IMG/VR virus record: IMGVR_UViG_3300047089_000244
Span: 96,001 to 160,000 of that record
DNA: 64,000 nucleotides
Source of the DNA: a virus
Strand: one strand, 5' to 3'
The notes under the pieces: generated by a model
Database searches by the model: none
What the model saw: the letters and a program-made list of their open reading frames with translations, nothing else
What the model was told of the DNA's origin: nothing
Translations under genes and position numbers: made by a program
Shown here: positions 1 through 64,000 of the stretch, piece by piece
Position numbering within the stretch: position 1 is the stretch's first letter
How the letters are laid out: each line of letters starts with the position of its first letter

Positions 1-451
1 TCTACCAACCTATGGGTTACCACGGAGGCCATAAGATCTTCACGCCCCTGGACGTTTCGAGCTTGATCCCGTTGCGCCCAAACGACATGCTCACATAATG
101 ATTGCGTGTCCCTACGTTGATCCACATCTTATTTAGTATAGCAGGTGACGGTGTTCATTTCGTCACATTCCGTCAACTTACAGCGCCTCGCGTGTGTAAC
201 TATGTCATTCGTAGGAGTGTGTAGCATAAACGTCAAGATGAGAGCCCAACTTGACGGTGCTGTAAGCTAATGACCCCAAGGTGTATCAAGTAGCTGTGCG
301 CGCCAGTGTCGCCATATCTTACCATCAGGCCACTGAGCACGACACCAGCCATCATCGTACTCCTCAATGAGAATGACAGGTTTGCCTAGATAGTACTTAG
401 TCATTGGCGATCATCGTAGCACAGATGTCGTCTACGTGCTACACTGGTTGT

Positions 452-619
452 ATGCACGCTCAAGAAATAGTCGGTGGTGTTATCGGATGGTGCGTTGGCT
501 GTCTTCTGACTGTCGCGTCTATCGAAGCCACATCGACCTTCCGTGGGATCATCTTGCCATTGCTCATTGGTGTGCCCTTCACCCTATGCTTTATGTGGCT
601 TGGCTCACATGTTGAATGA
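452..619 (+). CDS. small membrane protein (leaderless start at ATG 452)
   Basis: TGCTACACT extended -10 lies 6 nt before the ATG; two hydrophobic segments. Confidence 0.55.
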   Translation: MHAQEIVGGVIGWCVGCLLTVASIEATSTFRGIILPLLIGVPFTLCFMWLGSHVE

Positions 620-807
620 TGCCCTGCGTCAAGAAAGTCTATCCCTCTAAGACACAGGCGCTTAAACGTGCAGCCAATCTTGAACTAACTGAGCACAAGC
701 TCTTATACGCATACGAATGTAAGCGCTGCGAACATTGGCATCTCACATCCAAACGTCCACCCAAGCGATCGTATAAGCAAAAGCGTGATGGTAAGCGGCT
801 GCGCTAG
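616..807 (+). CDS. small basic Zn-binding phage protein
   Basis: C..K..Y ... AYECKRCEHWHLTS motif; overlaps the stop of the upstream ORF. Confidence 0.65.
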   Translation: MMPCVKKVYPSKTQALKRAANLELTEHKLLYAYECKRCEHWHLTSKRPPKRSYKQKRDGKRLR

Positions 808-1094
808 CTCTCGAAGTGCTCAAGCGCCATCTCTAAGAAGTGTTCGGGGCAAAGCCAACGTGACCCCACCCATCGCATCTTAGTTTGCGGCAACTTTATC
901 TCACAATCAGAGCGTGCGCATTCCCTCGACCACGCATAAAGCGGATGCACAGCGTTAGCATGCTGGTAAGCGTACTCGCGCTGATGCTGGGAGCGTGCCT
1001 CCGTCTCAAGCTGGGTAGCCGTAAGCGTATCAGAAGCGCGCTTGATATGTCCTTTAAGCGTTCCGTACTTCTCATGCCATGCCCAGCGACTCAT
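804..1094 (-). CDS. hypothetical protein
   Basis: ORF track; ATGA-coupled to 1091..1318. Confidence 0.55.
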   Translation of the reverse strand: MSRWAWHEKYGTLKGHIKRASDTLTATQLETEARSQHQREYAYQHANAVHPLYAWSRECARSDCEIKLPQTKMRWVGSRWLCPEHFLEMALEHFES

Positions 1095-1318
1095 GCAGGC
1101 ACCACAAACTCATAAACTTCATTGGCGTATCTCTCTCTTGCTAGCCTCGCCTCCTTGAGGACGTAGATAAAACCTCGTGCTGCCTGCTCGGCTAGTTCTA
1201 CCGTATCCTCTTTGCCATCTCCTACGGTAATCAAATGTTCGCCACGTAGATGACGTACAAACCATGTCCCATCAGGATGGATCTGTACTCGATACTCGTC
1301 AGGAAGTTTAACAGCCAT
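1091..1318 (-). CDS. hypothetical protein
   Basis: ORF track; plausible composition. Confidence 0.6.
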   Translation of the reverse strand: MAVKLPDEYRVQIHPDGTWFVRHLRGEHLITVGDGKEDTVELAEQAARGFIYVLKEARLARERYANEVYEFVVPA

Positions 1319-1687
1319 AGTAGGAACTCATTGTAGAATCATTGAAGCATCTCTAGATGTTCACACTCAGGCACCGGACACGGTGCTATCACTAGCTCTT
1401 CATTGGCCTCCTCTTGCCACAGAGCATGACACGACTCACACGACCACGTTGTCCAACAAGCCGGACCCCGTTGTAGCTCTTTTCTACATGCTGGACATAT
1501 CTTCATAATGTACTCTCCTTGCTCAAGCGACGATAAGCGTCACACTGAATGCACTCTCCCGGCCCGTGCTCTTCACCCTCAGGAATCAACCCAAGCAAAT
1601 CATATGGTGAATCAAAGACCACACGAAGCTCCTTCATACGCTTCAATACGTCATCCTCGTAGTCCACGTCATCATAGCTGCAACCCA

Positions 1688-2125
1688 TTATACCATCTCC
1701 GGTATGTTCTGCTCCTCGCGCCATTTAGCCCATGAGGGATCTATAGCCTTGTGGCGGAGCCACTCCTCTACATCGGGCTTGGGCTCGAAAGGCTTAAACT
1801 CCCCCTCGGCTGTGTCGCGCTCATTCCAGTCGCGGCAGCGCTCGCACACAAAAGCTCCGCGCTCATCGTTGCTGTCGTAGTACTCGACTTCCTCAGCATG
1901 TGATGGCGGACGTTCGGACCATTCGGGCTCTGACTCGCTGTGGAACAGGTGCTCGCTACAGAAGAACAACCCGCAGCCCTGCTCGCCGCCGTAGGGCTCG
2001 CCACCACAGACATAGCCTAGGCCACGATCGATCTTGACCTTACAGTCTGGGTGATCACACACAGCGGGCACACCGTAGCCGATGTCGCGCGCCCACGTGT
2101 CGTCGTATCCGATTTCCCAACCCAC
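1688..2125 (-). CDS. Cys-rich conserved phage hypothetical protein
   Basis: RDIGYGVPAVCDHPDC..IDRGL..VCG..GCGLFFC motif. Confidence 0.75.
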   Translation of the reverse strand: MGWEIGYDDTWARDIGYGVPAVCDHPDCKVKIDRGLGYVCGGEPYGGEQGCGLFFCSEHLFHSESEPEWSERPPSHAEEVEYYDSNDERGAFVCERCRDWNERDTAEGEFKPFEPKPDVEEWLRHKAIDPSWAKWREEQNIPEMV

Positions 2126-2127
2126 TC

Positions 2128-2142
2128 CTGCTATAATAGCAG
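2128..2142. promoter_or_regulatory. palindromic bidirectional extended -10 element (CTGCTATAATAGCAG)
   Basis: Reads TGCTATAAT on + and TGCTATTAT on -; a start codon lies 7-8 nt downstream on each strand. Confidence 0.55.
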
Positions 2143-2195
2143 ATCATGGACATCTTTGAGCACCAGAAGCGACCAATGCCATCCAGGACCACACT

Positions 2196-2741
2196 ATGAT
2201 CACCATCAAAGATATCGTCAAGCCTCTCCCTCAGCCTTACAAGGCTTATGCCGCACGGCTCGTGCTTGTATGCTCAGTGCCGATCCTCGTGCCCCTCTCC
2301 GTTATTGTGGAAGGTAGCGCGTGGTGCAAGGAGATGTACCGCGAGTATATCGATGCGTGGCAAAGCGTGAGGGAATGGTGATGTACGAGAATCCCTGGAT
2401 AGTCTATGTGGCTTGCGCCTTCTTTCTGGCGATCATTGTGATCACCCTAATCGAAAAGAGCGTGCTATGAGGAGCGATCCTGGTCTAGCTTATGCCTTTG
2501 GGGCAAGCATAGCCATTATGGTCTTGCTTGCTGTCATATTTCTCGTTCTTGAATCCTTGGGGATCAATTCATGAAAAGCAAGCGTCTCCTCACCGAAGTT
2601 CTGATGTATGGCACGCTCATCATCCGTGGCGTGCAGCTAGGGGATGAGATCAAACGCCTCTACGTGATCCACAAGCCCAAAGGACACATTGGCTTCGTGC
2701 GCCCCGAGCGCAAGCGCTGGTTCAGTCGTCGTGGTCGCTAG
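2196..2741 (+). CDS. four overlapping small ORFs (2196-2381, 2381-2470, 2467-2574, 2571-2741), mostly single-TM peptides
   Basis: Translated by hand; TGATG/ATGA stop-start coupling; hydrophobic stretches. Confidence 0.55.
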
Positions 2742-3168
2742 CGTGCTTCTCAGCCGAGCGCTTCTGACATAACGGACACAGAGTCCTAATCCAAAAGGCG
2801 TTGGCTTTACAAGGCTCTCCAGCCATGCCGCAGTTTTCGCATGTCTTGAAGCTCAGTTCCTCGGCAGCCTCAATCAACTTGCGAGCGCGATCATAATCTT
2901 GCTCTGGGAAAGCATCCAGGTAAAAGCGCAGTCCACCGAACTTCTCCTTGACCTGCCCAATCACATAGTCAGGTGCTATGTCGCGTAGATTGGCATCTAG
3001 CTCTCGTACGAGCGGTCGCCAACCCTCACCCACATGCTCAATCCATCGCTCGATAGATTTAGGATCGGGGTGTTCTTCAAACACCCTCTGAATCCTCTTG
3101 CTCGTTTCCTCAGGAGTCTCTGGTATGCCATCTACAATCATCCGAGATCCTTCTCTGGATCGTACCAC
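2722..3168 (-). CDS. conserved phage protein with C-terminal Zn ribbon
   Basis: GW..L..EL ... QVKEKFGGLRFY ... CENCG ... TLCPLC. Confidence 0.8.
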   Translation of the reverse strand: MVRSREGSRMIVDGIPETPEETSKRIQRVFEEHPDPKSIERWIEHVGEGWRPLVRELDANLRDIAPDYVIGQVKEKFGGLRFYLDAFPEQDYDRARKLIEAAEELSFKTCENCGMAGEPCKANAFWIRTLCPLCQKRSAEKHASDHDD

Positions 3169-3509
3169 TCGGCGTACTGAGTCACTTCGAAGGGAGCAAG
3201 CGTAACGTTGTAGCCCGCAGCGTTGAGCGCCCGAGCCATCTTATGCGCTCCTACGGGGTTCCATGAATGAATGATGACCGCATCAGGTACGAGATCCTGT
3301 TCAATCATCCATTCCACGAGCTTCATGCCCGTCTCCTCAGATGATCCCTTGGCATAAATACCGTCGCTAGGAGCAGCGCCGAGATCATGGTCGAGCGAGA
3401 TAGTCGTGATCTTAGCAGCCGATGACAATAGCAGCTTTGCCTGTGCGTTATCACATGCGCGCTCCCAACCCTTGGGTGCTGGGCGTACATCATCGTGCCA
3501 AATCTTCAT
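3138..3509 (-). CDS. cyclic-phosphate-processing receiver-like domain protein
   Basis: KIWHDDVRPAP..W ... ISLDHDLG ... IIHSWNPVGA motifs. Confidence 0.8.
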   Translation of the reverse strand: MKIWHDDVRPAPKGWERACDNAQAKLLLSSAAKITTISLDHDLGAAPSDGIYAKGSSEETGMKLVEWMIEQDLVPDAVIIHSWNPVGAHKMARALNAAGYNVTLAPFEVTQYAEWYDPEKDLG

Positions 3510-4621
3510 GATTGCCTCATATTAGCACGTAGCCAGAGAAAAAACAAGCGGGGAAGTGCCTTAGCGCGATTCAATGCGTGCTCTAGCTGAGCCGTATAAG
3601 CACAGACCTCACAGCGTGGAGAGCCACCACCATGGGTGATTGCCAACATGTCACCCCAAACAATTACGCCCTTGCGCTTACCGCAGTTGTGGCAGAGCTT
3701 CAAGTCATAAGAATCGATGTAAAGGTTGCTCATCTGTCTCGCTCCCACCGCTCCAGCATCTTGATGGCCTCCTTGACTTCATCCACGTCGAGCATCGCAA
3801 TCGTGTCATCGTCGTCATTCAATCGCACATCGATCGTTGTCTCTTGGAGGGTCACAACAAGCTCCTTAACGTATTGGTGCTCGCCTTCGCGGTCGATCAT
3901 ATCGACGCGAATCAGCACTCCTTTAGGCAAGCTCATGTCGCATCTCCCAGTCCGTGAAGTATGCGGAGCGCCAGCGACCGTCGATATACTTGTCATCCAT
4001 GGTCCATTGCACAACAGCCTCGTCGCTCATGTTACCGGGCGTTGTATTGCGCGCTCGCCGAACAGCCTCTTCGACCAGTTCGCGTACTTTATCTTCATCC
4101 AAATACATCATAACACTAGTATAGCAAGCTAGCCTTTGGCTAGTTCCTCGTCTGTCTTGCGGACGAAGCCGATGAGCCGACAGTTGGTCGGTGTAGGTAG
4201 TTCACGAAAGCGATGCCACGCCTTATCAAACGAACGAATCGTCTCTTTCCCCAATGACGATGTGACCTCTAACTCGGCCACAACCGTCATCACATCCTTC
4301 TCGTCCTTCTTCTTAGCTGCCATTTTTGAGTACTTTGAGGATTAGGTCATAGCGATCTATTGCGTCATCATGGTGAAGCATCGCCTCTTTGATTGTGTCT
4401 GTATCCAGGCAATTTTCCACAGCCCCTAGCGGTGATTTGAACGCCGCAGGCTGCTCATCACTTTGCAGCCAATCGTAGAAATATGCATGCCATTCCACAT
4501 GACTCTCACGATGCTCTTCAGCATACGCGATTGCCTGAGTACGCTCCCTTTCCTTGACCAGGCTCCTCCAAGGATCTGGATTTTTCATGATTACTTGCTC
4601 TTGGGAAATGCGCTCAGCCAC
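3506..4621 (-). CDS. five short hypothetical ORFs (3506-3748, 3730-4014, 3923-4111, 4129-4323, 4313-4621)
   Basis: Tightly packed co-oriented ORFs; 3923-4111 has a leaderless promoter. Confidence 0.55.
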
Positions 4622-4727
4622 AGTACGATGTCAGCCGCACGATGCTGATGCTTGATGCGCTCAGGCAATACGCGCAGAGCCGCTCCAGTGAAAAACACGC
4701 TCCAGAATCGAGCATTCTTTATAGCAC

Positions 4728-5987
4728 TCATGATATCTCCTCCTTCTGCTGCTCCTGACGGAGCGCCTTGATTAGCTCCGCAGGGCTCTTCCCAGCGAAG
4801 GTTCGACTATATGCAAGATAGTCCTCTCCACGATAGCAGCCTGCGATATAGCTAGCAAGTGCTGCGGCCTGATCTTCATCTAAGGCCGTAAACTCTTCAT
4901 CAACATCCACGCGACCTGCGCGAATGAGCGCATCATCTAAAGCATCACGATTGTTGGTGGTCATGACCGTAATAAGACCATGAGGAGTCCATACACCATC
5001 GAGCGCATTAAGCATAGCTGCGATAGTCGTACCGTCCTCGTCATTGCGCTCAGTCATGGCATGGAATACATCGACATCCTCAAGCAAGAGCATGGACTTC
5101 GGCTCAATAGCCGTCACCAAGCTCATAAGATCAGCATCCTTGTCAAGATCACCAAGGGGAAGATAGTAAATGGGTATGCCAAAGTGATTAGCAAGGGCTC
5201 TAGCCACACTAGTCTTACCCGTGCCGGGTTCGCCATGGAATAGATAACCCCGGTGCCATGGTTGACTAGTGCGACCATAAATATCCTCGCTAGCCAAAAA
5301 GACCTCTAAATCCTTAACCAGATGTTGAATCTGATTCTCCTTGAGCACCACACTGTCAAGCGTCCTAGGAGGTAAATCACTTCGCTTGTTCCATGAGCCA
5401 CCCCAACGGCTTGGTATAAGAAGCGGTGGCGGACCAGATTTCTTATACTTGGCCTTTTGTAGACCCTCGATCATCCTCACAACGGCGTCACGACCTTTAG
5501 TATTTGTGGCCGAGAATGTGATTTTCTCCAAAATCCTACGATATTCCTCAGGTATTTTCTCGCGCCCTCCTGAGAACTCCTCACGAGTCACACTGACCAT
5601 AACTTTACAGCCATCAATCACAACCACTTGCGTACGACTCCCGTCGTAACGTAACTTTACAGGAGGAGTTGAATCCTTGTCATTATCTCCCTCGTAACAC
5701 ATATCGCGATGCCTGTTCTCGCCCGTGCTGGCGATCAGAGCCTTACGATCGTGCTCAGGGATACGAGCTAAGAGCCACTCGTGCAAATGCGGATAGATAT
5801 CATCCGTACCCGCTATTGTGATTGTGTAATCCTCGTGCCTACGAGTCCATGCGATCCCTGATTTGATCATAGGCGCTGCAACCTGTGCTGCTGCAATAGC
5901 GGCGAGAGCCTTGCCCGCATGTTTGCCGCCATATTTCTCGATGATGTCTAGATGTTTCGCTTTGATCGTCGGGAGGCCGTCTACCAT
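4728..5987 (-). CDS. AAA+ ATPase, BCS1-like
   Basis: RGYLFHGEPGTGKTS Walker A, LLLEDVD Walker B, LNALDG, TTN, LIRAGRVD. Confidence 0.9.
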   Translation of the reverse strand: MVDGLPTIKAKHLDIIEKYGGKHAGKALAAIAAAQVAAPMIKSGIAWTRRHEDYTITIAGTDDIYPHLHEWLLARIPEHDRKALIASTGENRHRDMCYEGDNDKDSTPPVKLRYDGSRTQVVVIDGCKVMVSVTREEFSGGREKIPEEYRRILEKITFSATNTKGRDAVVRMIEGLQKAKYKKSGPPPLLIPSRWGGSWNKRSDLPPRTLDSVVLKENQIQHLVKDLEVFLASEDIYGRTSQPWHRGYLFHGEPGTGKTSVARALANHFGIPIYYLPLGDLDKDADLMSLVTAIEPKSMLLLEDVDVFHAMTERNDEDGTTIAAMLNALDGVWTPHGLITVMTTNNRDALDDALIRAGRVDVDEEFTALDEDQAAALASYIAGCYRGEDYLAYSRTFAGKSPAELIKALRQEQQKEEIS

Positions 5988-6258
5988 GCGTTGGAGTGTA
6001 GCAGACCCTCTTTCTCGCGGAGCGTCTGCCCTGCATTGGTTCCCTTCGGGGGCTCCTTACCTAGCGACCGTGTACATCGCCAAGTAACCGGGCAGACGGC
6101 GCAATATAGAATCGGCGTACCAGAAGAACGCTGTTCATTTTCGCTCATGCGGCAGTTCGAGCAACCCAGGAATGCTGCCCCTAAGGGGACTACGAACTCT
6201 CCCTTAGCTTTCTTGTCGGCTTGATACTTACGTATTTCTAATTCACGGAGATTAGCAC

Positions 6259-9200
6259 TCATGACTGAACCAATTCTAGGTCTTCTCGTTCCTTGCGCTT
6301 CTTACGAATCTCTTGTGGTGGCTTAGGCATAGCTATATCGCCACCCTCTAGATCGTCTTCGTGTTCGTCTTCGTCGGTAGCCCCTTCTGCTCGTGGCAAC
6401 CCACCCCAACTCTCGCTACTTGCGCCAGGGCTCTGCATATGCCAAACATGTTCTCGTTGCTGAAGACAACCAGGACAATCGCATGCTACACTGTAAGCAT
6501 GATCAACCCCAATGCCCTTCTGCTGGTCGCCTTCACCACGGTCGTAGGCGCTCTCCTTGGTTCCGTTCTTATCGGCGCTGCGGTAGGCCTCGCTATCGTG
6601 CTGATTGCCACCATCGTTAACTGAGCCCTCAGCTTTCATATAGTTGCGAGGTTGATCCTGCGGATAGCCGACCGGGTGACCTTCAGGGATTGACCATGAG
6701 TGATCACTGTTCTCCTCAGTGGGGTTGAGTCCATGTACAGGGCAGTCAAGCTTGTGCCCCTGATCACATGTACATCCCTCTTTCTCTGGATGAGGATTGC
6801 CTTGTGCTGGCTCTTGCATCGTGGTAGGGGGCATCATACGCGCGTCTGGATACTCGCGTGTATCCGATTGGTCTGCTCCGAAGTGCCAATCGGTATGTTC
6901 ACCTGATCGAAGACTCGGTACGGTCTGAAAGATGTGGTTAATGATGTCAGCCGGGACAGGGTGAGCCTTAGTATCGAGTCCACCGCGTGGTCGGATATTG
7001 AAGAAGTGCGCGCTTCCTTCGCCTAGCTGATATGGAGCATGGCTATCCATGTACTCCGCATGGTGCGGGGAACCTTGTACATTGACTGCCCATGTATGCA
7101 CGTCACCACTAGGCGTCACAAGGCCCTTGCCTGGGATACCCGAGCCTGGTAACCAAGCAAGTTGATGGCTGGCTTCCCTGAACGAGCGATACCCATCGTC
7201 TGCCATTTTCCCGTCAGGGCCGTCGCCCCATGTATGCTCGTCCCATTTGCCATAGCCATTAGGGGTAGCTTCCAAGTTATCCTCGAAGTCCTGCCAAGGC
7301 ATGGCGAACTCAGGAACAGAAGATGTAGGTATCACGCGCGGCTCTCCATCGATTCCCTCACCAACCGGCTTGCCTCGAAAGCCAACCACCCACCGATCTT
7401 GTGGGTCCCAACTCATATGACTCATGTATTCAGAGAGGTGATGGGGATTCCAGAACGATGAATACCCCGGCTTGCGATACTTCTCGCGCATAGTGTCAGA
7501 TATTCCATTGTCCTCGATCGGCACCGTCTCTGCGTGCTCGGTTCCCCACCAAGGCGCATCTGGATGATGCGCACGATAGTAGAGGCCGTTCTCCATCGGC
7601 AACGCCGTTAGCTGTTCGCCAGCTACTCTAGCGTACGCTGTCTGCCAGCTTTTGCTGCTCTCAGTAGGATCGGGTGAGTAACCATGAGCTTTGGCAAATT
7701 CGCGTAACTTGATAGAGCTTGGTTCCGTAATAGAAGCGTTGCCGTGACCAAGCGCGTTATTGATCGCCTGGTCGCCGGGATGTCCACTCAAAAAGAATGA
7801 GGCATGAGGATAGCCCGTAGGATCGCGCAAGCTCATCCATTGGTGATAGGGATACTGGCCTCCAAAGTTATCAATGGAGAAATCATCTAGAGTCTTATAA
7901 GGCTCGTTGGTGTACTCTGTTTCTCCATCGATTTCTCGTCCGGTCCCGCGAAGTCCTTTAGCCCAACAATTATGCATAAGCTGACCCTCCCGCTGACGAT
8001 CCTCTGGGGTCACGAGCTTATGAATTCGCCATTGATCAGGAAATTCATGAACCACTTGCGAAGTATCGGGACCCACTTGCTCAAGAGCCCGAGCCCGTTG
8101 AGGTTGAGTTAGCCCCCCTATGTGCTCGGGGAGATTCACAACTTCCTTCTCGATCTCCGACGGCTCATGCACCTTGAACTCACGAGCCCAGTCTTCCTCT
8201 AGATCGTCAGGCGCTCGATCGGTAGTCACATCCGTGTGCTTCTCAAGAAGCTCCTTCATGATGCCTATGCCTTTGGCATTATGGGAGTGGATGTTCACAC
8301 TCTTGGGCATATGCTTGCGGTGCTCATGCAACCAAATTACAAAGTCGCCGCCGCTCAGCGCATCTGGATTAATGACGACTTTACCCTCGTATTTGACTAT
8401 ACCCAAGTCATGATCAAGCGACATATGAGCGTAGTCATTATCCTTGGCGAGCTTTTTTGCTTCGCTTGCATCTTTGGCCCAATCCCAAGACTCATCAGGG
8501 GGATGTCGCGTATCGTCTAGCCAGAGTTTGTGCCTCGTAAAGGCTAGCCTAGACTGAAAATCCCAGTATTGCTCCTTGCCCTTGAATCCCACGTCCTTGA
8601 TACGAGGATCAGCCTGTTCTACGATATGGCGATAATCACGCGGGTCGTTTTCGCCATACTGATCTGGGCGTGGCTTATAGAATTTGACGCGACCTGCCTG
8701 AGAGATGTTGAAACATGTGTCCCAGAACGTCGTTGGCTGTCCTTCCCACTCGCCACCGTGGGGATCGTAGTCGCCGCCCTCATTAACCATACCTTTGGGA
8801 TGATTGAGCCCAAAGACCTTTTCAGCGTACTGAACATGGCTTGGTCTTCCGTCCTGACCGCTCGTAGGCCACGTATGTACATTGCCCTGAGGATCAAGCA
8901 TACCCTTGCCAGGGGTACCCGGCTCCCAGTTGAGTTGATTACCTTGATTATCAGAGACCTTTGTCTCTGCCCGCATCCAGGTGCGTGGAGCATCTGTGTG
9001 ATAGTCATAGCCCACGGGGCTAGATGGATCTGGGAAATCCAGAGAGTCATCATAAGTTGGTAGCGTCGGATGCAGACCGTGACATGGGCAATCCAACTTA
9101 TGGCCATCTTTGCATGTGCAATCCACATCAACGGGCTCACCATTTCGCTCTCGTAAAGCATTTGGCCATTGATCCTTTGGGTTCCAGCTATCAGCCACCT

Positions 9201-10431
9201 TAGCCGTAGGTTGCCCTATTTTCCACTCAGGGAGAATTTCTTTCTCTTGCCTCTCCCGCCAATATGATCCTGGCTCCTTTAACTCATTCTCAGCATTTTG
9301 AGTATGCTCATATGGTTCATGCAAAGTCAAAGCCTCGGGTAGAATAGAGTGAAGAGCCACTGTCATTCCTGTATCAGGGAAAATAGGATCGTCAATCGCT
9401 TCGTCAATATATGAAGGATCAACCTTCCAAAGATCTCCACGTATATCGACTCCTCCCCCTGCATCCTCAGGATGAGGGGCTAAGTAGACACCTTCAGGTT
9501 GATGTGCCACACTTCCAGCCTCCTCATTGTCGGCCTCTCCCCATGCCGGATTTAAACGGGGATGTGAAACTTGTAATCCGTGCTGCATAATGCGAGCACG
9601 ATCCTCTGTGGGAGCCATATGATAATATGACTCATCTTCGTCATTCCAGTCAGCAATGAAGTGAAGCAACTGAGACTCATATGATGGACGCACTCGTGCT
9701 ATCCTCCATGTATGAGCTCTTTTTTGATGGTCTTTCTTGTCACCCTTTACATGTTCTTGCTCTGTACCATCATCTATATCCTCTCGCGGTGGTGACACTG
9801 AGCTTATCTCTGTCTCGAAGGTAAGCTTAGGTGGCTTGAGCCCTTTTGGTAGCGAGCCATATGCAATCGTCATGTGCGGCTTGAAATCATCATGAGAATA
9901 GGGGCTGATCTCAATACCGTGATCTTCAGCGCGGTCAGCTAATTGATCGTGATGCTCCCGAATCGTATCACTATCACAAGTCAAAACTATAGCATCTTGA
10001 CCCTCTCCCTTCTCTTTAGATGGGAATGCCTTAATATCCTTGATCGTGACCGCATGTTGGTCTTCTGGCCAACCCTGCTCTTTCTCCGAGAAAACATCAC
10101 TTGTCTCAGGAGCATAAAGCATCGTGATGTGATATTCCTCAATTGGCTCAAGCTCTGTGCCCTCCGGCCAATCCTGTTCTTCAGCCCAATTATGGATCTC
10201 AATGCCGATAGGCTTAGGGATACCAAGCCCTATGTGTAACTCATCCCTCTTAGCGGTCTTGATCGAATCATTGTTAGGCGTAAGTTTTTTGATACGCCAT
10301 TCTTCGAGGCGCTCATCTTGAATGGCTTTAACGCGCTGCTCTTGTGGATTGAGAGTGTACGCACGCTCAGATGGTGTCATCTCGATTTCACTCTTATCCC
10401 ATGCACTTGCCTTGGAGGCTTGAGTCAACAT
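6259..10431 (-). CDS. 1390-aa polyvalent protein: 2H phosphoesterase, ART-like, Cys/His repeat x2, receiver-like, PcfJ-like and other modules
   Basis: HITM/HMTI; YYHMAP..RIMQHGL..GVYLA; CTCxxGHKLDCPxHG x2; LWLDDTR..SLDHDLG..IHSHN; REGQLMHNC..SLRD..PHASF. Confidence 0.8.
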   Translation of the reverse strand: MLTQASKASAWDKSEIEMTPSERAYTLNPQEQRVKAIQDERLEEWRIKKLTPNNDSIKTAKRDELHIGLGIPKPIGIEIHNWAEEQDWPEGTELEPIEEYHITMLYAPETSDVFSEKEQGWPEDQHAVTIKDIKAFPSKEKGEGQDAIVLTCDSDTIREHHDQLADRAEDHGIEISPYSHDDFKPHMTIAYGSLPKGLKPPKLTFETEISSVSPPREDIDDGTEQEHVKGDKKDHQKRAHTWRIARVRPSYESQLLHFIADWNDEDESYYHMAPTEDRARIMQHGLQVSHPRLNPAWGEADNEEAGSVAHQPEGVYLAPHPEDAGGGVDIRGDLWKVDPSYIDEAIDDPIFPDTGMTVALHSILPEALTLHEPYEHTQNAENELKEPGSYWRERQEKEILPEWKIGQPTAKVADSWNPKDQWPNALRERNGEPVDVDCTCKDGHKLDCPCHGLHPTLPTYDDSLDFPDPSSPVGYDYHTDAPRTWMRAETKVSDNQGNQLNWEPGTPGKGMLDPQGNVHTWPTSGQDGRPSHVQYAEKVFGLNHPKGMVNEGGDYDPHGGEWEGQPTTFWDTCFNISQAGRVKFYKPRPDQYGENDPRDYRHIVEQADPRIKDVGFKGKEQYWDFQSRLAFTRHKLWLDDTRHPPDESWDWAKDASEAKKLAKDNDYAHMSLDHDLGIVKYEGKVVINPDALSGGDFVIWLHEHRKHMPKSVNIHSHNAKGIGIMKELLEKHTDVTTDRAPDDLEEDWAREFKVHEPSEIEKEVVNLPEHIGGLTQPQRARALEQVGPDTSQVVHEFPDQWRIHKLVTPEDRQREGQLMHNCWAKGLRGTGREIDGETEYTNEPYKTLDDFSIDNFGGQYPYHQWMSLRDPTGYPHASFFLSGHPGDQAINNALGHGNASITEPSSIKLREFAKAHGYSPDPTESSKSWQTAYARVAGEQLTALPMENGLYYRAHHPDAPWWGTEHAETVPIEDNGISDTMREKYRKPGYSSFWNPHHLSEYMSHMSWDPQDRWVVGFRGKPVGEGIDGEPRVIPTSSVPEFAMPWQDFEDNLEATPNGYGKWDEHTWGDGPDGKMADDGYRSFREASHQLAWLPGSGIPGKGLVTPSGDVHTWAVNVQGSPHHAEYMDSHAPYQLGEGSAHFFNIRPRGGLDTKAHPVPADIINHIFQTVPSLRSGEHTDWHFGADQSDTREYPDARMMPPTTMQEPAQGNPHPEKEGCTCDQGHKLDCPVHGLNPTEENSDHSWSIPEGHPVGYPQDQPRNYMKAEGSVNDGGNQHDSEAYRSADKNGTKESAYDRGEGDQQKGIGVDHAYSVACDCPGCLQQREHVWHMQSPGASSESWGGLPRAEGATDEDEHEDDLEGGDIAMPKPPQEIRKKRKEREDLELVQS

Positions 10432-10440
10432 GGACGCCTC

Positions 10441-11514
10441 CTATGTCTTTATAATCCCAGTGCCCACCAAAAATGGAGGCATGTTTGGATGGGCTTCGCC
10501 GCCACCTGTAGCATTTGTCGTTCCGCTATTAGTCAAGATCGCGCCAGCCATCACACCACCTAGTGTACCGCTCACACTACAAGCGGGTACTCCATTGACA
10601 CTTCCGGTCGCATTATTGACTCCAGCATTCCCCCAAAGAACCTCCACTTCTCCTGATGGGTCTCTTGTGAGATAGCGTGGGGCAGATTCGGCCGAAAGAG
10701 CGTGCGTCATGTAAGACCAACCACCACGATTTTCTGGTGGTTGATGAGTGTGATCTGCGATGACACCTTTAAGTTCGCCGCTGACGGTACCTGAGACGCT
10801 CGCTGAGCCCCCTACAGGCGTCTGCGTGTGCGTATGAGCTTCGGTCTGTCCTGTAGTAAGTTTGATCGTCTCAGCGCCTTCTTTTGCACCAACAGAGCGC
10901 ACGGTCAAACCAGGACCGGCACCTGCTCCTACAGTCACACGACCGCGTGTGTCAGGCACATTGAAATTCGCCCCTTCACCGCCATATTTGTAGCCAATGA
11001 CTTTGAACAGACGATTATATTCCGCAGTCGGATAGCTTTTGCCATCTCGCAGGAGATATCCAGCCGGAGCTACATCACCTCCGAAATCAAGAAAAGCCCC
11101 GGTGGGCACCAGAGATTCAAGAACTGATTGGGTGTCATTGAAATTTTCGTCTTTGCGCAGGTCCTTTCGATAAATGACCCCTTCCCCGACACGAGGGTTT
11201 TCAATGCCTCTTCCTGATAGTGTATCCCAGTTGTAAACGGTGGCTGCAATGAAGGGTTTGCCGCCCGTGACTGTGATCGTATATGCGCCTTCTTCTACCC
11301 AACCATTGATCTTGCCATTAGAGTCGGTAGTCGGGACAATAGCTCCCGCTTCTTTCTCAGTACCATAGACAGTAACCGCAGATTCACTCGTGCGGCTTTT
11401 GATTGTGACTGTCGCGCCTACAACAGGGCGTGAAGCGAATTTACCCGAACTTTCAGGGTTTTCTTCGAGTGTATCGACAACAAAAGGGATTTGCACTCGG
11501 TTAGCTGGCATCAT
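10441..11514 (-). CDS. tail-collar domain fibre/structural protein
   Basis: VPTGAFLDFGGDVAPAGYLLRDG..YNRLFKVIGYKYG..FNVPDTRGR; HPNMPPFL C-terminus. Confidence 0.85.
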   Translation of the reverse strand: MMPANRVQIPFVVDTLEENPESSGKFASRPVVGATVTIKSRTSESAVTVYGTEKEAGAIVPTTDSNGKINGWVEEGAYTITVTGGKPFIAATVYNWDTLSGRGIENPRVGEGVIYRKDLRKDENFNDTQSVLESLVPTGAFLDFGGDVAPAGYLLRDGKSYPTAEYNRLFKVIGYKYGGEGANFNVPDTRGRVTVGAGAGPGLTVRSVGAKEGAETIKLTTGQTEAHTHTQTPVGGSASVSGTVSGELKGVIADHTHQPPENRGGWSYMTHALSAESAPRYLTRDPSGEVEVLWGNAGVNNATGSVNGVPACSVSGTLGGVMAGAILTNSGTTNATGGGEAHPNMPPFLVGTGIIKT

Positions 11515-11548
11515 CTATTACTTCAACGGACGACACTGATTTTCTTAT

Positions 11549-12037
11549 TTACGGCAGATGCACCACAATCTTTTCAATTAGCTTACCCGCCGGACCTTCT
11601 GGACCGAGCGGTCCTTGAGGTCCGATACCACCACGTAATCCCGGTGGTCCAGGAATCCCCGCTGGACCCCGTGGTCCAGGAATACCTACCCCTACGCCGC
11701 TCGGCCCACGAGGACCTGGTGCTCCTGTAGCTCCAGGAGGCCCAGAAACGCCCCGTGCGCCCCTGATTGATTGTCCTGCGGGTCCTCGCGCACCTTGAAA
11801 TCCTTGAGGTCCCTGAGGCCCTCGTGGACCGCGTATCCCGACAATCGTTACATGATTGGTCTTGTTATGAATGATCGGCTGGACGACCTTTGTGATCTTT
11901 TCAACATGCTCAATGCGAGTCTGAAGATTGTGACGTGCAGATATATCGCCTTCTAGCTTAGCAAAGGTGAGGCCAGCAATCAATGTTAGAATGGCGATGC
12001 TTGCCACGATGAATTGACGAAAACGTTTCTCGGTCAT
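11549..12037 (-). CDS. membrane-anchored collagen-like protein
   Basis: N-terminal TM followed by G-X-Y repeats. Confidence 0.8.
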
Positions 12038-12213
12038 AATTCCACAAGGTTCTGATCTCCGTTAGCTAGAGCATATCGAAGAGCATCATGAATCCGGCGA
12101 TCTTGCTCACTAGCTGTAAGTGCTGCTACTTCAAGCAAACGATACCAATCCTCCATATGCAAAGATACAGTCCTAATACTATGCCCGTTGCTGTACTGGA
12201 TAATTGTCATTGC

Positions 12214-12522
12214 TTACCCACATGAGTCGCGTTGTACTTTTTCGAGTTGCCGAAGATTAAATTTTTCATGCAAAGTGCCCTCATGAATGAGCTTTATTAG
12301 CTCCTTGTGTGACAAACCAGGGAAGCTGATTTTGGCGATTATCTTTTGCGCCTCGGGGCTAGCAGCACGCGCTACGCTTTCTCGATTGATCGCAGCGATC
12401 ACCTTGATGTTGGAACAGGTGTTAGATTGCCCCGATTTGATTTCAGCAAATCCCCATCCTACGATGAGGGAGAAAACTACCACACCGATTACGAAGAAAT
12501 AGCGAAATCCCCTATTGGTCAT
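12214..12522 (-). CDS. membrane protein with a Cys pair (spanin/lysis-like possible)
   Basis: N-terminal TM from MTNRGFRYFF; GGAG RBS. Confidence 0.55.
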   Translation of the reverse strand: MTNRGFRYFFVIGVVVFSLIVGWGFAEIKSGQSNTCSNIKVIAAINRESVARAASPEAQKIIAKISFPGLSHKELIKLIHEGTLHEKFNLRQLEKVQRDSCG

Positions 12523-12592
12523 GAGTCTCCCTAATGAATAGCGAGGACGAGATAGGTGAAAACAGTGCCAAATGTACAACCCATTGCAAGCC

Positions 12593-12883
12593 CTATTGTA
12601 TGGGTCCAGTTTTGGACGAATCGGTCGTATTTGTTCTTGAATCGTCGGAGGAATCTTGGTCCGGAAGGGGGACGCCAAGCATTCCCAGGATCAACCTTAC
12701 GAACGGATTCGTGCCATCCTTCTTGTCCCCCCGCATGAACGGGACGCTGAAGATTAGGAAAAGCCCCAGGAAGATCAAAATGGGCTGGGCCGACACTACT
12801 AGAAACGCTTGCCACACCAAGATCCCTACGCCGAGTGCTAGCAAGAGCCCGTCCCTGAAGATCGCTGTTATTCTTTGTTTCAT
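12593..12883 (-). CDS. small multi-TM membrane protein
   Basis: 2-3 hydrophobic helices. Confidence 0.6.
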   Translation of the reverse strand: MKQRITAIFRDGLLLALGVGILVWQAFLVVSAQPILIFLGLFLIFSVPFMRGDKKDGTNPFVRLILGMLGVPLPDQDSSDDSRTNTTDSSKTGPIQ

Positions 12884-12956
12884 TCATTGTTCAAAGAAGA
12901 CAGGAGGGACACCATTTCATGTATTATCCCAACGTACCACCTTTTTTTGAAGTTCT

Positions 12957-13580
12957 CTAGTGGATGATCACGGGTGTTCCAGCTTCCAAATGCCACGCGA
13001 GCCATGTAATCGCAGCATTTTCAAAGCGAATACAGCCATGAGAAGAAGCTGTTCCAATAGGTTCCGGTAGTCCTTCGCGACCATGTAAAGCAACCTGACC
13101 AGGACCTCCATCAAATTCAGTCAACACATTCGAGTAAGCCGAGGTAGCGAGCGCATAAGGTCCGGTCACTTCGCCGCGCTCAGACATGATCTCGGTTACG
13201 AAGAAATTTCCAGTGGGAGTAGGCAAACGCGGTCTTCCTACCACCACACGGTATGAGCGCAAAAGCTTGCCGCGCAAAAAAATGTGCGCCTTTCTTTGCG
13301 TTCGATTGATATAGACGGCCCATGGAGTAGTGCTAAGAGTAGTGCTAATGGCGCTAATCCATCCGGTCGCTCCATCGGGCCTGTAAGGCAGTCTAACGCG
13401 ATACCAGCCATCTCGAATCGAGATGATAGGCAGCACGGTCGGCTCGCCTGTAGCTGGCTCTGTAGACCGCACAGCACTCACGAGACGCCCACCGGGACTT
13501 GCATGAACCGGAGTGGTTCGATGCAAGCCCACAGTGGGAGTACTCGCAATAACGCTCGAAATGATGAGCGCTTTGATCAC
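12957..13580 (-). CDS. L,D-transpeptidase (YkuD family), secreted
   Basis: W.RVRLP.RP.G..GWI; PTPTG.F; VALHG ... SSHGCIRF catalytic His/Cys. Confidence 0.9.
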   Translation of the reverse strand: MIKALIISSVIASTPTVGLHRTTPVHASPGGRLVSAVRSTEPATGEPTVLPIISIRDGWYRVRLPYRPDGATGWISAISTTLSTTPWAVYINRTQRKAHIFLRGKLLRSYRVVVGRPRLPTPTGNFFVTEIMSERGEVTGPYALATSAYSNVLTEFDGGPGQVALHGREGLPEPIGTASSHGCIRFENAAITWLAWHLEAGTPVIIH

Positions 13581-13584
13581 TTGA

Positions 13585-14655
13585 CTAGCCGGTTACGGCT
13601 GCTTTGTGATGGACTACATGATGGTGCTTCTTGTGCTTCACAGGTGCCTTGCCTTTGTACGGCGCAGCAGTCTGCACGATTGGTCCCTGCGGACCTACCG
13701 CTCCTGCTACTCCAGCCACTCCAGCTACGCCTGCGACTCCGGTTGTTCCGGGGTTACCTACGGGACCTTGAGGTCCTACGGGTCCTACGGAACCTTCAGG
13801 ACCAGCGGGACCAGTGGGACCCGTCGCTCCAGTTGCGCCAGTGGGACCAACGCAAGTCGGGACGACGAACTGCTCATCGAACTGCGGAACTGGCAGCCCG
13901 AGACAGTCATAGCCGACACCGTTTGTGCCGTTGGTTCCATTGGTGCCATCGGTACCATTCGTACCGGAAGCCCCTTCGGCTCCAGTCGCACCTGTGTCGC
14001 CCTTAGCGCCTTCTTTTCCTTCAGCGCCAGGTTCGCCATTCAGGCCATTGACGCCTTCTTTGCCTTCTTTGCCTTCGGCACCAGTCGCGCCGGTCGCTCC
14101 AGTTTCACCTGTGCATTTCGGCTGTTCCTCGAAGAAGAACGAGGGGAGGCCGGTGCAGTTAAACCCAATACCTTCGGGTCCAGATTCACCTTTGGTTCCT
14201 GCGGGACCTTCAGGTCCAGTCGGACCTGCGGGACCTTCGGGACCCGTCGCCCCTGTGTCTCCTGCGGGGCCTTCCTTACCTGCGGGGCCTTCTGATCCTG
14301 TAGCTCCAGTTTCGCCTGAGTCACCCTTGGGTCCCTGCGGACCTTCGGTACCAGGGTCGCCCTTGGGACCTTGAGGTCCTTCTGGTGCAGGAGCACAAGC
14401 GGGCTCAACCCACTTGACAGCACCATGGCTGTTGTCGCCATGGCCCTCTCGGTACAGCACGATCCCGACCGCTGCTTCGCCCTTGCCACAGAGATTTTCG
14501 AACTTCTGATCTCCAGGGTTCAGGTGGTCAGGTTTTTCATTGATTTCTTGTTCCGTGACTTCGGCACCAGGGGTGTCGGTTACGGTGGCCATCGCAGGAC
14601 TAGCGCTGAACGCCAATGCTCCGATAGCCATGAATCCTACGATGTACTTCTTCAT
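13585..14655 (-). CDS. secreted collagen-like protein with His/Lys-rich tail
   Basis: Signal peptide ending AMA; long G-X-Y tracts; KHKKHHHVVHHK tail. Confidence 0.85.
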   Translation of the reverse strand: MKKYIVGFMAIGALAFSASPAMATVTDTPGAEVTEQEINEKPDHLNPGDQKFENLCGKGEAAVGIVLYREGHGDNSHGAVKWVEPACAPAPEGPQGPKGDPGTEGPQGPKGDSGETGATGSEGPAGKEGPAGDTGATGPEGPAGPTGPEGPAGTKGESGPEGIGFNCTGLPSFFFEEQPKCTGETGATGATGAEGKEGKEGVNGLNGEPGAEGKEGAKGDTGATGAEGASGTNGTDGTNGTNGTNGVGYDCLGLPVPQFDEQFVVPTCVGPTGATGATGPTGPAGPEGSVGPVGPQGPVGNPGTTGVAGVAGVAGVAGAVGPQGPIVQTAAPYKGKAPVKHKKHHHVVHHKAAVTG

Positions 14656-14800
14656 GCCAACCTTTCGGTTTGGGATTAGAATGTACTACTTTCCAGCCAA
14701 TATAGCTGACATTGGCAAGCTTGTCAAGGATGCTGTAGGCGATGCCACCAGCAAAGCACGAGAGCATCAATCAGAAGCCAAATAGCTATGCCATCCAGGA

Positions 14801-16110
14801 TCATGATTCCTCCTCCGGCTCGTAGAATTCGAGAAGGATTGCCTCGCCATCGTCTACGATCTCAGTGTGGACCTTGAGGCCATAGCTTTTGGCCGTGCGG
14901 TGCGCACCGACCCTGAAAGACTTAGGTTGGCCATTAAAGTCCTCGCCTTTGAAAAGCTTATGGATCTCGCCGTCCATCCACGTCTCCCATGGATAGATGG
15001 GAGGTCGGCCTTGACGACCTGCAAAGCTGTCTACGACTTCGCTCATCGTTTCCCTTTCCCCACGAGCAAATGAATACGATCAGCTTGACTCAGACCCTCG
15101 GGAGCAGGAACATGGTGCTGGTCAAGGGCAGCCTGAACATCCTGCATTGCATACGCGCTATCGTTTCTTAACGTATGAAGAAGACGGATCAAGTTTGTGC
15201 CACTAATCTGAAACTCTGCGGGCCATCCGATGTTCAGTTCGTTCGATCCATACCAGATCGCTCCCTCATAAAACTTCTCCTTCATGAGATCCATCGATAG
15301 TTCCTCGCCCTCATGTACAATCGTTGTGTTTCTCTCGCTCATGAGGTGTATGGCTCCTTTAACTTTTGCTTGATGTCATTCCAAACATGCCCCGCGTAGG
15401 TCTTGATCGCGCTCTCCAGTATCAATGCCCGGTTTTGCCATGAGTCAAGAAGCTGAGCCGCTATCTGAAGGTTCTCTTCGAAAATCCCACGCTCTTTTCC
15501 ATGCTCTTGTTCAGTTTCAAGCAAAACGCCCATCATATCTTCGAAGAGAGACTCCCACTTGTCCGATCTGGCCTCTGCTCGTTCAAGCTTGACTTCGAGC
15601 ATCTCGCGCGTGGCTAGTGCATCGATGGATACATAGTTGAGATTGGCCTCAACCTCCATGCGTGCTTGCTCATCGGGCCGTACGGGACGTGGCGACGCGC
15701 ACCAGCACTGTGGATCGTTACATGGCATCCGGGTGATTGGGTCAGATTCAGGCACGGGGACCTACACAGAAGGGGCAGCTAGGGTCGTCACACTCGGGAA
15801 TGCCTTTCCGGTCAAAGTAAGAACGCAGACCAGGCATATCATCCAAGCTCGGTGGTTCGTGCCAAGACTCGCTGATCCAAGCTGCGCCCGTAGTAGCCTC
15901 ATCGAAGTAAGGATCATCATCGATATTGACGCTCGGTTGCTGCACCGGACGAATAGGGAAGAGATCAAGCACGCGCGGATCATCATCGAGCACGAGATCC
16001 ACGATCTCCTCCCACCAAGGATGATTGGAGTCCGCCTCGTAAGGTACACCGTCGAAGAGAACGAGGATGCTCTTGGTGCCGATGTCGGGATGAGTGAGTG
16101 TGAATTCCAT
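14801..16110 (-). CDS. four hypothetical ORFs (14801-15046, 15043-15342, 15339-15755, 15748-16110)
   Basis: Coupled ORFs; the first has a YPW..W.DG motif; promoter near 16120. Confidence 0.6.
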
Positions 16111-16129
16111 AGCTGCACAGTGTAGCAGA

Positions 16130-16816
16130 TTATCGCTCGGTATCTCGCACACTCCGGAGAAACTGTGCGCGCACGCTCTCCTGGCGGCCTGTTCCATCCC
16201 ACTTCACGATGTATAGCGCGGGCTGAACCTCAACGATCTCTCCAATGTTGCCGCCGCCGTACCATTCGACACGATCGTTGACACCCATTTTCGGTGGGTC
16301 GTCCGGTCGCTTGCGCTCATAAGGACCCTCTCCCCATACCATCTCCTCCTCTGGTCGCTCGGTGTCCTCACCGATACTCTTCACGGCCTCAACCAGCTTC
16401 TCCATCTGCGGATCGCGCCGCTCCGGCAACGCTTCGTGACCATGTAGCGGGCACTCACGATTGACCATGCTGCGATCCCAGCCGATCATCCCCTCGGGCG
16501 GGTGCTGGCAAGTACATGTCTCGTCTGTCTGTCGCTCGGTGTCCTCACGGGCGACGAGGCGGCGGTTGATCGTGACAGTTCCACAGATTGCACACTTAGC
16601 GCGGCCCAAATCTGAATCCGGTGCAACCGCGAACTCGTGTCCCTGTGCGCAAATAAAGAACGCCCAATCTCCCTGTGGCTTCTCACTGGCAGTGAGAGCG
16701 GCCATATAGCCAGCTTCGAAGGGGGATCTGCTCGTCCCGAGAACAGGTAAATCTTTTCTGGCAATAATGAACGCAGCCTCCATAGCCTCGCGCTCTTGAC
16801 CGTCGAGATCAGTCAT
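16130..16816 (-). CDS. modular protein with EDTER repeats
   Basis: REDTER, GEDTER and RDTER separate short Zn-ribbon/SH3-like segments. Confidence 0.7.
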   Translation of the reverse strand: MTDLDGQEREAMEAAFIIARKDLPVLGTSRSPFEAGYMAALTASEKPQGDWAFFICAQGHEFAVAPDSDLGRAKCAICGTVTINRRLVAREDTERQTDETCTCQHPPEGMIGWDRSMVNRECPLHGHEALPERRDPQMEKLVEAVKSIGEDTERPEEEMVWGEGPYERKRPDDPPKMGVNDRVEWYGGGNIGEIVEVQPALYIVKWDGTGRQESVRAQFLRSVRDTER

Positions 16817-17782
16817 GGTCGCTGCTTCCTAATACGCAGGCCAGAATGCACATGGCAAATAGAAAGCATGTAAAACCAATTGATATAGCAGCTATATCAC
16901 TCATCGCTCGGTGTCCTCACAGGCAGCGGCTAACTTGTCAAAAGCGTCTGCTATCGCCGCCTCAAAACGATAAGTGCTGCTAACAGGATTCCAGCCCGTT
17001 AGCTCTCCGATCAGCTTCTCATGCGGTCGCATACGCTCCCAGAACCACTTCATCCGGGCATGGGGTGTCCCGTCGCCAATCGCACCTACCTCCTCGCGAT
17101 CGGCCGTCCCCGGCCAATAGCCCGGCTTCGGTTGCGGCTCTTCACGGGCAGCACGTAGAGCATCCCCCAATTGGGCCATTTTGATCAGAAGGTTATCTGC
17201 GCGCTCCTGTTCGCGTTCAACACGTGCTTCCGATGCCAGGAGTTTGTCCCGCAAATCTACAATGGCGTCGTGCTGGGCTTGCCGCGTCTCGCTCGGCTCG
17301 CCCTTGTCCGGCTCCTGCTCGGTGTCCTGTGCGAACGGCGTTTGACCAACGGCAATAAGCAGAAACTCCTCAGACCACGATGCTTCGGAGATGGGATCGC
17401 CCTCCCATGACAACTTATAACCACCACTCTTACCTGAGCTATAGATAGCTGCGATACGCCGAAACCGGTTCGTATCGAAGTCGAGTGCCTTGTCACCAGG
17501 CTTGGCGTCCTCTTGTCGAACCCACTGGACAATCAAGCCGTCTGGTCGCTCGGTACCCCGCACGACCTTCCTACAGGGCTCCCCGGCCCCCGCACCACAC
17601 GCGTCGCAGTCGCCACCAAGGCCACAGCGTGGGCGCTCCGGGCGCTCGGTGTCCTCACGGGCAGCGAGACGGCCTTCTAGCTTCTCGACCTCCTCCTCCA
17701 ATTGGCCGATTTGTGCGTTGGCTATTCCCTGGCTCTCAATGAGCGACTGCATACGACCGCGTTGCTCCTCACGAGCAGCGAG
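16133..17782 (-). repeat. about 9 dispersed degenerate copies of a ~20-nt in-frame repeat (+ strand cgctcggtgtcctcacgggc)
   Basis: Copies near 16135, 16357, 16533, 16905, 17140, 17318, 17548, 17643 and 17765. Confidence 0.8.
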
Positions 17783-17917
17783 AGTGGCCTTAGCTATTTG
17801 CTTCGGCTGATCGCCGGGTGTTGGACGTGCTCGATCGTATAACGCAACGATATTTTCTAATGCCTCCCACGGCCCCAGTGCCTCGCGCTCTTGATTGTTG
17901 AAATCAGACATCAGCAA
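16901..17917 (-). CDS. modular protein with AAREDTER repeats (paralog of 16130..16816)
   Basis: Similar N-terminus (D...QEREA); six repeat variants. Confidence 0.7.
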   Translation of the reverse strand: MLMSDFNNQEREALGPWEALENIVALYDRARPTPGDQPKQIAKATLAAREEQRGRMQSLIESQGIANAQIGQLEEEVEKLEGRLAAREDTERPERPRCGLGGDCDACGAGAGEPCRKVVRGTERPDGLIVQWVRQEDAKPGDKALDFDTNRFRRIAAIYSSGKSGGYKLSWEGDPISEASWSEEFLLIAVGQTPFAQDTEQEPDKGEPSETRQAQHDAIVDLRDKLLASEARVEREQERADNLLIKMAQLGDALRAAREEPQPKPGYWPGTADREEVGAIGDGTPHARMKWFWERMRPHEKLIGELTGWNPVSSTYRFEAAIADAFDKLAAACEDTER

Positions 17918-18848
17918 TCAACCGTAATGTCCAGGTGGATACGATCGCCCTCTTCAGTCAGCGGCGTCACAGTGTAGTGATCCGGGTTGCCGCCTTTTGG
18001 GGTTTGGTACTCGCCCCAACCCATCCAGTTGAAAGCTTTGCGCTTCGCCGCCTCTCGATCGCTCGCATAGGTCAAGACGTGGCTATTATCTTGCTCTACC
18101 ATGAAGAGGATCATAGCGGCCTCCCTGTCGGCGAGACATCTCTTACGCGCACAACAGCCACAACCTCAGTCCCAACATAGGCGTTGTATGCCTGAGGAAG
18201 TTCGCGCATGAGTTCGAGGCGTTTCTCCATCGACATACCATGAAAGAGTCTAGCAAGTAACTGCTCCTTGTGAAACTCGGTGGGTTTAAGGCGATCCATC
18301 GATCTCGGCCTCCTATTCGGTAGGGTCAATCCAGACCCGGTTGTAGTCGCACCAGTCGTACAGGCCATTCTTCACGAGGTCGTAGTACTCATCGTTATCG
18401 ACCTCGGCGAACTCATCAAGGATTTCGACCAGATCCTCATCAAGCTTAGGCTCGCGCAGGTAGGGCGCGAGTTTGCGCCGCAGGATCTTGACCACATGAT
18501 CGCGCATGTGCTCAAAGGTGATCTCCGCGTCGTTGTAGCGATCCTGCAACGTCGCGATGCCCTTGATTACGATCTTCCACTCCGGCATTAGTGTCGTCCC
18601 TCCCCTAACATTGCGTCATAGGTTAGCATTTGCACAGGCTGAGCGATGATGTCGTTTAGCGTTTCCATCCAGTCAGCTTGATCATCCTTGCCGACGACCA
18701 TGCCGATGAGATTGAATGTCTCCATCTGCTCCACGTAGTCTATGCGCATCTCCTGCTGGAGGCGAGCAACGGGCGCGTTGTCCCAATTGATGGGCTGTCC
18801 GCTGACCTCGCGAGCCAGTTTGTAGAGTGGGTGTGTGCGATAGGTCAT
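17911..18848 (-). CDS. four short hypothetical ORFs (17911-18114, 18111-~18300, 18313-18588, 18588-18848)
   Basis: Coupled ORFs. Confidence 0.55.
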
Positions 18849-19091
18849 CGATCCGCCTGCATTTCTGCGATCTCCACATCGAAGGCGGCGATAGCATCGA
18901 TCCTTGGCGTTGCTTCGCTCATCATGAGCGAGGCCAGGGCACGTCGGTTACGGAAGGCGTCAAGCTGCTGATCTGCGTTCGCTATAGCCTCACATAGATC
19001 ATTGTAACTTACAGCACTCATCGCGGTATTCCAATCTGGTCGAGGTCGCGGCTGGTCATAGATGTAGTCTATCAGAAGTCGTTAGCGTATG

Positions 19092-19421
19092 TCAAGCGCC
19101 ACAGCATCTCTTGTGCTTTTTGCCACTACCGCATGCGCACGGATCATTACGCCCTTGCTTGGCTACAGCCTGACGGCGAGGAATGATAAGACTGCGTAGA
19201 TAGATGGGATAGCGAAGCTCGCGCTCACGAAAGTCGATCTCATCACCAAATCCTTCGCACTTCGGGCACCATGTCTGAGCCTCGCCGCCAGAGAAGACCG
19301 GAGAGCCTTCCCAACCGCAGTCTATGGCGCAGCAACGAGCGATGCCATCATTGTGCCGATCCCACTCATCAAGATCAAGCATTCCGCGCTCTTGCTCAAG
19401 CTCCTCAGCGATCATAAACAA
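19092..19421 (-). CDS. SEC-C motif protein
   Basis: GRNDPCACGSGKKHKRCCG. Confidence 0.8.
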   Translation of the reverse strand: MFMIAEELEQERGMLDLDEWDRHNDGIARCCAIDCGWEGSPVFSGGEAQTWCPKCEGFGDEIDFRERELRYPIYLRSLIIPRRQAVAKQGRNDPCACGSGKKHKRCCGA

Positions 19422-19789
19422 ATCCCCCGTCGAGTTTCCCAGCCCTTCTTGGCTCGTCTACTGCGCTCCTCTGCTGAGGCTGAGAAGTTGTCTTGCACGC
19501 GCTTTCGTTGCTCCTCGGGAGTGAGATTGGCCATGCGCGCTCTGACTGCCTTTGTCTTACGTCGGCGACCAAGCTCTTGGTTCGCCTCAAGCTGCTCCTT
19601 GTGCTGAAGGCGAAAATCGCTAGCAGCAACCCCCGCATCATGGACATCATCGAAGTACCCAAGGAAGACATGTTTCCTTTCAATGTTGACTTGGGCGCGC
19701 CATTGACCATAACGCGGATACCAGCTAACGCCGCGATAGCCAGATCGATTTAGACGCGACAAGCGCGTTGAGAGAGCTACGGCTGCCAT
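19412..19789 (-). CDS. AP2-domain DNA-binding protein
   Basis: NRSGYRGVSW..WRAQV..FLGYFDD..A. Confidence 0.8.
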   Translation of the reverse strand: MAAVALSTRLSRLNRSGYRGVSWYPRYGQWRAQVNIERKHVFLGYFDDVHDAGVAASDFRLQHKEQLEANQELGRRRKTKAVRARMANLTPEEQRKRVQDNFSASAEERSRRAKKGWETRRGICL

Positions 19790-19791
19790 GA

Positions 19792-21197
19792 CTAGGCACC
19801 GGCCTTAGTTGCTTTCTGGATCGCAGACTCACCCTGCCGTTTGGTCCAATGCGTCGCCTTCGTTGCATAGGATTGGGCTGACTCCTTGAGGAGATGTTTG
19901 CCTGCGGCCTCACGAGTGGGAAACATCTCCTTTGAAGATTGCCGCCATCCTCCGGCATCACCGTGAGCCTTCCAGAAGCGTTTAGTCACACGCTTGCCCG
20001 TAGCCATATCAATGGAGACATACTCGTGCTTCTCGACTATGCCACAGAAGTTATCATCGCTCTTGTTCTTGAGCACTTGATATCGGTTCCGGCCTATCTC
20101 ACGAAAGTGCATGTTCAACATCTCCCAGGGTCATGTCTATGTACACCTGGCTCAGCCTCGTCAGCTACGCCAAACGTCGATTGCGGCCAATTGCCTCGGG
20201 ATTGCTTACCCCAAGGGACGCGCGCCCATTTGCCGCTCTTTACATCAAGAGCAAGAAGAGGATGCTCCTCATCAATCCGCAATTTTTCAAAGATACGTAA
20301 GCAAACATGAGCCTCCTCTAGGCGGCCCTCTATGTAGCCCGCTTTCCAGCGCTGCTGCCAAGGCATATCGGAGTCGCCGTGAGCCTTGAATTCCTCAGTC
20401 AATAGGTTGATGCGATCTTGAAGCGCCTCTTTGATAGCGATAATCATCGTTCTCTCCCTGTGAGGATATCGCTCGCTCGCCGCCTGAGGGATGGACCTTT
20501 TGGTCCCTCGGTCAATTCGGTACGCTCTTCCTCCGTGAGGCGCTCAATGTCCTTGCGAATGGCTTTGAGCGAGATTGCTGTTTTGGTCTGAAGCTCTTCC
20601 AACATATCGCGCCGCTTGTAGCAGAACTCAATGTGTTCATTACGCCCCTGGCGCGGTAGAGGTATACCCCCACCCTCTGTATCCGGTAGGTTCTCGATCT
20701 CGCGCAGAGCTACTGCGAACTCGTGCATATCCATTATGGACTCACCTGCGTCAGCATCGCCAGTACATGATCAATCTCATCCGCGCGTGCAGCGGGGCAA
20801 GTATTCCCCAACTCGTCCGGGATGGCCTTCTCATAGCGATAATTGAGATAGTATTTTCGCTGACTCAAAAACGAAATCGCTTGTTCAAGCGTAGTCGCCT
20901 CAGCCATCTTATCTGACCATACCCCAATGAAGGTCATGCAATCGCCTCCATATGTATCCATGAAGGCATCTCTCCGAAATCGCGCTCATACTGCTGGCGA
21001 TGCTCAAGAGTCGCCCGAAGCCAGTCCGCAGCATCGTACAAGCCGAAGCGCGTAGCAAGGACATGCAGGTCTCTCAACTGATTGTCCAAGCTCTCTTGCG
21101 ACTGGTTCGCCGCTACACCGCGACTTACGCGATCGGCATCTATTTGCAAGCAGATTCCGCCACCGCTCTCTTTTGAACGATATCGCATGTCATACAC
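19792..21197 (-). CDS. five hypothetical ORFs (19792-20121, 20115-20447, 20444-20734, 20734-20961, 20934-21197)
   Basis: Coupled co-oriented ORFs. Confidence 0.55.
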
Positions 21198-21555
21198 CTT
21201 GGGCGCTTGCAGTTAGGGAATAACGCTTATCCTCACTCTTTTCGGCCACGCCACGCGCAACGAGGGTTTTGAGATCAATGTGGACAGCCGATGAAGCGCG
21301 CCCTAAAGCGAAAGCAATGTCAGTCGCTCTCTGTCCTGGATGGGCAGCCACGTACTCCAAAACTGCTTGTCGCATAGTGGGTGCCCTCAATGTCATTGGC
21401 GTATCGCTAGCGCTCGACAAATGGTTCCTGGCACCAATCAACTTAGAACGCTCGGCTCGCAACGGCGAAAGCTTAGCTTCTAAAGGCTCCATTTCCCTGG
21501 ACAACGTATCGAGCTTCGAGTTGATCTGCTTAATGAGATACGCATGCGACTTCAT
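21190..21555 (-). CDS. coiled-coil plus winged-HTH regulator
   Basis: VLEYVAAHPGQRATDIAFALG..SAVHIDLKTLV..G. Confidence 0.75.
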   Translation of the reverse strand: MKSHAYLIKQINSKLDTLSREMEPLEAKLSPLRAERSKLIGARNHLSSASDTPMTLRAPTMRQAVLEYVAAHPGQRATDIAFALGRASSAVHIDLKTLVARGVAEKSEDKRYSLTASAQGV

Positions 21556-21595
21556 TCTTGTCCTCCAATGCTCGGTAGGGTACTCATGGATCGAT

Positions 21596-21625
21596 AGTGT
21601 AGCCTATCGAGCAACAGAAGTCAAG
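21596..21625 (-). promoter_or_regulatory. sigma70/SigA-type promoter TTGACT-17-TACACT
   Basis: Consensus-like -35 and -10 with 17-nt spacing upstream of the HTH gene. Confidence 0.6.
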
Positions 21626-21754
21626 AGCGTTAGAAGATCACTTCAAAGAGCCCGATGAACGCTAAGCAGACGAGCGTCTCAATGGCGAAGAGACGCACGC
21701 CTTCCTGCCATGTAGGCTGGGGGTTCCAGGAGTTCCAAAGCGCAATCAATCGCT

Positions 21755-23020
21755 TCATCGTCGTCTCACCGCCGGTCCCGCTGGTGGGACATCAGGGCGT
21801 AGTATAAGATCATTTGGCCAAAACCATCCGGTGACTCCATGTGGTTCCATTCTACCAGCTTCGGCTTGCGGACCGGCGAAGTAGACATTCACGAGCCCCA
21901 TAGGATCGGTGCCAAGAACCTCGCCGAGGCTATTTGCAGGGATTTCCTTGGTGTCGCCTGCGTTGAGACCAACTGTCTGTCCGTGGTCTGCTCGCTTCAA
22001 CTGGACCATATCGCCGTTACGGAACTGTTCCGTAGCAACACGCGAGAATGTACCGCCGGGGTTCTGCATGGGATTGAGAGGCGTCTGTGGCTTCTGTCCC
22101 GGCACCGAAACAGGATTGATGGCTGGCTGGAGAGAAGGGTCGTGTGGATATTGAGGAATCAAGCTCTGTGGTTCGGGCGCTTGACCAGGGACCGTTCCGG
22201 CAGGTTCAGGCGGGGGTGCGGTTTGATTAGGTAGTCCAGGCTTCTGTGGTCCCGGTGTACCGGCTGGTGACACCATTCCTGTACCGCCTCCCGGTACCTG
22301 CTCCATGCCCGGAGTAGGTCCCGCAGGCTGTGGAACTCCTTCTGGTGGCGCTGGAGCGCCTTCTCCGCCACCTGGTTGTGGTTCCTGCGGACCTTCAGCA
22401 CCAGGTCCTATTTCTTCATCAAGCGGCGTACCCAAAGACTGCCAGTACGTAGCAAGGACGTGTGAGCATACGCGACCCTCAAGCCGCTTCCATTGGCGCG
22501 TTCGTTGCCACGCGAACTGATCCCACTTGCATTCGCATGACCACGTTGCAATAGCCTGCGAATTCGGATCGTTACGCTGGACTTCCGTGTTGTAGGTACC
22601 ATGATCTCCTTCGACTACACCTGTGACGATTTCACGCGAGTTACGAGTGATCTTAACCTTCCCCGTTTTGATCAGACGTGTAGCCTTGGCCTGAATGTCC
22701 GGCCAGCCCGCTTCCTTGATCAAAGCCTCATCGGCATAATCCCAGTCAAGTGAATAAGAAGCTGGCTTAATACCGTGACCCTCTAACTGATTAGCAATGA
22801 TCACATAGGCATAACGACGATCAAGTGGAGTGCCACCAGAAGCGAAGATGTGCGCGGTACCTGGGACAGTGGGAAACCAACCAGCCTGCACAGCACCAAG
22901 ACGCATCGTGCGCTCAGGGAGCTTTGGGGGTTCACAGGCTAATGCAACTCGACAGTAATCCTCGAACCATGCCTCAGAGCTTTGTGTTGCAATAACGTTA
23001 GACCAATCCATTCTACCCAT
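21755..23020 (-). CDS. SWIM zinc-finger protein with Pro/Gly-rich linker
   Basis: WSCECKW ... VCSHVLA; start taken at MGRMDW, downstream of the ORF-track start. Confidence 0.75.
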   Translation of the reverse strand: MGRMDWSNVIATQSSEAWFEDYCRVALACEPPKLPERTMRLGAVQAGWFPTVPGTAHIFASGGTPLDRRYAYVIIANQLEGHGIKPASYSLDWDYADEALIKEAGWPDIQAKATRLIKTGKVKITRNSREIVTGVVEGDHGTYNTEVQRNDPNSQAIATWSCECKWDQFAWQRTRQWKRLEGRVCSHVLATYWQSLGTPLDEEIGPGAEGPQEPQPGGGEGAPAPPEGVPQPAGPTPGMEQVPGGGTGMVSPAGTPGPQKPGLPNQTAPPPEPAGTVPGQAPEPQSLIPQYPHDPSLQPAINPVSVPGQKPQTPLNPMQNPGGTFSRVATEQFRNGDMVQLKRADHGQTVGLNAGDTKEIPANSLGEVLGTDPMGLVNVYFAGPQAEAGRMEPHGVTGWFWPNDLILRPDVPPAGPAVRRR

Positions 23021-23051
23021 TATGACATAGATGGATGTCTGATCTACGTTT

Positions 23052-23366
23052 CTAGGCGTGATGCTTATGGAGGCGATGGTGATGGTGCTTCTTAATCTTA
23101 CGATGATGCTTAGGAGGATTAGAAGGCGTAATGGGAGTTGCAATTAGCACCGTAGGACCTTTTGTTTCGTCCGTTTCGTCAATTACTTCACTTTCTGGCG
23201 GTATCACGGTCACTTCGTTAGTCGTCCATTCTTCCATCACCGCGCACCCTTCGAGGCCACAGACTTCCTTAACGACAATTGGAGACGTTTCTTCTGCGTG
23301 CGCCGATGTAGCACCGAGAAGCAAGATGATAAGAGCAATACAAAAATAGAAGTACAAACGGGTCAT
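23052..23366 (-). CDS. secreted small protein with His/Lys-rich tail
   Basis: Signal peptide ending AHA; KHHRKIKKHHHHRLHKHHA. Confidence 0.65.
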   Translation of the reverse strand: MTRLYFYFCIALIILLLGATSAHAEETSPIVVKEVCGLEGCAVMEEWTTNEVTVIPPESEVIDETDETKGPTVLIATPITPSNPPKHHRKIKKHHHHRLHKHHA

Positions 23367-23561
23367 AGCTACCTTTCGTCGTCTTCTTCGAGGAGACGTA
23401 GAATCAAATCCTGACGCTCTTGCTCAGTGATCTGCTCCAACTCATCAGCGCGACGCGATGTCGTGCTGCGCCGATTGGGTCCTTCATACGGCAGTTGGAC
23501 TTGACGATGCTCGCCGAGACGCTTGTCGTCACGGGTTGTTGCGTAGGTCATACTCTGTATT

Positions 23562-25250
23562 CTACACTATGGGCTGTTCGTAGTCAAGGCCACGAACAGG
23601 GACTTCATCGTTGATCTGGCTATCCCACATAGCTTGTTGATGACCATCCCAAGCTCGTTGGTGAGCAGTGTCGTAGTCATCATGGCCTTCGGTCACGTCA
23701 AGGATCACCTGGTCGCCTTGAATCCACGAGCCCACGAACTTCTCAGGGTCCCGTAGACGATCAGCGAAGCGCTGGATAAAGGCTTCTACATCGGCTCTTT
23801 TAAAGTTATTCAACGAGAACGCCGTCTGGGTTGCAAGATCAGGAGCGAAGCCATAACGCGCATGCGGAGGTTCGCCATGAAGATTGATCGTACCCCCTGT
23901 TCCCTCGATAGCCGCCTCATAGATCCGCTGGGCCACTTGACCTACATCGATCTTGGCTTGGAAGTTCCAACGTGTATCTGGGGCATCAGCGGGTTGGATC
24001 GTAGGTGGCTCACCTATGTAACTTACCTTTGGGTCCTCGATAGCCCACTCTGGATGCAGCATGTCTCTCGGGTTTGTGAATTTGGTTCCAGGTATCGCGC
24101 GCCGTAATGCCTCCTCCGTTTTATACCCTTCATGATAACTGTGACCACCATAAGCCTCTGCGTAGCCATTCGCTCCTATAGTACCCCAAGTTGTATTTGG
24201 AGGTAGGCCTTCGCCCCATATCGGATGATATCTAAGTTGATCATGCGTAGCCTTCTCACCCTCTTCGCGCCCCATCTCGCCAAGCAAAAGATGATTGGCT
24301 GCCGGATCATATACGAACTTAGCTATCTGTCGATCATAAGGAGCGGCGGTCCTGCTCAGGGTGCCACGCGTCTCCTTCTGGTAACTATCACAGAGTTGGT
24401 CAGCCCTTACTCCATATTCGCCATACCCCCAACACTTGCCGCGACCACCTTTGTTCTTATGATACATCTTACAAGACAAACAGTTCTTGGTGGGTGAACC
24501 TTGACGCAGACGAGGAGGCTTAACCGGCGCGCCCGCTATCTTAGCTATATACTCACCGCTAGCCTGACTGATCTCTGGGAAGAGTCCTCGATTGGCAAGC
24601 ATCTTGTAAATAATATTGGACTCAGAGAAGTCCCCCTTTCCCTTCACCATGTCGCGCTGGCGCTTCTTGTGAATCGAATGCCAGAAGGCGATAGCCTGCT
24701 CAGGCTCGTACTTTAGTAACCTTTCCATCTTGTCAGCCATCTGTAATCCCCACGCATAGAAGCCACCCTGCTCCTTCTGCACATCATGAACGCGACCTCG
24801 CTCAGGTGGCACGATCCATTTGTTGTTGTCGAGATTATACCCGGAGCGTAGTCCTGGCTTGTAGAGATCACTTGGCTTGATCCCCTCACCGACTACAAAA
24901 TCCTGAAGAGGGTGCGGGGTACCAGGGAGTAATACGCCATCGAGCTTCTCTACCATGAGAGCAATCATCTCCGCGCGTGACCACTCCGGGAAGATCCTGG
25001 TATCCACAAAGAGGCTGATATCTACGTCACTGTCGTCGCTGTACTGATAAGTCGTGAGAGAGCCCGTAAGGACGAGCGTCAACCACTTCTCAACGTCCGT
25101 GTAGCCACCGTCTTCGAGAGTCTTGTAGACATGACTCTTGATCCAATGTGCATGAATAGGCTTGAGGATGGGCTTGTCTGCCGCAGGGTTGTCCCACACA
25201 CGCGCATCAAGTTCAGCGTGTATAGGGTCTAAGATATTACCGAGTCGCAT
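23562..25250 (-). CDS. 562-aa polyvalent protein: Pol-beta-type nucleotidyltransferase, 4-Cys domain and two further modules
   Basis: LTGSLTTYQYSDDSDVD; ESNIIYKML; CLSC..C..C; C-terminal GSW..ILDV..HQQAMWD. Confidence 0.8.
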   Translation of the reverse strand: MRLGNILDPIHAELDARVWDNPAADKPILKPIHAHWIKSHVYKTLEDGGYTDVEKWLTLVLTGSLTTYQYSDDSDVDISLFVDTRIFPEWSRAEMIALMVEKLDGVLLPGTPHPLQDFVVGEGIKPSDLYKPGLRSGYNLDNNKWIVPPERGRVHDVQKEQGGFYAWGLQMADKMERLLKYEPEQAIAFWHSIHKKRQRDMVKGKGDFSESNIIYKMLANRGLFPEISQASGEYIAKIAGAPVKPPRLRQGSPTKNCLSCKMYHKNKGGRGKCWGYGEYGVRADQLCDSYQKETRGTLSRTAAPYDRQIAKFVYDPAANHLLLGEMGREEGEKATHDQLRYHPIWGEGLPPNTTWGTIGANGYAEAYGGHSYHEGYKTEEALRRAIPGTKFTNPRDMLHPEWAIEDPKVSYIGEPPTIQPADAPDTRWNFQAKIDVGQVAQRIYEAAIEGTGGTINLHGEPPHARYGFAPDLATQTAFSLNNFKRADVEAFIQRFADRLRDPEKFVGSWIQGDQVILDVTEGHDDYDTAHQRAWDGHQQAMWDSQINDEVPVRGLDYEQPIV

Positions 25251-26398
25251 TCTATCTCATTTCCTCAGGTGCCATCCATGGACTGATAAAACGATTTCTA
25301 CCATCCGCATTATGCTCAACATAGAACCCCCACGCTTCTAAGGCAGCGGCAAGGGCACTCTCCGTCTCATAAGAATCTAAACAGCAAGGCCCCATCAGAG
25401 CATTATACCGAGCTTTATTTGCAGCATCGACAACATTGGAGGGTACAACGATATGAGAGGCAAAATGTGGCATTAATCCCTATTCACTATATAGAACTCC
25501 TCTATTACCTTCCAGGAGCCAAGAGGTTCTGATTCATGGGCGTGCTGAAAGCAAAGCAATTGCTCACGATCATCGGGATAGCAAACACAACCCTTGTCCA
25601 TCACAACTCGAACAGCAGCCTCACCATCCCCAAATCTACACTGGGGAATCACTTCTTTGCACCTTCTTTATGGAGAACGATTGTTTCAGTCGGAGTCTTG
25701 ATCCCAACGCAAAGTACGCGCTTCGGGAGTTTGGTGCTGGGGATCAATAATATGGATTTGGAAGAGGTCTTCAAGGGTTCCATCCTCTCGCTTGATGAAG
25801 ACGCGCTTAGGGCGCTTGACTCGATTGATATACTTGACACTAGAAGGTAAGCCTAGCATTTCTCTATCGTCACCTTGAGTTCTGCACGGCGCTCCTCAGA
25901 GGGGGGAGCCAAAAGACCAAAGTAACCATCCCGAGCCTGTAGTTCGGCATGAGTCGGTGATACAGCGCTTACCTTGAAGACGTGGATCTCGCCCGTCTTG
26001 GGGTCCTTGCAAAGAGCAATATACTCGTCAAACTTGAGGGTCGTCATGTGTTCTCAGGGTTGATTATTGCCTCAACATCACGTATCTTCTGTTCCTGGAG
26101 GCGCGTGACGCGCTCCTCAAAATCTTTCTTGACAGCCCGTAGAAGAAAGGTGGCGTGAGCATCGCTGAGACGCTCCACATCAGCCGCCGGAATCTCATCC
26201 TCGGGGCCGAAATAGATTTGTCCGTTCTGTTCCATCACGTCTCCGAAAGTGTGCAAAGTGTGCAGTCAGGTAGGATGCCATTCTCAACGTAATCATTCCA
26301 GATCGTAAGGATTATCGTCACGTCAATGATGATTCCCTGCGTCGATAGTGTGTCTGCTCGCTGGATGGCTAGTTCCAACATACGTAATCTATGCTTCA

Positions 26399-29300
26399 TC
26401 ATACCTCCGGTTGTGCGTTGATATACTCTTGCGCTCGCTGGAGTAACGCGCTCTTCTCATTGAGAGTCGGGTCCGCCACCACATCGTTAGTTAGCTGTCG
26501 TAGGATTGTACCAACTTGTGGTCCCGGTTTCAAGCCGAGAGCCAAGAGGTCGTTCCCGTTGACGCTAATCGCCGACTGGGTGGTAGGCGCTCCGGACTGC
26601 CGAGACTGCTCCACGAGTTCGCGCATCGTATCAACAGGCGTCTTATAGGACGTATCGATTCCTTTGCCCTCGTTATCAGCCGCACGGAGCGTTAAGAGGT
26701 CATCTGCCGCCTCTCCCGTCTTGTTCAGGAACTTACGAGCCCCCTTAGCACTAGAGAATTGCGGGAACATGTGCTGCGAGATCAAGTTGTGAATGTTGCG
26801 AATTTTGGTGACCGGATAGTTAAAGGTCTGGCGTAGGCGAGCCTCAGTCATATCCGCTCCGACTTTGGCGTGGTCGGCTCCCACTGGGACCCCTTCCAGC
26901 ATGCCCGCGTAGTAGTGTGTCACGCCCGTCGCTGGGTCTATCCATGCAGAAGCGGGCTTGCCCGTATCATGCAAGAGAGCAGCTAGGCGCAGGTCTGGAT
27001 CTTTGGAAGCGCGCGAGACATTATCGAACACATTTAGGCTATGCTCACCTAGTGAATAATTATGGTGAGGGTTTTTCTGATCATAGTCGAAGTTATTCGC
27101 TAGCTCAGGGAAGAGATGTTTGAGTACGCCTGTTTCCTGAGCCAAGCGGAATGCGCCCGCTGGATTAGCGCTCGTCAGAAGCTTCTCAAGCTGTTGCTTT
27201 AGCGCATCAGGTGACTCCTGATCCAGACGGTGAGCGTACTCTTCCATCTCCTTACGCGTCTGCTCGTCCGGAACCAGTCCGTGGCGGGAGTGCATCGTGA
27301 GGGCTCGGACCAAACGTGTTGGGTCCTCATCGAATGATCCTGGGTGAGTAGTCCGTAAAGTATGGGACTCAATGTCTCTAGCTCCTCCGTAGGGATCAAG
27401 CAATCGCCCCGACGAGTCAAGATCAACGGCCATAGAATTGGCCGTAAAGTCTCGTCGCTGTAAGTCTTTCTCGATTGGGAGATGATGATCGACTGTGATT
27501 TTTCCTTGTCCACGGGTTCCTCCTGATTCGTATGTGTCGGTGCGAGGAAGTGCGATCTCGACCTCTTGGCCTTTGGTATGATAGCGGTAGACGCCAAAGC
27601 GCTTACCCGTAAGATCCACGCGGCCCGGTAGATGCTCCAAGATGTTATTCACGTCCTCGGGCGGAATACCCGATACCATAAGATCAATGTCCTTAGGCTC
27701 CTTCTGAAGGAGAGCATCTCGCACGGCTCCACCAACGACATAGACCTTACCGCCAGCTTCTTTAAGAGCTTGTGAGGCCGTCCAAGCAGCACCATCAGCA
27801 GCCGTAATCGAACGGATGTATGTGCCTACGTCCGCCGAAGCAACCTTGTGCTTTTCTCCTGTCTGGCTTTCCATTTCGAGGCTCGTGATCTCTAGTCCTG
27901 GGTGACTATAGTACCACAACTGCATCATGTGATATGTGGAGAACGGGATAGTAGTCGTCGTATTGATGACCATCTTACCCTTTGGTTCGTAGTATCCCTC
28001 CACGATGCCACCTGGTGTAAACTGCCCCATGATGTCTGGAGTACGCATACCGGGGTGGCCTACCGTGATATAGTCCTTTTCGATGTCGTAGATGAAGGGG
28101 ATTGGAGCCTGAAGCAAGTCCTTTCCTTCTTTGCCGCCTGCGGCCTCGAAGTGCCACCCCGCTTCGTTCCTCCATCCAGGACCAATCGGTTGTAGGTGTT
28201 CTGGAAGTTGAGAAGTTCCGTCTCTCTGTGCCTGCACGAACTCCTTAACCCGGTTCAAGTGAGATACGTCCTCAGGAAGATCATCCTCTGTGATGTATTG
28301 GCCCCCGTGTGCGCCTATTTCTGTAGCGTGCTTGCCACGAGGGTCATAGGAGAACGAAGCATGTGGCCAATTGTTGGGATCTCTCAAAGAGAGATTCATG
28401 TCCGCCCCCATTACATGCTGACTAGAAGGATCGTAAACCATATCGTTTTGATCCTCTGATGTGCCCATACCTCCCCAGCAATGGTGCATCATGTCCCCCT
28501 CTCTACCAACCTCATTCCAGCTAGGCAAATGTCGAATAGTCCACCCATCAGGAAATTGATGAAGAATCTCCGTCTGCTCTGGTCCATGTACCTCTTCGAG
28601 TTTTGTCTTAAACCGTTGTTGTTGAGGAACGGTCATTCGTCCGAAGTGCCATTTGTCTGATGAAACAAAAGCCCCCATCACAGGAATAGCCGTAGGTGTG
28701 ACGTTGCGCGGTCGCAGTGGCAATGGCTCGTCTTTGTCTTCGATGGTCGGGAAGTGTCCGTCATCGATCGGCGCAGCTTTGGGGTCCTGGTGATCCTGCG
28801 TATGCATAACGTAGGCTTTGAAATCTGGTAGCGTCTCGTTGCAATATGGGCAGGTGAGTTGACCTTGGGGCTCGCCATCAAAAGCTTTGCCCGGTTCTGC
28901 TTCTGGATCGCCCTTGTCGTATGTGGTCGGCCACTCCTTGTTCTTGATACGATCGTTCATGTCCGTGCCACCTGGGTACTCTGCAATGCGATACCCAAAG
29001 TCATCTGCCCATTCGATTAGTCCCGGCAGAGCAAACGGATTTGGAGGACGGTTGAAACTAGCTGTACGACCTACTATCTCGATCTCATCGTGATTACCCC
29101 AGAACGGGCGACTGCTGAGCTTAAGCTTACCCTCGCGCCATCCATACCAGTATGACTTCTTGGCTCCAAAATCATCATGAATTGGTTGACCACTGCTATC
29201 TACCAAGCCACCCCACTTCCATCCAACTTGCTTGCTGTAATCCTTCATCATTTTTACTAGCCCGCGCAAGCCGATGTTGCTCTCGACACTCCAGAGAGCA

Positions 29301-30106
29301 TCACGTCCGCGCACATTGACATACCCAACGGCCATCGGGCCGTTATGATCGGGAGCGATCTGAGCCTCTTCTGCCATCTGTTCGTGGTCGTCTACGGGTG
29401 AGACTTTGAACTCGCCGTTGCCGAAGATGAACTTATACTCATGCTCAACAGGTTCCTCCATCGAGAGATTGAGGTCGTCTATCACCGGGTCGTGGAAATC
29501 GCGTTGATTGAATTCCTCTTCTGCCTGCGGGCCTTCGCCAGGATACGCGTCGGAACCCGATCCACCGGAGTCGGCTTGCTTCAGAATCTTACCCTCTAGA
29601 GCGGCATTAGCACGTTCGGCAAATAACTGTGATCGCTGAGTGATGTTTGGCGACTGTTCTAGGTCTTCCCAGTCACGTTTGTCCTGTCCTGGTTGAGGAT
29701 CACTCTGAATGCGGAAGTCGCGATAGAGAGGATTGGTTGCATGCGTGTAGACAATTGGGCCTGGCCTATGGCGCATCTGTTCAGGCTCATACTCATAGGG
29801 CTCATCCTCCGCGTCTTGTGGGCGCGGCGTACCTTTGACAGGAGTGAAAGCATACTGGTCGCCTGTGAGATCCACGACGTAATTCCTATCTGGGCTCACC
29901 CAGAAGAAGTGACCTTCCTTCTGGCCAATATGTCCGCCGCCGAGCTTGCTCTGAAGCCACTTAGATGTAACGTAACAATGTCCAGCGCTCGGCTGTGGAT
30001 GACCGCGAGAGTCCTCGGGGCGTGTCTCATCTGACCATGCGTGTTCTGCTGCGCGGCGTAGCTCGTGCAGTTTCTCTTGTGTGATCGTGTCTGGATCAAA
30101 TCCCAT
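26399..30106 (-). CDS. cca: 1235-aa polyvalent protein ending in a class II CCA-adding enzyme with HD domain
   Basis: VVGGAVRDALL..KDIDL, DLQRRDFTANS, DEDPTRLVRA, LAALLHDTGK; N-terminal GHCYVT..GG..HF, C2H2 finger, PcfJ-like module. Confidence 0.88.
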   Translation of the reverse strand: MGFDPDTITQEKLHELRRAAEHAWSDETRPEDSRGHPQPSAGHCYVTSKWLQSKLGGGHIGQKEGHFFWVSPDRNYVVDLTGDQYAFTPVKGTPRPQDAEDEPYEYEPEQMRHRPGPIVYTHATNPLYRDFRIQSDPQPGQDKRDWEDLEQSPNITQRSQLFAERANAALEGKILKQADSGGSGSDAYPGEGPQAEEEFNQRDFHDPVIDDLNLSMEEPVEHEYKFIFGNGEFKVSPVDDHEQMAEEAQIAPDHNGPMAVGYVNVRGRDALWSVESNIGLRGLVKMMKDYSKQVGWKWGGLVDSSGQPIHDDFGAKKSYWYGWREGKLKLSSRPFWGNHDEIEIVGRTASFNRPPNPFALPGLIEWADDFGYRIAEYPGGTDMNDRIKNKEWPTTYDKGDPEAEPGKAFDGEPQGQLTCPYCNETLPDFKAYVMHTQDHQDPKAAPIDDGHFPTIEDKDEPLPLRPRNVTPTAIPVMGAFVSSDKWHFGRMTVPQQQRFKTKLEEVHGPEQTEILHQFPDGWTIRHLPSWNEVGREGDMMHHCWGGMGTSEDQNDMVYDPSSQHVMGADMNLSLRDPNNWPHASFSYDPRGKHATEIGAHGGQYITEDDLPEDVSHLNRVKEFVQAQRDGTSQLPEHLQPIGPGWRNEAGWHFEAAGGKEGKDLLQAPIPFIYDIEKDYITVGHPGMRTPDIMGQFTPGGIVEGYYEPKGKMVINTTTTIPFSTYHMMQLWYYSHPGLEITSLEMESQTGEKHKVASADVGTYIRSITAADGAAWTASQALKEAGGKVYVVGGAVRDALLQKEPKDIDLMVSGIPPEDVNNILEHLPGRVDLTGKRFGVYRYHTKGQEVEIALPRTDTYESGGTRGQGKITVDHHLPIEKDLQRRDFTANSMAVDLDSSGRLLDPYGGARDIESHTLRTTHPGSFDEDPTRLVRALTMHSRHGLVPDEQTRKEMEEYAHRLDQESPDALKQQLEKLLTSANPAGAFRLAQETGVLKHLFPELANNFDYDQKNPHHNYSLGEHSLNVFDNVSRASKDPDLRLAALLHDTGKPASAWIDPATGVTHYYAGMLEGVPVGADHAKVGADMTEARLRQTFNYPVTKIRNIHNLISQHMFPQFSSAKGARKFLNKTGEAADDLLTLRAADNEGKGIDTSYKTPVDTMRELVEQSRQSGAPTTQSAISVNGNDLLALGLKPGPQVGTILRQLTNDVVADPTLNEKSALLQRAQEYINAQPEV

Positions 30107-30119
30107 CGCTTATTACTAC

Positions 30120-30887
30120 TTAGAAGGGTAGATCATCTTCGGGATGTGGGGTTGGGAAATGAGGAGCACCATTGTGTGGGTTCATAAAGGGGTTCTCGAA
30201 CGGCAATTCCTCCAAGAGCTTTTGCCCTGCGTTACTACGAAATGCCGCTACCCCATTATGAGGTCGGCCTTGTGCATTATGCCATGTTTCTAGAGGCATC
30301 TCTTTAACATAGACTGAAGCCATACTTGTGCGATAATTGAGCAACACCAATACCCCTAAGACACCTCGAAGGCCAAGTTCTGCTGCGGCATTATTCTTTG
30401 ATTCTCTCTCGTGTACTCGACCAGGAATAAAGCGATGATTCTGCGCATCGAACCCTAGAGTCTTTACCTCGATTCCCCATTCCTTGGTAGTGCCATCAAG
30501 TGGAGAATTAGCCGCCGCGCCACCCGGATGCCACCACATAATCGGTCCGTAACCCGGAAGTCCATGTCTGGCTATAAGGTCCTCACCGATCTGTCCTTGC
30601 TCTCCCATTGAGAGGCCGATACGAGTTCCACCACCCGCAGAGAAGGACTCTAGATGATCTTCAGGTGATCCGTGCCACGGTAAATGTGACATGGTGTCAT
30701 AGGTCGATCTACATTTTGGACAAGTATAATAGCCCGCGTCCTGATGCTCCTGAACTTCTTGCTGCGCTTCAGGAGAGATGAAGAAGTTACAGCCCGGCTT
30801 ATAGCACTTCTCATAGCCATCCTTCGCTAGCTCTTCGGCTTCCTCAGGAGAATACGCGCGGGCTCCATGTTCATTATCAAGCAGCAT
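30120..30887 (-). CDS. Zn finger plus PD-(D/E)XK-like nuclease domain
   Basis: C..PGC..CPKC; GE..I; LDG..WGIEVKT. Confidence 0.55.
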   Translation of the reverse strand: MLLDNEHGARAYSPEEAEELAKDGYEKCYKPGCNFFISPEAQQEVQEHQDAGYYTCPKCRSTYDTMSHLPWHGSPEDHLESFSAGGGTRIGLSMGEQGQIGEDLIARHGLPGYGPIMWWHPGGAAANSPLDGTTKEWGIEVKTLGFDAQNHRFIPGRVHERESKNNAAAELGLRGVLGVLVLLNYRTSMASVYVKEMPLETWHNAQGRPHNGVAAFRSNAGQKLLEELPFENPFMNPHNGAPHFPTPHPEDDLPF

Positions 30888-31091
30888 CGATTTCGCGTCT
30901 CTTAGCGGTTGCTACAGAAATGGCTAGAATTGGGCCATCGCAATAACTACAAATCGCAACCGGCGCATGATATCGCATGGTATAGCTAGGAAGCGCAACA
31001 AGAGTGATAGATGGCTTTCTCGCCTTTGCCCATCGCTCCTCACAATTCTCACAGACCTCTCCGGCCTTCTGAAACTCGAAATTGTCTTTCC

Positions 31092-31760
31092 TCATTTGTT
31101 CTCATTCTTTACCTGTTGCTCGATAACGCCAGCTATCGTTGCATCCTGTAAAGAAGCAAGAAGATGAGCTAGTTGTGACTGCACAATTAAAGCATATTCA
31201 GGCTCTCGCGCAGCGTGAAAAACGCGAGGGGTAATCATAGGGAGAGCACCAGGAACCTCCATATAATCTAAAGCAATAACCAAATATGCAGGAGCTTTAG
31301 TCAAAGCTTCACCGGCTTGCACAGCCAAATCCTCATATTTATCGGCATCCCCCGGCTCCTTTACATCATCTTCCACAACAGACGCGTCAGATGAAGGAGC
31401 CTCAATTTGCTGGGTCGATCCTAAAGCACTAAAGATAGACTTGACGAAATTTTCAGTAATCCCTCTTACCTTATCCTCAATCTCCTCTTGGTTATTCTGT
31501 TGCGTTGGATCATCCATCTTGTTCTCCTCTACTGCTTCGAATTGACCCTCCCAGGTCCAACCATCCTCTTGCCCATTATAGGCCCAATGGTCTTTGTCCC
31601 ATTCGATTAAGACTTGGGGATATCCATATTTATCTCGTTTGCGCTTTCTGATCCAGCCCTCATTCCCGACACGGCTGAATCCATTATAAAGACCTGGGTC
31701 CACCCCTTCGCGTAGCTTGACGCGCGTGTTGATCATAAATCGCTGCTCGGGCTTATTCAT
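31092..31760 (-). CDS. hypothetical protein (SH3-like N-terminus)
   Basis: ORF track. Confidence 0.6.
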   Translation of the reverse strand: MNKPEQRFMINTRVKLREGVDPGLYNGFSRVGNEGWIRKRKRDKYGYPQVLIEWDKDHWAYNGQEDGWTWEGQFEAVEENKMDDPTQQNNQEEIEDKVRGITENFVKSIFSALGSTQQIEAPSSDASVVEDDVKEPGDADKYEDLAVQAGEALTKAPAYLVIALDYMEVPGALPMITPRVFHAAREPEYALIVQSQLAHLLASLQDATIAGVIEQQVKNENK

Positions 31761-31775
31761 GTGACTATCTATCCA

Positions 31776-32129
31776 TTATGCTCCCGCTGGTGGATCTTGT
31801 AAAGGTTGAGGGTTTGATATACCCGCAGGCTGTGGGATTGTTTGAGAATCGAACACCCGCGCAAGCTGTGAGCCTGCTTGAGCAACTAACCGGCCCTGCT
31901 GAACGATCGCGCCATTGAGCGCATTGATCGCCTTGATTGCTGTATGTGTCAAGAAGAAAACAGCAAGCCCCGCCCACGCAGTCGTAGCATAGCCGAGGAA
32001 GAAACTACCCAACGCCATGCTTGTCAAAGTAATATCCGAAATAATCGCCAGGACCAAACCAAATACATAGTTAAAAGCATAGGCTGGAAATTCCTTGAAG
32101 ATGGAAAGGATAGTTTGCTGTTCTTTCAT
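31776..32129 (-). CDS. membrane protein
   Basis: Hydrophobic helices. Confidence 0.6.
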   Translation of the reverse strand: MKEQQTILSIFKEFPAYAFNYVFGLVLAIISDITLTSMALGSFFLGYATTAWAGLAVFFLTHTAIKAINALNGAIVQQGRLVAQAGSQLARVFDSQTIPQPAGISNPQPLQDPPAGA

Positions 32130-32623
32130 GTCGTCGCCCCAATGATCGTAGTAGAAGTGTAATGCTCATCCAGGATAGCAGAACGCGATTCACGGAACTT
32201 AGTCAACATTATATTCTGAGCCTGCAATGGAACAAGCGCTGCACCAGTCCGTTGGGCATTACGATGCAAGGCTTGAGTGGGGTTATCGAAGAAGATCAAG
32301 TGCTTCTCTGCACCGTGGTAATCGGCGAGATCCGAGAGCTTCCAACGCGCCTGATAAGCCAACGACGTGGCATCAGCAACAGCATCTTCGCCTTCTTCTA
32401 GTATCTCACCCAGATGGCGATGGAACTCAGCGAAAACTTCCCCGTTGCGTTTTGCATCATATGGCTCTCCCGGCCATTTATACTCACGAATCCGATCGCT
32501 ACTAACGATTGACCACGGCGAAAAGAATGTTCGCGCCCAGGTAGACTTGCCGCTTCCTGGAATGCCTGCCAAGATGAACAAGCGAGGATTATGTCGTTCA
32601 ATAGAGAAATCCATAAATTTCAT
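32126..32623 (-). CDS. polynucleotide kinase-like P-loop kinase (AAA_33)
   Basis: LAGIPGSGKSTW, SSDRIR, ADAT, RNAQR..VP. Confidence 0.85.
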   Translation of the reverse strand: MKFMDFSIERHNPRLFILAGIPGSGKSTWARTFFSPWSIVSSDRIREYKWPGEPYDAKRNGEVFAEFHRHLGEILEEGEDAVADATSLAYQARWKLSDLADYHGAEKHLIFFDNPTQALHRNAQRTGAALVPLQAQNIMLTKFRESRSAILDEHYTSTTIIGATT

Positions 32624-33948
32624 CCTTTAAGTCTTCGAGTTCCATAAGGTGATCGTCATTCTCACAAATGTCTCGCAAAGCTTGATACCACCGCTCTAGG
32701 TCAGAGCGTTCCGGACTAGTGGCCTTAGCCTCTATGAGTTTTGTCGGTTTGTCAGGAAGGCGCTCTTGCCATTCTTTGCGCGCGTACGCCTCCTCATCAA
32801 AGCTACTCGTCCTCTGAAATAGGCCCCTGTGTATCGGGTTCATCCTCAGTCTCCTCATCTAATAGGCCAAGATAACCTGCCAGGGTCATGTGCGATCGAT
32901 CAAGCTGTTTGGCCAACTGGCTTTCCTGTGGCATTGTCAAACCACGCCGATAGCTGTCGGCTAGATCGGTCGCCTGAATATAACTCAACGCCATATTGAC
33001 GGACCAAAGCGCCTCATGTAGATGGTGCCGCATAACCGGCAAATATTCAGTCGGATCATTCTCAGGAAGCTTAGGCTCCTCCTCGACCTCTATCTCAGAC
33101 CCATCGCTCATAACTCTTCCGCTTCTATAACAGAGGCTCCTGTGTGACCAATAATATTCTGTATAGCTTGCTCAAGGTTACCTTCAGCCTCGCTCTCAAA
33201 TATATCGGCGAGACGAAGAATCTTGATAGTTGCTGTGAACTCAACCTCTACCAATTCGTCCTTCTCTATTCTATCGATGATCGATTCACTCATGAGGGAT
33301 CTTCCTTTCCGTAGGCTGGATGACTTGTCCGAGGAGTTGAATCCGCGCCTCAGCGTGCTCATCAAACTCATCATCAATAGCTTCGGCCTTATCTACGTCT
33401 AGGCCATAGCCCTTGTCGAAGATGATCCCCTCCGGGTCCTCGCGAAGATCCCAGACGCCACTCAGATGCTCTGAGCCGTCTTCCTCGCTCGTAATCTCAA
33501 GGGATAGGCCGAGAGGGTGGAAGAAGCGACGGTTAGCCTCTTGGAGGTATCCGCGCTCGCGGAACTCCTTGATGTCGATGTATTTGATGTCAGCCATGGT
33601 GGGATTGTAGCACTACAAGCGACCTTCGCGCTCTTCAACCTCGATAGCAGGAGCGTGCATGCGCAATCCTTGATCGTCATCCCCCATGAGGCCAGTCAAG
33701 GTCAATGGCCATACATCACCATTTTCACCGCGCTTCTTATCCTCGTATGGCTTGACAACGCGCTGGATGAAATCCAGCTTTGCGCCTTCCAAGGAACCGA
33801 GTATCTCGGCGATCTGCTGATAGCATAGACCCTCGCTCTCAAGATACCCCTTGATGAGTTGCTGAATGGCATAGGTTAGCTCTCCCGGACTGGCCGGAGA
33901 GTGACCTCGATCCAGTTCTGCCTTTACGTCTGGTGTAATATACGGCAT
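32598..33948 (-). CDS. short hypothetical ORFs (32598-32858, 32803-33111, 33108-33377, 33286-33597, 33613-33948)
   Basis: Coupled ORFs; MPYI..GELTY..PYEDKK..NGDV in 33613-33948 is a common phage motif. Confidence 0.6.
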
Positions 33949-34343
33949 CAGATACCGTGCGCTCTTTGTAGATCACGACGCGACACTTTCTTGAGGCTCG
34001 GGTAATGAACGATCTCTAGGCCCAAGAGACGACCGAAGTACGTCTCCAGTTTTGCCCCTTTGGAATACTGCCATCCGGGCAGAACCGCAATGCCTTCAAT
34101 ACCTGTGTCTCCAATAAGCTTGAGGTCTTCCGACAGAAGCTCAGCCCAAGAACGTACGGACGCGCCTAGACCATCTTTGGACTTGAGGAGTTGGCGGCGC
34201 TCAGCCGGGATATCAAGATCCACCGGCAGAACAGCATCGAAGTCGCGCTCGATCAAGTCCTTTTGGGCGCTTAGGAACGCTGGAACGTTGAACTGCGGAT
34301 GACCGCTCATAGGTCCTGCGATGTATATACGATGTGTCTTCAT
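33948..34343 (-). CDS. DUF4406 / nucleoside 2-deoxyribosyltransferase-like protein
   Basis: IYIAGPMSG.P.FN.PAF ... LPGW..SKGAKLE. Confidence 0.8.
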   Translation of the reverse strand: MKTHRIYIAGPMSGHPQFNVPAFLSAQKDLIERDFDAVLPVDLDIPAERRQLLKSKDGLGASVRSWAELLSEDLKLIGDTGIEGIAVLPGWQYSKGAKLETYFGRLLGLEIVHYPSLKKVSRRDLQRAHGI

Positions 34344-34507
34344 GATACCTCCTAGAGTAGCAGATACGATTCTTCGTTATAGCAAAAGCAACGCGTTAGC
34401 AACGGCCAACATGATCGTCGCTACGCCTACCTTGTAGTTGTGTTCCGCAAATGCCACAACGCCAATAAGCGCGAATGATGCAACGGCGATATAAGTAAAG
34501 ATCAGTT

Positions 34508-34987
34508 TCACTGACTTACACCATCTGATCCGTCTCTCGTTAGATGCTGGGTGCCACTAATCGATCCCAACATAGTACCATTCCACCCTTGGCCAACTGG
34601 TTTTGTATATGGTGATCGATCATCTTTCTCCGGATACTGCTCCTCAAAGCGCATAAGTGCAAGAAGATGAAAGATGGCTGAAGCTAAATGATGACATTGT
34701 GTCTCCTCATCAAGTGTCTCATGCTCTTGCCAAAACTTCTTCATGTGTCGCTGTGCCGATGCGTATGAAGAAGACCAGACATACCCCTTCTCCCAATTGC
34801 GCGCCGCATACTTGAGTGCACCCTTACCATAAAGCTCAGCTACCTTGTCAAGCTGATCCCAAGGTAGTAAGTCATAGCGCTGGATCTTTTGACCCTTTTC
34901 TCCTCCAGTAGCCTCGTCTCTGACACGAATCTCGTCCTTACGGAGGTTATCAAACATTCCTCCATGATCCGATCCATCTGCTGGCAT
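34508..34987 (-). CDS. dATP/dGTP diphosphohydrolase-like protein (DUF5664)
   Basis: RYDLLP..GALKY..RNWEKG..RH..D.E...HHLA. Confidence 0.8.
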   Translation of the reverse strand: MPADGSDHGGMFDNLRKDEIRVRDEATGGEKGQKIQRYDLLPWDQLDKVAELYGKGALKYAARNWEKGYVWSSSYASAQRHMKKFWQEHETLDEETQCHHLASAIFHLLALMRFEEQYPEKDDRSPYTKPVGQGWNGTMLGSISGTQHLTRDGSDGVSQ

Positions 34988-35530
34988 TATACTGTCTCCT
35001 CTTTCATAGTTGTGTAATACCCGACCGAGCGATTCGGGATTAGTTCGCCTCGATTGTTTTCTTTCGTAGGCGGCTGCGTCAAATCTTCTAGCTGCCGTAA
35101 CTCCTCGCAGACCCCTCGCTTACTATGCTTCCTGCCGCATAGTTTACACCAGGCAACCGCACGGGTCTCCTTATGCGACACGGGGTGTAGAGCACGCGCA
35201 GCCTTGATCCACCAAGGGATCAAAGGATTCGTGTAGAACTCCTTCTCTTCATCCGCCGCTTGGACCTTTGCGAAATCCCCTAGAGGAATAATCGGGCTCT
35301 TACGTTTCCTCATGTCGTTGCAATACTTATCAGGAGGTTGTGATTCATTGCTACCTCCAGCATAGCACCTTCAGCTTCGCACTGAGCAGCGGGGGAAAGT
35401 GTCTCGCCCGTCTGATCGTAGAGAACAATACAAACGGCGTTCTTCTTCTGCTGGTAGGTCTGGCGTAGTTCCTTCTTTTTAGCAGCCATGCTGGCTCCTT
35501 GTACTTGACTTTTCGCTCGCTGGACGAGCC

Positions 35531-36853
35531 TTATCGATACTGCTGGTCACGCCATAATAGCGTGCCGTTTACGTAAGTTGCGTTCTCGATACGGAAGAAC
35601 CCATCCGGGTGAACCGTAACTGTCGTGAAGCCCTGCTGCCAATCAGGCAGCGGAGTGAAGTTCGGCCACTTACGTCCCTTAAGTGGCGTCTGATCCACAC
35701 GACACATGCATCCTGCCTCTGCTGCCGTCAGGGTTGTGATCGCACCATCGATGTCGTGGGTCGTCTTGTAGATAATCGACTGACGATGCGTATGACCGAC
35801 GATCACGCTATAGCCCAAGTGTTCGAGAGTAGCGAGCGCGGAAGCACCAGAACCTTGACGAGCAATCCATCCATGGCGGACAGCAAGCTTATTGCTAAGA
35901 TTGATCTGTGCTAGATCATATGCGCCCTTTGGGTCGATATACTCAATACCTAGCTCGTCCAGGCGAAGCAAGAATGGTAGCCCTAGAGCGACTACTCCCT
36001 CCGCCTCCGGTGAATCAGCTTGCTTCGCGCCGTAGAGGGGCTGCATCGATGGCTTGTCAAGCAGAATGTTGCGCAAGCGCTCATCGTGATTGCCCGCAAG
36101 CTTCCTCATGCGAGCATTTGGTGCTGCTGTACGAATACCACGCAGTAAGTTGTATCCACTCTGCGTACACTCATTAACGGTGGCGGTGTTCTCTGGGTCC
36201 AGTCGATGTCGGCTGATCTCAGGATAATCCACTGTGTCGCCAAGCAATGCAATCTCATCCGGGTCGTTCTCTTCGAGCCAAGCACAAGAGAGATAGTAAA
36301 GATTCTCGTCATAGAAGGGGGCCTGTTGGTCGCCCATAACAACAATGAGTTTGGTACCTTTGGTTGAAGCCCTATGGCGTGGAGGGGCTATCCAACCATC
36401 AGACCGCGCGGGGATAAGCTGTAGCTCGGGGTGCTTGCGTCTAAGGTTGAGCTTCGCCTGATGGTAAGTAACCATACCTTCCTCAGCGCTCGGTCCATCC
36501 CACTCGTTGATCGTGGCGCTGTCAATGACCCATTCCTCCGGGTCAAGCCCGCGCTCGCGGAGCATCGCATCGGGATCATCCATCGGGTTAGTCCTGTGAG
36601 CGGAAGAGGTAACCTCGCCCTCGTCCCCCGTGATCTTATAGCCAGCGTTAGCGGCTTTGTTGTTGACCTCCAGACCGTGCCGTTTGCGAAACCGGCGAAT
36701 CGACCCCTCGGTTGATTCAACTCGATACTCTGATGCCCAGAGCGCCTTAACTACAGAAGCATTCGTCTCTCCTCGACCAATCAGATCTTTGACGAAACCA
36801 ACGATCGGCTCCTGATCAAGCGGACTTTGTTTCTGTGTCGTCTGTTGGGTCAC
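35531..36853 (-). CDS. calcineurin-like metallophosphoesterase
   Basis: GDQQ, LGDTVD, GNHDER, HG, GHTHR. Confidence 0.85.
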   Translation of the reverse strand: MTQQTTQKQSPLDQEPIVGFVKDLIGRGETNASVVKALWASEYRVESTEGSIRRFRKRHGLEVNNKAANAGYKITGDEGEVTSSAHRTNPMDDPDAMLRERGLDPEEWVIDSATINEWDGPSAEEGMVTYHQAKLNLRRKHPELQLIPARSDGWIAPPRHRASTKGTKLIVVMGDQQAPFYDENLYYLSCAWLEENDPDEIALLGDTVDYPEISRHRLDPENTATVNECTQSGYNLLRGIRTAAPNARMRKLAGNHDERLRNILLDKPSMQPLYGAKQADSPEAEGVVALGLPFLLRLDELGIEYIDPKGAYDLAQINLSNKLAVRHGWIARQGSGASALATLEHLGYSVIVGHTHRQSIIYKTTHDIDGAITTLTAAEAGCMCRVDQTPLKGRKWPNFTPLPDWQQGFTTVTVHPDGFFRIENATYVNGTLLWRDQQYR

Positions 36854-39401
36854 TCTTATCCTTTGAATCGAGGTCTATATCGTAATCGATATCTGCGTGC
36901 AAATCGTCAATGATCGAATACTTCTTCGATTGTTCAATGAGAATACGGCTCTTGGTTGGAGTTTCCATAATGATCTCATCGTTACTTGCTGTCTTCTGAA
37001 GCTCTTGGTTTCTCTTTAGTATGAATTCCTCGTCTGGCTTTGCCAGTGTAGCATCCGTCTTTGTTTCAGTGACGGAGGTCGTCAGTGTAGCAGCTATCTC
37101 ATCCGCCACTTGCCTCTGGTACGTAGCCGCATACTTTGGCCACTCAACGTAAAGATCACCAATGGCCTTACGTGAGATTTTCTCTAGATCCCCTCCGTGG
37201 TAGCTGTCCTCCAGATAATCTACGAATGGCAGACCGAGATCCGGGTACTCATCAAGGAACTTGTCTAGCTCTGAACCCTCTGCCACACTTAGGCGCGTAG
37301 TACCATCGTTGGACGTGTTGTAGGTCAGTCCAGGACGACGCTCGTTACTCACTTGTGGTACGGAACCCGCTGGACCCGGCTGCATCGGGGACGTTGCTGG
37401 TGGTCCGCCCCCTGGAGGCGCTGTACCCGGTCCTGATCCCAAACCTGGGGGTGCAGGCGGCATAACGATAGCTTCGCCTCCTGGGCCTGCTCCTGGACCT
37501 CCTGGAGGACCTCCTGCACCAGGACCGCCCGGTGGTGGCCCACCCATGCCCTGTGTGGCCCCTTGCGGTGCTCCGCCACCTGCACCAGGACCGTGGATAA
37601 GCACAGACTCACACTCGGCCTTAAGATCGAGCGGTACCGGCAAACCTTTGATCGTGAGCGCGTAGTAGGTCTCCATCTTCGCTTCCTGCTGCGCGATCGT
37701 CTGCTCCTTCAACTCGGTGTTATACTCATTGATCTTGTCCTTGTACTTCCAGTCCACACCAATGAGCAAATCTGCATTTGGCAGCGGTACACCCATCTGA
37801 CGTAGCTCCATGAGGAACTGACGCTCAGTTGCCTCATCGCGTAGGTCAAAGGTTGCGAAGGTAAGATCCGGTACGAGAAGCTTCGGAACCTCCTTAATTT
37901 CCTTGTTGCCTTCGTCGTCATATACCACAACGCGCTCGAAAATCGGTACGCGAGTCTGACCCTTTTTCTCATAGTCCTGATGACCTTGTGCCTCAGCGAC
38001 AACAAGAGCACGCTCACGGTAGTGAGCCTTGAGCATGTTCTGGAACGTCTTAAGAATCTGGTTCATGAACTCAGCTTGGAGCGCGCTCGATGCATATGGC
38101 TGCGAATTCGAACCAGCAGATAGGAGAGACGGGTTGACGCCAAAGACCTGCATGATGCGACGCTCGATGCGATCGAAATCATCACCAAGACGGGGCATCT
38201 GCTCCCGCCCGAAGACTGACGTGATGTCGAGACCGAAGTGATGCACCATGAGACGGAAGTCAGATGCAAGCGCAATATCAAGATCATCACGCACAGACTC
38301 AAGCTCGGCAGGCGTCGGAATCCATGGAGGTAGACCCTCGCCCATGTCCATGATACCGAGCTTGGCTAGAATGAGCGGTGAATACAAACGCTCAGCAATA
38401 GCTTCCTGAGATGCGAGAAGCTTTTCCTCATAGAGGAGCGTACGCAGGCCGCGCAGAAGGATCGGCGTGCCGTGATCATCCCAGTTGTTCATCTTGTTAG
38501 CAACCTGACGGATCATCACTGGAGAGATAGGGATATGCTCGCCCTTGAGTAAATATGGAATGAGATCCGCGTAATTCTCCTGGAGCATGTACCACTCGCG
38601 TGCAGGGCTCTTGGTCTGAGCGATGCGACGCAGGTAATCGGGCGGAACGATCTTCAACTGCTGTGTGTTGAGGAATGGGAAGTTGTCAATCACCACGTCC
38701 TCCGGGTTAATCAACTCCTCATGCTCCCAGACGCCGAGATCCTCATCAAACGAACCGAGAGGAAATGCCTCGCCAACACACCAATACTCGCGACCCAGCG
38801 AGACGAAGAACTCGTCATAGCTGAGGTTACGCATGAAAATCTCCTCATAGATATCTGTCAGCGCGTGATCCTTGCATTCAAACTCCATGCCGATAAGTGG
38901 AAAGCGTGTGAAAATGTCGATCAGCGTCGGAACTAGATAATGGGTGGCGTAGTACAGGCGCAGCCACTTGTGAAGCTTGTGTCGATGTCCCTCGTCTGCG
39001 ACGTTCCACGGGAGGCCCGAAAGGTCCCAATACTCAAGGGGATCATAGAAGCGCGGGATCGCGTTCTGCGCATCAGTGCCGCTCGGAGAGACGCTAGCTG
39101 CTGTGCGCTGCATTCGTCTTGAAAGAGTGCGTTTCTCACCCATAGCCTGAATCTTGGACTGGTTCTCCTTGAGCATACGCTGAACCTCCGGAGAATTCAA
39201 GTTATCTGCCGTGATCGATTTACCGACGCTATATGACAAATTATCTAGACTTACTCCAGCGGCCTTCTGAATCGCGCGTGTTTGTGTTACCGCCTCTCCG
39301 TATGACTGCGCAGCCCGACCAGAGTGACGTGGCATAACAAGTCCATTACGACGCAGCCGCGCCAACTCTGCATCCAATTTTTGCTGATCAAGATCGGCCA
39401 T
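36816..39401 (-). CDS. portal protein with Gly/Pro-rich C-terminal extension
   Basis: YATHYLVPTLIDIFTRFP, REYWCVGEAF, GTPILLR, RLYSPLILAKLG, DFRLMVHHFG; near TerL. Confidence 0.8.
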   Translation of the reverse strand: MADLDQQKLDAELARLRRNGLVMPRHSGRAAQSYGEAVTQTRAIQKAAGVSLDNLSYSVGKSITADNLNSPEVQRMLKENQSKIQAMGEKRTLSRRMQRTAASVSPSGTDAQNAIPRFYDPLEYWDLSGLPWNVADEGHRHKLHKWLRLYYATHYLVPTLIDIFTRFPLIGMEFECKDHALTDIYEEIFMRNLSYDEFFVSLGREYWCVGEAFPLGSFDEDLGVWEHEELINPEDVVIDNFPFLNTQQLKIVPPDYLRRIAQTKSPAREWYMLQENYADLIPYLLKGEHIPISPVMIRQVANKMNNWDDHGTPILLRGLRTLLYEEKLLASQEAIAERLYSPLILAKLGIMDMGEGLPPWIPTPAELESVRDDLDIALASDFRLMVHHFGLDITSVFGREQMPRLGDDFDRIERRIMQVFGVNPSLLSAGSNSQPYASSALQAEFMNQILKTFQNMLKAHYRERALVVAEAQGHQDYEKKGQTRVPIFERVVVYDDEGNKEIKEVPKLLVPDLTFATFDLRDEATERQFLMELRQMGVPLPNADLLIGVDWKYKDKINEYNTELKEQTIAQQEAKMETYYALTIKGLPVPLDLKAECESVLIHGPGAGGGAPQGATQGMGGPPPGGPGAGGPPGGPGAGPGGEAIVMPPAPPGLGSGPGTAPPGGGPPATSPMQPGPAGSVPQVSNERRPGLTYNTSNDGTTRLSVAEGSELDKFLDEYPDLGLPFVDYLEDSYHGGDLEKISRKAIGDLYVEWPKYAATYQRQVADEIAATLTTSVTETKTDATLAKPDEEFILKRNQELQKTASNDEIIMETPTKSRILIEQSKKYSIIDDLHADIDYDIDLDSKDKSDPTDDTETKSA

Positions 39402-39453
39402 TACTCTTTATCTCTTTGATCGACTCCTGAATGGAGCCCATCCGAGATTTACA

Positions 39454-40470
39454 CTATAACAGATGAGAAACGCGCTTGATGGTGGCGACTGAGATAAACC
39501 CGTCTCTGTCAGCGCTTCCTGCAACTTCTTTGTGTTTGCGTTTAGTGCATTCACCGCAAACACCATGTGTGTTAGATACCATAGCTTCAACCGGATTCAT
39601 TGGTTTACCACAATCCTGGCACTTCTCTTCATCGGCAGCAACCTTGCTGTTTACAACAGGAATTTGTACACCCTCGGTGTTTTGACCTTCCTGTGTTCGT
39701 TTCATCATTTCACCCTGTTTTTCCTGTGCTGCCGCCATTGCCGCTTGCGGGGCTGCTCCCTGTGCCACAGCACGTTGATAGGTGTACTGGGCAGCAGGGT
39801 GCATACTCTCAACTTCACCCTCATATGCACCCGGATTGTAAGGAAGAGCCGTTTCTTTCTGCTCATAAGGAACACCCTGAGGTGGCATAGATATCTCAGC
39901 CACCTTCGCCTGAGCCATGATTGCTTCCTCGTGCCCACAGTTAGGGCACATAGCTCCGCGTTGTCCATTGAATGCCTGCATACCATGACCACACTGACGA
40001 CAAGGCTGCACAGCGCCCCATCCTTGCTCCGCCTCATTCGGGTGCGTATGTTGTTCGACTAGAGGAGCAAATTGCTGCTCCGGGAAAATCGGGGAGGCCG
40101 TATGTACAGAACCCATAACGCCCTCCCAGCGAATCGGTTGCTGTTTGTTACCGCAATGCGGGCAATTTAACCGATGCTCAACGACAAACGGAGCAAGAGA
40201 AGCACCACAATGTGTACAAGGGGCCGTCTTTGGGTCTGCGGATGGAGGTACGATCAAATCTGGATTTTGCTGCGCCGGAATTGACAATACGTCTGCGGTC
40301 TTGCTTTCAAGTGCGTCGAGTACGCTCGCGCCCTTGCTCCCGTGACAATCAGAGCAGTCACAGGTGCCCTTGCAATCCTCGCAGTTACCTTCGCAACATG
40401 CTGCACAAGTATGAGACTTACCCGATGCAAGCCATTCATCGCGTGTGGCTTTTTCGAAACGGAGAGGCAT
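39454..40470 (-). CDS. multi Zn-ribbon head-associated protein
   Basis: Several CxxC pairs separated by KTA/HTA/KVA. Confidence 0.65.
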   Translation of the reverse strand: MPLRFEKATRDEWLASGKSHTCAACCEGNCEDCKGTCDCSDCHGSKGASVLDALESKTADVLSIPAQQNPDLIVPPSADPKTAPCTHCGASLAPFVVEHRLNCPHCGNKQQPIRWEGVMGSVHTASPIFPEQQFAPLVEQHTHPNEAEQGWGAVQPCRQCGHGMQAFNGQRGAMCPNCGHEEAIMAQAKVAEISMPPQGVPYEQKETALPYNPGAYEGEVESMHPAAQYTYQRAVAQGAAPQAAMAAAQEKQGEMMKRTQEGQNTEGVQIPVVNSKVAADEEKCQDCGKPMNPVEAMVSNTHGVCGECTKRKHKEVAGSADRDGFISVATIKRVSHLL

Positions 40471-41430
40471 CTACGCCTCCAAGGACTCAGACTTGACAGG
40501 ATCAGTCTGTCCACCGTCACCAAAGGTTTTTGTGTGCGGGGCCATATCTTGGTTGTTACCCGCAAAACCAGCATCGTCTAGACCCGTGCCTGTAGGAAGC
40601 GTCTCAACAGTCGTAAGCGCATTAATCTCATCCATATCATGCGCGGGTCCTGTAAGATTCTCTTTAGGCATGATCTCCATCACGTCCTTTTGTACCGTGG
40701 GGTGGCGCTCACTTGGTACGTCAATCGGCTTTACGCTTTTCGGCGTCCAGCGCTTCTTATCCATCTTGGGAGAAGGTCCGGAGAGCCCAGTGTTACCTTT
40801 ATCGGCTATATGCAGAGACGACTTCTTACCCGGAGGTGTGTGCATATCAGGGTTGATCAACTGAAAAATGCCATTTGGTCCTATCTTGGCCCTTCCTGCC
40901 TGAATCAGTTGACGCTCATGCTCGGTAAGATTATCCTCACCGCTACCACTTGCTGGCTCAATATATGCTGCTTGAACTAAAGGGACAGCATCAGCGGTCT
41001 TTGCCGCAAACTCAAGTGAATCATCATCATCATCGTCAGAATCATCAGAGTCCTTATCCTTCTTATCCTTCTTCTTATCCTTCTTGGACTTTGGCTTCTC
41101 TGAATCATCACCGTCGTTATCACTATCGTCATCGTCCTCTAGCCACGGGGGCTTGCCTGCTGTGCGGTAATGATCGTGGAGTGTAACGATTAAGCTATCT
41201 GGGTCATCATGACCAATTTCGTCAGCCGCTACTCGAACGATGCCCGCGAAATCCTCTGCGACTAGATCGTAGCGCGCGTCAAATTCCTCAGCGCTCTTAG
41301 AAGCAGCAAGGAACTTACCGAGGCGAGCGTCGATGCGATCACGCGAGAGCACGAGGGCCTTACGTGATGCCAAACGAGCGTCACTCTGGTCTGATGCGAG
41401 TACTTCAAAGATTCCTGCGAACTCAGTCAT
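40471..41430 (-). CDS. putative head/scaffold-associated protein
   Basis: LGKFLAASKSAEEFDAR; PPWL plus D/K-rich tract; lies between TerL and portal. Confidence 0.55.
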   Translation of the reverse strand: MTEFAGIFEVLASDQSDARLASRKALVLSRDRIDARLGKFLAASKSAEEFDARYDLVAEDFAGIVRVAADEIGHDDPDSLIVTLHDHYRTAGKPPWLEDDDDSDNDGDDSEKPKSKKDKKKDKKDKDSDDSDDDDDDSLEFAAKTADAVPLVQAAYIEPASGSGEDNLTEHERQLIQAGRAKIGPNGIFQLINPDMHTPPGKKSSLHIADKGNTGLSGPSPKMDKKRWTPKSVKPIDVPSERHPTVQKDVMEIMPKENLTGPAHDMDEINALTTVETLPTGTGLDDAGFAGNNQDMAPHTKTFGDGGQTDPVKSESLEA

Positions 41431-41438
41431 AAAATCTC

Positions 41439-42446
41439 CTAAAGGAAGAGGCTATCGTCAGGGAGCTTCTTCGCCTTCTTCTCTTTCTTTGCCGTCTTCT
41501 CAGCCTTCTTCTTTGCAGACTTGTTGCGATCCTTCAACTCGTCACGACGTGCCTGCTCAACTTTAGCCAAGAACTGCTCACGGTATGTGTCTACCGCCTC
41601 TCCCTGGTAACCAGCGGTCTTAGAGACAATATGTGAGAGTGCCATCTCGCGTGTGATACCTTGATCAGCTAGCGCGCCTGTATCGAGTCCGGCAACGAAT
41701 TGAGCAGGCTCCTCAATCAATATACGGTCGAAATCTTGGCTTGCGCTTTCCGCGATCATGTCGCTGACGGTCTCATCGAGCCATGAGCCAGATCCAGGAC
41801 CAAGATCAGCCTGCTCAACCGCACCCGTCTTGAACGGTGCTGGTGGAGCGAAGGCTTCTGCGTCCGATAGCTCTAGGTGAGCCAGTGCGTCACGAACCTC
41901 GCGCTTCTCGTGCTCAGCGTTTATCACGATCTCGCTAGCCTTACGCTGCTCCTCGTAAGATGCATGACGTTGGAACTCTGTCGCTGCAACAACTAGATTG
42001 TCTAGACTGTCGATGCGTGCTGCCAACGACTCCTTAGTGCCCTCAGGGGTCTCATTGAGCGTTCCTTCGAGATACTCAAGTGCGCTCTCTGGCGCTGCGG
42101 CCTCAATTGTCTGATACTCGATATCCTTGTCATTCCCAGCGTGTGCCTCAAGGCGAATAATTCGATTGTTCTCTAGACGTACGGTAACAAGCTTCTCACC
42201 CCACTGCCCATCATGATGCCCCAGGATTTCTCCTTTGAGTCCACTAGGCGTAACAATATGCGTAGCACTTGACTTCTTGTGCTCTATCGCCTTGGCACTA
42301 CGATCTGAAGATAGGCCCTCAAGATACTCTAGAGCCGACTCCTCGACCTTTGCGAAGACGGTACCCTGAGCGATAAGCTGATCCTCAAAAAAGGCAAGGA
42401 CCTGGTTGCCTTCGCGTACAAAAGTGGGTGCGAGTGTAGCCATCAC
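41439..42446 (-). CDS. putative head-associated protein
   Basis: Position; FL..VE.ARR.EL..R and PDDSLFL C-terminus. Confidence 0.55.
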   Translation of the reverse strand: MMATLAPTFVREGNQVLAFFEDQLIAQGTVFAKVEESALEYLEGLSSDRSAKAIEHKKSSATHIVTPSGLKGEILGHHDGQWGEKLVTVRLENNRIIRLEAHAGNDKDIEYQTIEAAAPESALEYLEGTLNETPEGTKESLAARIDSLDNLVVAATEFQRHASYEEQRKASEIVINAEHEKREVRDALAHLELSDAEAFAPPAPFKTGAVEQADLGPGSGSWLDETVSDMIAESASQDFDRILIEEPAQFVAGLDTGALADQGITREMALSHIVSKTAGYQGEAVDTYREQFLAKVEQARRDELKDRNKSAKKKAEKTAKKEKKAKKLPDDSLFL

Positions 42447-42482
42447 CCGTTATGAAGCAGAAGCTAGACTTTTGTAAGCCCA

Positions 42483-44615
42483 TTACCAACGGGCTCTATT
42501 ACTTCCACGCCTACCCCGTCCACGTCCTAGTGCTCCACGAGTTGGGCTATTGTACTCCTGTTGTGCCTTGCGCTCTTTGCTGAAGGTGTAGGTCTCCAAG
42601 TTAGGAGGTGCTCCACCAGGTCTTAGACCAGTTCCACTGAAGCCAATTCCATATCCTCCCTCGGCACCCCCAAGGACGGCGCTACTGGATAAACGTTCGC
42701 GAGTTCTATTGGCGATTCGATTACCGATAAGGGTATTAACACACTCAGCTACACAATCAGCCATATCCTTTGTCTGCACAGGCCCAATTTCCTGTCTATC
42801 TACGCGCGGGAACTTACTTGTGCCGCCCTGAATCTGAAGGAACTTCAACTCCTGTGAGCACCAGCGCGTGTCCTCTGTGTCATTTGGAGCGTGCACCAAT
42901 TTAGCATAGATCGAGGTCTTGCAAACCTCCCAGCGATGCCAGTTGAGTTCTGCCGTCGCGGGCTTGATATACACGCGCGTAGGAATATTTCGTTCGTTGA
43001 GTTTCTCCGCGAGTTCCTGGACGGGTTGTGTGGACTCATGCTGATCAAAGGTAATCTCGAACGGAAAGAAGAATTCGGCATATTTCATGACCTCATCGAG
43101 AATCGTTGGCCAAACAATAACCCGTCCAGGGAATTTTTTTGGCTCCCATCGCTTAATGAGATCAAAAATTACATGTTCCTCCTGTGCGCCCTTCCAGTCC
43201 TCGATCATCTCTGTATGAGCAATGGCAAATCCGAATCCCGCCGTTGTGCTCGATGGATCTAGATGAAACTTATAACGGAACATATTCGTGGCGTCCTTAC
43301 CCGTGTTAGATGAGAATGGCATCAACACTAGTCTTGGAATCTCAGGGTGGTCGCTCTCCTCCTCATAAAGCCATTCGGATGGTAAACCTGCAAACATCTC
43401 ATCGATACGACGCGGTTCCATATACGCATCTGTTACCTCGGCGAATTTGCCACGGTACTCAACCTTGAATCCCTCGGGATTACCCTGCTCTTCCGCGCGT
43501 GCCGTGCGTGAGAGTTGCTTGTCTTTGTCAGTCCATAAGTTCTCACCGTTCTCATCTTTCTCATCTAGGTCCCAATCAGGCGACGCCATGAGCACAGATT
43601 TAAGCTTAGCGCGATTTTTGGCTTTCTGGTAGCCTTCATATAGTGCCCATGAGGGAAATTGAAAGATGAGTAGGCGAGGTTCACCATTGCGAGCACTCAA
43701 GTCAATACCATCCTCCAGAAGTGGTGCGGGCTCATCGACAGGACTAGTGGAATCAAACGGAAGGAGACCCTCAACGTACTTTTCATAGAAGAGCCCGATC
43801 TTGGTATATGGAGAACTGTTAAGGAACGCCAATCCATCAACACCAAACTGTCCGAGAGATGGGTTCGCGGCTTCGTAAATCTTGTTTGGTGAGGACTTAG
43901 ACTCACCGGGGAGCATGTGCGCGATCTCGTCAATACAATAGGCCATCATGGCGAGTCCACGAATCGTTCCCGAGTTAGCCGCCATGGCGTTACCGCGCAA
44001 GCGTGCAATATCTTTCTGAATACGGTTGCCGCGACTTTTCTCCTGCGAGATGCGCTGAAGATCAATATTAGTCGCTACGCGGATTTCTGTCTCCAGAGAC
44101 TTTACGATATACGGATCGAACGCCTTGCACGTCTCAATAGTAGAAGAGAAATCAGCATATTGTCGCCCCTGAGACTGTTCCTGAGAACCAGCAATGCAGG
44201 AGAAATAGATTTCCTTCTCAGGCGCGATCCCATAATGCGCGCCCGGATCTTGAAGCTGAAGCGTAGACCACATGACCTTGCCCATTGCTAGTCCGGTGCA
44301 GAATCCCTTGGAGCTACGACGACCACCAACCAGGGCGATCTCACGGAAGTGTGGATAGCCAGCATCGCGGAGCCATTGTACGCGCTCGCGTACATTAGGG
44401 GAGATAGTGATCTCCGTGCCGTTACGACCACCCGCAATCCAGTATGAGAGGATGTCCTCCTCTGGGCCGGTAAGCTCCTCCAAGAACATCGTCTTGAGCA
44501 ATACCGCCTGCGCCGGATAGAGATTTTTACCGCAGTAATCCGATGATTCCGCAAACTCTTGAATGCCCGTATCTTTCGGAGCAAGCTGATTAAGCGCTTG
44601 CGCTAGCAGATCCAT
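42483..44615 (-). CDS. terL: terminase large subunit
   Basis: VGGRRSSKG Walker A, YCIDE Walker B, SSP, HLDPS nuclease motif, KDMADC. Confidence 0.9.
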   Translation of the reverse strand: MDLLAQALNQLAPKDTGIQEFAESSDYCGKNLYPAQAVLLKTMFLEELTGPEEDILSYWIAGGRNGTEITISPNVRERVQWLRDAGYPHFREIALVGGRRSSKGFCTGLAMGKVMWSTLQLQDPGAHYGIAPEKEIYFSCIAGSQEQSQGRQYADFSSTIETCKAFDPYIVKSLETEIRVATNIDLQRISQEKSRGNRIQKDIARLRGNAMAANSGTIRGLAMMAYCIDEIAHMLPGESKSSPNKIYEAANPSLGQFGVDGLAFLNSSPYTKIGLFYEKYVEGLLPFDSTSPVDEPAPLLEDGIDLSARNGEPRLLIFQFPSWALYEGYQKAKNRAKLKSVLMASPDWDLDEKDENGENLWTDKDKQLSRTARAEEQGNPEGFKVEYRGKFAEVTDAYMEPRRIDEMFAGLPSEWLYEEESDHPEIPRLVLMPFSSNTGKDATNMFRYKFHLDPSSTTAGFGFAIAHTEMIEDWKGAQEEHVIFDLIKRWEPKKFPGRVIVWPTILDEVMKYAEFFFPFEITFDQHESTQPVQELAEKLNERNIPTRVYIKPATAELNWHRWEVCKTSIYAKLVHAPNDTEDTRWCSQELKFLQIQGGTSKFPRVDRQEIGPVQTKDMADCVAECVNTLIGNRIANRTRERLSSSAVLGGAEGGYGIGFSGTGLRPGGAPPNLETYTFSKERKAQQEYNSPTRGALGRGRGRRGSNRARW

Positions 44616-45071
44616 CTACTTCTTCTTCCTATGTTTCCCCTTTTGCCCGTAGTAGTCCTCGTCGCGTTCGGTTGCGTGCTGGACCTCCCACGTCTTCTTC
44701 TCATGATCAAAACCATGCTTGGCAACGGAGTGCGATGGTAGAGCACCTGCGAACTCCACGATCGGAGGTTCACCCTCAAAAACAGGCGTGGCATCCACGG
44801 TGGCGAAAACATGTAGCGTGGTGGCAAGTTCGTACTTCAACTCCTCTTCGAATTCATCGAGGGCCTCTAGCGCCTCCTCAGGAGTGAAAATGCTATGGGG
44901 TCCAAATCGACTAAGGAATTTTCTGTGCCACTTATTACTGATGCGCACGGTCATCTCGAAGGCGCGCTTAATTTCATCATCAGTAAGCTCCTGTGTGAGT
45001 ACGTCAGAGAACTCCTTGGCGGAAGAGACAATGCCGTCATCGACGGGTAGTTGCGGTGAAGTTGCAGACAT
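44616..45071 (-). CDS. hypothetical protein upstream of TerL
   Basis: ORF with leaderless TGCTATAAT promoter; GFDHEKK.WEV. Confidence 0.65.
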   Translation of the reverse strand: MSATSPQLPVDDGIVSSAKEFSDVLTQELTDDEIKRAFEMTVRISNKWHRKFLSRFGPHSIFTPEEALEALDEFEEELKYELATTLHVFATVDATPVFEGEPPIVEFAGALPSHSVAKHGFDHEKKTWEVQHATERDEDYYGQKGKHRKKK

Positions 45072-45086
45072 TTCACCAATTATAGC

Positions 45087-45118
45087 AAACGGAGTGTCCT
45101 GTTACAGACACTCCGTTT
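45087..45118. terminator. 12-bp inverted repeat, probable terminator
   Basis: AAACGGAGTGTC...GACACTCCGTTT after the stop of 45136..45717. Confidence 0.55.
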
Positions 45119-45135
45119 GACAATTGCGATTTAGA

Positions 45136-45717
45136 TTAGGCGAATTGGCGCTCGTCTACAATGACCGGAGGGGCCGTGTTTTTGTTTTTGCTCGTCACTT
45201 GATAGAGCAAGTACGTACCCGCCGCCAATGCCGGAGCTACTGATTTGCCCACAACAGCTTCTACACCTTCGACCGCAGTAATGACGCCGGTAGTCTCTGA
45301 GACGACAACGTTATCGGTGCGCTCTTTTGTGGTCGCTGGTTCTTTCAATGTTACGGTTGTCGCTGCCGACTGGATATGTTTACCAGTGCTGCGCTGTATC
45401 AATTCACCAAGAGCAACTATGACTTCAGTTTCTTCTTCTTTACCGCCTTTAGCTTTTGTCTCAGTGTATCCATTTTTTACAACCCAATCGGAGTTACTAC
45501 CTGTAATCGGGCCAACAACAATAACTGCGCCAATGGCCAAATGGTTCTGAAGCTCCTTAAAAGGGGAATATGGGAGCGTGCTGCCTGCTTTGATGCCGCC
45601 TGATTCAACCTGCGAAGCTAGATCGACATATGTGGTCGTTCCAGTCTTGACAGTCTGTTTGCCGATTCGTACGGACTGTGAGCGAGAAATCGCTCGGATG
45701 GGAAGGAATGGTGCCAT
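45136..45717 (-). CDS. putative virion structural protein
   Basis: T/V/A-rich; R.D.VV..G....EG...AP ... IVDER motif. Confidence 0.6.
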   Translation of the reverse strand: MAPFLPIRAISRSQSVRIGKQTVKTGTTTYVDLASQVESGGIKAGSTLPYSPFKELQNHLAIGAVIVVGPITGSNSDWVVKNGYTETKAKGGKEEETEVIVALGELIQRSTGKHIQSAATTVTLKEPATTKERTDNVVVSETTGVITAVEGVEAVVGKSVAPALAAGTYLLYQVTSKNKNTAPPVIVDERQFA

Positions 45718-45836
45718 GATATTTGAGGCTCTTTCGTGTAGTGATTCGTTGTGGTCCTAATAACGCCGCCTACTTCCTTATCAAGGGTTCGGAGACTTCG
45801 GTATCCATCTATTCACCAACGGCGACCATCCGTTTT

Positions 45837-46853
45837 CTAGCGCACGCGCATAATAAAACAAAGACCCACGAAAGGCGGAGTCACGGAAACACCAGAGAGT
45901 TGAGTGTCCGTCGCTATAGAACCAGAGAGAGAGCTTCCCCCTGTCGAATAGGCTGCGCTCAAACCTGTGCTACCACCATGATTGTGTTCCCCGCCTTGAT
46001 CCATGGAAGCGCTGGCAGATTCGCCACCTTCATTGAATTCCTGCAAATAAGCAGATTGCAAAGTAGCCGTATGTCCTTCGAGCGTTAAATGGTTGACAAA
46101 CGCATTGCGTCGAGACCCAAGTTGAAAACCACCTTCAAATGTGTGATGGTGTTTACCATCCATAGCTATACCGTGATTATGAGCGCCAATGGTATGCGAA
46201 TGTTCAAGCGAGACGGCCGTGACAGCATGGTGGTGCGTCAGGTCAACCGAGGAAGACCCTCCCACTTCACCCGTGTGAGTCAAATCGGTACCGCGCACAA
46301 AGCGTTCACGTAAATCCGGAATGAATCCTGAGCTAAGTCCTAGAGCATTAGGAATAGCGGACCAGGCGGTACCATCACAAACATGCCAGAGATTACCTGG
46401 TTCAGCACCAGATGAGTATTTGAACCAGAGAATAACACTTCCAAGAGTGAGAATGTTCGGGTCCAACTTGTCGATCGTGATTGTTTCCTGCTTAATCGTT
46501 CTGTCATCAACGGCTTCCTCATCAATATGCTTGTTCAGAACGCTCTCTTCAGCGATATTTTCCGATATAACACCTTCAATATCTATCTGTTTAGATCCGA
46601 CTGCGCGTTGCTTGAGTAAGTAGCGCTTGATTGCACTCGGTTCGATGGCCGAAGTCTGGATCGCGAGTCCGAGCCCCAGATTAGTCCAATGACCAGCACC
46701 AGGAAGTTCGTCGTGTGCATTGAGCGCTTCAGAAAGTCCACCTAAGTGGCTATGAGCATCGATGCGAACGAAATTATTCGCCAATTGCGAGTGTTCAAAG
46801 TCATCTTCCTCACTGTCCCAAACAGTGAGCCCAAGGTTAGCTGTCGTTATCAT
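45837..46853 (-). CDS. tail fibre / tail-collar protein
   Basis: LGSVILW..WHVCDG..PDLRERFVRG..PPFVGLCFIMRV. Confidence 0.8.
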   Translation of the reverse strand: MITTANLGLTVWDSEEDDFEHSQLANNFVRIDAHSHLGGLSEALNAHDELPGAGHWTNLGLGLAIQTSAIEPSAIKRYLLKQRAVGSKQIDIEGVISENIAEESVLNKHIDEEAVDDRTIKQETITIDKLDPNILTLGSVILWFKYSSGAEPGNLWHVCDGTAWSAIPNALGLSSGFIPDLRERFVRGTDLTHTGEVGGSSSVDLTHHHAVTAVSLEHSHTIGAHNHGIAMDGKHHHTFEGGFQLGSRRNAFVNHLTLEGHTATLQSAYLQEFNEGGESASASMDQGGEHNHGGSTGLSAAYSTGGSSLSGSIATDTQLSGVSVTPPFVGLCFIMRVR

Positions 46854-47401
46854 GCGACTCTCCAGATTGAGATGCGCCCATTAGTGAATGTGCACGAATG
46901 GCCTGAGCCATGACATCCCACTGTAAGAGTATCTTTTTCTTTCAGTTCTGCGCGCGCAAAATTCGTCGTGGTGACCGCTGCTTCTTTGGTAGATGACGCC
47001 CAATTGAAGAGCGTCAAGGTAGGAGTACCATTAACACGCACGAGACCTGTTAGGGCCGTATGTTCGTTAACATTTACCGCGCCTGTCAGTAAAAGACCAA
47101 TTTCATATTTCCCCGTTGCAGACACTTCGAGTGATGGGCCGCCTGCTAGAGTTTTTTCTTCGGCGGCTGCAATCGTAAGTTCGCCACCTGTAGCGCTAAC
47201 TTCAGGGAAAATTGAAGAGGCAATCAATGGGAAATTGATGGCTTCGGAAGCAATTCCCTCCGTGGGAATTAGAACGCCGCGCCCTGGCGAATGGTCGTGG
47301 GCATCCACCTTAGCCCAGTTATCCGCTAACTGTTCGTGATCGTAGGGGTCAAGGAGTAGGTTCCAGATCCTAAGCCCCATCTTTGCTGAAGTACGCATCA
47401 C
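46850..47401 (-). CDS. tail fibre-associated protein; N-terminus paralogous to 45837..46853
   Basis: GL.IW...D.(Y/F).H.QLA.N...(V/I)DAH.H shared by both. Confidence 0.7.
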   Translation of the reverse strand: MMRTSAKMGLRIWNLLLDPYDHEQLADNWAKVDAHDHSPGRGVLIPTEGIASEAINFPLIASSIFPEVSATGGELTIAAAEEKTLAGGPSLEVSATGKYEIGLLLTGAVNVNEHTALTGLVRVNGTPTLTLFNWASSTKEAAVTTTNFARAELKEKDTLTVGCHGSGHSCTFTNGRISIWRVA

Positions 47402-47426
47402 TCATTATACGACCGAACGAAGCTAT

Positions 47427-47456
47427 GAAAAAGACCCACCAAAAGGCGGGTCTTGA
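47427..47456 (-). terminator. rho-independent terminator
   Basis: AAGACCCGCC-TTTT-GGTGGGTCTT followed by a T run. Confidence 0.65.
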
Positions 47457-47480
47457 TCAAACTTACTTGGATTCCGTTGA

Positions 47481-47708
47481 CTATGCTCCAGTGATCTTCT
47501 CAACCACTGCCGCAACGGTACCGACCGCAGCAACGATAGCTACTAGCGTAGGGCTAGTAATTCCGGTGCCCGGAACCAACGTAATGATGAAAGCTGCAAC
47601 CGCAGCAGCCGTAACAGGGTTCTCCAGTTTTATGAGGTCCGCAAAGACTTCATGTAGAGAGATCCCTACCTTAGCAACGGTGCTCTTTCCTGCTAGATCT
47701 GTCCTCAT
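47481..47708 (-). CDS. holin-like 2-TM protein
   Basis: Two TM segments; directly downstream of the putative endolysin. Confidence 0.55.
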   Translation of the reverse strand: MRTDLAGKSTVAKVGISLHEVFADLIKLENPVTAAAVAAFIITLVPGTGITSPTLVAIVAAVGTVAAVVEKITGA

Positions 47709-47765
47709 GTGTTCCTTTCCTATCGATAGAAATACTACTACTCTACAAAGTATAGCACGAGGTTG

Positions 47766-48476
47766 CTATTTTGATCGTTTCTGAAGCTGTTCATAGCGGT
47801 AAAGACGATTCTCGATCTTCCAGCCGCTTTTCTTTGCCAAGTTTGTGATCAATTTGCGACGGCGAAGCATCTGCGCTCGCAAGAATAGGCGACGTAGATG
47901 CGCGGCAAGTGTCTTGCGCGCAACAATACGATCCCACTCGATGCACCAATTGTGCTCATCTGATGGCTGCCATGTATTTGGCTTAGGAGGCGTTGTAGTG
48001 AAGAAGTCGTCATCGAGAAGGCTGACATCGAGATTTTTACTCAATGCTTTGTCATAGTACTGAGTGCCGTCAGCAACCGTAGAAATACCCTCAGATGGAC
48101 CACAAAGATGGGGGCGTCCTGTGTAATGGGCTGACCACAACCGATACTGGTGACGCTGAATGTTATGGCGCTCAAGTTCTGCAACAAGGGCATCGACATT
48201 ACTCAGACTCGTATAGAAGCCGGGGAGCTTGACCCCACGCTTGATCTGACGCACAAACCATGCTGGAGCGTCTGCAACAGTCGCGTCGCCGTTCTCGATA
48301 TCGAGGATATCTGCATCCTCGCCAGAGTTAACAGCAATCGAGAGATGATGAGCCTTAGGCCATTTCTTAACATCCTCGTTATAGTTAGGCCAAGCTCCAC
48401 CAACATACCCTGCGACCGCCTGTGCATTAGAAGGGATCTGACTGAGGTCGGTGCTGTCATACATGGTTATAGCCAT
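47766..48476 (-). CDS. putative endolysin (GH25/DUF1906-like glycoside hydrolase)
   Basis: MYDS..AVAGYVGG..LDIENGDA..FYTS..LWSAHYTG..TQY..LDVS. Confidence 0.65.
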   Translation of the reverse strand: MAITMYDSTDLSQIPSNAQAVAGYVGGAWPNYNEDVKKWPKAHHLSIAVNSGEDADILDIENGDATVADAPAWFVRQIKRGVKLPGFYTSLSNVDALVAELERHNIQRHQYRLWSAHYTGRPHLCGPSEGISTVADGTQYYDKALSKNLDVSLLDDDFFTTTPPKPNTWQPSDEHNWCIEWDRIVARKTLAAHLRRLFLRAQMLRRRKLITNLAKKSGWKIENRLYRYEQLQKRSK

Positions 48477-48669
48477 AACTATTTATCCTTCCCTAATGAG
48501 CGTACCTTATGGCAGCGCGAACAGATAAGGAACCAGTCGCCATGATATGCCTCAAAGGCTTCCCATGAGTGACGTTTGAGGATCTTGCATACGAGTGCAA
48601 ACATTTGGCGGGTTCAGTCTCCATAATTGTTCACTCATTAGGGACCCGATCTCGCAAATAACCCATACT

Positions 48670-49116
48670 TTAATCCTCAATTGGCTCAAGACGAATACCG
48701 CCGACTAACGCATCGAACTCTTTACATCGACGGACAACGTAATGCAGAAGGTCATTGCAATTAGCGCTTCCTACTTCTATCTCCACGAGTTCCCCACGAT
48801 AGTGGCCACATGCCTTATATTTGCTTCCCCGTATGTAAATCGTCAGATCAGGGATCGATAATCCCAGACAATATAAAAGCTGTTCAAAATCCAAAGCCTT
48901 AACCGATTGCTCGGCTGCCGCCGGAACTCGTAAATCGACTGCTATTGGCTTACGCCCAACAACGTATGCATCATCAGTGCTCACGAGGAAACCGTTTTGA
49001 ATCGGAGCGACTTCGTATTGGCCTCCGGATGGAATCGGGAAATGCTCCGAATGGTGGCGCTTGTGCTTATGGTGGCTCATCATCCTCATCCTTTCAGGGT
49101 AGAGATCGATTATCAC
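48670..49116 (-). CDS. hypothetical protein
   Basis: ORF track. Confidence 0.5.
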   Translation of the reverse strand: MIIDLYPERMRMMSHHKHKRHHSEHFPIPSGGQYEVAPIQNGFLVSTDDAYVVGRKPIAVDLRVPAAAEQSVKALDFEQLLYCLGLSIPDLTIYIRGSKYKACGHYRGELVEIEVGSANCNDLLHYVVRRCKEFDALVGGIRLEPIED

Positions 49117-49163
49117 CTATTCTCTACCAGGATGATCCTGGATTATCGCGCCCGTAAGTAAAG

Positions 49164-49232
49164 TCGCTCGTGCAGGAATCGAACCTGCGCCTGAAGATTA
49201 TGATTCTCCTTGGCACCCATAGCCTACGAGCG
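49164..49232 (-). tRNA. tRNA-Met/Ile2 (CAT), short D-arm
   Basis: CGCTCGT/ACGAGCG acceptor; GGAGA-ATCATAA-TCTTC; GGTTCGATTCC. Confidence 0.7.
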
Positions 49233-49378
49233 TGGATTTCACCTACCGCTTGCACGGATCATCGGCTACTCAATGTAACACGCCGTCTACGTACTCCCTA
49301 ATCCGGGGTGCGGTACGTAGCAAGGACAACGTGAGTTAGGTTCGATCCTCCGCTGTCGCAAAGCGGTACGTAACCATA

Positions 49379-49450
49379 AGCGTATAGCCGGGCTCGAACC
49401 GGCGACCCAAGCTTGGAAGGCTTGTGTGTTACCAACTACACTATACACGC
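49379..49450 (-). tRNA. tRNA-Gly(TCC)
   Basis: Cloverleaf; CAAGC-CTTCCAA-GCTTG. Confidence 0.93.
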
Positions 49451-49455
49451 ATAAA

Positions 49456-49902
49456 CTACTTACGCAAGAAAAACTTGTGCCTTTTAGACCCTCTGTAACC
49501 CGTATCTGGGAGACCACCAGGGGTCATTTTCATCTCAGGATTTTTCTCTCGGTAGAGTTTGAACTCCTGAAACGTCGCTGCCGTGTGAGGATCGTCGCGA
49601 TCTACAACCTCGACGCCAAGCGCTGTGACTGAGTGAGGGCGGATCTCCGTGTGACCCTCATCGATGATGAGCTTCGTCTTGAAGCCTCGCTCCTCGATAT
49701 AGTGCTTGATTACCATCAGGTGCATGTCATCCTCTGCCAGCATCACGAGCTTGCAGTAGTGACCGCCCTTGTACCAATCTGCAAGCAGATTGGGGTCGCT
49801 GATCCGGTACGCCTCGACGGCTGCATGCTGCCCCTGAGCAGTCATCTTGCCCGAGGTCATTCCGAGACTTCTATTGATGAAGCTATACATGGCTGTTCGC
49901 AT
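49456..49902 (-). CDS. pth2: peptidyl-tRNA hydrolase, Pth2 type
   Basis: LGMTSGKMTAQGQHAA, KLVM, IIDEGHTEI, TALG; leaderless promoter. Confidence 0.85.
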   Translation of the reverse strand: MRTAMYSFINRSLGMTSGKMTAQGQHAAVEAYRISDPNLLADWYKGGHYCKLVMLAEDDMHLMVIKHYIEERGFKTKLIIDEGHTEIRPHSVTALGVEVVDRDDPHTAATFQEFKLYREKNPEMKMTPGGLPDTGYRGSKRHKFFLRK

Positions 49903-50123
49903 GCACATAGTCTATCACAGAGGCTTGCGCGGTGGGAACACTTCGGACTTTGGTCCTACTGACCGCAGTCTCACTCGCGTTCACCGCGCAAGCTGTCTCC
50001 GAGCAGGGTCTCCGCTGAACGAACGTAGTGTATCACAAGTGCGCCCGCCCAGTTTGACCCAGACGCGCGCATGAGGACCCGAGGTCACCCAGCCGAACTG
50101 AATATGCCCGAAGCTAAGGTCCA

Positions 50124-50195
50124 AGCCTACACTCAGAATCGAACTGAGTTCTCTAGTTTACAAGACTAGCGCGTCACCACTTACGCTTTGCAGGC
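50124..50195 (-). tRNA. tRNA-Thr(TGT)
   Basis: CTAGT-CTTGTAA-ACTAG. Confidence 0.92.
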
Positions 50196-50201
50196 ACATC
50201 A

Positions 50202-50545
50202 TGTAGTCGATAAGCCGGATTCTGTCGTTGGACGATCATCCTTCTCAGTGGCGTGCCGACTAGGCCCAACGACCCTTTGGCGCTTGAGCTAACCCGAGGT
50301 CTCACACGATTCCACTGGTCCCCATGTTACCGGGGACTGCTCCCACCAGCTAATGCCATAGGCAGAGCCCTTAGGCTTCGACACTTGGGATTGCATCTCT
50401 CGGCTTCGTATGCGGTCATAGCGGCCTAAGCCTCCCGCCATCCACGTCACCTATCCAGCACCCCTTGTGAGGGATCTGAGTTTCCCCAGACGAGATGTCC
50501 GGACTTTCCTCGGAGGGATCGGACCTCCGCGATCGTCTGACTACA
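50202..50545 (-). ncRNA. rnpB: RNase P RNA (bacterial type)
   Basis: P1 TGTAGTC/GACTACA; P2 GACGATC/GATCGTC; GAGGAAAGTCCGG and ACAGAATCCGGCTTA forming P4. Confidence 0.92.
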
Positions 50546-50645
50546 GGATCATGATGGGATTCGAACCCACACCTGGGCACTCGCCTCTGCCAATTGATCC
50601 ACTTACAGAGTTCCGTACGCTTCTGCAAGCAGGCCCTACATGATC
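50546..50645 (-). ncRNA. tRNA-like RNA (acceptor and T arm, no D stem or anticodon arm)
   Basis: GATCATG/CATGATC; GTGGG-TTCGAAT-CCCAT. Confidence 0.65.
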
Positions 50646-50793
50646 ACCAAGCTTTCTCAGTCGCACCCTGACACAACTCGACCCGCCAGAGGCGGGCCGG
50701 AAGTGAGGGAACGACCCTCGAACGACTTTCAAGCACTTGTTATATAGCAGGAATCGAACCCGCTAAGGGATATCCTTAGATAATCTTTAGAAA

Positions 50794-50883
50794 CGGTACC
50801 GTGGGGATTCGAACCCAACCGCCTCGTTAGAGCGATTTCCCGCTTGAAAGGCGTTCTGCACTCCAAAGTGCTTTCATGGTACC
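50794..50883 (-). tRNA. atypical long-arm tRNA (9/3 allo-tRNA-like; loop CTTTCAA)
   Basis: GGTACCATG/CACGGTACC; GCACT-TTGG-AGTGC; long variable arm; GGG-TTCGAAT-CCC. Confidence 0.55.
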
Positions 50884-50900
50884 CTGTGGTCGAACAGGTG

Positions 50901-51263
50901 TCAAGAGCCGTGTGTACGCTCCCGGTGGCAGTTCGAGCAAACGACCTCGCACTTGTCGATCTCCTCCTGGATAACTTCCAGGCGATATCGTTGTGCTACG
51001 AGCCAATTGACACTGCCAAACTTCTCCCCACGTACATGATCGAAGTCCATGACGTAGGGCGGATACTGGACCCCGCAGTCGGCACAAGGAACTTCCTTTT
51101 GCGCGTTGATGTGCGCCATGATCTCAGCACGTTTGTTTGCCGCCCAGGTGTTGCGCTTGATCTTCCACTCGGATAGCTGGTGCTCCGCGAGGTAGCGATC
51201 CTTGTTGCGCTGGTAACTCCGTTGTTGAGCGGCGCGCTGCTTGCCTTTGTCCTTGTACGGCAT
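50901..51263 (-). CDS. HNH endonuclease-like protein
   Basis: PCADCG..MDFDHVRGEK..EIDKCEVVCSNCHRERT. Confidence 0.85.
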   Translation of the reverse strand: MPYKDKGKQRAAQQRSYQRNKDRYLAEHQLSEWKIKRNTWAANKRAEIMAHINAQKEVPCADCGVQYPPYVMDFDHVRGEKFGSVNWLVAQRYRLEVIQEEIDKCEVVCSNCHRERTHGS

Positions 51264-51295
51264 GCACATTACACACCAGGATGGGTTCACTTCCA

Positions 51296-51368
51296 AGCAG
51301 CAGATGGGACTCGAACCCACAACCTCCACCTTGGCAAGGTGGCGCTCTAGCCATTGAGCTACTACTGC
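51296..51368 (-). tRNA. tRNA-Gly(GCC)
   Basis: CCACC-TTGCCAA-GGTGG. Confidence 0.95.
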
Positions 51369-51572
51369 GCGTGCGACTCGTTTCTTCGCGAGGAGAGTCA
51401 CCATCCCCGTCCATTTTTATCCGCCCTACGCTTCGCTTGTCCCCGGAGGGGCGGGTTTCAAACCGCGCTTATCGTGTATATGGGCCTTCTACGAAGTGAG
51501 TAGCTCATCACGAACGGGACGCGCGAAGGTCGTCGTGAACTTCCTCCAGCAATGACCGCATTATGAGCTAAG

Positions 51573-51649
51573 TCCCCCGTGCTGGAGTCGAACCAGCCTA
51601 CTATGAGCTTCCACGATGCCATCTCATTGTAAGTCCAGGCACCGAAGAA
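51573..51649 (-). ncRNA. tRNA 3'-half / tRNA-like element resembling the 3' end of tRNA-Arg(TCG)
   Basis: GCTGG-TTCGACT-CCAGC-ACGGGGGA. Confidence 0.55.
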
Positions 51650-52155
51650 ATGCAAGCTCGCCAGTAACCACCCACAAAGGCCGTTCGTTTCCGATGGCAG
51701 TTCGAACAGAGCACATCGCACTTGGCAATCTCAGTTTCTATCGTTGGCACATCGTAACCTGATGCAGTCATGTCAGACACCGCAGCAACCTTCTGACTGG
51801 GGTCGCGATGATCAAAGTCAAGCACAACCGGATCAGACTCGCCACAATTGATACAGGGATGCTTTTGAAGGTAGTCCCAAATCCATGCTTGCGCGCGCTC
51901 CTGAACAATCCTTTTGCGAGCTTTCGTCCTTGCTTTGATACGATCCTTGTTCCGTAAATAGTGCGCGTCTGAAACGATCTTCTGACATGCTTTACAGTGA
52001 GCTTGATGTTTGTCGCCTTTGGTAGCAAACTCTTTGAGTGGCTTCTCAAGTTCGCATTTACCGCAGATCTTAGTCCCCCCGGCTGGAATCGAACCAGCGA
52101 CGGTCGTGGATTCGAAGTCCACCGCTCTGTCCTCTGAGCTACGAAGGGTTGTCAT
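51601..52155 (-). CDS. HNH endonuclease-like protein whose frame runs through tRNA-Arg(TCG)
   Basis: KICGKC..C..C; HPCINCGE.D..VLDFDHRD..EIAKCDVLCSNCHRKRT. Confidence 0.75.
   Translation of the reverse strand: MTTLRSSEDRAVDFESTTVAGSIPAGGTKICGKCELEKPLKEFATKGDKHQAHCKACQKIVSDAHYLRNKDRIKARTKARKRIVQERAQAWIWDYLQKHPCINCGESDPVVLDFDHRDPSQKVAAVSDMTASGYDVPTIETEIAKCDVLCSNCHRKRTAFVGGYWRACISSVPGLTMRWHRGSS
52074..52148 (-). tRNA. tRNA-Arg(TCG)
   Basis: GTGGA-CTTCGAA-TCCAC. Confidence 0.9.
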
Positions 52156-52184
52156 ACCTATTATCATCGCGTATTGACTTCGAA

Positions 52185-52367
52185 TCAGGCATGAGGTTCG
52201 AAGTCCCACCAACGTCGCATAGTTTCAAGAGCGACCTCGGCAATATCTCGATATTCGTCACGGACCTCTTCGTGCGCTTCGAGCCAAGGTATAGCTCGCG
52301 CAGAAAAGTCTTTCTCCTCAGCCTCATAAATGGCTTGAGCTACTCGCTCTATCAATTTCGTCTCCAT
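52185..52367 (-). CDS. small phage protein (IERVAQAIY family)
   Basis: ERVA.AIY..W......RD.YR..A..AL..MR. Confidence 0.65.
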   Translation of the reverse strand: METKLIERVAQAIYEAEEKDFSARAIPWLEAHEEVRDEYRDIAEVALETMRRWWDFEPHA

Positions 52368-52369
52368 TT

Positions 52370-52409
52370 AGATTCGAAGTCTCAGGTCCTCATCCGTAGG
52401 ACAGGGGAA
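52370..52409 (-). pseudogene. 5' half of a tRNA-Arg(TCG)
   Basis: D arm GTCCT-ACGGATG-AGGAC, then TGAGA-CTTCGAA-TCT; no T arm follows. Confidence 0.6.
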
Positions 52410-52411
52410 GG

Positions 52412-52486
52412 ACTCCTGGCTGTTTGCGACAGCATCTCCCACTTAAAAGGCGGGGCTCTATTGCAGGCACTTTGAGCTACAGGAGG
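52412..52486 (-). tRNA. degenerate tRNA-Lys(TTT) (long D-loop, non-canonical T-loop)
   Basis: CTCCTG/CAGGAG; CCGC-CTTTTAA-GTGG; GCTGT-CGCAA-ACAGC. Confidence 0.6.
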
Positions 52487-52488
52487 AG

Positions 52489-52561
52489 TGGGTCGTCCCG
52501 GACTCGAACCGGGAATTGTCTCCTTAAGAGGGAGGTGCTCTTACCATTTAGCTAACGACCC
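52489..52561 (-). tRNA. tRNA-Lys(CTT)
   Basis: CTCC-CTCTTAA-GGAG. Confidence 0.92.
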
Positions 52562-52670
52562 AAAAACCCCGGCTCTCACGGTCACGCACACGAGCCGCTT
52601 ATCAGGCGACGCTCGCATACCATCCCGGTTCCACCGGGTCTGGGAACCGCATTTCGGTTCCGAGGCTTAG

Positions 52671-52743
52671 TCCCCTTGACTGGATTTGAACCAGTGACTT
52701 CCTCCTTCGCAGGGAGGCACTCTATCCACTGAGCTACAAGGAG
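52671..52743 (-). tRNA. tRNA-Arg(GCG)
   Basis: CCTCC-CTGCGAA-GGAGG. Confidence 0.92.
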
Positions 52744-52810
52744 AGGTAAAGCGAGTATTTAGCGCCCTCGCTCACGGCTGTCTCTAGCATGGCCAATGGC
52801 CAAAGCCAGA

Positions 52811-53416
52811 TCATCTTGAAAACTTGTTTTCCTGCCAATCATGCAAGAGCGTATACTCATACGAGCTTGGATCACCACCGATAATCAAATCAAAGAGGAC
52901 TGGTCTTACGTCCTTCAAGCTTTCGATCAGATGGTCAGCAATATCGCACTCCGCCTTTGTGAGATATGGAGCAATAGATTTGTTGCTCTGCCCGTCTCGG
53001 AGATGTAAGGCTCGGTGCCAGCCGATACAGGCCGGGATCGTGCAATAGGACCGAGGTGCATAGTTGATGTAGTCCGGAAGCTCCAGCATCAACCAACGTG
53101 GCACAAAATGGTGCCGTGTGATGGCACCTTCGCAATCCTTCGGCTCGTCGTGGTAGCGACAAACTAAAGGGCGCTGCGTAGCTAGGGCGCGAGCCTTCTT
53201 CTGTTCGATGATCTTGTGCGGTATCAGTCCGCTATTGTGATTGAGTCGCCAGAGTACAGCACGGGTAGAGAGACGTTCATCAAGAAGATCATCGATCTCC
53301 GCGTCCTCCATTTCCGCAAGCACTTCTAGCTGCTCAACAGTAGCTTCTGAGTCATAGGAATCGAACCAAAAGACCTCTCCCGTGACAGGATGTGTCCAGT
53401 CTCGTGCTCGTGACAT
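52811..53416 (-). CDS. HNH-like protein
   Basis: C..C..ITRHHFVP..TIPAC..WHRALH. Confidence 0.6.
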   Translation of the reverse strand: MSRARDWTHPVTGEVFWFDSYDSEATVEQLEVLAEMEDAEIDDLLDERLSTRAVLWRLNHNSGLIPHKIIEQKKARALATQRPLVCRYHDEPKDCEGAITRHHFVPRWLMLELPDYINYAPRSYCTIPACIGWHRALHLRDGQSNKSIAPYLTKAECDIADHLIESLKDVRPVLFDLIIGGDPSSYEYTLLHDWQENKFSR

Positions 53417-53453
53417 ACCTATAGTATACAGGGTATGTCAAGGTTCGAAAAAG

Positions 53454-53528
53454 TAGCCCGTGCGGGATTCGAACCCGCGTTCACGCGGCCTGAGAAGCCG
53501 GTATCCTAAACCACTAGACCAACGGGCC
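53454..53528 (-). tRNA. tRNA-Glu(CTC)
   Basis: CGGC-TTCTCAG-GCCG. Confidence 0.92.
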
Positions 53529-53589
53529 ATAAAGCTATCTGGGCGAGGTACGGATCTATTGAGAATCCGCTGTCATTCCAGATAGCAAG

Positions 53590-53662
53590 TACTCCTCCCA
53601 GGACTCGAACCTGGAACCATTCGCATATAAGACGAAAGCTCTAACCATTGAGCTAGAGGAGC
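53590..53662 (-). tRNA. tRNA-Ile(TAT)
   Basis: TTCGT-CTTATAT-GCGAA. Confidence 0.88.
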
Positions 53663-53672
53663 ATGCGGCCCC

Positions 53673-54267
53673 TCACAAGGAGGGACCGTTAATTGCTTCA
53701 CAGGTGCTAGACAGCAAACGGGGCGTTTGTTCCTTGAACTTTTCGCCTCCGTAAGATGTTTCATTGTGAGACTGACTCGACCAGGTTATTTCACCACCCC
53801 GATACGGTTTTCTCTGATACCATTCTTCCCAGTACCACGGATACCGGCGGGCCGGGATGGGTACAGAATAGGGCTGAGGTACTGGCCTTGAAGCCAACTC
53901 CGCCTTGAGTAAACGAATACAGTCATCGGTTGTCGGGTCCTTGCCGTGACTATGCCACGAGAGCCCACAAATAGAGCAAATCGTTGAAACGGCGATTGGC
54001 TCAGGTTTTGTTAATTTCTTTCGTGCTGCCATGATTTTCTACAGAGAGGCCCGAAGACATTTCACCGCGATTGACTCGTTTTTCGGTCATTCCACCCCAA
54101 ACATGACCTCGTGCAGAATCGAGTGCTTTACCCGCTGACGAAGTGGTCATATTCAATGCTTGACCAATCTGGGGAACCGTATTACCATCAAAGTACATCT
54201 TGAAGGCTTCGTATTCCGTCGCGTTGAGACAGTACACAGCTTCTATGTCTTGCCTCCCCATTTTCAT
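53673..54267 (-). CDS. two small ORFs (53673-54032; 54001-54267 with sigma70-region-4/LuxR-like HTH)
   Basis: L...EYEAF.MY.DG.T..QIG..LNMT. Confidence 0.55.
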
Positions 54268-54301
54268 CCTCCTTTAGGACGTTTTGGTTTGAGTACTACA
54301 G

Positions 54302-54374
54302 GGTGGCCAGAGGGAATCGAACCCTCATCGCCGGGATCACAACCCGGAGTTCTAACCGTTGAACTATGGTCACC
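54302..54374 (-). tRNA. tRNA-His(GTG), encoded G-1
   Basis: CCGGG-TTGTGAT-CCCGG. Confidence 0.94.
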
Positions 54375-54378
54375 ATGA

Positions 54379-54472
54379 TGCGCCAGAGAAGACGCGACCC
54401 TCCTGTCCTTCGGCTCGGGGGCCTGTGCTAGCACAACCCACTGTCCGCTGCTCCGCTCTGAGCTACTGGCGC
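54379..54472 (-). ncRNA. tRNA-like RNA with extended non-canonical anticodon region
   Basis: GCGCCAG/CTGGCGC-A; TAGCTCAG..GAGC D arm; aberrant T-loop. Confidence 0.55.
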
Positions 54473-54473
54473 A

Positions 54474-54548
54474 TATCCCCTCTCGGATTCGAACCGAGAC
54501 TGTACTGGGCTTAAACCAGTTCCCTCTGCCAGTTGGAGTAAGGGGACA
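54474..54548 (-). tRNA. tRNA-Leu(TAA), short variable arm
   Basis: ACTGG-TTTAAGC-CCAGT. Confidence 0.9.
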
Positions 54549-54554
54549 AGATAG

Positions 54555-54625
54555 ATGGAGAACAGGGATTCGAACCCCGATTGAGAGCTTCAAAGGCTCC
54601 GGTCTTGCCATTAGACGATTCTCCA
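54555..54625 (-). tRNA. tRNA-Gln(TTG)
   Basis: GAGC-CTTTGAA-GCTC. Confidence 0.92.
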
Positions 54626-54702
54626 AAGTAATCGGCGCGGATATCCACGGGTTAGGGGGCGAGAACCTAATCTCTTGCGCTAAACCGCCTTGTACCGATT
54701 AG

Positions 54703-54773
54703 CTGGAGAACAGGGACTCGAACCCCAATGACAACGCTCAGAACGTTGCATCTTGCCATTAGATGATTCTCCA
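54703..54773 (-). tRNA. tRNA-Gln(CTG)
   Basis: CAACG-TTCTGAG-CGTTG. Confidence 0.92.
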
Positions 54774-54780
54774 AAGTACA

Positions 54781-54853
54781 TAGCAGACCCGAGAATCGAA
54801 CTCGGCTCTCAAGCTTATGGGGCTCGAATGGTCGTCCAGACCACCTGTCTGCA
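54781..54853 (-). tRNA. tRNA-Met(CAT), 1:72 mismatch (initiator-like), C33
   Basis: CGAGC-CCCATAA-GCTTG. Confidence 0.8.
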
Positions 54854-54855
54854 AA

Positions 54856-54939
54856 TGCCCACCGGGAGATTCGAACTCCCACACCTTTTCAGATAGCGCC
54901 TTTTGAGGACGCCGCGTCTACCATTCCAGCCAGGTGGGC
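54856..54939 (-). tRNA. tRNA-Leu(CAA)
   Basis: GCGTC-CTCAAAA-GGCGC; long variable arm. Confidence 0.92.
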
Positions 54940-55006
54940 GTATTTATGATAATTGCCTTGTGCACGCGAGGCAAATTTTTCCGAGGCGGGACTTCCTTCC
55001 TCAGAA

Positions 55007-55078
55007 TTGGAATACTAGGACTCGAACCTAGAATACCACCGTATCAGAGTGGCGTGATAACCATTTCACTATATTCCA
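55007..55078 (-). tRNA. tRNA-Ile(GAT)
   Basis: CCACT-CTGATAC-GGTGG. Confidence 0.88.
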
Positions 55079-55079
55079 G

Positions 55080-55151
55080 CGGATCTGAGAGGAATCGAAC
55101 CTCTGACGCGCGGTTCTTCAAACCGCCGCTCTACCCCTGAGCTACAGATCC
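55080..55151 (-). tRNA. tRNA-Phe(GAA)
   Basis: GCGGT-TTGAAGA-ACCGC. Confidence 0.93.
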
Positions 55152-55454
55152 AGGGTTACTTCTTGACACGAGTAATCTCCTCAAGGTCGTCATAAAGCTT
55201 AGGTAGGTTCTCCTCGAACGCACACTCTAAGCATTTGCCAATCTTGGGCAAAGCTCTCTTTGTACAACCCGATTCACTACAAACGCCGGGCCTCATGAAT
55301 TGTGGGATGTTAATATCTTCTTCATTCATTTTGCGTATCCTGAAAAGGTAAAAAAGTAAGATAGCCCCTCCTAGAAGGAGCCCTTGTTTCATATACCCAG
55401 TCATCACTCGTTATACAACGGGTGATGCAAGAAAATGAGCGGAAGGTGAAGGAG

Positions 55455-55811
55455 TCAAGGATTAGGAGAACGACTACTATTGCAACGCAAGTGAGAGAAA
55501 GCAATGTTCTCCATATCCCAAAACAAATCCGCATCGACACCCAACCAAGATTGCTTATGCTCAATACTTAAATCAGATTCATTCTCAATGATCCCTCCGC
55601 AATGAAAGCAAACATTCCGATCGGTATCACAAACGAGCATAAAAAGAACCTTCTTGCGCAATCTATGCGCTGCGGTGCCCCATGGCATACCCAACTGTTC
55701 CGCCTTCTTCAGGTGGCTTTTCGACGGAATCACCGTCCCGTCAGCCTTACGTTCCTTGTAACGACGTGCATTATATTTACGCACGGCCTCTTTATCCCTG
55801 GATACGGGCAT
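55455..55811 (-). CDS. HNH-like protein
   Basis: CFHCG..LSIEHK..W..NIAFSHLRCN; leaderless TGATATACT promoter. Confidence 0.75.
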   Translation of the reverse strand: MPVSRDKEAVRKYNARRYKERKADGTVIPSKSHLKKAEQLGMPWGTAAHRLRKKVLFMLVCDTDRNVCFHCGGIIENESDLSIEHKQSWLGVDADLFWDMENIAFSHLRCNSSRSPNP

Positions 55812-55830
55812 ACGGAATAGTATATCATAA

Positions 55831-55914
55831 CGGAAGCGTAGAGAGTCGAACTCTAGAGGGCTCATCACCCCAGGCGGGTTCAAACCGCTGTCCTCAGCCA
55901 ACCGGATCACTTCC
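55831..55914 (-). tRNA. tRNA-Ser(TGA)
   Basis: GCGG-TTTGAAC-CCGC; long variable arm; G73. Confidence 0.88.
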
Positions 55915-55972
55915 AAGGGGGTCCGTCCGAGAGCCTTGTTCAGGCCGGGGACGGCTGCCCCGTTGAGTTGAG

Positions 55973-56043
55973 ACGCGACGGCGAGAATTGAACTCGCGTA
56001 GGCGGGTTTGCAATCCGCTGGATGGCCTCTATCCTACGTCGCG
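55973..56043 (-). tRNA. tRNA-Cys(GCA)
   Basis: GCGGA-TTGCAAA-CCCGC; U73. Confidence 0.85.
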
Positions 56044-56049
56044 ATGAAG

Positions 56050-56120
56050 CTGGAAGGCTCGGACTCGAACCGAGAATACCTGGTTAACGGCCAGGTGTGA
56101 TGCCATTTCACTACCAACCA
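56050..56120 (-). tRNA. tRNA-Asn(GTT), C33, mismatched acceptor
   Basis: CCTGG-CCGTTAA-CCAGG. Confidence 0.8.
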
Positions 56121-56279
56121 ATGTTGTACTGGTACGCCTCGGCTACTTATTGTCGGTTTCGTGTAGGTACGAGATCCGAGTTGACCGACCTCTCGGTCGA
56201 GCTATCGACTTACCACCCGTCACCCGTGTACACATCCAGCTTGGGCCGGGAATGACCTACGACCAGTACGGTACTACAG

Positions 56280-56365
56280 CGGAAGGGGTGGGATTCGAAC
56301 CCACGGTGGCTCTCGCCACACTGCCTTAGCGGGGCAGCACAATAATCCATCTCTGCCACCCTTCC
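56280..56365 (-). tRNA. tRNA-Ser(GCT), C33
   Basis: CTGCC-CCGCTAA-GGCAG. Confidence 0.88.
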
Positions 56366-56448
56366 AGGTGCGCCAGTGTCAGTTGATCCATAGCCTGGCG
56401 CATCCACAGTTATGGCCGCTTGCTTTCCCTGCATGCTGGTACTTGCAA

Positions 56449-56523
56449 AGCCCCTAGCGGGATTCGAACCCACGCAGTGCATCGCTTAGGAAGCGACCGC
56501 TCTATCCTCTGAGCTATAAGGGC
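56449..56523 (-). tRNA. tRNA-Arg(CCT)
   Basis: GTCGC-TTCCTAA-GCGAT. Confidence 0.92.
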
Positions 56524-56699
56524 ATACTATCGGCGAGGGAAACGAGGAGCACCCGTATCTTTAGTAATTGACTTAAAGATTTTCGCCACAAATGTTAAAA
56601 CTATAAATAGCCAAAGAAAATAGAACACTAGGCATGTGATACCTACTATTAGTAGTATCAAAAAAGCGACATGTTTTCCTTTGGTTGGGGTGCAAAAAG

Positions 56700-57045
56700 T
56701 GGACCATCCCGGAATCGAACCGGGGTCTTGTTGTGATTATCGATCTAGCTATCTAGCATCTTGGGACAGGCTTGGCCCGTCTCCACCACTCGGTTTATGT
56801 CCGAGAACATACTGCTTTCGCGGGGTGCTACCATGAGCACTTTCTGTTCCTAGGTATGTGCTCCTACCCGGCGCTGGCGATTAAGCCAGAGCGAGATGTG
56901 TCTCGCGTGCCGTGAAGCTTCCATCAAGGAAGCTTGCCGGAATAGCGAGAGTATCATCATTGCCAGTTATGGCTTGTGCGATTTAGGTGTCGCAACCGAT
57001 GCACTAGAGGGACTCTCGGGCAACAATCGAATACCCATATGGCCC
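56700..57045 (-). ncRNA. ssrA: tmRNA, tag (A)GNDDTLAIPASFLDGSFTARETHLALA*
   Basis: Acceptor GGGCCAT/ATGGTCC-A with G3:U70; T arm CCCGGTTCGATTCCGGG; ATAACT-GGC resume site; tag ends LALA-TAA. Confidence 0.93.
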
Positions 57046-57289
57046 ATGTACCTGCCACGAATCGGGCAACAATCCCTATCCGCAGGTCCTACAGGGGAGG
57101 GAATCCCATCCTGTAGCTGATGCTTGCGGGCGAGGCTAGATAGCACCTCGCCCGCCGACATTACTCGACTGACTCAGTACTGCTGGATCACCCCCTAAGT
57201 TGAAAGGACAAGACACCTAAGGCAGGTACGCCTCCTCGGTTCTAGAAACCGAGCACCCTTACATCTTGTGGTGACGTTTAAGGTGTCAG

Positions 57290-57361
57290 TGGACGATCAG
57301 GGTATCGATCCCCGTACCTCCCGCCTGTCAAACGGGTGCTCTCCCATTGAGCTAATCGTCC
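57290..57361 (-). tRNA. tRNA-Val(GAC)
   Basis: CCCGT-TTGACAG-GCGGG. Confidence 0.9.
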
Positions 57362-57500
57362 TAGCCCCCATCGCGTCTGTTCGCTCCCATGGAGCTACTA
57401 AGACCATAGGTACTAGGGCAAACCCCAGGACTACTAATGATATACTAATGATGGACCGACATGATGGGCCTTACCCCACCCGGCCTAGACATCCACCAAG

Positions 57501-57574
57501 TGCTCGATGAAGGAATCGAACCTTCGACACGTTGGGTGTAAACCAACTGCTCTAAACCACTGAGCTAATCGAGC
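57501..57574 (-). tRNA. tRNA-Val(TAC)
   Basis: GTTGG-TTTACAC-CCAAC. Confidence 0.93.
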
Positions 57575-57739
57575 ATACAAAAACCGCCCTCTCCTTGCTT
57601 CAAAAAGCTCAGAGAGTATTGTCATCTCCGCTGCTCACGGAGTTTGCAGGGCTGAGCAGTTCCCCTGGCGATAGTGAGTTGGCAGTCAGTCCACAACCCT
57701 AACAAGGGTGTGCTGTACCTAGCTGTTCACCACAGCTAG

Positions 57740-57811
57740 CGATTCCACGGGGGATCGAACCCCGACTTGCTCCTGGACAGGGAGCCGTGATGGCCATTTC
57801 ACTATGGAACC
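57740..57811 (-). tRNA. tRNA-Asp(GTC), C37
   Basis: GCTCC-CTGTCCA-GGAGC. Confidence 0.9.
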
Positions 57812-57903
57812 AAGGGTCTGGCATTGCGGGAGTCTATCCACCGGAAGCCAGACAGTAACGTCTACAGGTCATGACTCCCGTAGTTTGCGAGACTAATTCG
57901 CAG

Positions 57904-57972
57904 CGGGGCGAGAAGGAATTGAACCCTCGCCTGCGGGTTTGGAATCCGCTTGGTCACCATGACCTTCACCCC
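57904..57972 (-). tRNA. tRNA-Trp(CCA)
   Basis: GCGGA-TTCCAAA-CCCGC. Confidence 0.85.
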
Positions 57973-58180
57973 ATGTGTACTAAAGCTTTTCTCCTTTGCA
58001 GATCCCGATACAGTGCTGTCCGGAACTTTGTAAACCAGTTCGGATCATCAGGATCGTAAGCTTCGAGCGCCGCTTGGTTCGCGGCAGCGAAAACGTGCGG
58101 TTGTAGCTCCTCCTGCTTGAGAGGACGGTTCAAATATCTCAACGGTAGTAGTTCCGATACCATGCGAATCACTATACCAA

Positions 58181-58252
58181 AGCCAACACTCGGAGTCGAA
58201 CCGAGTTTCCACGCTTACGAAGCGCGTGCATCGCCGTCAATGCTTTGCTGGC
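58181..58252 (-). tRNA. tRNA-Thr(CGT)
   Basis: CGCGC-TTCGTAA-GCGTG. Confidence 0.92.
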
Positions 58253-58340
58253 ACAAGAAGCAACCCGTCCTGAGGACGCCGAAGGGACTCAGCCGCGTCC
58301 ACGACAGGACTCACGTCCCTTTATTCGTGTGTTACTTCTA

Positions 58341-58412
58341 AGCCTACACTCAGAATCGAACTGAGGATGCTCGCATACCAAGCGAGTGTGATACCACTTA
58401 CACTATGTAGGC
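58341..58412 (-). tRNA. tRNA-Thr(GGT)
   Basis: CTCGC-TTGGTAT-GCGAG. Confidence 0.92.
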
Positions 58413-58546
58413 ACGAAGGTCCGGTAGCATACCCACTGTCGTCACAGTATAGGGCAGAGGCTTGACCGGACCGTACAACAGCCTCTCTATGAGAGGGCGC
58501 TCCGTCCGCGATCCCTCTACCGGGGGCCGACCGAGCAATCTTTGAG

Positions 58547-58620
58547 TCAGGATAGGAGGATTTGAACCTCCGACCTCTCCCATCCGAGGGGAGCGCTCTA
58601 CCAAGCTGAGCCATACCCTG
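58547..58620 (-). tRNA. tRNA-Pro(CGG)
   Basis: CTCCC-CTCGGAT-GGGAG. Confidence 0.94.
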
Positions 58621-58709
58621 ATGCGACCGGCTGCGATCTACTGGTTGTTACACCAGGTCTGCACGGTCACGCGACCAAGACAGGGCATTGCCGAAGTCCA
58701 AATCGCTAG

Positions 58710-58804
58710 TGCGCCTGATGGGATTTGAACCCACATCCGTCGGTGTGAAAAACCGATGCTGGGGACAGGTTATGAAGCTGCCTCTACCATTCAGCTACAG
58801 ACGC
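58710..58804 (-). tRNA. atypical tRNA (TTC anticodon, Glu) with an extra hairpin in the D-loop
   Basis: GCGTCTG/CAGGCGC; D stem GCTG/CAGC encloses GGCAG-CTTCATAAC-CTGTC; TCGGT-TTTTCAC-ACCGA. Confidence 0.7.
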
Positions 58805-58904
58805 TAGTTGTGCTCCCTACCGTTTGAGCCGGAAAACCGATCGCAGAACGGCTCGCCTGGGTTTACCCTAATCTCCGGAAGCACAGAGAGATGGCGAAAC
58901 TACA

Positions 58905-58979
58905 TCGGGATGGCCGGATTCGAACCGACGATCGCCCGCTTCCAAGGCGGCCATGTTAACCAGACTACACCACATCCCG
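58905..58979 (-). tRNA. tRNA-Pro(TGG)
   Basis: CCGC-CTTGGAA-GCGG. Confidence 0.92.
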
Positions 58980-59014
58980 TGGTTCCCTAGTCCGTGCTGA
59001 GCGGACGAAGGGAG

Positions 59015-59086
59015 TGGAGGACAGGGGAGTCGAACCCCTAACTCTGCCGTGCAAAAGCAGTGTGTTCCCATTAGCACCAGTCCCCC
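59015..59086 (-). tRNA. tRNA-Ala(TGC)
   Basis: G3:U70; CTGCT-TTTGCAC-GGCAG. Confidence 0.93.
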
Positions 59087-59185
59087 TGGTGAAATCCGCA
59101 GGCTCGGCTCGCGGACTGAGTACAATCTGGGCGCTCTCATCCCATCTCATATGTTTACGGGCTGCCGATTCAGACCGTCCTACAG

Positions 59186-59257
59186 TGCCTCCGTGGGGAA
59201 TCGAACCCCAGCTTACCGATTAAAAGTCGGTGGGTCTACCACTAACCATACGGAGAC
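59186..59257 (-). tRNA. tRNA-Lys(TTT)
   Basis: ACCGA-CTTTTAA-TCGGT. Confidence 0.9.
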
Positions 59258-59374
59258 AAGACCCAGAACAGAGCGCAGACGCTTCAAAGCGGTAAGGCTC
59301 CACATCTGCGATTACTCTGGGGTACTACCCTTCATTCATATGTGGTTTATCAAGTGCCGGAGTCATGTCCGGAG

Positions 59375-59457
59375 TGCTGTCCGGGGGAGTCGAACCCCCA
59401 TGCTCTTACGAGCGGCCGGTTCTAAGCCGACTGCGTATACCATTCCACCAGGACAGC
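59375..59457 (-). tRNA. tRNA-Leu(TAG)
   Basis: GTCGG-CTTAGAA-CCGGC. Confidence 0.93.
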
Positions 59458-59543
59458 AAATTGTCGGTCGCGATTCCTGCATCCACCGACGGTATCTCTT
59501 GAACGTGATCAAATCGCTCTCACTACCGTACTTCTTACAGGAG

Positions 59544-59627
59544 TGCGCCAGGAGGGACTTGAACCCTCACGCCCTTGCGGGCACACGGATCTGAACCGTG
59601 CTCGTCTACCGATTCCGACACTAACGC
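59544..59627 (-). tRNA. tRNA-Leu(CAG)
   Basis: CACGG-TTCAGAT-CCGTG. Confidence 0.93.
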
Positions 59628-59776
59628 AAATGGTTGTCCACGAGGGTTGATTATTCCCCCACTTCGCATCCACTACTAACACCAAGATCAGGTGTACTCG
59701 GGCTCTACTTGGTTACCCGTACCCAATTGCTTTCGCTTCAACTCCTCTTTCTTCCCTATCGGAAGAAGATGGACAG

Positions 59777-59859
59777 TGCGCTGAGTGGGATTCGAACCCA
59801 CACGGGCCGAAGCCCACTGCCTCCTCAAGGCAGCACGTCTACCTTTCCATCACCAGCGC
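59777..59859 (-). tRNA. tRNA-Leu(GAG)
   Basis: CTGCC-TTGAGGA-GGCAG. Confidence 0.93.
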
Positions 59860-60037
59860 GGGATGTTTATGATAAAGTCCCGCATACGCGAGACCAATTT
59901 TTCTGAAAGACAAAGCCCTTTGGTAGGCCGGTTATGTTTGCTCCGCTGCTCAGCCAGACGCAAATTTAATCCCTGGACAATCTGAGAACTGATGCTCCCC
60001 GCGCCCCTTACCTGGAGGTCACGACCAAAAGACTTAG

Positions 60038-60123
60038 TGCGTGCCGAGAGATTCGAACTCCCATTCCAGAGACTGGAGGGTGGGTTACAGCCACCTGCGA
60101 CAAACCGTATTCGCGTGACACGC
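60038..60123 (-). tRNA. tRNA-Tyr(GTA)
   Basis: GGTGG-CTGTAAC-CCACC; long variable arm. Confidence 0.9.
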
Positions 60124-60346
60124 ATGATACATCAGGTCCTTGATTCCGGGCGCGATCCGACGAGCAACTTGATCCCACGACCTTACTCGTTTCGGGACCA
60201 TGCGGTATGGTTACCGCTGCACTCAAGGGTTTTGCCCTGATGTGGAGGCGTTGGGTATGTCCTACAGCTATGAGGGACTATGTACGGTGCCTTCTGTGCC
60301 GTTCGGCAGGTACTATAGCAGATCCGAAAACCCACTTCCTGCTTAG

Positions 60347-60419
60347 AGCCCCTGGCGGGATTCGAACCCGCGACCATCGGGGTAGAAATCCGATGCTCTG
60401 TCCTCTGAGCTACAAGGGC
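60347..60419 (-). tRNA. tRNA-Arg(TCT)
   Basis: TCGGA-TTTCTAC-CCCGA. Confidence 0.92.
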
Positions 60420-60477
60420 TTGTGCTGCTATGTCGTGCTGCTGGAGAGCTACTATACCACACTTCAAACGGGACTTC

Positions 60478-60508
60478 AAACAAGAAAGGCTCCGATCTTC
60501 TCGGAGCC
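60478..60508 (-). terminator. rho-independent terminator upstream of the tRNA island
   Basis: GGCTCCGA-GAAGA-TCGGAGCC-TTTCTTGTTT. Confidence 0.7.
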
Positions 60509-61137
60509 CCTAGAACTCGGCCTGATGTTGGCGTTGTCTAGGGGTTAGCTCACGGTTTTCCCGTGGGCCTGTTCCTCATTCTGCTTAGGGGATAGATACA
60601 CCATCTCATGTATTGTAGCAACGGAGGAACCTAAGTTTCAAGGGTCCTTTCAAAAGATTTTCTAGCCGGAGCAATCACGACTGCGGACGAAGGTCGCGCT
60701 GACTCTCGTTGAGTCATATGCTTCGATCTCTTGACGCTTAGCATCTGACTTAGCGCAAAGCTTGCAAAGCTTTGCCTTCAGCTTGTCGATGGCTTCTTGT
60801 GGAGTCTTGCCTTTGGCTGTCCGGTCCAAAGAATCACTCCAGTCACCGAGATAAGGAATATAGGCGTGTGTTCTAGCCTCCCACTTCCATCTGAAACTAA
60901 TGGCCTCGACATTGTAGACTTCAATATTCATCGTCTCCGAGTGTCGCCGATATGTTTTCCCTTCAGACATCAGATCTCCAGGCGCGATGAAGCTTCTCCA
61001 AAGCATCCGGCTCCCGGACCTCCTGATAGCCAGTAGCCTCGTCAACCAAGGCGATGGTCCCTACCTTAGCCATCGCGATCACATCCTTCAGTGGCATACA
61101 CCATTCGCATGTGCAATTGTCTTCATGTGGGGATGGC

Positions 61138-61833
61138 TCAGGCACCATGTTCCTTTCCCTTGTCGTCATTCTTGATCGTGGTCTTGAAGAGTGAGTTGCT
61201 GTGCTTGTGGTAGGTTACGATCCCCTCCGGGTCCATGAACCCAGGTGCCGCCGATGATCCACGCACCTTGAGGGTCGAGAGGACGCCCTTGATGGCGGCC
61301 GTATCGAACTCCTCTAGTTCCGCGAGCACTGGTACAACGTGGCAGCAGTCTGGGCGACGAGTCCCGTTGTCGTTGTACTCGCCGTTCCATCGCGCCGTGT
61401 TGAAGAGGCTGAATCGCTTCTCCTCCAATCCGTATTTGCGCTGGATACCTGCGCCCCACCACTCGCCGAAGTGAACGCCGACTCCAAGGCCCATCGCCAG
61501 TTCGCGTGCGTGCTCGCGTACCCATTTGGCGAAGCCGAAGTTGTCCTGTTCCGGAGAGAGGACCTGCTTGCGCGACTGCGCGTAAACGAAGACTGGCTCC
61601 CAGCCATCCAGCTTGTGGCCGTCCGTGTTGATCACGATGCCCGGACCAACGACCTCCTCATCGCCGTAGTTGTAGGGAACCATGTCGCTCACCACGACAG
61701 CGGCGTTGGTACCATCGATCTTCTCGGTGATGACGACCGGGCGGAAGAGCCTCCCGATCTTCGGGAAGGGAGTGAAGTCTGCCTGTGGAATGAATGCGTC
61801 CTCCGGTATACGTACCTGCGCGTTGAGATCCAT
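61138..61833 (-). CDS. RNA ligase, Rnl2 family
   Basis: FPKI.R; TEKIDGTNA; QSR; DNFGFA.W; FGEWWG.GIQ; F.LFN; PEGIV; FKTT. Confidence 0.88.
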   Translation of the reverse strand: MDLNAQVRIPEDAFIPQADFTPFPKIGRLFRPVVITEKIDGTNAAVVVSDMVPYNYGDEEVVGPGIVINTDGHKLDGWEPVFVYAQSRKQVLSPEQDNFGFAKWVREHARELAMGLGVGVHFGEWWGAGIQRKYGLEEKRFSLFNTARWNGEYNDNGTRRPDCCHVVPVLAELEEFDTAAIKGVLSTLKVRGSSAAPGFMDPEGIVTYHKHSNSLFKTTIKNDDKGKEHGA

Positions 61834-61837
61834 GTCC

Positions 61838-62338
61838 TCAAGACCCATCCCACTCAACCTCCATGTATCCGTTCTCATTGCCACGATATCCTACAGCAAG
61901 ACTCTCGATCAATTGCCATGCTGATATGACTCTCGTTACACCGCCATATCCTCTCATTTGTTCGATCACATCCCCTGGAGTTGGGTCCTCCGGCGCATCT
62001 CCATCCGGCCAAACCTCATCAACAGATAGCTCCACATCGGGGAATGAAATAAGAAACTTGCGCTGCTCAGAAGTGGGTGTCTGTCCTGTGCGGTCCATGA
62101 TACTGTCATAAAGTTTCTCAAGTTGCTCCGGCCCATACTCGTCCGATGTCTCCTCAGATTTGAACGCGACGAGAGGCATCTGTATGACAGAACTATCAAC
62201 CAAACGTTCAATAGCATTTGCTAATAGATGGATTGCGCATTCAATCTCCGTTGTATTAGAGAATTGTTTAGGTAACACGCGGCGGGCTTGAACTACCAAG
62301 TCCTTGACCGCGCGCTCCCTTGTAGAGTCTTCCATCAA
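61838..62338 (-). CDS. hypothetical protein
   Basis: ORF track; L.VDEVWPDGDAPE.PT motif. Confidence 0.6.
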   Translation of the reverse strand: MMEDSTRERAVKDLVVQARRVLPKQFSNTTEIECAIHLLANAIERLVDSSVIQMPLVAFKSEETSDEYGPEQLEKLYDSIMDRTGQTPTSEQRKFLISFPDVELSVDEVWPDGDAPEDPTPGDVIEQMRGYGGVTRVISAWQLIESLAVGYRGNENGYMEVEWDGS

Positions 62339-62339
62339 C

Positions 62340-63053
62340 CTACCTCACCTCGTCAATGAAACCATAGCCGAGCGCTGTATCAGCGGTCATCCACCAATCC
62401 TTACGACTCCAACTACGTTTGATGAATCCCTTGGTGGTCTTTTTGTTGATCAATTCTGCTCGGGAGGCGAAGAGATTCAGGATACGCTCGTGCATGATCT
62501 CCACAAATTTGACCTGATCCTCGATCTTACCGAAGGAACCGACTGCTCCGAATTGCGCCTCGTGGATAAGAAGGAAAGCGTTCTCACCCATAATACGCTT
62601 GTTGCCTGTCTGAAGAAGGACGCCAGCCATTGATGCCGCAGCACCCAAAGCCCTCGTGTTGATCGTGTGTCCTTTGGCGCGAAGATCGAAGATGAAATCG
62701 ACTAGCGCAAAGCCATCGATAACCGCCCCCCCAGGAGAGTTAATCTGAAGCTCGATCTCGCAGTTGTCCTTCTGCCTAGTCCAAAGTACCAACTGATTGA
62801 TGCACGCCTTGACTGAATCTTCATCAACCGGCCTGTCGAAAACGTACACGGAGTTGTGCTGGTTCTTTGCAAGCTCATCTAACTCAGCACGTTTCTTTGC
62901 GGCCAGCAAGATCTCTGCTTGCTTTGCTTCGGCAGTTACTTTGCGAGCCTCGGCTCTGTGAAGCTGAGCTTCCTCGTGAGCGGCCTCGGCCTCGGCCGTA
63001 AACTTGTTACGCTCCTCGATAGTTGTCTCCTTATCTTCTTTTCTGGCGGGCAT
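62340..63053 (-). CDS. clpP: ClpP-like protease with N-terminal coiled coil
   Basis: INSPGG..DG; AASMAG (Ser); LIHE (His); KDWW (Asp); A..YGFIDEV. Confidence 0.9.
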   Translation of the reverse strand: MPARKEDKETTIEERNKFTAEAEAAHEEAQLHRAEARKVTAEAKQAEILLAAKKRAELDELAKNQHNSVYVFDRPVDEDSVKACINQLVLWTRQKDNCEIELQINSPGGAVIDGFALVDFIFDLRAKGHTINTRALGAAASMAGVLLQTGNKRIMGENAFLLIHEAQFGAVGSFGKIEDQVKFVEIMHERILNLFASRAELINKKTTKGFIKRSWSRKDWWMTADTALGYGFIDEVR

Positions 63054-63114
63054 CGCATTCCTCCTCGGAATCTTTACATTTAGTTATGGAAGTTCTATGG
63101 CCAGTGTAGCAAGA

Positions 63115-63560
63115 CTACTTCTTTGGTTTCTTTGTCGCACACTTCACGATCACGCCATCCTCATCTGCAAGCTTTTCAAGGATAGCTTCATCGATCGTGC
63201 CACTCATACCGAGAGCACCGGCCTCTCCATAGATCGCAATCACCGAGCAACGTCCATCGTTGTTTGCCATCACCGGAATACGGATCGGGCCGATACGAAA
63301 TTCGTCTCCGCGTCGTATCACTTTAATGGCACAGTCTTCATCGCCGCGATCTCACGCCTGCGCTTGAGACGATCGGCCGTTGCCTTTTCCTGAGCCTTCT
63401 CAACGGCCTGCATCTCAGAGTCGGCAGAACCGCTCCCTATCTGTATATTCTGACTCCAGCGCTCTCCCGCGCGGGTAGATGCAAAGACGTAGAAGTTCCA
63501 GCGAAAGTTTTCAAGCTCATAAAGCTTGACCTCATAACGGATAGAATCTAAAATCCCCAT
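63115..63560 (-). CDS. two small hypothetical ORFs (63115-63321; 63318-~63560)
   Basis: ATGA-coupled ORFs. Confidence 0.5.
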
Positions 63561-63735
63561 CCGCCGTCCTTCCCGCGCGGATGACGAAGAGGCTCGCACT
63601 CTGCTAGAGGACGCCCCGCAGGTAGACGACGATACGCTGGATGGCGGTCGTCACGTTCGCGGGTCTTGTCCGACTTTTTCTTTGGTAGTGCTTGCGGTGT
63701 TGGCGTCTTCTTCATACAACGCAGTGTAGCACGAA

Positions 63736-64000
63736 TTAGACTCCGCAGGCACCCGACCTACATTGTGCTGTGCGAGCGGCATCCTCCTCGAAGGTGACCC
63801 CGGTCTGCCCAAGAGCTACCTCGTAAGGTACACCCTCAAGAGGCTGACCTGCACGAGCACCGTTCGGATAGCACGTCACGCCACGCAGGCGCGGAAGGTA
63901 TGGATAGAGCGTGTCCGCGAAATCACGAGCCTCACTCGGGTCCGTAATCGGGTACGGTAAGTTGATCGTGGATGCAATACCATGGTCCACGTACTCCTGG
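63736..64000 (-). CDS. ribonucleotide reductase large subunit (class II-like), C-terminal fragment
   Basis: Q.YVDHGIASTINLP, LRGVTCYP.GAR.GQPL, terminal CRSGAC; runs off the window edge. Confidence 0.85.
   Translation of the reverse strand, partial: QEYVDHGIASTINLPYPITDPSEARDFADTLYPYLPRLRGVTCYPNGARAGQPLEGVPYEVALGQTGVTFEEDAARTAQCRSGACGV

Follow-up and report, generated by a model that had tools for sequence, protein, structure and literature searches.

Three large proteins encoded by an uncultured phage with a 170 kb genome belong to the polyvalent proteins described by Iyer et al. (2017), and in this phage lineage the joints between their modules are marked by a tripeptide, [KR]-[V/L/T/I/Q]-[A/S], that is conserved and precedes a small residue. 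The tripeptide also closes the variable leader of the major capsid protein and is in strong excess in the protease/scaffold protein, so it is most likely the recognition site of the head-maturation protease. The three proteins are probably split into separate enzymes, perhaps inside the capsid; we infer both the cleavage and the loading from these comparisons.

Three polyvalent proteins built from shuffled modules

The analysed window is a stretch of 64,000 nt (positions 96,001-160,000 of IMGVR_UViG_3300047089_000244), to which coordinates refer unless noted otherwise. The initial annotation described three of its ORFs as strings of swappable enzyme modules joined by [KRH]-x-A linkers. All three are present at 6259-10431, 23562-25250 and 26399-30106, and each encodes a multi-domain protein (A, B and C below). 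Pfam and PHROG matches, shared or repeated modules and AF2 domains reveal disparate domains within single chains:

6259..10431 (-), A, 1390-aa polyvalent protein with about 10 modules
9832..10200 (-), 2H phosphoesterase/Acb1-like domain, A aa 78-200 (PF23474, E = 3e-7; phrog_755)
8242..8529 (-), cREC receiver domain, A aa 635-730 (PF20274, E = 9e-18)
7684..8124 (-), MHNCW module, A aa 770-916, homologous to C aa 487-627
23562..25250 (-), B, 562-aa polyvalent protein, an NTase-like head module and three more modules
24543..25250 (-), head module, B aa 1-236, with a G-S...D-V-D Pol-beta NTase signature
26399..30106 (-), C, 1235-aa polyvalent protein
29786..30070 (-), YunG-like domain, C aa 13-107 (PF24585, E = 2e-6)
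26438..27745 (-), tRNA nucleotidyltransferase (CCA-adding) head, RNA-binding and HD domains, C aa 788-1223

Protein A begins with an N-terminal helix, followed by the 2H/Acb1 domain (within an AF2 folded domain at aa 63-210), a further module, a Zn module, a GKG repeat and the cREC domain. After cREC come the MHNCW module, a further module, a second GKG repeat, a Zn module and a conserved C-terminal tail. The MHNCW module is 34% identical to its counterpart in C (BLASTP, E = 6e-12). The head module of B is widespread, with more than 386 homologues, and elsewhere occurs joined to Fic, 2H, cREC and many others; its Pfam Polbeta/MTPAP-like matches are sub-threshold (E about 0.1). Protein C consists, in order, of the YunG-like domain (AF2 domain at 1-170, pLDDT about 90), a folded module, a Zn ribbon, an MHHCW module, another folded module and a CCA-adding enzyme with an HD domain, the last matching PF01743 (2e-25), PF12627, PF01966, PF13735 and phrog_2244 (1e-61).

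The module swapping is real. Both the order and the combination of modules vary among homologues of all three ORFs, which we compared as families of 26, 61 and 120 proteins with shuffled modules (differences in module order and content were seen among 25, 60 and more than 120 homologues). Such mosaic, reshuffled architecture is a feature of polyvalent proteins, as is the presence of disparate domains (2H/Acb1, cREC, NTase, CCA-adding enzyme and others). Their modules, including the zinc and repeat modules, are independent counter-defence and RNA-repair units. No family match to an embedded peptidase was found in whole A, B or C or in their single modules. Outside the CCA and cREC domains, no homologue of the three proteins was detected in Cluster C or in any cultured phage.

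A conserved tripeptide at the joints

Overall, [KRH]-x-[AS] is not enriched in the three ORFs by the count that the initial annotation proposed: observed and expected counts are 24/26.6, 7/10.3 and 23/21.9. A count test would wrongly have led to rejection of the idea, because the signal is positional. When breakpoints of shuffling were defined with no reference to the motif, [KR][VILT]A occurred within ±6 aa of them 44 times against 10.2 expected in the 26-protein family, 61 against 14.0 in the 61-protein family and 113 against 15.4 in the 120-protein family, a 4- to 7-fold enrichment for which shuffle P values overstate significance, since homologous junctions are not independent events. Control motifs were flat, at about 1x, in all three families. 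In A, B and C themselves, 7 of 19 motifs lie near breakpoints, where 1.5 are expected (P = 4e-4). The junctions are as follows:

10252..10260 (-), KTA, A aa 58-60, breakpoint peak 59
9697..9705 (-), RIA, A aa 243-245, W-RIA-R.RPPYEAEL kept in 9 homologues
9193..9201 (-), KVA, A aa 411-413, breakpoint peak 410
8953..8961 (-), KVS, A aa 491-493, breakpoint peak 496
8542..8550 (-), RLA, A aa 628-630, before cREC, from homologue junctions and a low-pLDDT linker (AF2)
8116..8124 (-), degenerate junction HIG, A aa 770-772, breakpoint peak 772
7621..7629 (-), candidate junction RVA, A aa 935-937, HSP ends at 927-948
7171..7179 (-), REA, A aa 1085-1087, before the second GKG repeat, breakpoint peak 1085
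24534..24542 (-), KIA, B aa 237-239, strongest breakpoint peak, 238
24345..24353 (-), RTA, B aa 300-302, breakpoint peak 299
29573..29581 (-), KQA, C aa 176-178, end of AF2 domain 1-170
28982..28990 (-), RIA, C aa 373-375, breakpoint peak 375, end of AF2 domain 220-375
27839..27847 (-), KVA, C aa 754-756, directly before the CCA enzyme, breakpoint peak 757

Ten motifs in the three ORFs were first listed from the letters. IKTA57, AKVA410, TKVS490, AKIA236, SRTAA299 and HKVAS753 all fall no more than 6 aa from motif-blind breakpoints, as does RIA373. SRLA627 and LKQA175 are outside these seven and are backed instead by a weaker breakpoint or an AlphaFold domain end; WRIA242 is a conserved junction in 9 homologues, with no objective peak. 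The candidate ARVA934 likewise has no objective breakpoint peak. The RIA373 junction of C was absent from the earlier motif list and was found in this follow-up.

The contexts of individual junctions illustrate the shuffling. Specifically, [KR]xA-DSWNPKDQWP (KVA411 of A) is preceded by at least 4 different upstream contexts and [KR]x[AS]-SHQLAWLPGS (REA1085) by at least 6, while ...WMRAET-K[VT][AS] (KVS491) leads into more than 6 unrelated modules. In B, the motif stands directly after ...GEYIA in 66 of 119 homologues and is followed by 47 distinct downstream contexts. In C, the motif at RIA373 joins varying partners on both sides, K754 and A756 are nearly invariant among homologues, and proteins that start at the module after KQA176 carry a leader of 1-5 aa and then [KR]x[AS] in all 10 cases. 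Homologues of A have [KR][VTLI]A where A has HIG770, one of several degenerate joints in this phage (the others being WHFG/ADQ at 1187, WHFEA/AGG at 651 and KID at 433).

Mapped onto AlphaFold models, as the initial annotation had proposed, KQA176, RIA373, KVA754, KTA58 and RLA628 occupy linkers or the ends of domains. KVA754 lies at the end of domain 660-757 of C, KQA176 opens a disordered stretch (176-218) and KTA58 is inside a low-pLDDT linker ahead of the 2H domain. Free-standing cREC paralogues, such as the one at 3138-3509, have no junction motif; thus, the motif lies outside the domain folds.

A three-residue motif that occurs about every 50 aa will place some copies near any boundary, and the overall counts in the three ORFs and the portal do equal expectation. 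Regardless, chance is a highly improbable explanation given the positional enrichment in three families against flat controls and the excess, out of sample, in protease/scaffold proteins including that of Cluster C (below); the breakpoint enrichment and the 7 of 19 motifs in A, B and C effectively refute it.

The tripeptide might instead be a signature of module boundaries in chains that stay intact, kept as a set of hinge or capping residues, as a docking motif for a partner or as a scar that travels with the module cassette. A GDAYPG module at the N terminus keeps the motif after a 1-5 aa leader in 10 of 10 proteins, a position with no evident need for cleavage; no embedded peptidase was detected; and many polyvalent proteins, for example N4 vRNAP and ArdC, are delivered uncut (reviewed in Iyer et al., 2017; PMC5512222). 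However, selection acts on amino acids and not on DNA: no DNA-level consensus able to serve as a recombination signal exists at the junctions, and the motif toggles between K and R and between A and S while acidic or reversed versions, used as control motifs, are excluded. A hinge or scar would also leave unexplained the motif in the capsid leader and the roughly threefold excess in protease/scaffold tails. We consider intact chains unlikely.

The same motif in head-maturation proteins

A head-maturation protease had been predicted to lie elsewhere in the genome, and one does, at genome positions 44864-47383, outside the window. Its sole family-level match is phrog_18299 'head maturation protease' (E = 2e-21); Pfam S78 (PF04586) and S77 (PF03420) gave no match at E <= 1, and a 22-sequence profile returned no PDB match. 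H111, S185 and H211 are invariant in the protease of 22 relatives, and several relatives carry inteins directly after its GFSMG sequence, as is typical of active sites. We take the order and spacing of these three residues to resemble the His-Ser-His triad of herpesvirus assemblin, a lead and not a test, and no sequence or structural match to assemblin was obtained. Assemblin maturational sites read (V/L/I)-x-Ala-Ser, are cut after Ala with Ser next, and occur in scaffold-linked substrates; unlike the junction motif, their consensus has no basic residue at P3.

The protease/scaffold protein ranks first in the whole genome for the motif (13 against 3.9 expected). Across 33 relatives, the scaffold tails hold 279 motifs against 89 expected and the protease part 152 against 49, and the homologous protease/scaffold of a cultured mycobacteriophage, Cluster C gp98, shows the same excess (15 against 6.5, P = 0.002). 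In about 45 relatives, the major capsid protein has a variable 5-12 aa leader, then R-x-A and then the conserved core; in this phage the leader has RQV in place of R-x-A. The junction motif is thereby tied to head maturation, as first proposed, through the capsid leader and the protease/scaffold.

The accompanying argument from the portal falls away. Motifs cited there are no more conserved than their flanks, QRTAAS is kept in only 2 of 12 relatives, and the overall [KRH]-x-[AS] count equals expectation. For the head-region proteins, said to carry the same motif, a narrower post-hoc version is over-represented in two of the three with moderate conservation, whereas the claimed motif itself is not. 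The genes that bear on this and on the sections below are:

36816..39401 (-), portal protein
39454..42446 (-), three proteins between portal and terminase, of which h3 is 41439-42446
10441..11514 (-), Collar-type tail fibre gene, 9 nt upstream of A
4728..5987 (-), BCS1-like AAA ATPase downstream of A (Pfam AAA at 8e-20, BCS1_N at 1e-6)
62340..63053 (-), ClpP-like protease (Pfam CLP_protease, E = 4e-26)

A C-terminal D-x-x-L-F tail is common to the protease/scaffold, a 1832-aa head-module giant, h3 (which ends DDSLFL, as the protease/scaffold does) and Cluster C gp98. Judged by sequence, this tail is a candidate capsid-targeting or capsid-binding signal, the only one seen.

Where the chains might be cut

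The preferred reading is that the head-maturation protease would act in trans on the polyvalent chains, cutting at the tripeptide joints, probably after Ala/Ser, to yield separate enzymes. Since prohead proteases as a rule work within the head under assembly, the chains would have to enter the prohead, be cleaved in it and pass with the DNA into the next host. We regard this full course of events as quite possible, though short of probable. Protein A is encoded in a tight operon behind the tail-fibre genes, with synteny kept in relatives, where the BCS1-like AAA ATPase always adjoins the A homologue; its late synthesis would suit a role in the following infection, along the lines argued by Iyer et al. 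(2017; PMC5512222).

Other observations weigh on the opposite side. The reading is weakened by the absence of the D-x-x-L-F tail from A, B and C and by the position of the B and C families, which in relatives are located among nucleotide-metabolism genes and not among virion genes. Also against it are the degenerate joints, the RQV capsid leader, the lack among relatives of any fusion of A, B or C modules to the head-maturation protease, and the missing S78, S77 and PDB matches of the protease.

Alternatively, cutting at the same motif could take place in the cytoplasm, with products that act in the same infection and are never packaged. This strategy would resemble that of RNA-virus polyproteins, giving equimolar enzymes from one gene, and the cutter could be free protease/scaffold protein, a host protease or the phage ClpP-like enzyme, a candidate for any cytoplasmic processing. 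The motif evidence is silent on where cleavage occurs, the missing tail and the gene neighbourhoods of B and C suit a cytoplasmic site, and CCA-adding and RNA-repair enzymes are ordinarily cytoplasmic. But ClpP degrades processively and makes no cuts at defined sites, the gene for A lies within a late tail-fibre operon, and the motif is common to the capsid leader and scaffold tail, substrates whose cleavage within the prohead is established in phages that have been studied (T4 and HK97). Cytoplasmic cutting seems to us rather improbable, more so than intact chains.

Relation to known systems

Polyvalent proteins were defined by Iyer, Burroughs, Anand, de Souza and Aravind (2017, J Bacteriol, PMC5512222), who draw an explicit analogy to RNA-virus polyproteins and propose release via embedded peptidase domains (MPTase). 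Proteins A, B and C share with that set the 2-15 disparate conflict-related domains per chain, the occurrence in portal/terminase phages, the predicted packaging and delivery with DNA, and an overlap of domains (2H, ART-like, NTase, GNAT, Fic, NUDIX). They differ in having no detectable embedded peptidase and in the lineage-specific tripeptide at their joints, which is shared with the likely substrates of a protease acting in trans. The junction motif is not described in PMC5512222, where the word 'linker' does not occur, and a CCA-adding module is not mentioned ('CCA', 0 occurrences).

In T4, IPI-III and Alt are synthesised late, enter the prohead, undergo trimming by the prohead protease gp21 at a short motif and are injected together with the DNA (PMC5512222). 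Each is a single protein that bears a conserved N-terminal capsid-targeting sequence and is cut once after L/I-x-E, whereas the motif here is basic-x-Ala/Ser and recurs at the joints of multi-enzyme chains; a conserved leader of the T4 type, ending in L/I-x-E, was not found, the leaders being 1-9 aa and unconserved. The phiKZ-like cleavage motif ends in Glu. In phiKZ-like giants (SPN3US gp245, phiKZ gp175), many head-internal proteins are cut by the prohead protease at a short motif and ejected into the host (PMC5694885, PMC7411985, PMC10052503). Unlike A, B and C, these substrates are not known to be chains of shuffled enzymes.

A broader view, which we hold tentatively and with more doubt than prohead cutting itself, is that the lineage may use a programmable capsid-cargo code in which any module flanked by [KR]-[VLTIQ]-[AS] could be spliced in, loaded, released by the maturation protease and injected. 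The virion would then deliver a dozen or more ready enzymes before any phage gene expression, a cocktail of signal-degrading 2H/Acb1, ART-like modules, NTase and a CCA-adding tRNA-repair enzyme, with NUDIX, Fic and GNAT in relatives; modules at degenerate joints would be ones deliberately left fused. Polyvalent proteins occur widely among phages, and their processing and delivery are still predictions. If the preferred reading is right, the junction code would let sequence alone predict the mature enzyme boundaries of hundreds of uncharacterised modules, would make this the first tRNA CCA-repair enzyme proposed as injected cargo and might point to a way of packing enzymes of choice into phage capsids. 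It would also provide a testable three-residue junction rule for a large soil-phage clade and its cultured relatives, the Cluster C mycobacteriophages (Bixzunavirus), whose portal and capsid protein are 41% and 54% identical, respectively, to those of this phage. The Cluster C proteins considered are gp89, gp97, gp98 and gp100 of YemiJoy2021, and giant proteins flank the portal there as they do here.

Module composition of the polyproteins

Three open reading frames (ORFs) had been described as strings of unrelated domains, and this description is borne out by their domain assignments, by modules that are duplicated or held in common, and by reshuffled homologues.

6259-10431, minus strand: 1390-aa polyprotein
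23562-25250, minus strand: 562-aa polyprotein
26399-30106, minus strand: 1235-aa polyprotein

Specifically, the 1390-aa protein carries an Acb1/2H phosphoesterase domain (aa 78-200), a cREC receiver domain (aa 635-730) and two internal duplications, one of a zinc module (~411-493 and ~1187-1272) and one of a 'GKG' repeat (~498-627 and ~1088-1186). The GKG repeat is found also in a 545-aa protein and in an 1832-aa giant of the phage head module, and another module (770-916) is common to the 1235-aa protein (487-627), which additionally contains a YunG-like domain and a complete CCA-adding enzyme with HD domain. The 562-aa protein starts with a module bearing a G-S...D-x-D nucleotidyltransferase signature whose Pfam matches are sub-threshold, and which occurs in >386 proteins, where its fusion partners include Fic, 2H, cREC and many unknown modules. 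Pfam searches with single unassigned modules returned nothing above threshold. Module order and combination vary among the homologues of all three proteins, some of which add NUDIX, GNAT or Fic domains. We are confident that the three ORFs encode polyvalent proteins as Iyer et al. 2017 (PMC5512222) defined them.

The last ~40 aa of the 1390-aa protein (…IRKKRKEREDLELVQ; positions 6259-6380) are kept at the very end of nearly every homologue. This protein ends at LVQS; those of relatives (loci L104 and L105) run ~20 aa beyond (…LHSxAW…SRLDT), overlapping the neighboring AAA gene.

The motif marks module junctions by position

The initial annotation placed a short motif, [KRH]-x-[AS], at the module boundaries and proposed to test its enrichment by count. 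No such enrichment exists in the three ORFs or in the portal protein. Relative to composition-preserving shuffles, the 1390-, 562- and 1235-aa proteins contain 24, 7 and 23 motifs versus 26.6, 10.3 and 21.9 expected, and the portal contains 12 versus 13.5. A different picture emerges when position is considered. Boundaries were set blind to the motif, at positions where the endpoints of all-against-all BLAST HSPs peak in each homologue family, and the narrower form [KR][VILT]A was counted within ±6 aa of each peak.

Table. Narrow motifs near objectively defined boundaries
Family; proteins; motifs near boundary; expected
1390-aa; 26; 44 of 87; 10.2
1235-aa; 61; 61 of 323; 14.0
562-aa; 120; 113 of 241; 15.4

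The control motifs [DE]x[AS], [KR]x[GP], [KR][VILT][DE] and reversed [AS][VILTQ][KR] occur near boundaries at about expectation in the three families, and A[VILT][KR] is raised in the 1390-aa family only. When the three proteins of this phage are taken alone, 7 of 19 narrow motifs fall at objective boundaries versus 1.5 expected (P = 4e-4). Homologous junctions are non-independent, so that probabilities from the shuffles set an upper limit to significance. The argument is carried by the diversity of partner combinations and by out-of-sample tests. There is little doubt that the observation is real as a signal of position, and of position only.

The motif is a property of the joint and not of any one module. 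The sequence '...WMRAET-K[VT][AS]' is followed by >6 unrelated modules, and '...GEYIA-KTA' by 47 distinct contexts. Conversely, the module starts '-SHQLAWLPGS', '-ADQWDTREYP', '-DSWNPKDQWP' and '-EYPGG' each have the motif before them while the upstream modules differ. Free-standing cREC paralogues begin directly at the domain, without the motif. The first residue of the junction is K (64%) or R (36%); V, L, T, I or Q comes second, A (82%) or S (18%) third, and a small or acidic residue fourth. Several joints in this phage lack the motif (HIG at 770, WHFG|ADQ at 1187, WHFEA|AGG at 651 and KID at 433), and homologues carry [KR]-x-[AS] at the positions of these degenerate joints. An N-terminal leader followed by the motif was considered as a general rule and rejected, since it holds in 10/10 cases for one module and in 29/101 for the N-terminal module of the 562-aa family.

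AlphaFold modelling of the 1235-aa protein (residues 1-790, mean pLDDT 68) places KQA176, RIA373 and KVA754 (numbers give the position in the protein) precisely where confidently predicted domains end. The AF2 model of residues 1-1100 of the 1390-aa protein is poor, with a mean pLDDT of 46, and can be used only near the 2H and cREC domains, beside which KTA58, RLA628 and HIG770 lie in low-confidence linkers. A Foldseek search with the 790-aa model gave only weak, uninformative matches to gelsolin-like repeats (TM < 0.1).

Could the junctions instead be explained at the nucleotide level, for example by a recombination site or an SD-like pause? The junction Arg codon is the rare AGG or AGA in 5/6 cases versus 14% in these window genes overall (P = 3e-4; junction motifs at 8542-8550, 9697-9705, 7171-7179, 7621-7629 and 24345-24353). 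This AGR preference is absent in homologues, which use CGC; there is also no consensus among the nine-base junctions and no codon bias at the motifs of the protease tails. Both candidates were rejected, and an explanation of this kind is unlikely. The bias probably reflects recent toggling between K(AAG) and R(AGG) under selection for a basic residue at the protein level.

The motif in head proteins

The phage contig comprises 169,966 bp, of which the window covers bases 96001-160000, and its assembly is apparently circular. At least 79 related loci are present among IMG/VR viral contigs, and a megablast search with the portal-terminase stretch as query revealed no cultured phage. The head module is not part of the window; coordinates marked 'genome' are those of the whole contig.

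36816-39401: portal, 39-41% identical to portals of Cluster C mycobacteriophages and of Rhodococcus phages E3 and Finch
39454-42446: three proteins between portal and terminase
42483-44615: terminase large subunit
genome 42922-44040: major capsid protein, 54% identical to gp100 of the Cluster C phage YemiJoy2021
genome 44864-47383: 839-aa protein
genome 49420-54918: 1832-aa giant

A cement-like protein also belongs to the head module. Elsewhere, a small free-standing ORF (genome 16212-16580, plus strand, outside the window) matches portal residues 314-405 with 39% identity and the Cluster C portal with 35%.

The motif had been noted in the portal as well, and this part of the proposal fails: QRTAAS is kept in 2/12 relatives and QKTAS in 9/12 (flank identity 0.66), neither being conserved better than its surroundings. 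Two of the three proteins at 39454-42446 exceed expectation for the narrow motif (5 versus ~1.2 each, a post hoc comparison); its conservation there is only moderate. Across 7-13 relatives, motif conservation in the portal and in these three proteins is no better than in the flanks.

Three independent observations tie the motif to head maturation. First, the N-termini of ~45 distinct capsid proteins from relatives begin with a leader that varies in sequence and length (5-12 aa), followed in most (~85%, by eye) by R-x-A and then by the conserved capsid core '[VI][AS]S[AG]DYE'. The Cluster C capsid protein has G-R-F-A ahead of 'KASDDY', and this phage and its closest kin carry the leader variant R-Q-V. 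Second, the highest excess of [KR][VILTQ][AS] genome-wide among proteins >= 150 aa belongs to the 839-aa protein (13 versus 3.9). Third, the corresponding proteins of 33 relatives (34-85% identity) hold 279 motifs versus 89 expected in their divergent scaffold-like tails and 152 versus 49 in their protease parts, with control motifs at ~0.7x to 1.4x. Similarly, in cultured YemiJoy2021 the homologue gp98 has 15 motifs versus 6.5 expected (P = 0.002), and the capsid protein has 5 versus 1.7.

The head maturation protease

The initial annotation predicted a prohead protease elsewhere in the genome, and the 839-aa protein supplies it. Its N-terminal part matches phrog_18299, 'head maturation protease' (E = 2e-21), and the gene is the single copy of its kind genome-wide. 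The protease domain takes up about aa 1-300 (genome 46484-47383, minus strand). Pfam S78 and S77 gave no match, and neither did PDB sequences, whether queried with a single sequence or with a profile. H111, S185 and H211 are invariant among 22 relatives. Several relatives carry inteins directly after 'GFSMG', an insertion point typical of active sites. The intein-bearing genes, some with a LAGLIDADG endonuclease, include L024:1809-5432 and L060:5583-9266, in which the intein sits right behind the invariant GFSMG, as well as L033:5172-9140 and L077:6118-9327.

Established prohead proteases (T4 gp21, HK97 gp4 and phiKZ gp175) yield a self-cleaved scaffold that is rich in motifs and a capsid protein whose leader is trimmed. 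We take the junction motif to resemble herpesvirus assemblin sites, (V/L/I)-x-A|S, and the His-Ser-His spacing presumably resembles the assemblin triad; both serve as leads only. On balance, we favor the view that the junction motif is the site of the head protease, and we lean slightly toward the chains being cut.

The tail of YemiJoy2021 gp98 (aa 640-757, L007:24584-24937) matches the Phage_L5_gp82 domain (Pfam E = 2e-23), so that in this cultured relative the head protease carries a fused globular module.

Possible packaging and injection

Trimming of injected enzymes by a head protease is established for T4 and phiKZ-like phages. The novel element here is the junction code itself, a defined basic-x-Ala/Ser sequence. 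It recurs in the capsid leader and in the scaffold within this lineage, and it punctuates multi-enzyme chains without their own peptidase, one of which has a CCA-adding tRNA-repair enzyme as its last module. Iyer et al. 2017 (PMC5512222) published the idea that polyvalent phage proteins undergo packaging, processing and injection; they proposed release by embedded peptidases and described no junction motif. Our literature search found no paper describing junction-motif polyproteins.

That these chains are packaged and injected is possible but somewhat doubtful, and the evidence is mixed. A gap of 9 nt separates the 1390-aa gene from a Collar-type tail-fibre gene upstream of it, and at its other end the gene overlaps its downstream neighbors. 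Four relatives keep the order YkuD, collagen/Collar fibre, polyprotein, BCS1-like AAA ATPase; this placement and its synteny count for packaging, as does the GKG repeat common to the 1390-aa protein and the 1832-aa giant. Moreover, counter-defence enzymes made late would be of use only if carried into the next cell (PMC5512222).

Other observations count against packaging. A C-terminal D-x-x-L-F is present in the 839-aa protease/scaffold (DSALFGR), the 1832-aa giant (DADLFLGI), the protein at 41439-42446 (DDSLFL) and Cluster C gp98 (DASLFI; L007:22667-26776). It is a plausible candidate for a capsid-binding or targeting tail, and it is absent from all three ORFs. In relatives, dNTP- and RNA-metabolism genes surround the 562- and 1235-aa families. 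No relative fuses polyprotein modules to the protease, the extra length of long protease genes being due to inteins. The phage also encodes a ClpP-like protease (62340-63053), adjoining an RNA ligase gene (61138-61884). We found no literature on virion content or on the mature N-terminus of the Cluster C or E3 capsid protein.

A protein with a YkuD-type L,D-transpeptidase domain is encoded at 12957-13580 amid collagen-like tail-fibre genes, a layout kept in relatives. The BCS1-like AAA ATPase (Pfam AAA and BCS1_N; 4728-5987) is encoded directly downstream of the 1390-aa family gene, which it often overlaps in four relatives, and could act as an unfoldase or loader for the polyprotein.

Follow-up and report, generated by a model that had tools for sequence, protein, structure and literature searches.

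The locus examined here raises the question of why a phage should carry a CCA-adding enzyme at the end of a chain of otherwise unrelated modules, and of whether such a chain works as one machine, as a set of separable units, or is an artefact. The gene (P0001) was found as an uninterrupted fusion ORF of 1,235 aa (26399..30106, stop codon included) within a 64,000-nucleotide stretch of DNA, hereafter the window, from the genome of a ~170-kb soil phage; coordinates refer to the window and, unless stated otherwise, to its minus strand. In our preferred answer, P0001 belongs to the polyvalent type of modular phage proteins, with self-contained units on one chain; this explanation is considered probable, if only just, when all of its parts are taken jointly. 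As expected of such proteins, at least six unrelated modules were distinguished, and YunG, PcfJ, GNAT, Fic, and CCA units were each found alone or in other contexts elsewhere.

Modular organization of the N-terminal region

The first 756 residues would constitute a separate conserved scaffold comprising a YunG-type domain, two alpha/beta domains, a zinc finger, an insertion slot, and a module termed FIYD. The YunG-type domain (residues 1-170; 29597..30106) was matched by Pfam PF24585 over residues 13-107 at 28.2 bits, above the cut-off of 27, while the YunG domains of several relatives scored slightly under this threshold. Residues C44, H66, and D79, a putative thiol-enzyme triad, were invariant in all homologues that have the domain (43-45 homologues), in agreement with the YunG-like Cys/His module proposed in the original prediction. 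In the AF2 model (pLDDT ~85-96 for residues 1-80; uneven, 65-95, for residues 81-170), C44 opens a helix (44-54), and H66 and D79 are on strands (66-70 and 76-79, respectively). Fold matches were weak (protein glutaminase, LapG, SseI, and NAT; Z 4.6-5.6), and many enzymes of this fold are not proteases; on the side of a protease reading are the invariance of the triad and the presence of thiol proteases and amidases among the fold neighbours (Z ≤ 5.6).

Directly C-terminal to the YunG domain is a conserved K-x-A motif (L175-K-Q-A178; 29573..29584; consensus KxADxGG in alignment A1), which opens a disordered linker (residues 176-215; pLDDT <50). The linker is followed by (i) a first alpha/beta domain, s2 (residues 216-316; 29159..29461), modelled at pLDDT ~90 and with weak fold matches only (Z ≤ 5.2); and (ii) the beta-rich core of a second domain, s3 (residues 317-375; 28982..29158), as delimited in the structure model. 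At about residue 376 is a second insertion hot spot, with inserts at q376 in the relatives P0017, P0021, P0029, P0032, and P0039 (the last a Fic domain). The C2H2-type finger that had been predicted (residues 415-440; 28787..28864) was recovered as the pattern C-x2-C-x12-H-x3-H at 419-439, with CPYC at 419-422 and the remaining ligands at H435 and H439; C419, C422, and H435 are nearly invariant, and the region was modelled as a beta-hairpin plus helix. The finger was sub-threshold in Pfam (14 bits vs. 25.6), and PDB zinc fingers were matched only at E ≥ 0.09.

The FIYD module (residues 655-756; 27839..28144) has 12 invariant columns in a 60-sequence alignment (A5) and was present in all related loci; neither a family nor a PDB relative was found for it by sequence. 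Its suggested recurrence in a 562-aa ORF held for the motif only: FVYD is present at residue 312 of that ORF, but a common module was not demonstrated, with an HMM of 59 homologues giving no match at E ≤ 10 and hhalign aligning just 19 columns (E 0.12). The module ends in the junction K754-V755-A756 (27839..27847), followed by S757, which is the point of fusion and fission among relatives and a candidate cleavage site.

The CCA-adding enzyme and its presumed substrates

Residues 757-1235 (26402..27838) were assigned by Pfam, PHROG, and NCBIfam to the class II CCA-adding enzymes, and as part of our preferred explanation they are predicted to be an active enzyme of this class with an HD phosphohydrolase domain. 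An intact CCA/HD enzyme had been proposed to start after HKVAS (~27840); as HKVAS corresponds to residues 753-757, S757 is placed at position 27838. All of the Pfam domains were detected above their cut-offs, including the PolyA_pol head (788-918; 27353-27745; E 1.7e-25), PolyA_pol_RNAbd (946-1004), HD (1020-1117; 26756-27049; 30.5 bits vs. 22), and tRNA_NucTran2_2 (1176-1223). PHROG 2244 (tRNA nucleotidyltransferase) matched at 1e-61, and the nearest solved relatives were the Thermotoga and Bacillus CCA-adding enzymes. In an alignment of 52 sequences (A4; mean column identity 61%), the GGxVRD, DxD, and RRDFTxN motifs, the D and first R of EDxxR, and the H...HD residues were invariant, and the E of EDxxR was nearly so. 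In P0001 these correspond to GGAVRD (792-797) and DIDL (806-809), which contain the invariant G32, G33, R36, D37, D46, and D48 of A4; to RRDFT of motif B (884-888) and EDPTR of motif D (927-931), both of which align to the Thermotoga and Bacillus enzymes; and to the HD metal-binding residues H1015, H1046, and D1047 (H255, H286, and D287 of A4). The NCBIfam model TIGR02692 scored 194.4 bits and did not reach its equivalog cut-off of 438.8, and all other NCBIfam CCA and pcnB models likewise scored below their own cut-offs, so that residues 757-1235 could have CC-only, A-only, or poly(A) activity.

Presumed substrates were found in the same window as an array of 36 tRNA genes and a tmRNA gene (49163..60419), none with an encoded CCA. 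When all 38 ARAGORN calls were considered (the 36 minus-strand array tRNA genes, the tmRNA, and one doubtful plus-strand call), every one was without CCA after the acceptor stem, and 25 had N-C-T at this position; the earlier reading that the tRNAs of the window lack CCA thus extends to 37 tRNA genes and the tmRNA. A single CCA-type enzyme gene was detected in the 170-kb genome. The surroundings of P0001 include RNA ligase and PTH2 genes as well as an AAA_33 (polynucleotide-kinase-like) gene (32126..32623), a conserved neighbour, located in relatives 3-4 genes upstream of the fused gene. We suggest that the CCA unit would build or repair the 3′ CCA of the phage's own 37 tRNAs and tmRNA and that, together with the Pnk-like kinase, the phage RNA ligase, and PTH2, it probably makes up a translation maintenance or repair set. 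That the phage may mature its own tRNAs, as originally supposed, is consistent with the CCA-less tRNAs, the single enzyme gene, its invariant catalytic residues, and the neighbouring RNA-repair and translation genes.

The variable slot and the fusion across relatives

Between W486-H-F-G and W651-H-F-E, the scaffold of P0001 holds a cassette (residues 486-650; 28157..28651) that had been described as PcfJ-like. The match to PcfJ (PF14284) missed the threshold (15.6 bits vs. a cut-off of 25; E 0.015), and the cassette scanned alone gave no PcfJ match at E ≤ 0.01; the link was instead made through intermediates, with 24 of the 75 phmmer homologues of the cassette matching PcfJ (best 2.8e-13) and the motifs EG..M..C ... 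SLRD..N.PH conserved in the cassette alignment (A2). The fold predicted for the cassette (AF2 pLDDT 84.6) was nearest to GNAT acyltransferases, and true GNATs fill the same slot in relatives. PcfJ modules were found in proteins of up to 3,742 aa, and a [KRH]-hydrophobic-[A/S/G] motif also occurs N-terminal of PcfJ modules in unrelated giant proteins. The proposed paralogy to a module of the 1,390-aa ORF (residues 770-916; 7684..8124) was borne out by BLASTP (34% identity to residues 487-627 of P0001, E 1e-13) and by a module HMM, which detected exactly two copies in the 170-kb genome (1e-36 and 7e-30). Judged by sequence, the two are true but old paralogues, and an identity of only 34% argues against a recent swap between P0001 and the 1,390-aa ORF.

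Module exchange, which had also been proposed, was well supported across genomes. When module content was compared among relatives that are otherwise 70-90% identical, the slot (486-650) was found to be PcfJ-like, GNAT, zinc ribbon, or empty; Fic cassettes were found in relatives as well. DNA homology to relatives ended at about aa 455-479 and restarted at aa 650-655 in the six loci compared; for three of them the restart coincides with the W of WHFE (aa 651). W-x-F motifs border the slot in the closer relatives (approximately P0002-P0022, and P0029), while relatives with a GNAT in the slot are without them. The slot takes interchangeable cassettes, whose targets are probably in the host, with no part in CCA addition.

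The fused design was retained in ~50 uncultivated relatives and in 54 of the 60 metagenomic homologues (identity down to ~30%), and the domain order was equal at 27 loci, including a scaffold of Solirubrobacter (Actinomycetota). In the most distant relatives YunG and s3 were lost, while s2, FIYD, and the CCA enzyme were kept; s2 was retained in P0055-P0061 and in L021, L024, and L028. In split relatives, an N-terminal protein is adjoined by a CCA gene of 486-497 aa with the break at HKVA, the N-proteins ending in HKVA at the stop codon or at most four residues away. In 58 homologues aligned across the junction, K-[VLI]-A was nearly universal, the exceptions being one each of KLS, KVS, FRFA, and FKFA, and the stand-alone CCA proteins of split relatives keep a matching R-L-S near the N-terminus, which fits either a removed leader or a purely structural role. 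A free-standing HNH-type gene was found exactly at the ORF break in L004, L012, and L015, while L003 and L013 are split with no endonuclease gene. The L015 split falls inside the FIYD module, which suggests that the two halves may have to reassemble.

The NCBIfam scores under the equivalog cut-offs and a pcnB match at 127 bits would fit a C-terminus that is inactive or a poly(A) polymerase, and the fusion itself might stem from an assembly or frameshift error; however, a reading of P0001 as an artefact or dead gene is highly improbable. The CCA model outscored pcnB (194 vs. 127 bits), tRNA_NucTran2_2 is present, and the catalytic residues are all invariant, while the uninterrupted architecture is seen again in the bacterial genome scaffold and in over 40 independent contigs, which come from different samples. 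Neither of the grounds for refutation named in the original prediction was borne out by this comparison, and the fusion is, on the evidence of its homologues, real and old.

Competing readings and known systems

How the units of P0001 are used was considered in light of the junctions. In our preferred explanation, the chain would be cut, or would work as separable parts, at conserved (H/K/R)-hydrophobic-small junctions, the putative sites being K-V-A|S ahead of the CCA enzyme, W-H-F-G/E on either side of the cassette, and K-Q-A following YunG. Candidate proteases are the YunG domain itself or a phage ClpP-like protease, for which a gene is present in the genome. Alternatively, K-V-A could cap the FIYD or CCA domain structurally, and W-x-F could be a recombination landmark rather than a protease site. 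The chain might also stay uncut as an integrated holoenzyme, with the N-terminal scaffold (especially s2 and FIYD) serving as accessory to the CCA enzyme; the scaffold might bring in tRNA precursors of the phage, regulate the enzyme, or couple CCA addition to another tRNA-directed reaction, for which YunG or GNAT acting on aminoacyl- or acetyl-aminoacyl-tRNA would be examples. This arrangement, which we consider rather unlikely, would account for the persistence of fusion or strict adjacency over wide divergence, for the retention of s2, FIYD, and CCA when YunG and s3 are dropped, and for the L015 halves, which would need to associate. GNAT and Fic families include toxins directed at tRNA or translation, and cassettes of both kinds would also suit a tRNA-directed chain. 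However, no CCA gene lies within 6 kb of the scaffold in five loci (L018, L022, L025, L027, and L028), phages commonly encode CCA enzymes that stand alone and do without such a partner, no known RNA-binding family was detected in residues 1-756 by Pfam and PDB sequence searches, and the free variation of slot content suits cargo better than a tuned accessory.

Delivery with the virion was weighed alongside. P0001 might be loaded into the capsid, cut at its junctions by the ClpP-like protease during head maturation, and ejected with the DNA, so that all modules, CCA repair included, would be at work ahead of any phage gene expression. Polyvalent proteins have been proposed to travel with DNA (PMC5512222, PMC7824862), the P0001 gene is ~7 kb downstream of the portal gene on the same strand, and the protease gene, the conserved junctions, and the short leader ending in the motif in split CCA proteins are all compatible with such a route. 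Against it, Pfam and PHROG revealed no known packaging domain, whether MuF, portal-associated, or other; the immediate neighbours here and in relatives are kinase, phosphoesterase, and nucleotide-metabolism genes and not structural ones; and a promoter and terminator scan was at chance level. The early delivery of CCA repair that had been envisaged is thus not favored, and the packaged form as a whole is improbable. Slightly less improbable, though still doubtful as a joint proposal, is that a clade of soil actinophages has a dedicated polyprotein system, in which cargo enzymes between (H/K/R)-hydrophobic-small motifs are released by a protease (either the YunG thiol domain at the N-terminus or the ClpP-like protease of the head), possibly in the capsid. 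Under this proposal, the incoming DNA would be accompanied by finished enzymes for tRNA repair and counter-defence, and the PcfJ-like cassette would be a divergent acyltransferase-like effector.

In relation to known systems, residues 757-1235 have the architecture of the cellular class II CCA enzymes (actinobacterial TIGR02692, the multifunctional Cca of E. coli, Thermotoga 3H37, and Bacillus 1MIV), including the Pol-beta head with GGxVRD/DxD, RRDFTxN, DPxGG, EDxxR, neck/body, HD, and tRNA_NucTran2_2, and align full length to TIGR02692 (positions 19-452 of 466). They differ in their score (194 bits vs. the 438.8-bit cut-off) and in the 756 aa of unrelated modules in front, as the cellular and other phage enzymes stand alone. 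The splits with an HNH-type gene at the break resemble genes in pieces, as in phage Aeh1, whose split ribonucleotide reductase reportedly arose by homing-endonuclease insertion; unlike these, the P0001 gene is unbroken, and two of the splits have no endonuclease gene. The tRNA nucleotidyltransferases that phages encode as separate proteins (PHROG 2244), mentioned for jumbo phages in PMC7824862, belong to the same enzyme family, occur in phages with large tRNA sets, and presumably add or restore CCA; however, none of the 386 phage records matching P0001 covers residues 1-745, and in P0001 the enzyme forms the C-terminal part of a polyprotein.

The closest parallel is to the polyvalent proteins of phages and conjugative elements, described by Iyer, Burroughs, Anand, de Souza, and Aravind in 2017 and including forms with GNAT and peptidase domains (PMC5512222); that paper makes no mention of CCA-adding enzymes, YunG, or PcfJ. 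Like them, P0001 joins many unrelated domains in one phage polypeptide, shuffling among relatives involves GNAT, Fic, peptidase-like, and 2H-type modules, and the same genome encodes a second polyvalent-type protein (the 1,390-aa ORF) with a common module. Unlike them, the P0001 family keeps its scaffold fixed and takes up inserts at defined slots, in place of free shuffling. Its delivery with the DNA and processing by an embedded peptidase are putative, the conserved junction motifs and the thiol-enzyme domain being circumstantial evidence. Phage CCA-adding enzymes and polyvalent proteins were each known already; a cassette-bearing polyprotein with an essential enzyme of tRNA maturation as a permanent part was not found described in the literature searched. 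Its fused, split, cassette-swapped, and endonuclease-interrupted versions make the family a natural experiment on the processing of such polyproteins and on the reasons for linking housekeeping with conflict functions. For YunG and PcfJ, both uncharacterised Pfam families, it supplies a defined setting and residues that can be tested (C44/H66/D79 in YunG; the conserved Cys/Asp/His in PcfJ). Should cleavage or virion delivery prove true, P0001 would offer a parallel, among bacterial viruses, to RNA-virus polyproteins with a leader protease and to the internal proteins of T4. Overall, P0001 is a new form of the known polyvalent-protein theme of phages and not a new kind of system.

The probable CCA-adding enzyme and its presumed tRNA substrates

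The window covers bases 96001-160000 of an IMG/VR virus record of 169,966 bp that was judged complete, and the minus strand carries nearly all of the genes. The fused ORF (26399-30106, minus strand) is open over 1235 codons. HKVAS was found at residues 753-757, thus placing the start of the CCA enzyme at about 27838 in the window, in agreement with the original reading of the sequence. Pfam domains of this C-terminal part included: (i) the PolyA_pol head (residues 788-918) and PolyA_pol_RNAbd (residues 946-1004); and (ii) an HD domain (residues 1020-1117) followed by tRNA_NucTran2_2 (residues 1176-1223). PHROG 2244 (tRNA nucleotidyltransferase) matched residues 786-1208 at 1e-61. Every NCBIfam model scored under its equivalog cut-off for the CCA enzyme, with the actinobacterial CCA enzyme TIGR02692 at the top (194 bits, model positions 19-452 of 466) and the PcnB poly(A) polymerase model below it at 127 bits. 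The nearest solved proteins were the Thermotoga and Bacillus CCA-adding enzymes, whose motifs align residue for residue. When 52 family members were aligned (mean column identity 61%), GGxVRD, DxD, RRDFTxN, DPxGG, the D and first R of EDxxR, and the H...HD of the HD domain were found to be invariant, and the E of EDxxR nearly so. No second gene of the PolyA_pol type was found in this genome. We conclude that residues 757-1235 represent a functional class II nucleotidyltransferase that is most probably CCA-adding, with CC, A or poly(A) as other possible products.

As potential substrates, ARAGORN identified one tmRNA gene along with 37 tRNA genes, of which 36 tRNA genes form an array at 49163-60419. 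With each acceptor stem located, none of the 38 tRNA/tmRNA genes was found to encode CCA, as had been read from the sequence originally. Immediately 3′ of the acceptor stem in this region (49163-60419), discriminator-C-T was observed in 25 of the 38 genes and discriminator-T in most others; the T that is almost always next to the last retained tRNA base looks like a common 3′-processing signal. The sole plus-strand call, a 78-nt tRNA-Val (cac) at 61661-61738 with 6 of 7 acceptor pairs, falls within the minus-strand RNA ligase ORF (61138-61884) and is probably a false positive. Genes for PTH2 and an RNA ligase are also present in the genome, and an AAA_33 polynucleotide-kinase-like gene lies three genes upstream of the fusion, a neighbor that is also conserved in relatives. 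A 255-aa ORF (30120-30887, minus strand) terminates 13 nt ahead of the fusion; it is syntenic in relatives (261-262 aa) and has a weak IBR/zinc-finger match (E 7.5e-4).

Upstream modules and their exchange

For the N-terminal part, an AlphaFold model from 53 homologues had a pLDDT of 74, with confident regions at residues 1-170, 220-375, and 415-440. Pfam placed a YunG domain at residues 13-107 (28.2 bits against a cut-off of 27). In the model, C44 is at a helix start with H66 and D79 on the following strands, and all three residues are invariant in every homologue that bears the domain. Protein glutaminase, LapG, SseI, and arylamine N-acetyltransferase, all Cys-His-Asp enzymes, were listed by the structure search at Z scores of only 4.6-5.6; thus the earlier description of this domain as papain-fold is reasonable, though not proven. 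Two alpha/beta domains (here s2 and s3) make up residues 216-375, with weak and non-specific fold matches, and a Foldseek search with the model of residues 1-490 returned only weak gelsolin-repeat rows (E 2e-3). The proposed C2H2 finger has a conserved ligand pattern (C419-x2-C422-x12-H435-x3-H439) and a modeled hairpin and helix, but its name rests on sub-threshold C2H2 matches only. A repeated hairpin-helix unit was also considered for the N-terminal part and was unsupported by sequence, as hhalign among five segments gave at best a probability of 11% (s2 vs s3).

The module that precedes the enzyme, termed FIYD (residues 655-756), is strongly conserved, with 12 invariant columns across 60 sequences, and matched no family and no solved relative. 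Sub-threshold zinc fingers were the only relatives returned by PDB sequence searches with the PcfJ, scaffold (N-terminal 756 residues), and FIYD profiles. The original claim that a short F(I/V)YD module is shared with the 562-aa ORF of the window was not supported, with a best BLASTP E-value of 0.078, no HMM match at E ≤ 10, and an hhalign alignment of 19 columns at E 0.12. A predicted complex between FIYD and the CCA enzyme scored 0.00, which is evidence neither way.

That the fusion might be an assembly artifact was ruled out, as the CCA enzyme is carried by 54 of the 60 metagenomic proteins that match residues 1-790. The order YunG, s2, s3, variable slot, FIYD, and CCA enzyme was constant in 27 mapped loci. 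Pairwise maps positioned the variable stretch between conserved blocks at residues 1-488 and 650-1235. In relatives with flanks that are 80-86% identical, this stretch is missing or is replaced by a zinc ribbon or unrelated sequence, and in a large subclade the slot is occupied by a true GNAT. Of the 27 mapped loci, 12 have GNAT in the slot; the PcfJ-like module was in the slot at none of them and in the next downstream gene at five. Motifs of the type W-x-F border the slot in closer relatives, with the window versions being W486-H-F-G and W651-H-F-E. DNA homology to six relatives is lost at around aa 420-479 (for four relatives, aa 455-479) and restarts at aa 650-655 (aa 651 in three). Extra insertion points were found near residue 376, where one relative has a Fic domain, and near residue 230, where the insert is intein-like. 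Based on these slot contents, insertion points, and DNA homology breaks, the proposed exchange of modules is well supported between genomes; the two PcfJ-like copies of this genome are old paralogues rather than a recent swap. In homologue P0040, the insert at the residue-230 position is about 237 aa long (its residues ~203-438) and gave a weak match to Intein_splicing that is under the cut-off (E 7e-4). Two other homologues, P0048 and P0050, each gave two overlapping BLAST HSPs (query ~647-760 and ~670-1226; subject ranges 574-685 and 706-1249 in P0048), and in these proteins the FIYD module may be tandemly duplicated ahead of the CCA enzyme.

As first noted from the sequence, the slot module of the fusion is paralogous to one in the 1390-aa ORF (6259-10431, minus strand), residues 487-627 aligning with 770-916 at 34% identity (E 1e-13); across the 170-kb genome, a module HMM found exactly these two copies. 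Among 1.84 billion representative proteins searched, 222 relatives of this cassette were revealed, which occur within giant proteins as long as 3742 aa or as free-standing proteins of 100-200 aa. Pfam PcfJ scored the window copy at 15.6 bits, under the cut-off of 25; however, 24 of 75 cassette homologues matched PcfJ (best 2.8e-13), and the name PcfJ-like is therefore correct by transitive homology. The cassette folds confidently (pLDDT 84.6, pTM 0.81). The nearest structures were almost all GNAT-fold acetyltransferases, at Z scores of only 4.1-5.8 and Foldseek E ≥ 0.2, and similarity between the PcfJ-like and slot GNAT modules was absent by hhalign; a GNAT-like fold predicted for the PcfJ-like module is a lead and nothing more. 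When 'PcfJ' and 'YunG' were sought in the literature, all matches were unrelated (plasmid names, surnames).

Junctions, splits, and candidate proteases

Over the junction with the enzyme, almost every one of the 58 aligned homologues has K-[VLI]-A plus a small residue. K-Q-A directly follows the YunG domain, and [K/R/H]-hydrophobic-[A/S/G] strings also precede the PcfJ modules of unrelated giant proteins. In two-piece relatives, the N-terminal protein ends in HKVA (twice), HKVASVGC, or TKLARSS, and is followed by a CCA gene of 486-497 aa whose product begins a few residues ahead of the matching R-L-S. Five loci have no CCA gene within 6 kb of the scaffold. At three splits, a free-standing HNH/endonuclease-VII-type gene is positioned exactly at the break, each time at a different position: at the K-V-A junction (L004:8408-9004), at the slot (L012:5091-5640), and inside the FIYD module (L015:5484-5985). 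Thus, fission of the fused gene is often due to a mobile gene. An Rfam search of the loci of split relatives detected zero introns.

A ClpP-family protease gene (62340-63053, minus strand, 93 bits), located just upstream of the RNA ligase gene and tRNA array, is a candidate for head maturation or polyprotein processing. Pfam models for HK97-type capsids and for the S78 protease had zero matches in the genome. From the conservation of the junction motifs and the positions of the gene breaks, we infer that the chain may be cut at these sites by the YunG thiol domain or the ClpP-like protease. The alternative reading, that the chain stays whole as a holoenzyme and the scaffold works for the CCA enzyme, is kept alive by the constant core of s2, FIYD, and CCA enzyme, and by the L015 split, which falls within FIYD.

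Relatives, roles, and known systems

A related fusion of 1534 aa (L007:3832-8436) was identified in Candidatus Solirubrobacter pratensis (Actinomycetota), on the 602-kb scaffold NZ_AUEK01000007.1; its slot holds a GNAT, and about 200 additional residues separate FIYD from the CCA enzyme. The overlapping next ORF (L007:8426-12277, at least 1284 aa) has a PcfJ-like module. This element is likely a prophage and a clue to the host, in agreement with the actinobacterial flavor of the CCA domain. Among 50,697 deposited phage genomes, none matched the N-terminal part and only the enzyme part had matches; megablast of the gene against the same number of phage records gave zero matches.

The best-supported reading is that the fusion is a polyvalent-type protein (PMC5512222) of separable units. 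The last unit would add and repair the CCA ends of the tRNAs that the phage itself encodes, while the upstream units, including the swappable cassette, would have other roles that are probably host-directed. Delivery of the fusion protein in the virion, as a form of the early delivery originally suggested, found no direct support: searches revealed zero packaging domains, the neighboring genes are metabolic with none structural, and scanning the surroundings of the gene for promoters and terminators gave results at chance level. Phage CCA enzymes are already known (PMC7824862), as are polyvalent proteins, with PMC5512222 making no mention of CCA enzymes, YunG, or PcfJ.

Follow-up and report, generated by a model that had tools for sequence, protein, structure and literature searches.

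A predicted bacterial-type RNase P RNA with a rebuilt periphery in the tRNA array of a large phage

The DNA analysed here, a stretch of 64,000 nucleotides that we refer to as the window, belongs to a phage represented by an IMG/VR record of 169,966 bp that is rated 100% complete. Its terminase, which we used as the clade marker for phage relatives, is 34% identical to the annotated terminases of Bxz1-like mycobacteriophages, and the phage is a distant relative of Bxz1. The features that matter for this study are listed in Table 1. The tRNA array comprises 36 minus-strand tRNAs detected by ARAGORN and one more detected by Rfam, together with a tmRNA and a few tRNA-like elements, a content close to the "about 40 tRNAs" of the original prediction. 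Most of these tRNAs are ordinary by Rfam score (43–70 bits), some are spaced by 1–7 nt, and none of the 37 genes encodes CCA. Besides the CCA-type enzyme, an RNA ligase and the peptidyl-tRNA hydrolase PTH2, the genome also encodes ClpP. The protein with the CCA-type enzyme at its C terminus is multi-modular and starts with a YunG-like domain.

Table 1. Features of the RNase P RNA locus and of the surrounding phage DNA
Feature	Position	Strand	Basis or remark
RNase P RNA gene, P1 to P1, 344 nt	50202..50545	-	RF00010 full-length match; helices mapped
CR-I and P4 5' strand	50498..50511	-	Sequence; pairs with 50212-50219
P5 and rebuilt S-domain, 104 nt	50394..50497	-	Helix map; cellular median 171 nt
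J5/15 (CAA), P15, P16/P17-like arm, L15 GGU	50341..50393	-	Helix map
P18 hairpin, GUAA-type loop	50318..50337	-	Helix map
Extra helix between P18 and J18/2	50246..50317	-	Helix map
J18/2 (CR-IV) and P2 3' strand	50231..50245	-	RF00010 alignment, helix map
CR-V and P4 3' strand	50211..50225	-	RF00010 alignment, sequence, helix map
tRNA-like element, upstream of P RNA	50546..50645	-	RF00005 26.8 bits, below cut-off; fold
Sigma-70-like promoter match, 10/12	50876..50904	-	Consensus match only; ~330 nt upstream of P RNA
tRNA-Thr(UGU)	50124..50195	-	ARAGORN and Rfam; start 6 nt past P1
Peptidyl-tRNA hydrolase PTH2	49456..49908	-	PF01981 E 1e-17
tRNA array, 37 tRNAs	49163..60419	-	ARAGORN and Rfam
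tmRNA	56699..57045	-	ARAGORN
RNA ligase	61138..61884	-	PF09414 E 2e-11
Terminase	42483..44615	-	34% identity to Bxz1-like mycobacteriophage terminases
1235-aa protein, C-terminal CCA-adding/poly(A) polymerase-family nucleotidyltransferase and HD	26399..30106	-	PF01743, PF12627, PF13735, PF01966

In the tRNA-like element upstream of the P RNA, the acceptor stem and T arm are normal, but the D and anticodon arms are abnormal and the middle is long and irregular; its discriminator base directly adjoins the 5' end of the P RNA. It is kept in the related contigs X2 and X6 and is missing from a third, in which a tRNA-Gly lies immediately next to the P RNA. Sigma-70-like sites numbered 12 against 9.7 expected, and hence the promoter match is weak. 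Several further elements of the array deserve mention. Directly after the promoter-like site, at 50795–50872 (minus strand), lies a tRNA missed by both ARAGORN and Rfam. Its D stem and variable arm are long and its anticodon is UCA, so that it may be selenocysteine-like or a UGA reader. Both programs also missed a probable tRNA-Ser(UGA) at about 55830–55915 (minus strand), which overlaps the call of a 153-aa HNH-like ORF, and a tRNA found by Rfam only (58710–58804, minus strand, 60.9 bits) has UCA within an enlarged anticodon loop, and its variable arm is long. HNH-like ORFs, recognized by eye from Cys/His motifs, interrupt the array at 50901–51275, 51601–52049 and 55455–55916 (minus strand), the first of them being missing from three related contigs. 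Just past tRNA-Thr, an ORF-poor and hairpin-rich stretch (49990–50120, minus strand; MFE −48 kcal/mol over 131 nt) is possibly another structured RNA.

It had been predicted from the letters alone that the array harbours an RNase P RNA gene, and a covariance-model match, a conserved core, covariation and synteny in relatives all speak for this identity; as far as sequence analysis can tell, the locus is a bacterial-type RNase P RNA gene inside a phage tRNA array. The Rfam model RF00010 aligns to 50195–50548 over model positions 1–367 with 56.9 bits (E 1.4e-16 locally, 5.8e-18 over the whole genome), which is far beyond chance. The covariance-model check that had been proposed thus came out as a match from end to end, but one whose score lies below the RF00010 gathering cut-off of 100 bits. 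Because of this low score, routine annotation misses the gene: a default Rfam scan of the window reported no RNase P, and this blank was rejected as evidence of absence after an E-value scan gave the full-length match. No ORF of more than 70 aa overlaps the gene, whole-molecule MFE folding was uninformative (z −0.92), and a blastn search against 50,697 cultured phage records returned no homologue. While right on identity, the original prediction had overlooked the sub-threshold score, the rebuilt S-domain and the commonness of such genes in large phages, all of which are described below.

The catalytic domain is canonical, with all hallmarks in place. The two P4 strands lie where they had been predicted, on the minus strand, and form 8 bp with a bulged U at 50503; among relatives this helix is 100% paired, with two-sided changes at four of its eight pairs. 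P1 (50545–50539 with 50208–50202, 7 bp) and P2 (7 bp) close the molecule, the predicted boundaries coincide exactly with the ends of P1, and P3, foreseen as short, is a 6-bp hairpin. Together with P5, P15, CR-IV (J18/2) and the J5/15 adenosine, these helices make up a core that places the RNA, as predicted from its sequence, in the RNase P RNA family. The L15 GGU, which in bacterial RNase P pairs with the RCCA end, is found at 50347–50345 and is kept in all eight RNAs compared. The bulged U is the equivalent of E. coli U69, and the J5/15 CAA that of A248. U69, A248 and the GGU have been named as metal- and substrate-contacting, and CR-I, CR-IV, CR-V, the J5/15 adenosine and the L15 GGU, all of which are present here, are among the functionally important elements of the ribozyme (PMC11143913).

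The periphery has been rebuilt, and we ascribe the low RF00010 score to its non-canonical parts, namely the S-domain, CR-II/III and the extra helix. The S-domain has P8 with a GAAA loop, P9, a weak P10, P11 and a P12 of 3 bp, and is devoid of P13 and P14. P5 continues straight into a 2-bp P7, an arrangement seen in two of the 86 cellular P RNAs that formed our comparison set, and since this leaves no J5/7, the P6 pseudoknot, in which J5/7 pairs with L17, cannot form. P12 is flanked by two diverged strands, one CR-II-like (50437–50433) and one CR-III-like (50422–50416). The CR-II consensus is found in 84 and the CR-III consensus in 72 of the 86 cellular RNAs; both consensus motifs are missing from all eight RNAs of the phage clade. 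The strands at these positions are conserved, of the right length and in the right place beside P12, with a U...A pattern in seven of the eight, and these stand-ins may still form the interleaved T-loops that read the tRNA elbow. With CR-II and CR-III rewritten and P6, P13 and P14 missing, elbow binding may nevertheless be weakened. The P16/P17 arm and P18 are present, both with compensatory changes; the L17 tip varies freely in the clade, one relative having an insertion of about 100 nt. At the extra helix, the 66-nt tip is replaced in related phages by an 8-nt hairpin cap, with the joint (50248–50315) seen in three sequencing runs.

How the RNA relates to the known structural classes can be judged from these features. 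With class A (RF00010; E. coli M1 RNA, rnpB) it has in common the order P1–P5, P7–P9, P11, P12 and P15–P18, as well as CR-I, CR-IV, CR-V, the P4 bulged U, the J5/15 adenosine and the L15 GGU; class A is its best Rfam match, over the whole model, and outscores the other members in clan competition. However, the phage RNA differs from class A in having no J5/7, no P6 and no P13/P14 (the last two being variable within class A), in its non-consensus CR-II/III, in the extra helix after P18, in its tRNA-array setting without rnpA and in its score of 56.9 against 100 bits. With class B (RF00011) it has the absence of P6 and P13/P14 in common, but P5.1, P10.1, P15.1 and P19 are not found in the fold, and the P16/P17-like arm is kept. 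On present sequence criteria it would fit neither class: its score and the lack of P6 set it apart from class A, and the missing signature helices from class B. Archaeal type T RNAs are minimal P RNAs with an intact catalytic domain and a reduced periphery, and this combination is common to the window RNA, the type T RNAs and the small phage RNAs from IMG/VR. These miniature molecules, however, are about 150–230 nt long with most of the S-domain gone, whereas the window RNA has 344 nt and retains P8, P9, P11 and P12; with the miniature phage RNAs it further has in common the tRNA-array setting and tRNA punctuation.

Homologous RNAs were found in the tRNA arrays of seven terminase-related IMG/VR phages. 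Those of G003, G005, G006 and the very divergent G020 score 25–63 bits with RF00010, and those of G008, G012 and G019 are invisible to this model and were found by synteny and with the nhmmer profile that we used for clade searching. A further RNA, in G022, was found by motif and is grouped with these on its architecture. The clade RNAs are 51–72% identical to the window RNA. In G020 (L078:900–1420, 25 bits) the P RNA has 500 nt; its P3 and its extra helix are both long, and it carries a P19-like insertion. In seven of the eight RNAs compared, P1 begins 0–1 nt past the discriminator of a tRNA or tRNA-like element that lies upstream and that differs between phages, and tRNA-Thr follows 3–6 nt after P1 in five of the eight.

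Six phage RNAs were aligned with MAFFT; in this alignment, which was left unedited, 95.7% of the cells pair and two-sided changes occur in 18 of the 40 pairs, a result reached by none of 500 shuffles; in slid controls 25–47% paired. When helices were fitted by hand in eight RNAs, a procedure that favours the model, 497 of 500 cells pair and 46 of 68 positions show two-sided changes. Nearly all P RNAs have A-U and G-C at two P4 pairs where four of the relatives have G-C and U-G, so that P4 covaries too; alternatively, this variant can be read as a shift of the bulge by a single pair. In the window RNA and the two relatives closest to it, P4 is of the usual kind. Related contigs from three soil sequencing runs, belonging to two studies, retain the gene order PTH2, tRNA-Thr, P RNA, tRNA and differ at 3/332, 4/231 and 23/332 letters of the RNA region (1–7%), and at 69/351, 61/308 and 44/266 letters of the adjacent PTH2 gene (17–20%). 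The compensatory changes together with this far lower divergence than that of PTH2 indicate that the P RNA is under purifying selection on structure and is not decaying.

In the regions searched with RF00010, the pattern and the profile, the related phages G014 and G015 gave no P RNA, and neither did Bxz1, which has a similar tRNA array; from the latter it would follow that the gene is a supplement to such an array rather than a requirement for it. Cellular rnpB dominated the output of one metagenome scan and one genome scan, neither of which added a member to the clade. The clade motif matched at chance level in 401 Thermoleophilia genomes (a clade RNA in none of the 30 loci fetched), and a sequencing-run search listed no holder of the RNA. 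In the near-identical run X1 no contig covers the RNA, a gap that carries no weight either way.

One of the relatives, G012, is a provirus in Solirubrobacter sp. URHD0082 (GCA_000425945.1), a strain also referred to as 'Candidatus S. pratensis' (PMC10722151). The bacterial genome encodes its own rnpB and rnpA, both normal and scoring 247 and 98 bits, and an RF00010 scan of it does not pick up the provirus copy of the P RNA. The window terminase is 45% identical to that of this provirus, and the host of the window phage is likely to be a member of the Thermoleophilia (Solirubrobacterales-like). With Solirubrobacterales rnpB the phage RNA has in common a P4/P5 signature (an A-U pair closing P4 and a CAUC/GAUG P5), and the P8 stem and 3' end are alike, which suggests descent from such a gene; the signature is also found in Verrucomicrobiota and others, and the rnpB sample was selected on it. 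In contrast to the phage RNA, the Solirubrobacter host rnpB is an ordinary class A molecule with P6, P13, P14 and consensus CR-II/III, but no P18. In passing, we note that a bin labelled Burkholderia (L322) carries a Solirubrobacterales-type rnpB on a contig of 70% GC, probably through bin contamination.

RnpA binds a surface of the P RNA made up of P2, J3/4, J5/15 and J18/2, and bacterial P RNAs need this protein at cellular salt. The absence of a recognizable RnpA from the window, which had been pointed out before, extends to the whole phage genome: a search with PF00825 at E≤10 gave no match, no RNR-like motif was found in ORFs of at least 60 aa, tblastn with the host RnpA gave no match (best E 7.7), and neither HARP nor a metallo-beta-lactamase RNase Z-type domain was found. 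RnpA was likewise not found in 37 other phage records. Since neither RnpA nor HARP was found in the genome, nor RnpA in the other records, and since a normal rnpA is present in the bacterium that harbours a related provirus, the best inference is that the phage RNA uses host RnpA.

We consider it probable that the RNA is an active ribozyme, excised from the tRNA transcript, which together with RnpA borrowed from the host matures about 37 CCA-less tRNAs and the tmRNA. According to this model, the P RNA would be transcribed within the array and released by tRNA punctuation. Host enzymes would generate its 5' end when they process the 3' end of the tRNA or tRNA-like element upstream, and its 3' end would result from an RNase P cut before tRNA-Thr, probably in trans and first by the host RNase P. 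A cut at tRNA-Thr in cis seems unlikely, since only 3–6 nt separate P1 from the cleavage site. The RNA would then bind host RnpA through its canonical core, and the resulting enzyme would remove the 5' leaders of the phage tRNAs and of the tmRNA, the latter belonging to a known class of RNase P substrates. The L15 GGU would pair with CCA ends added beforehand by the phage or host CCA enzyme; as CCA is not encoded in the phage tRNA genes, such pairing requires prior 3' maturation. In this way, processing capacity may be added or replaced during infection of a high-GC Thermoleophilia (Solirubrobacterales-like) host. That the CCA-type enzyme, RNA ligase, PTH2 and ClpP share a genome with the P RNA provides supporting context.

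A more far-reaching interpretation, which we regard as rather doubtful, is that the molecule represents a new and active structural type (not A, B, C or T), in which the rewritten elbow module, and in sister phages the altered P4, go together with RnpA-free activity or a specificity distinct from that of the host, giving the phage a private tRNA-maturation channel. Independence from host RnpA can also be proposed by itself, the ribozyme acting either alone, stabilized by its extra helices, or with an unrecognized phage protein. The absence of RnpA from this genome and the 37 other records would fit this idea, as would the gain of P18 and the extra helix relative to the host RNA and the many small phage proteins of no known family; however, the RnpA-binding surface is canonical, the motif and tblastn searches revealed no candidate protein, and the protein requirement at cellular salt applies to bacterial P RNAs, so that we hold this to be unlikely. 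Likewise improbable to us is an active enzyme with shifted specificity, directed at odd phage substrates (tRNA-like punctuation elements, and Sec-like or closely spaced tRNAs) or at host RNAs. CR-II and CR-III are rewritten in all eight RNAs with the U...A closing pattern kept in seven, several abnormal tRNA-like elements adjoin the gene, and about a quarter of the tRNAs begin with U or C, but most tRNAs of the array are ordinary, and mimics consisting of an acceptor stem plus T arm are already cut by bacterial RNase P (PMC11143913).

The best conserved part of the RNA is its protein-binding core and it scores below the family cut-off, as might be expected of a decoy that sequesters host RnpA and shuts down host tRNA maturation. 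This is very unlikely, however, as the substrate-contacting parts (L15 GGU, J5/15 adenosine, bulged U and P11/P12 module) are conserved too, and the phage's own tRNAs require 5' maturation. In spite of the low Rfam score and the P5 signature in common with Solirubrobacterales rnpB, it is hardly credible that the locus is a relic, a host rnpB once captured and now in decay, or that the assembly has taken in a piece of host DNA, for the relic is largely refuted by the contig divergence and the MAFFT covariation, with compensatory changes throughout the helices and the RNA present in the arrays of seven related phages, and a host fragment is at odds with phage tRNAs on both flanks in a genome rated complete.

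P RNA genes appear, from sequence, to be common in large phages. When IMG/VR was scanned three times with exact motifs, at least 46 distinct P RNAs proved to have four or more tRNAs within 3 kb; they range from canonical class A to less than 200 nt, and 20 of them have the variant P4. As variants fall below annotation thresholds, their true distribution is underestimated. No paper describing a phage-encoded RNase P RNA was found in the literature covered, which excluded most subscription papers, and within the same coverage the only viral candidate was the RNase P-like RNA of camelpox and other orthopoxviruses, which has some structural similarity only and was inactive in vitro (PMC3001073). 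Unlike that RNA, the window RNA has a full core that is conserved and covarying, and it is sited among its presumed substrates. New here are the rebuilt architecture at full size, which could be followed through one phage lineage, and the copy in a cultured bacterium.

If the RNA is the active, host-RnpA-borrowing ribozyme that we favour, a catalytic RNA joins the list of translation parts carried by phages, and a phage P RNA would explain how the tRNAs of large arrays could mature while the host is being shut down. RNase P RNA is regarded as one of the core ribozymes of cells, and here a phage lineage keeps one under strong structural selection. The natural variants, which relax supposedly invariant positions (CR-II and CR-III, and P4 in relatives), are ready-made probes of what the ribozyme requires. 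As the provirus copy resides in a cultured Solirubrobacter alongside the bacterium's own rnpB and rnpA, its expression and processing and the sharing of RnpA are directly testable.

Two further observations concern viral P RNAs at large. The variant P4, with G-C and U-G beside the bulged U and a matching 3' strand, recurs among viral P RNAs whose architectures are unrelated, in about 29 distinct molecules, 20 of them in tRNA arrays (loci within L402–L490, e.g. L443, L409, L449, L464 and L484, as well as L377, L381, L388 and L394). Very small phage P RNAs, in which CR-I is only about 110 nt away from the 3' strand of P4, are found in the tRNA arrays of large AT-rich phage contigs (L408, L432, L449, L454, L460, L465, L467 and L490).
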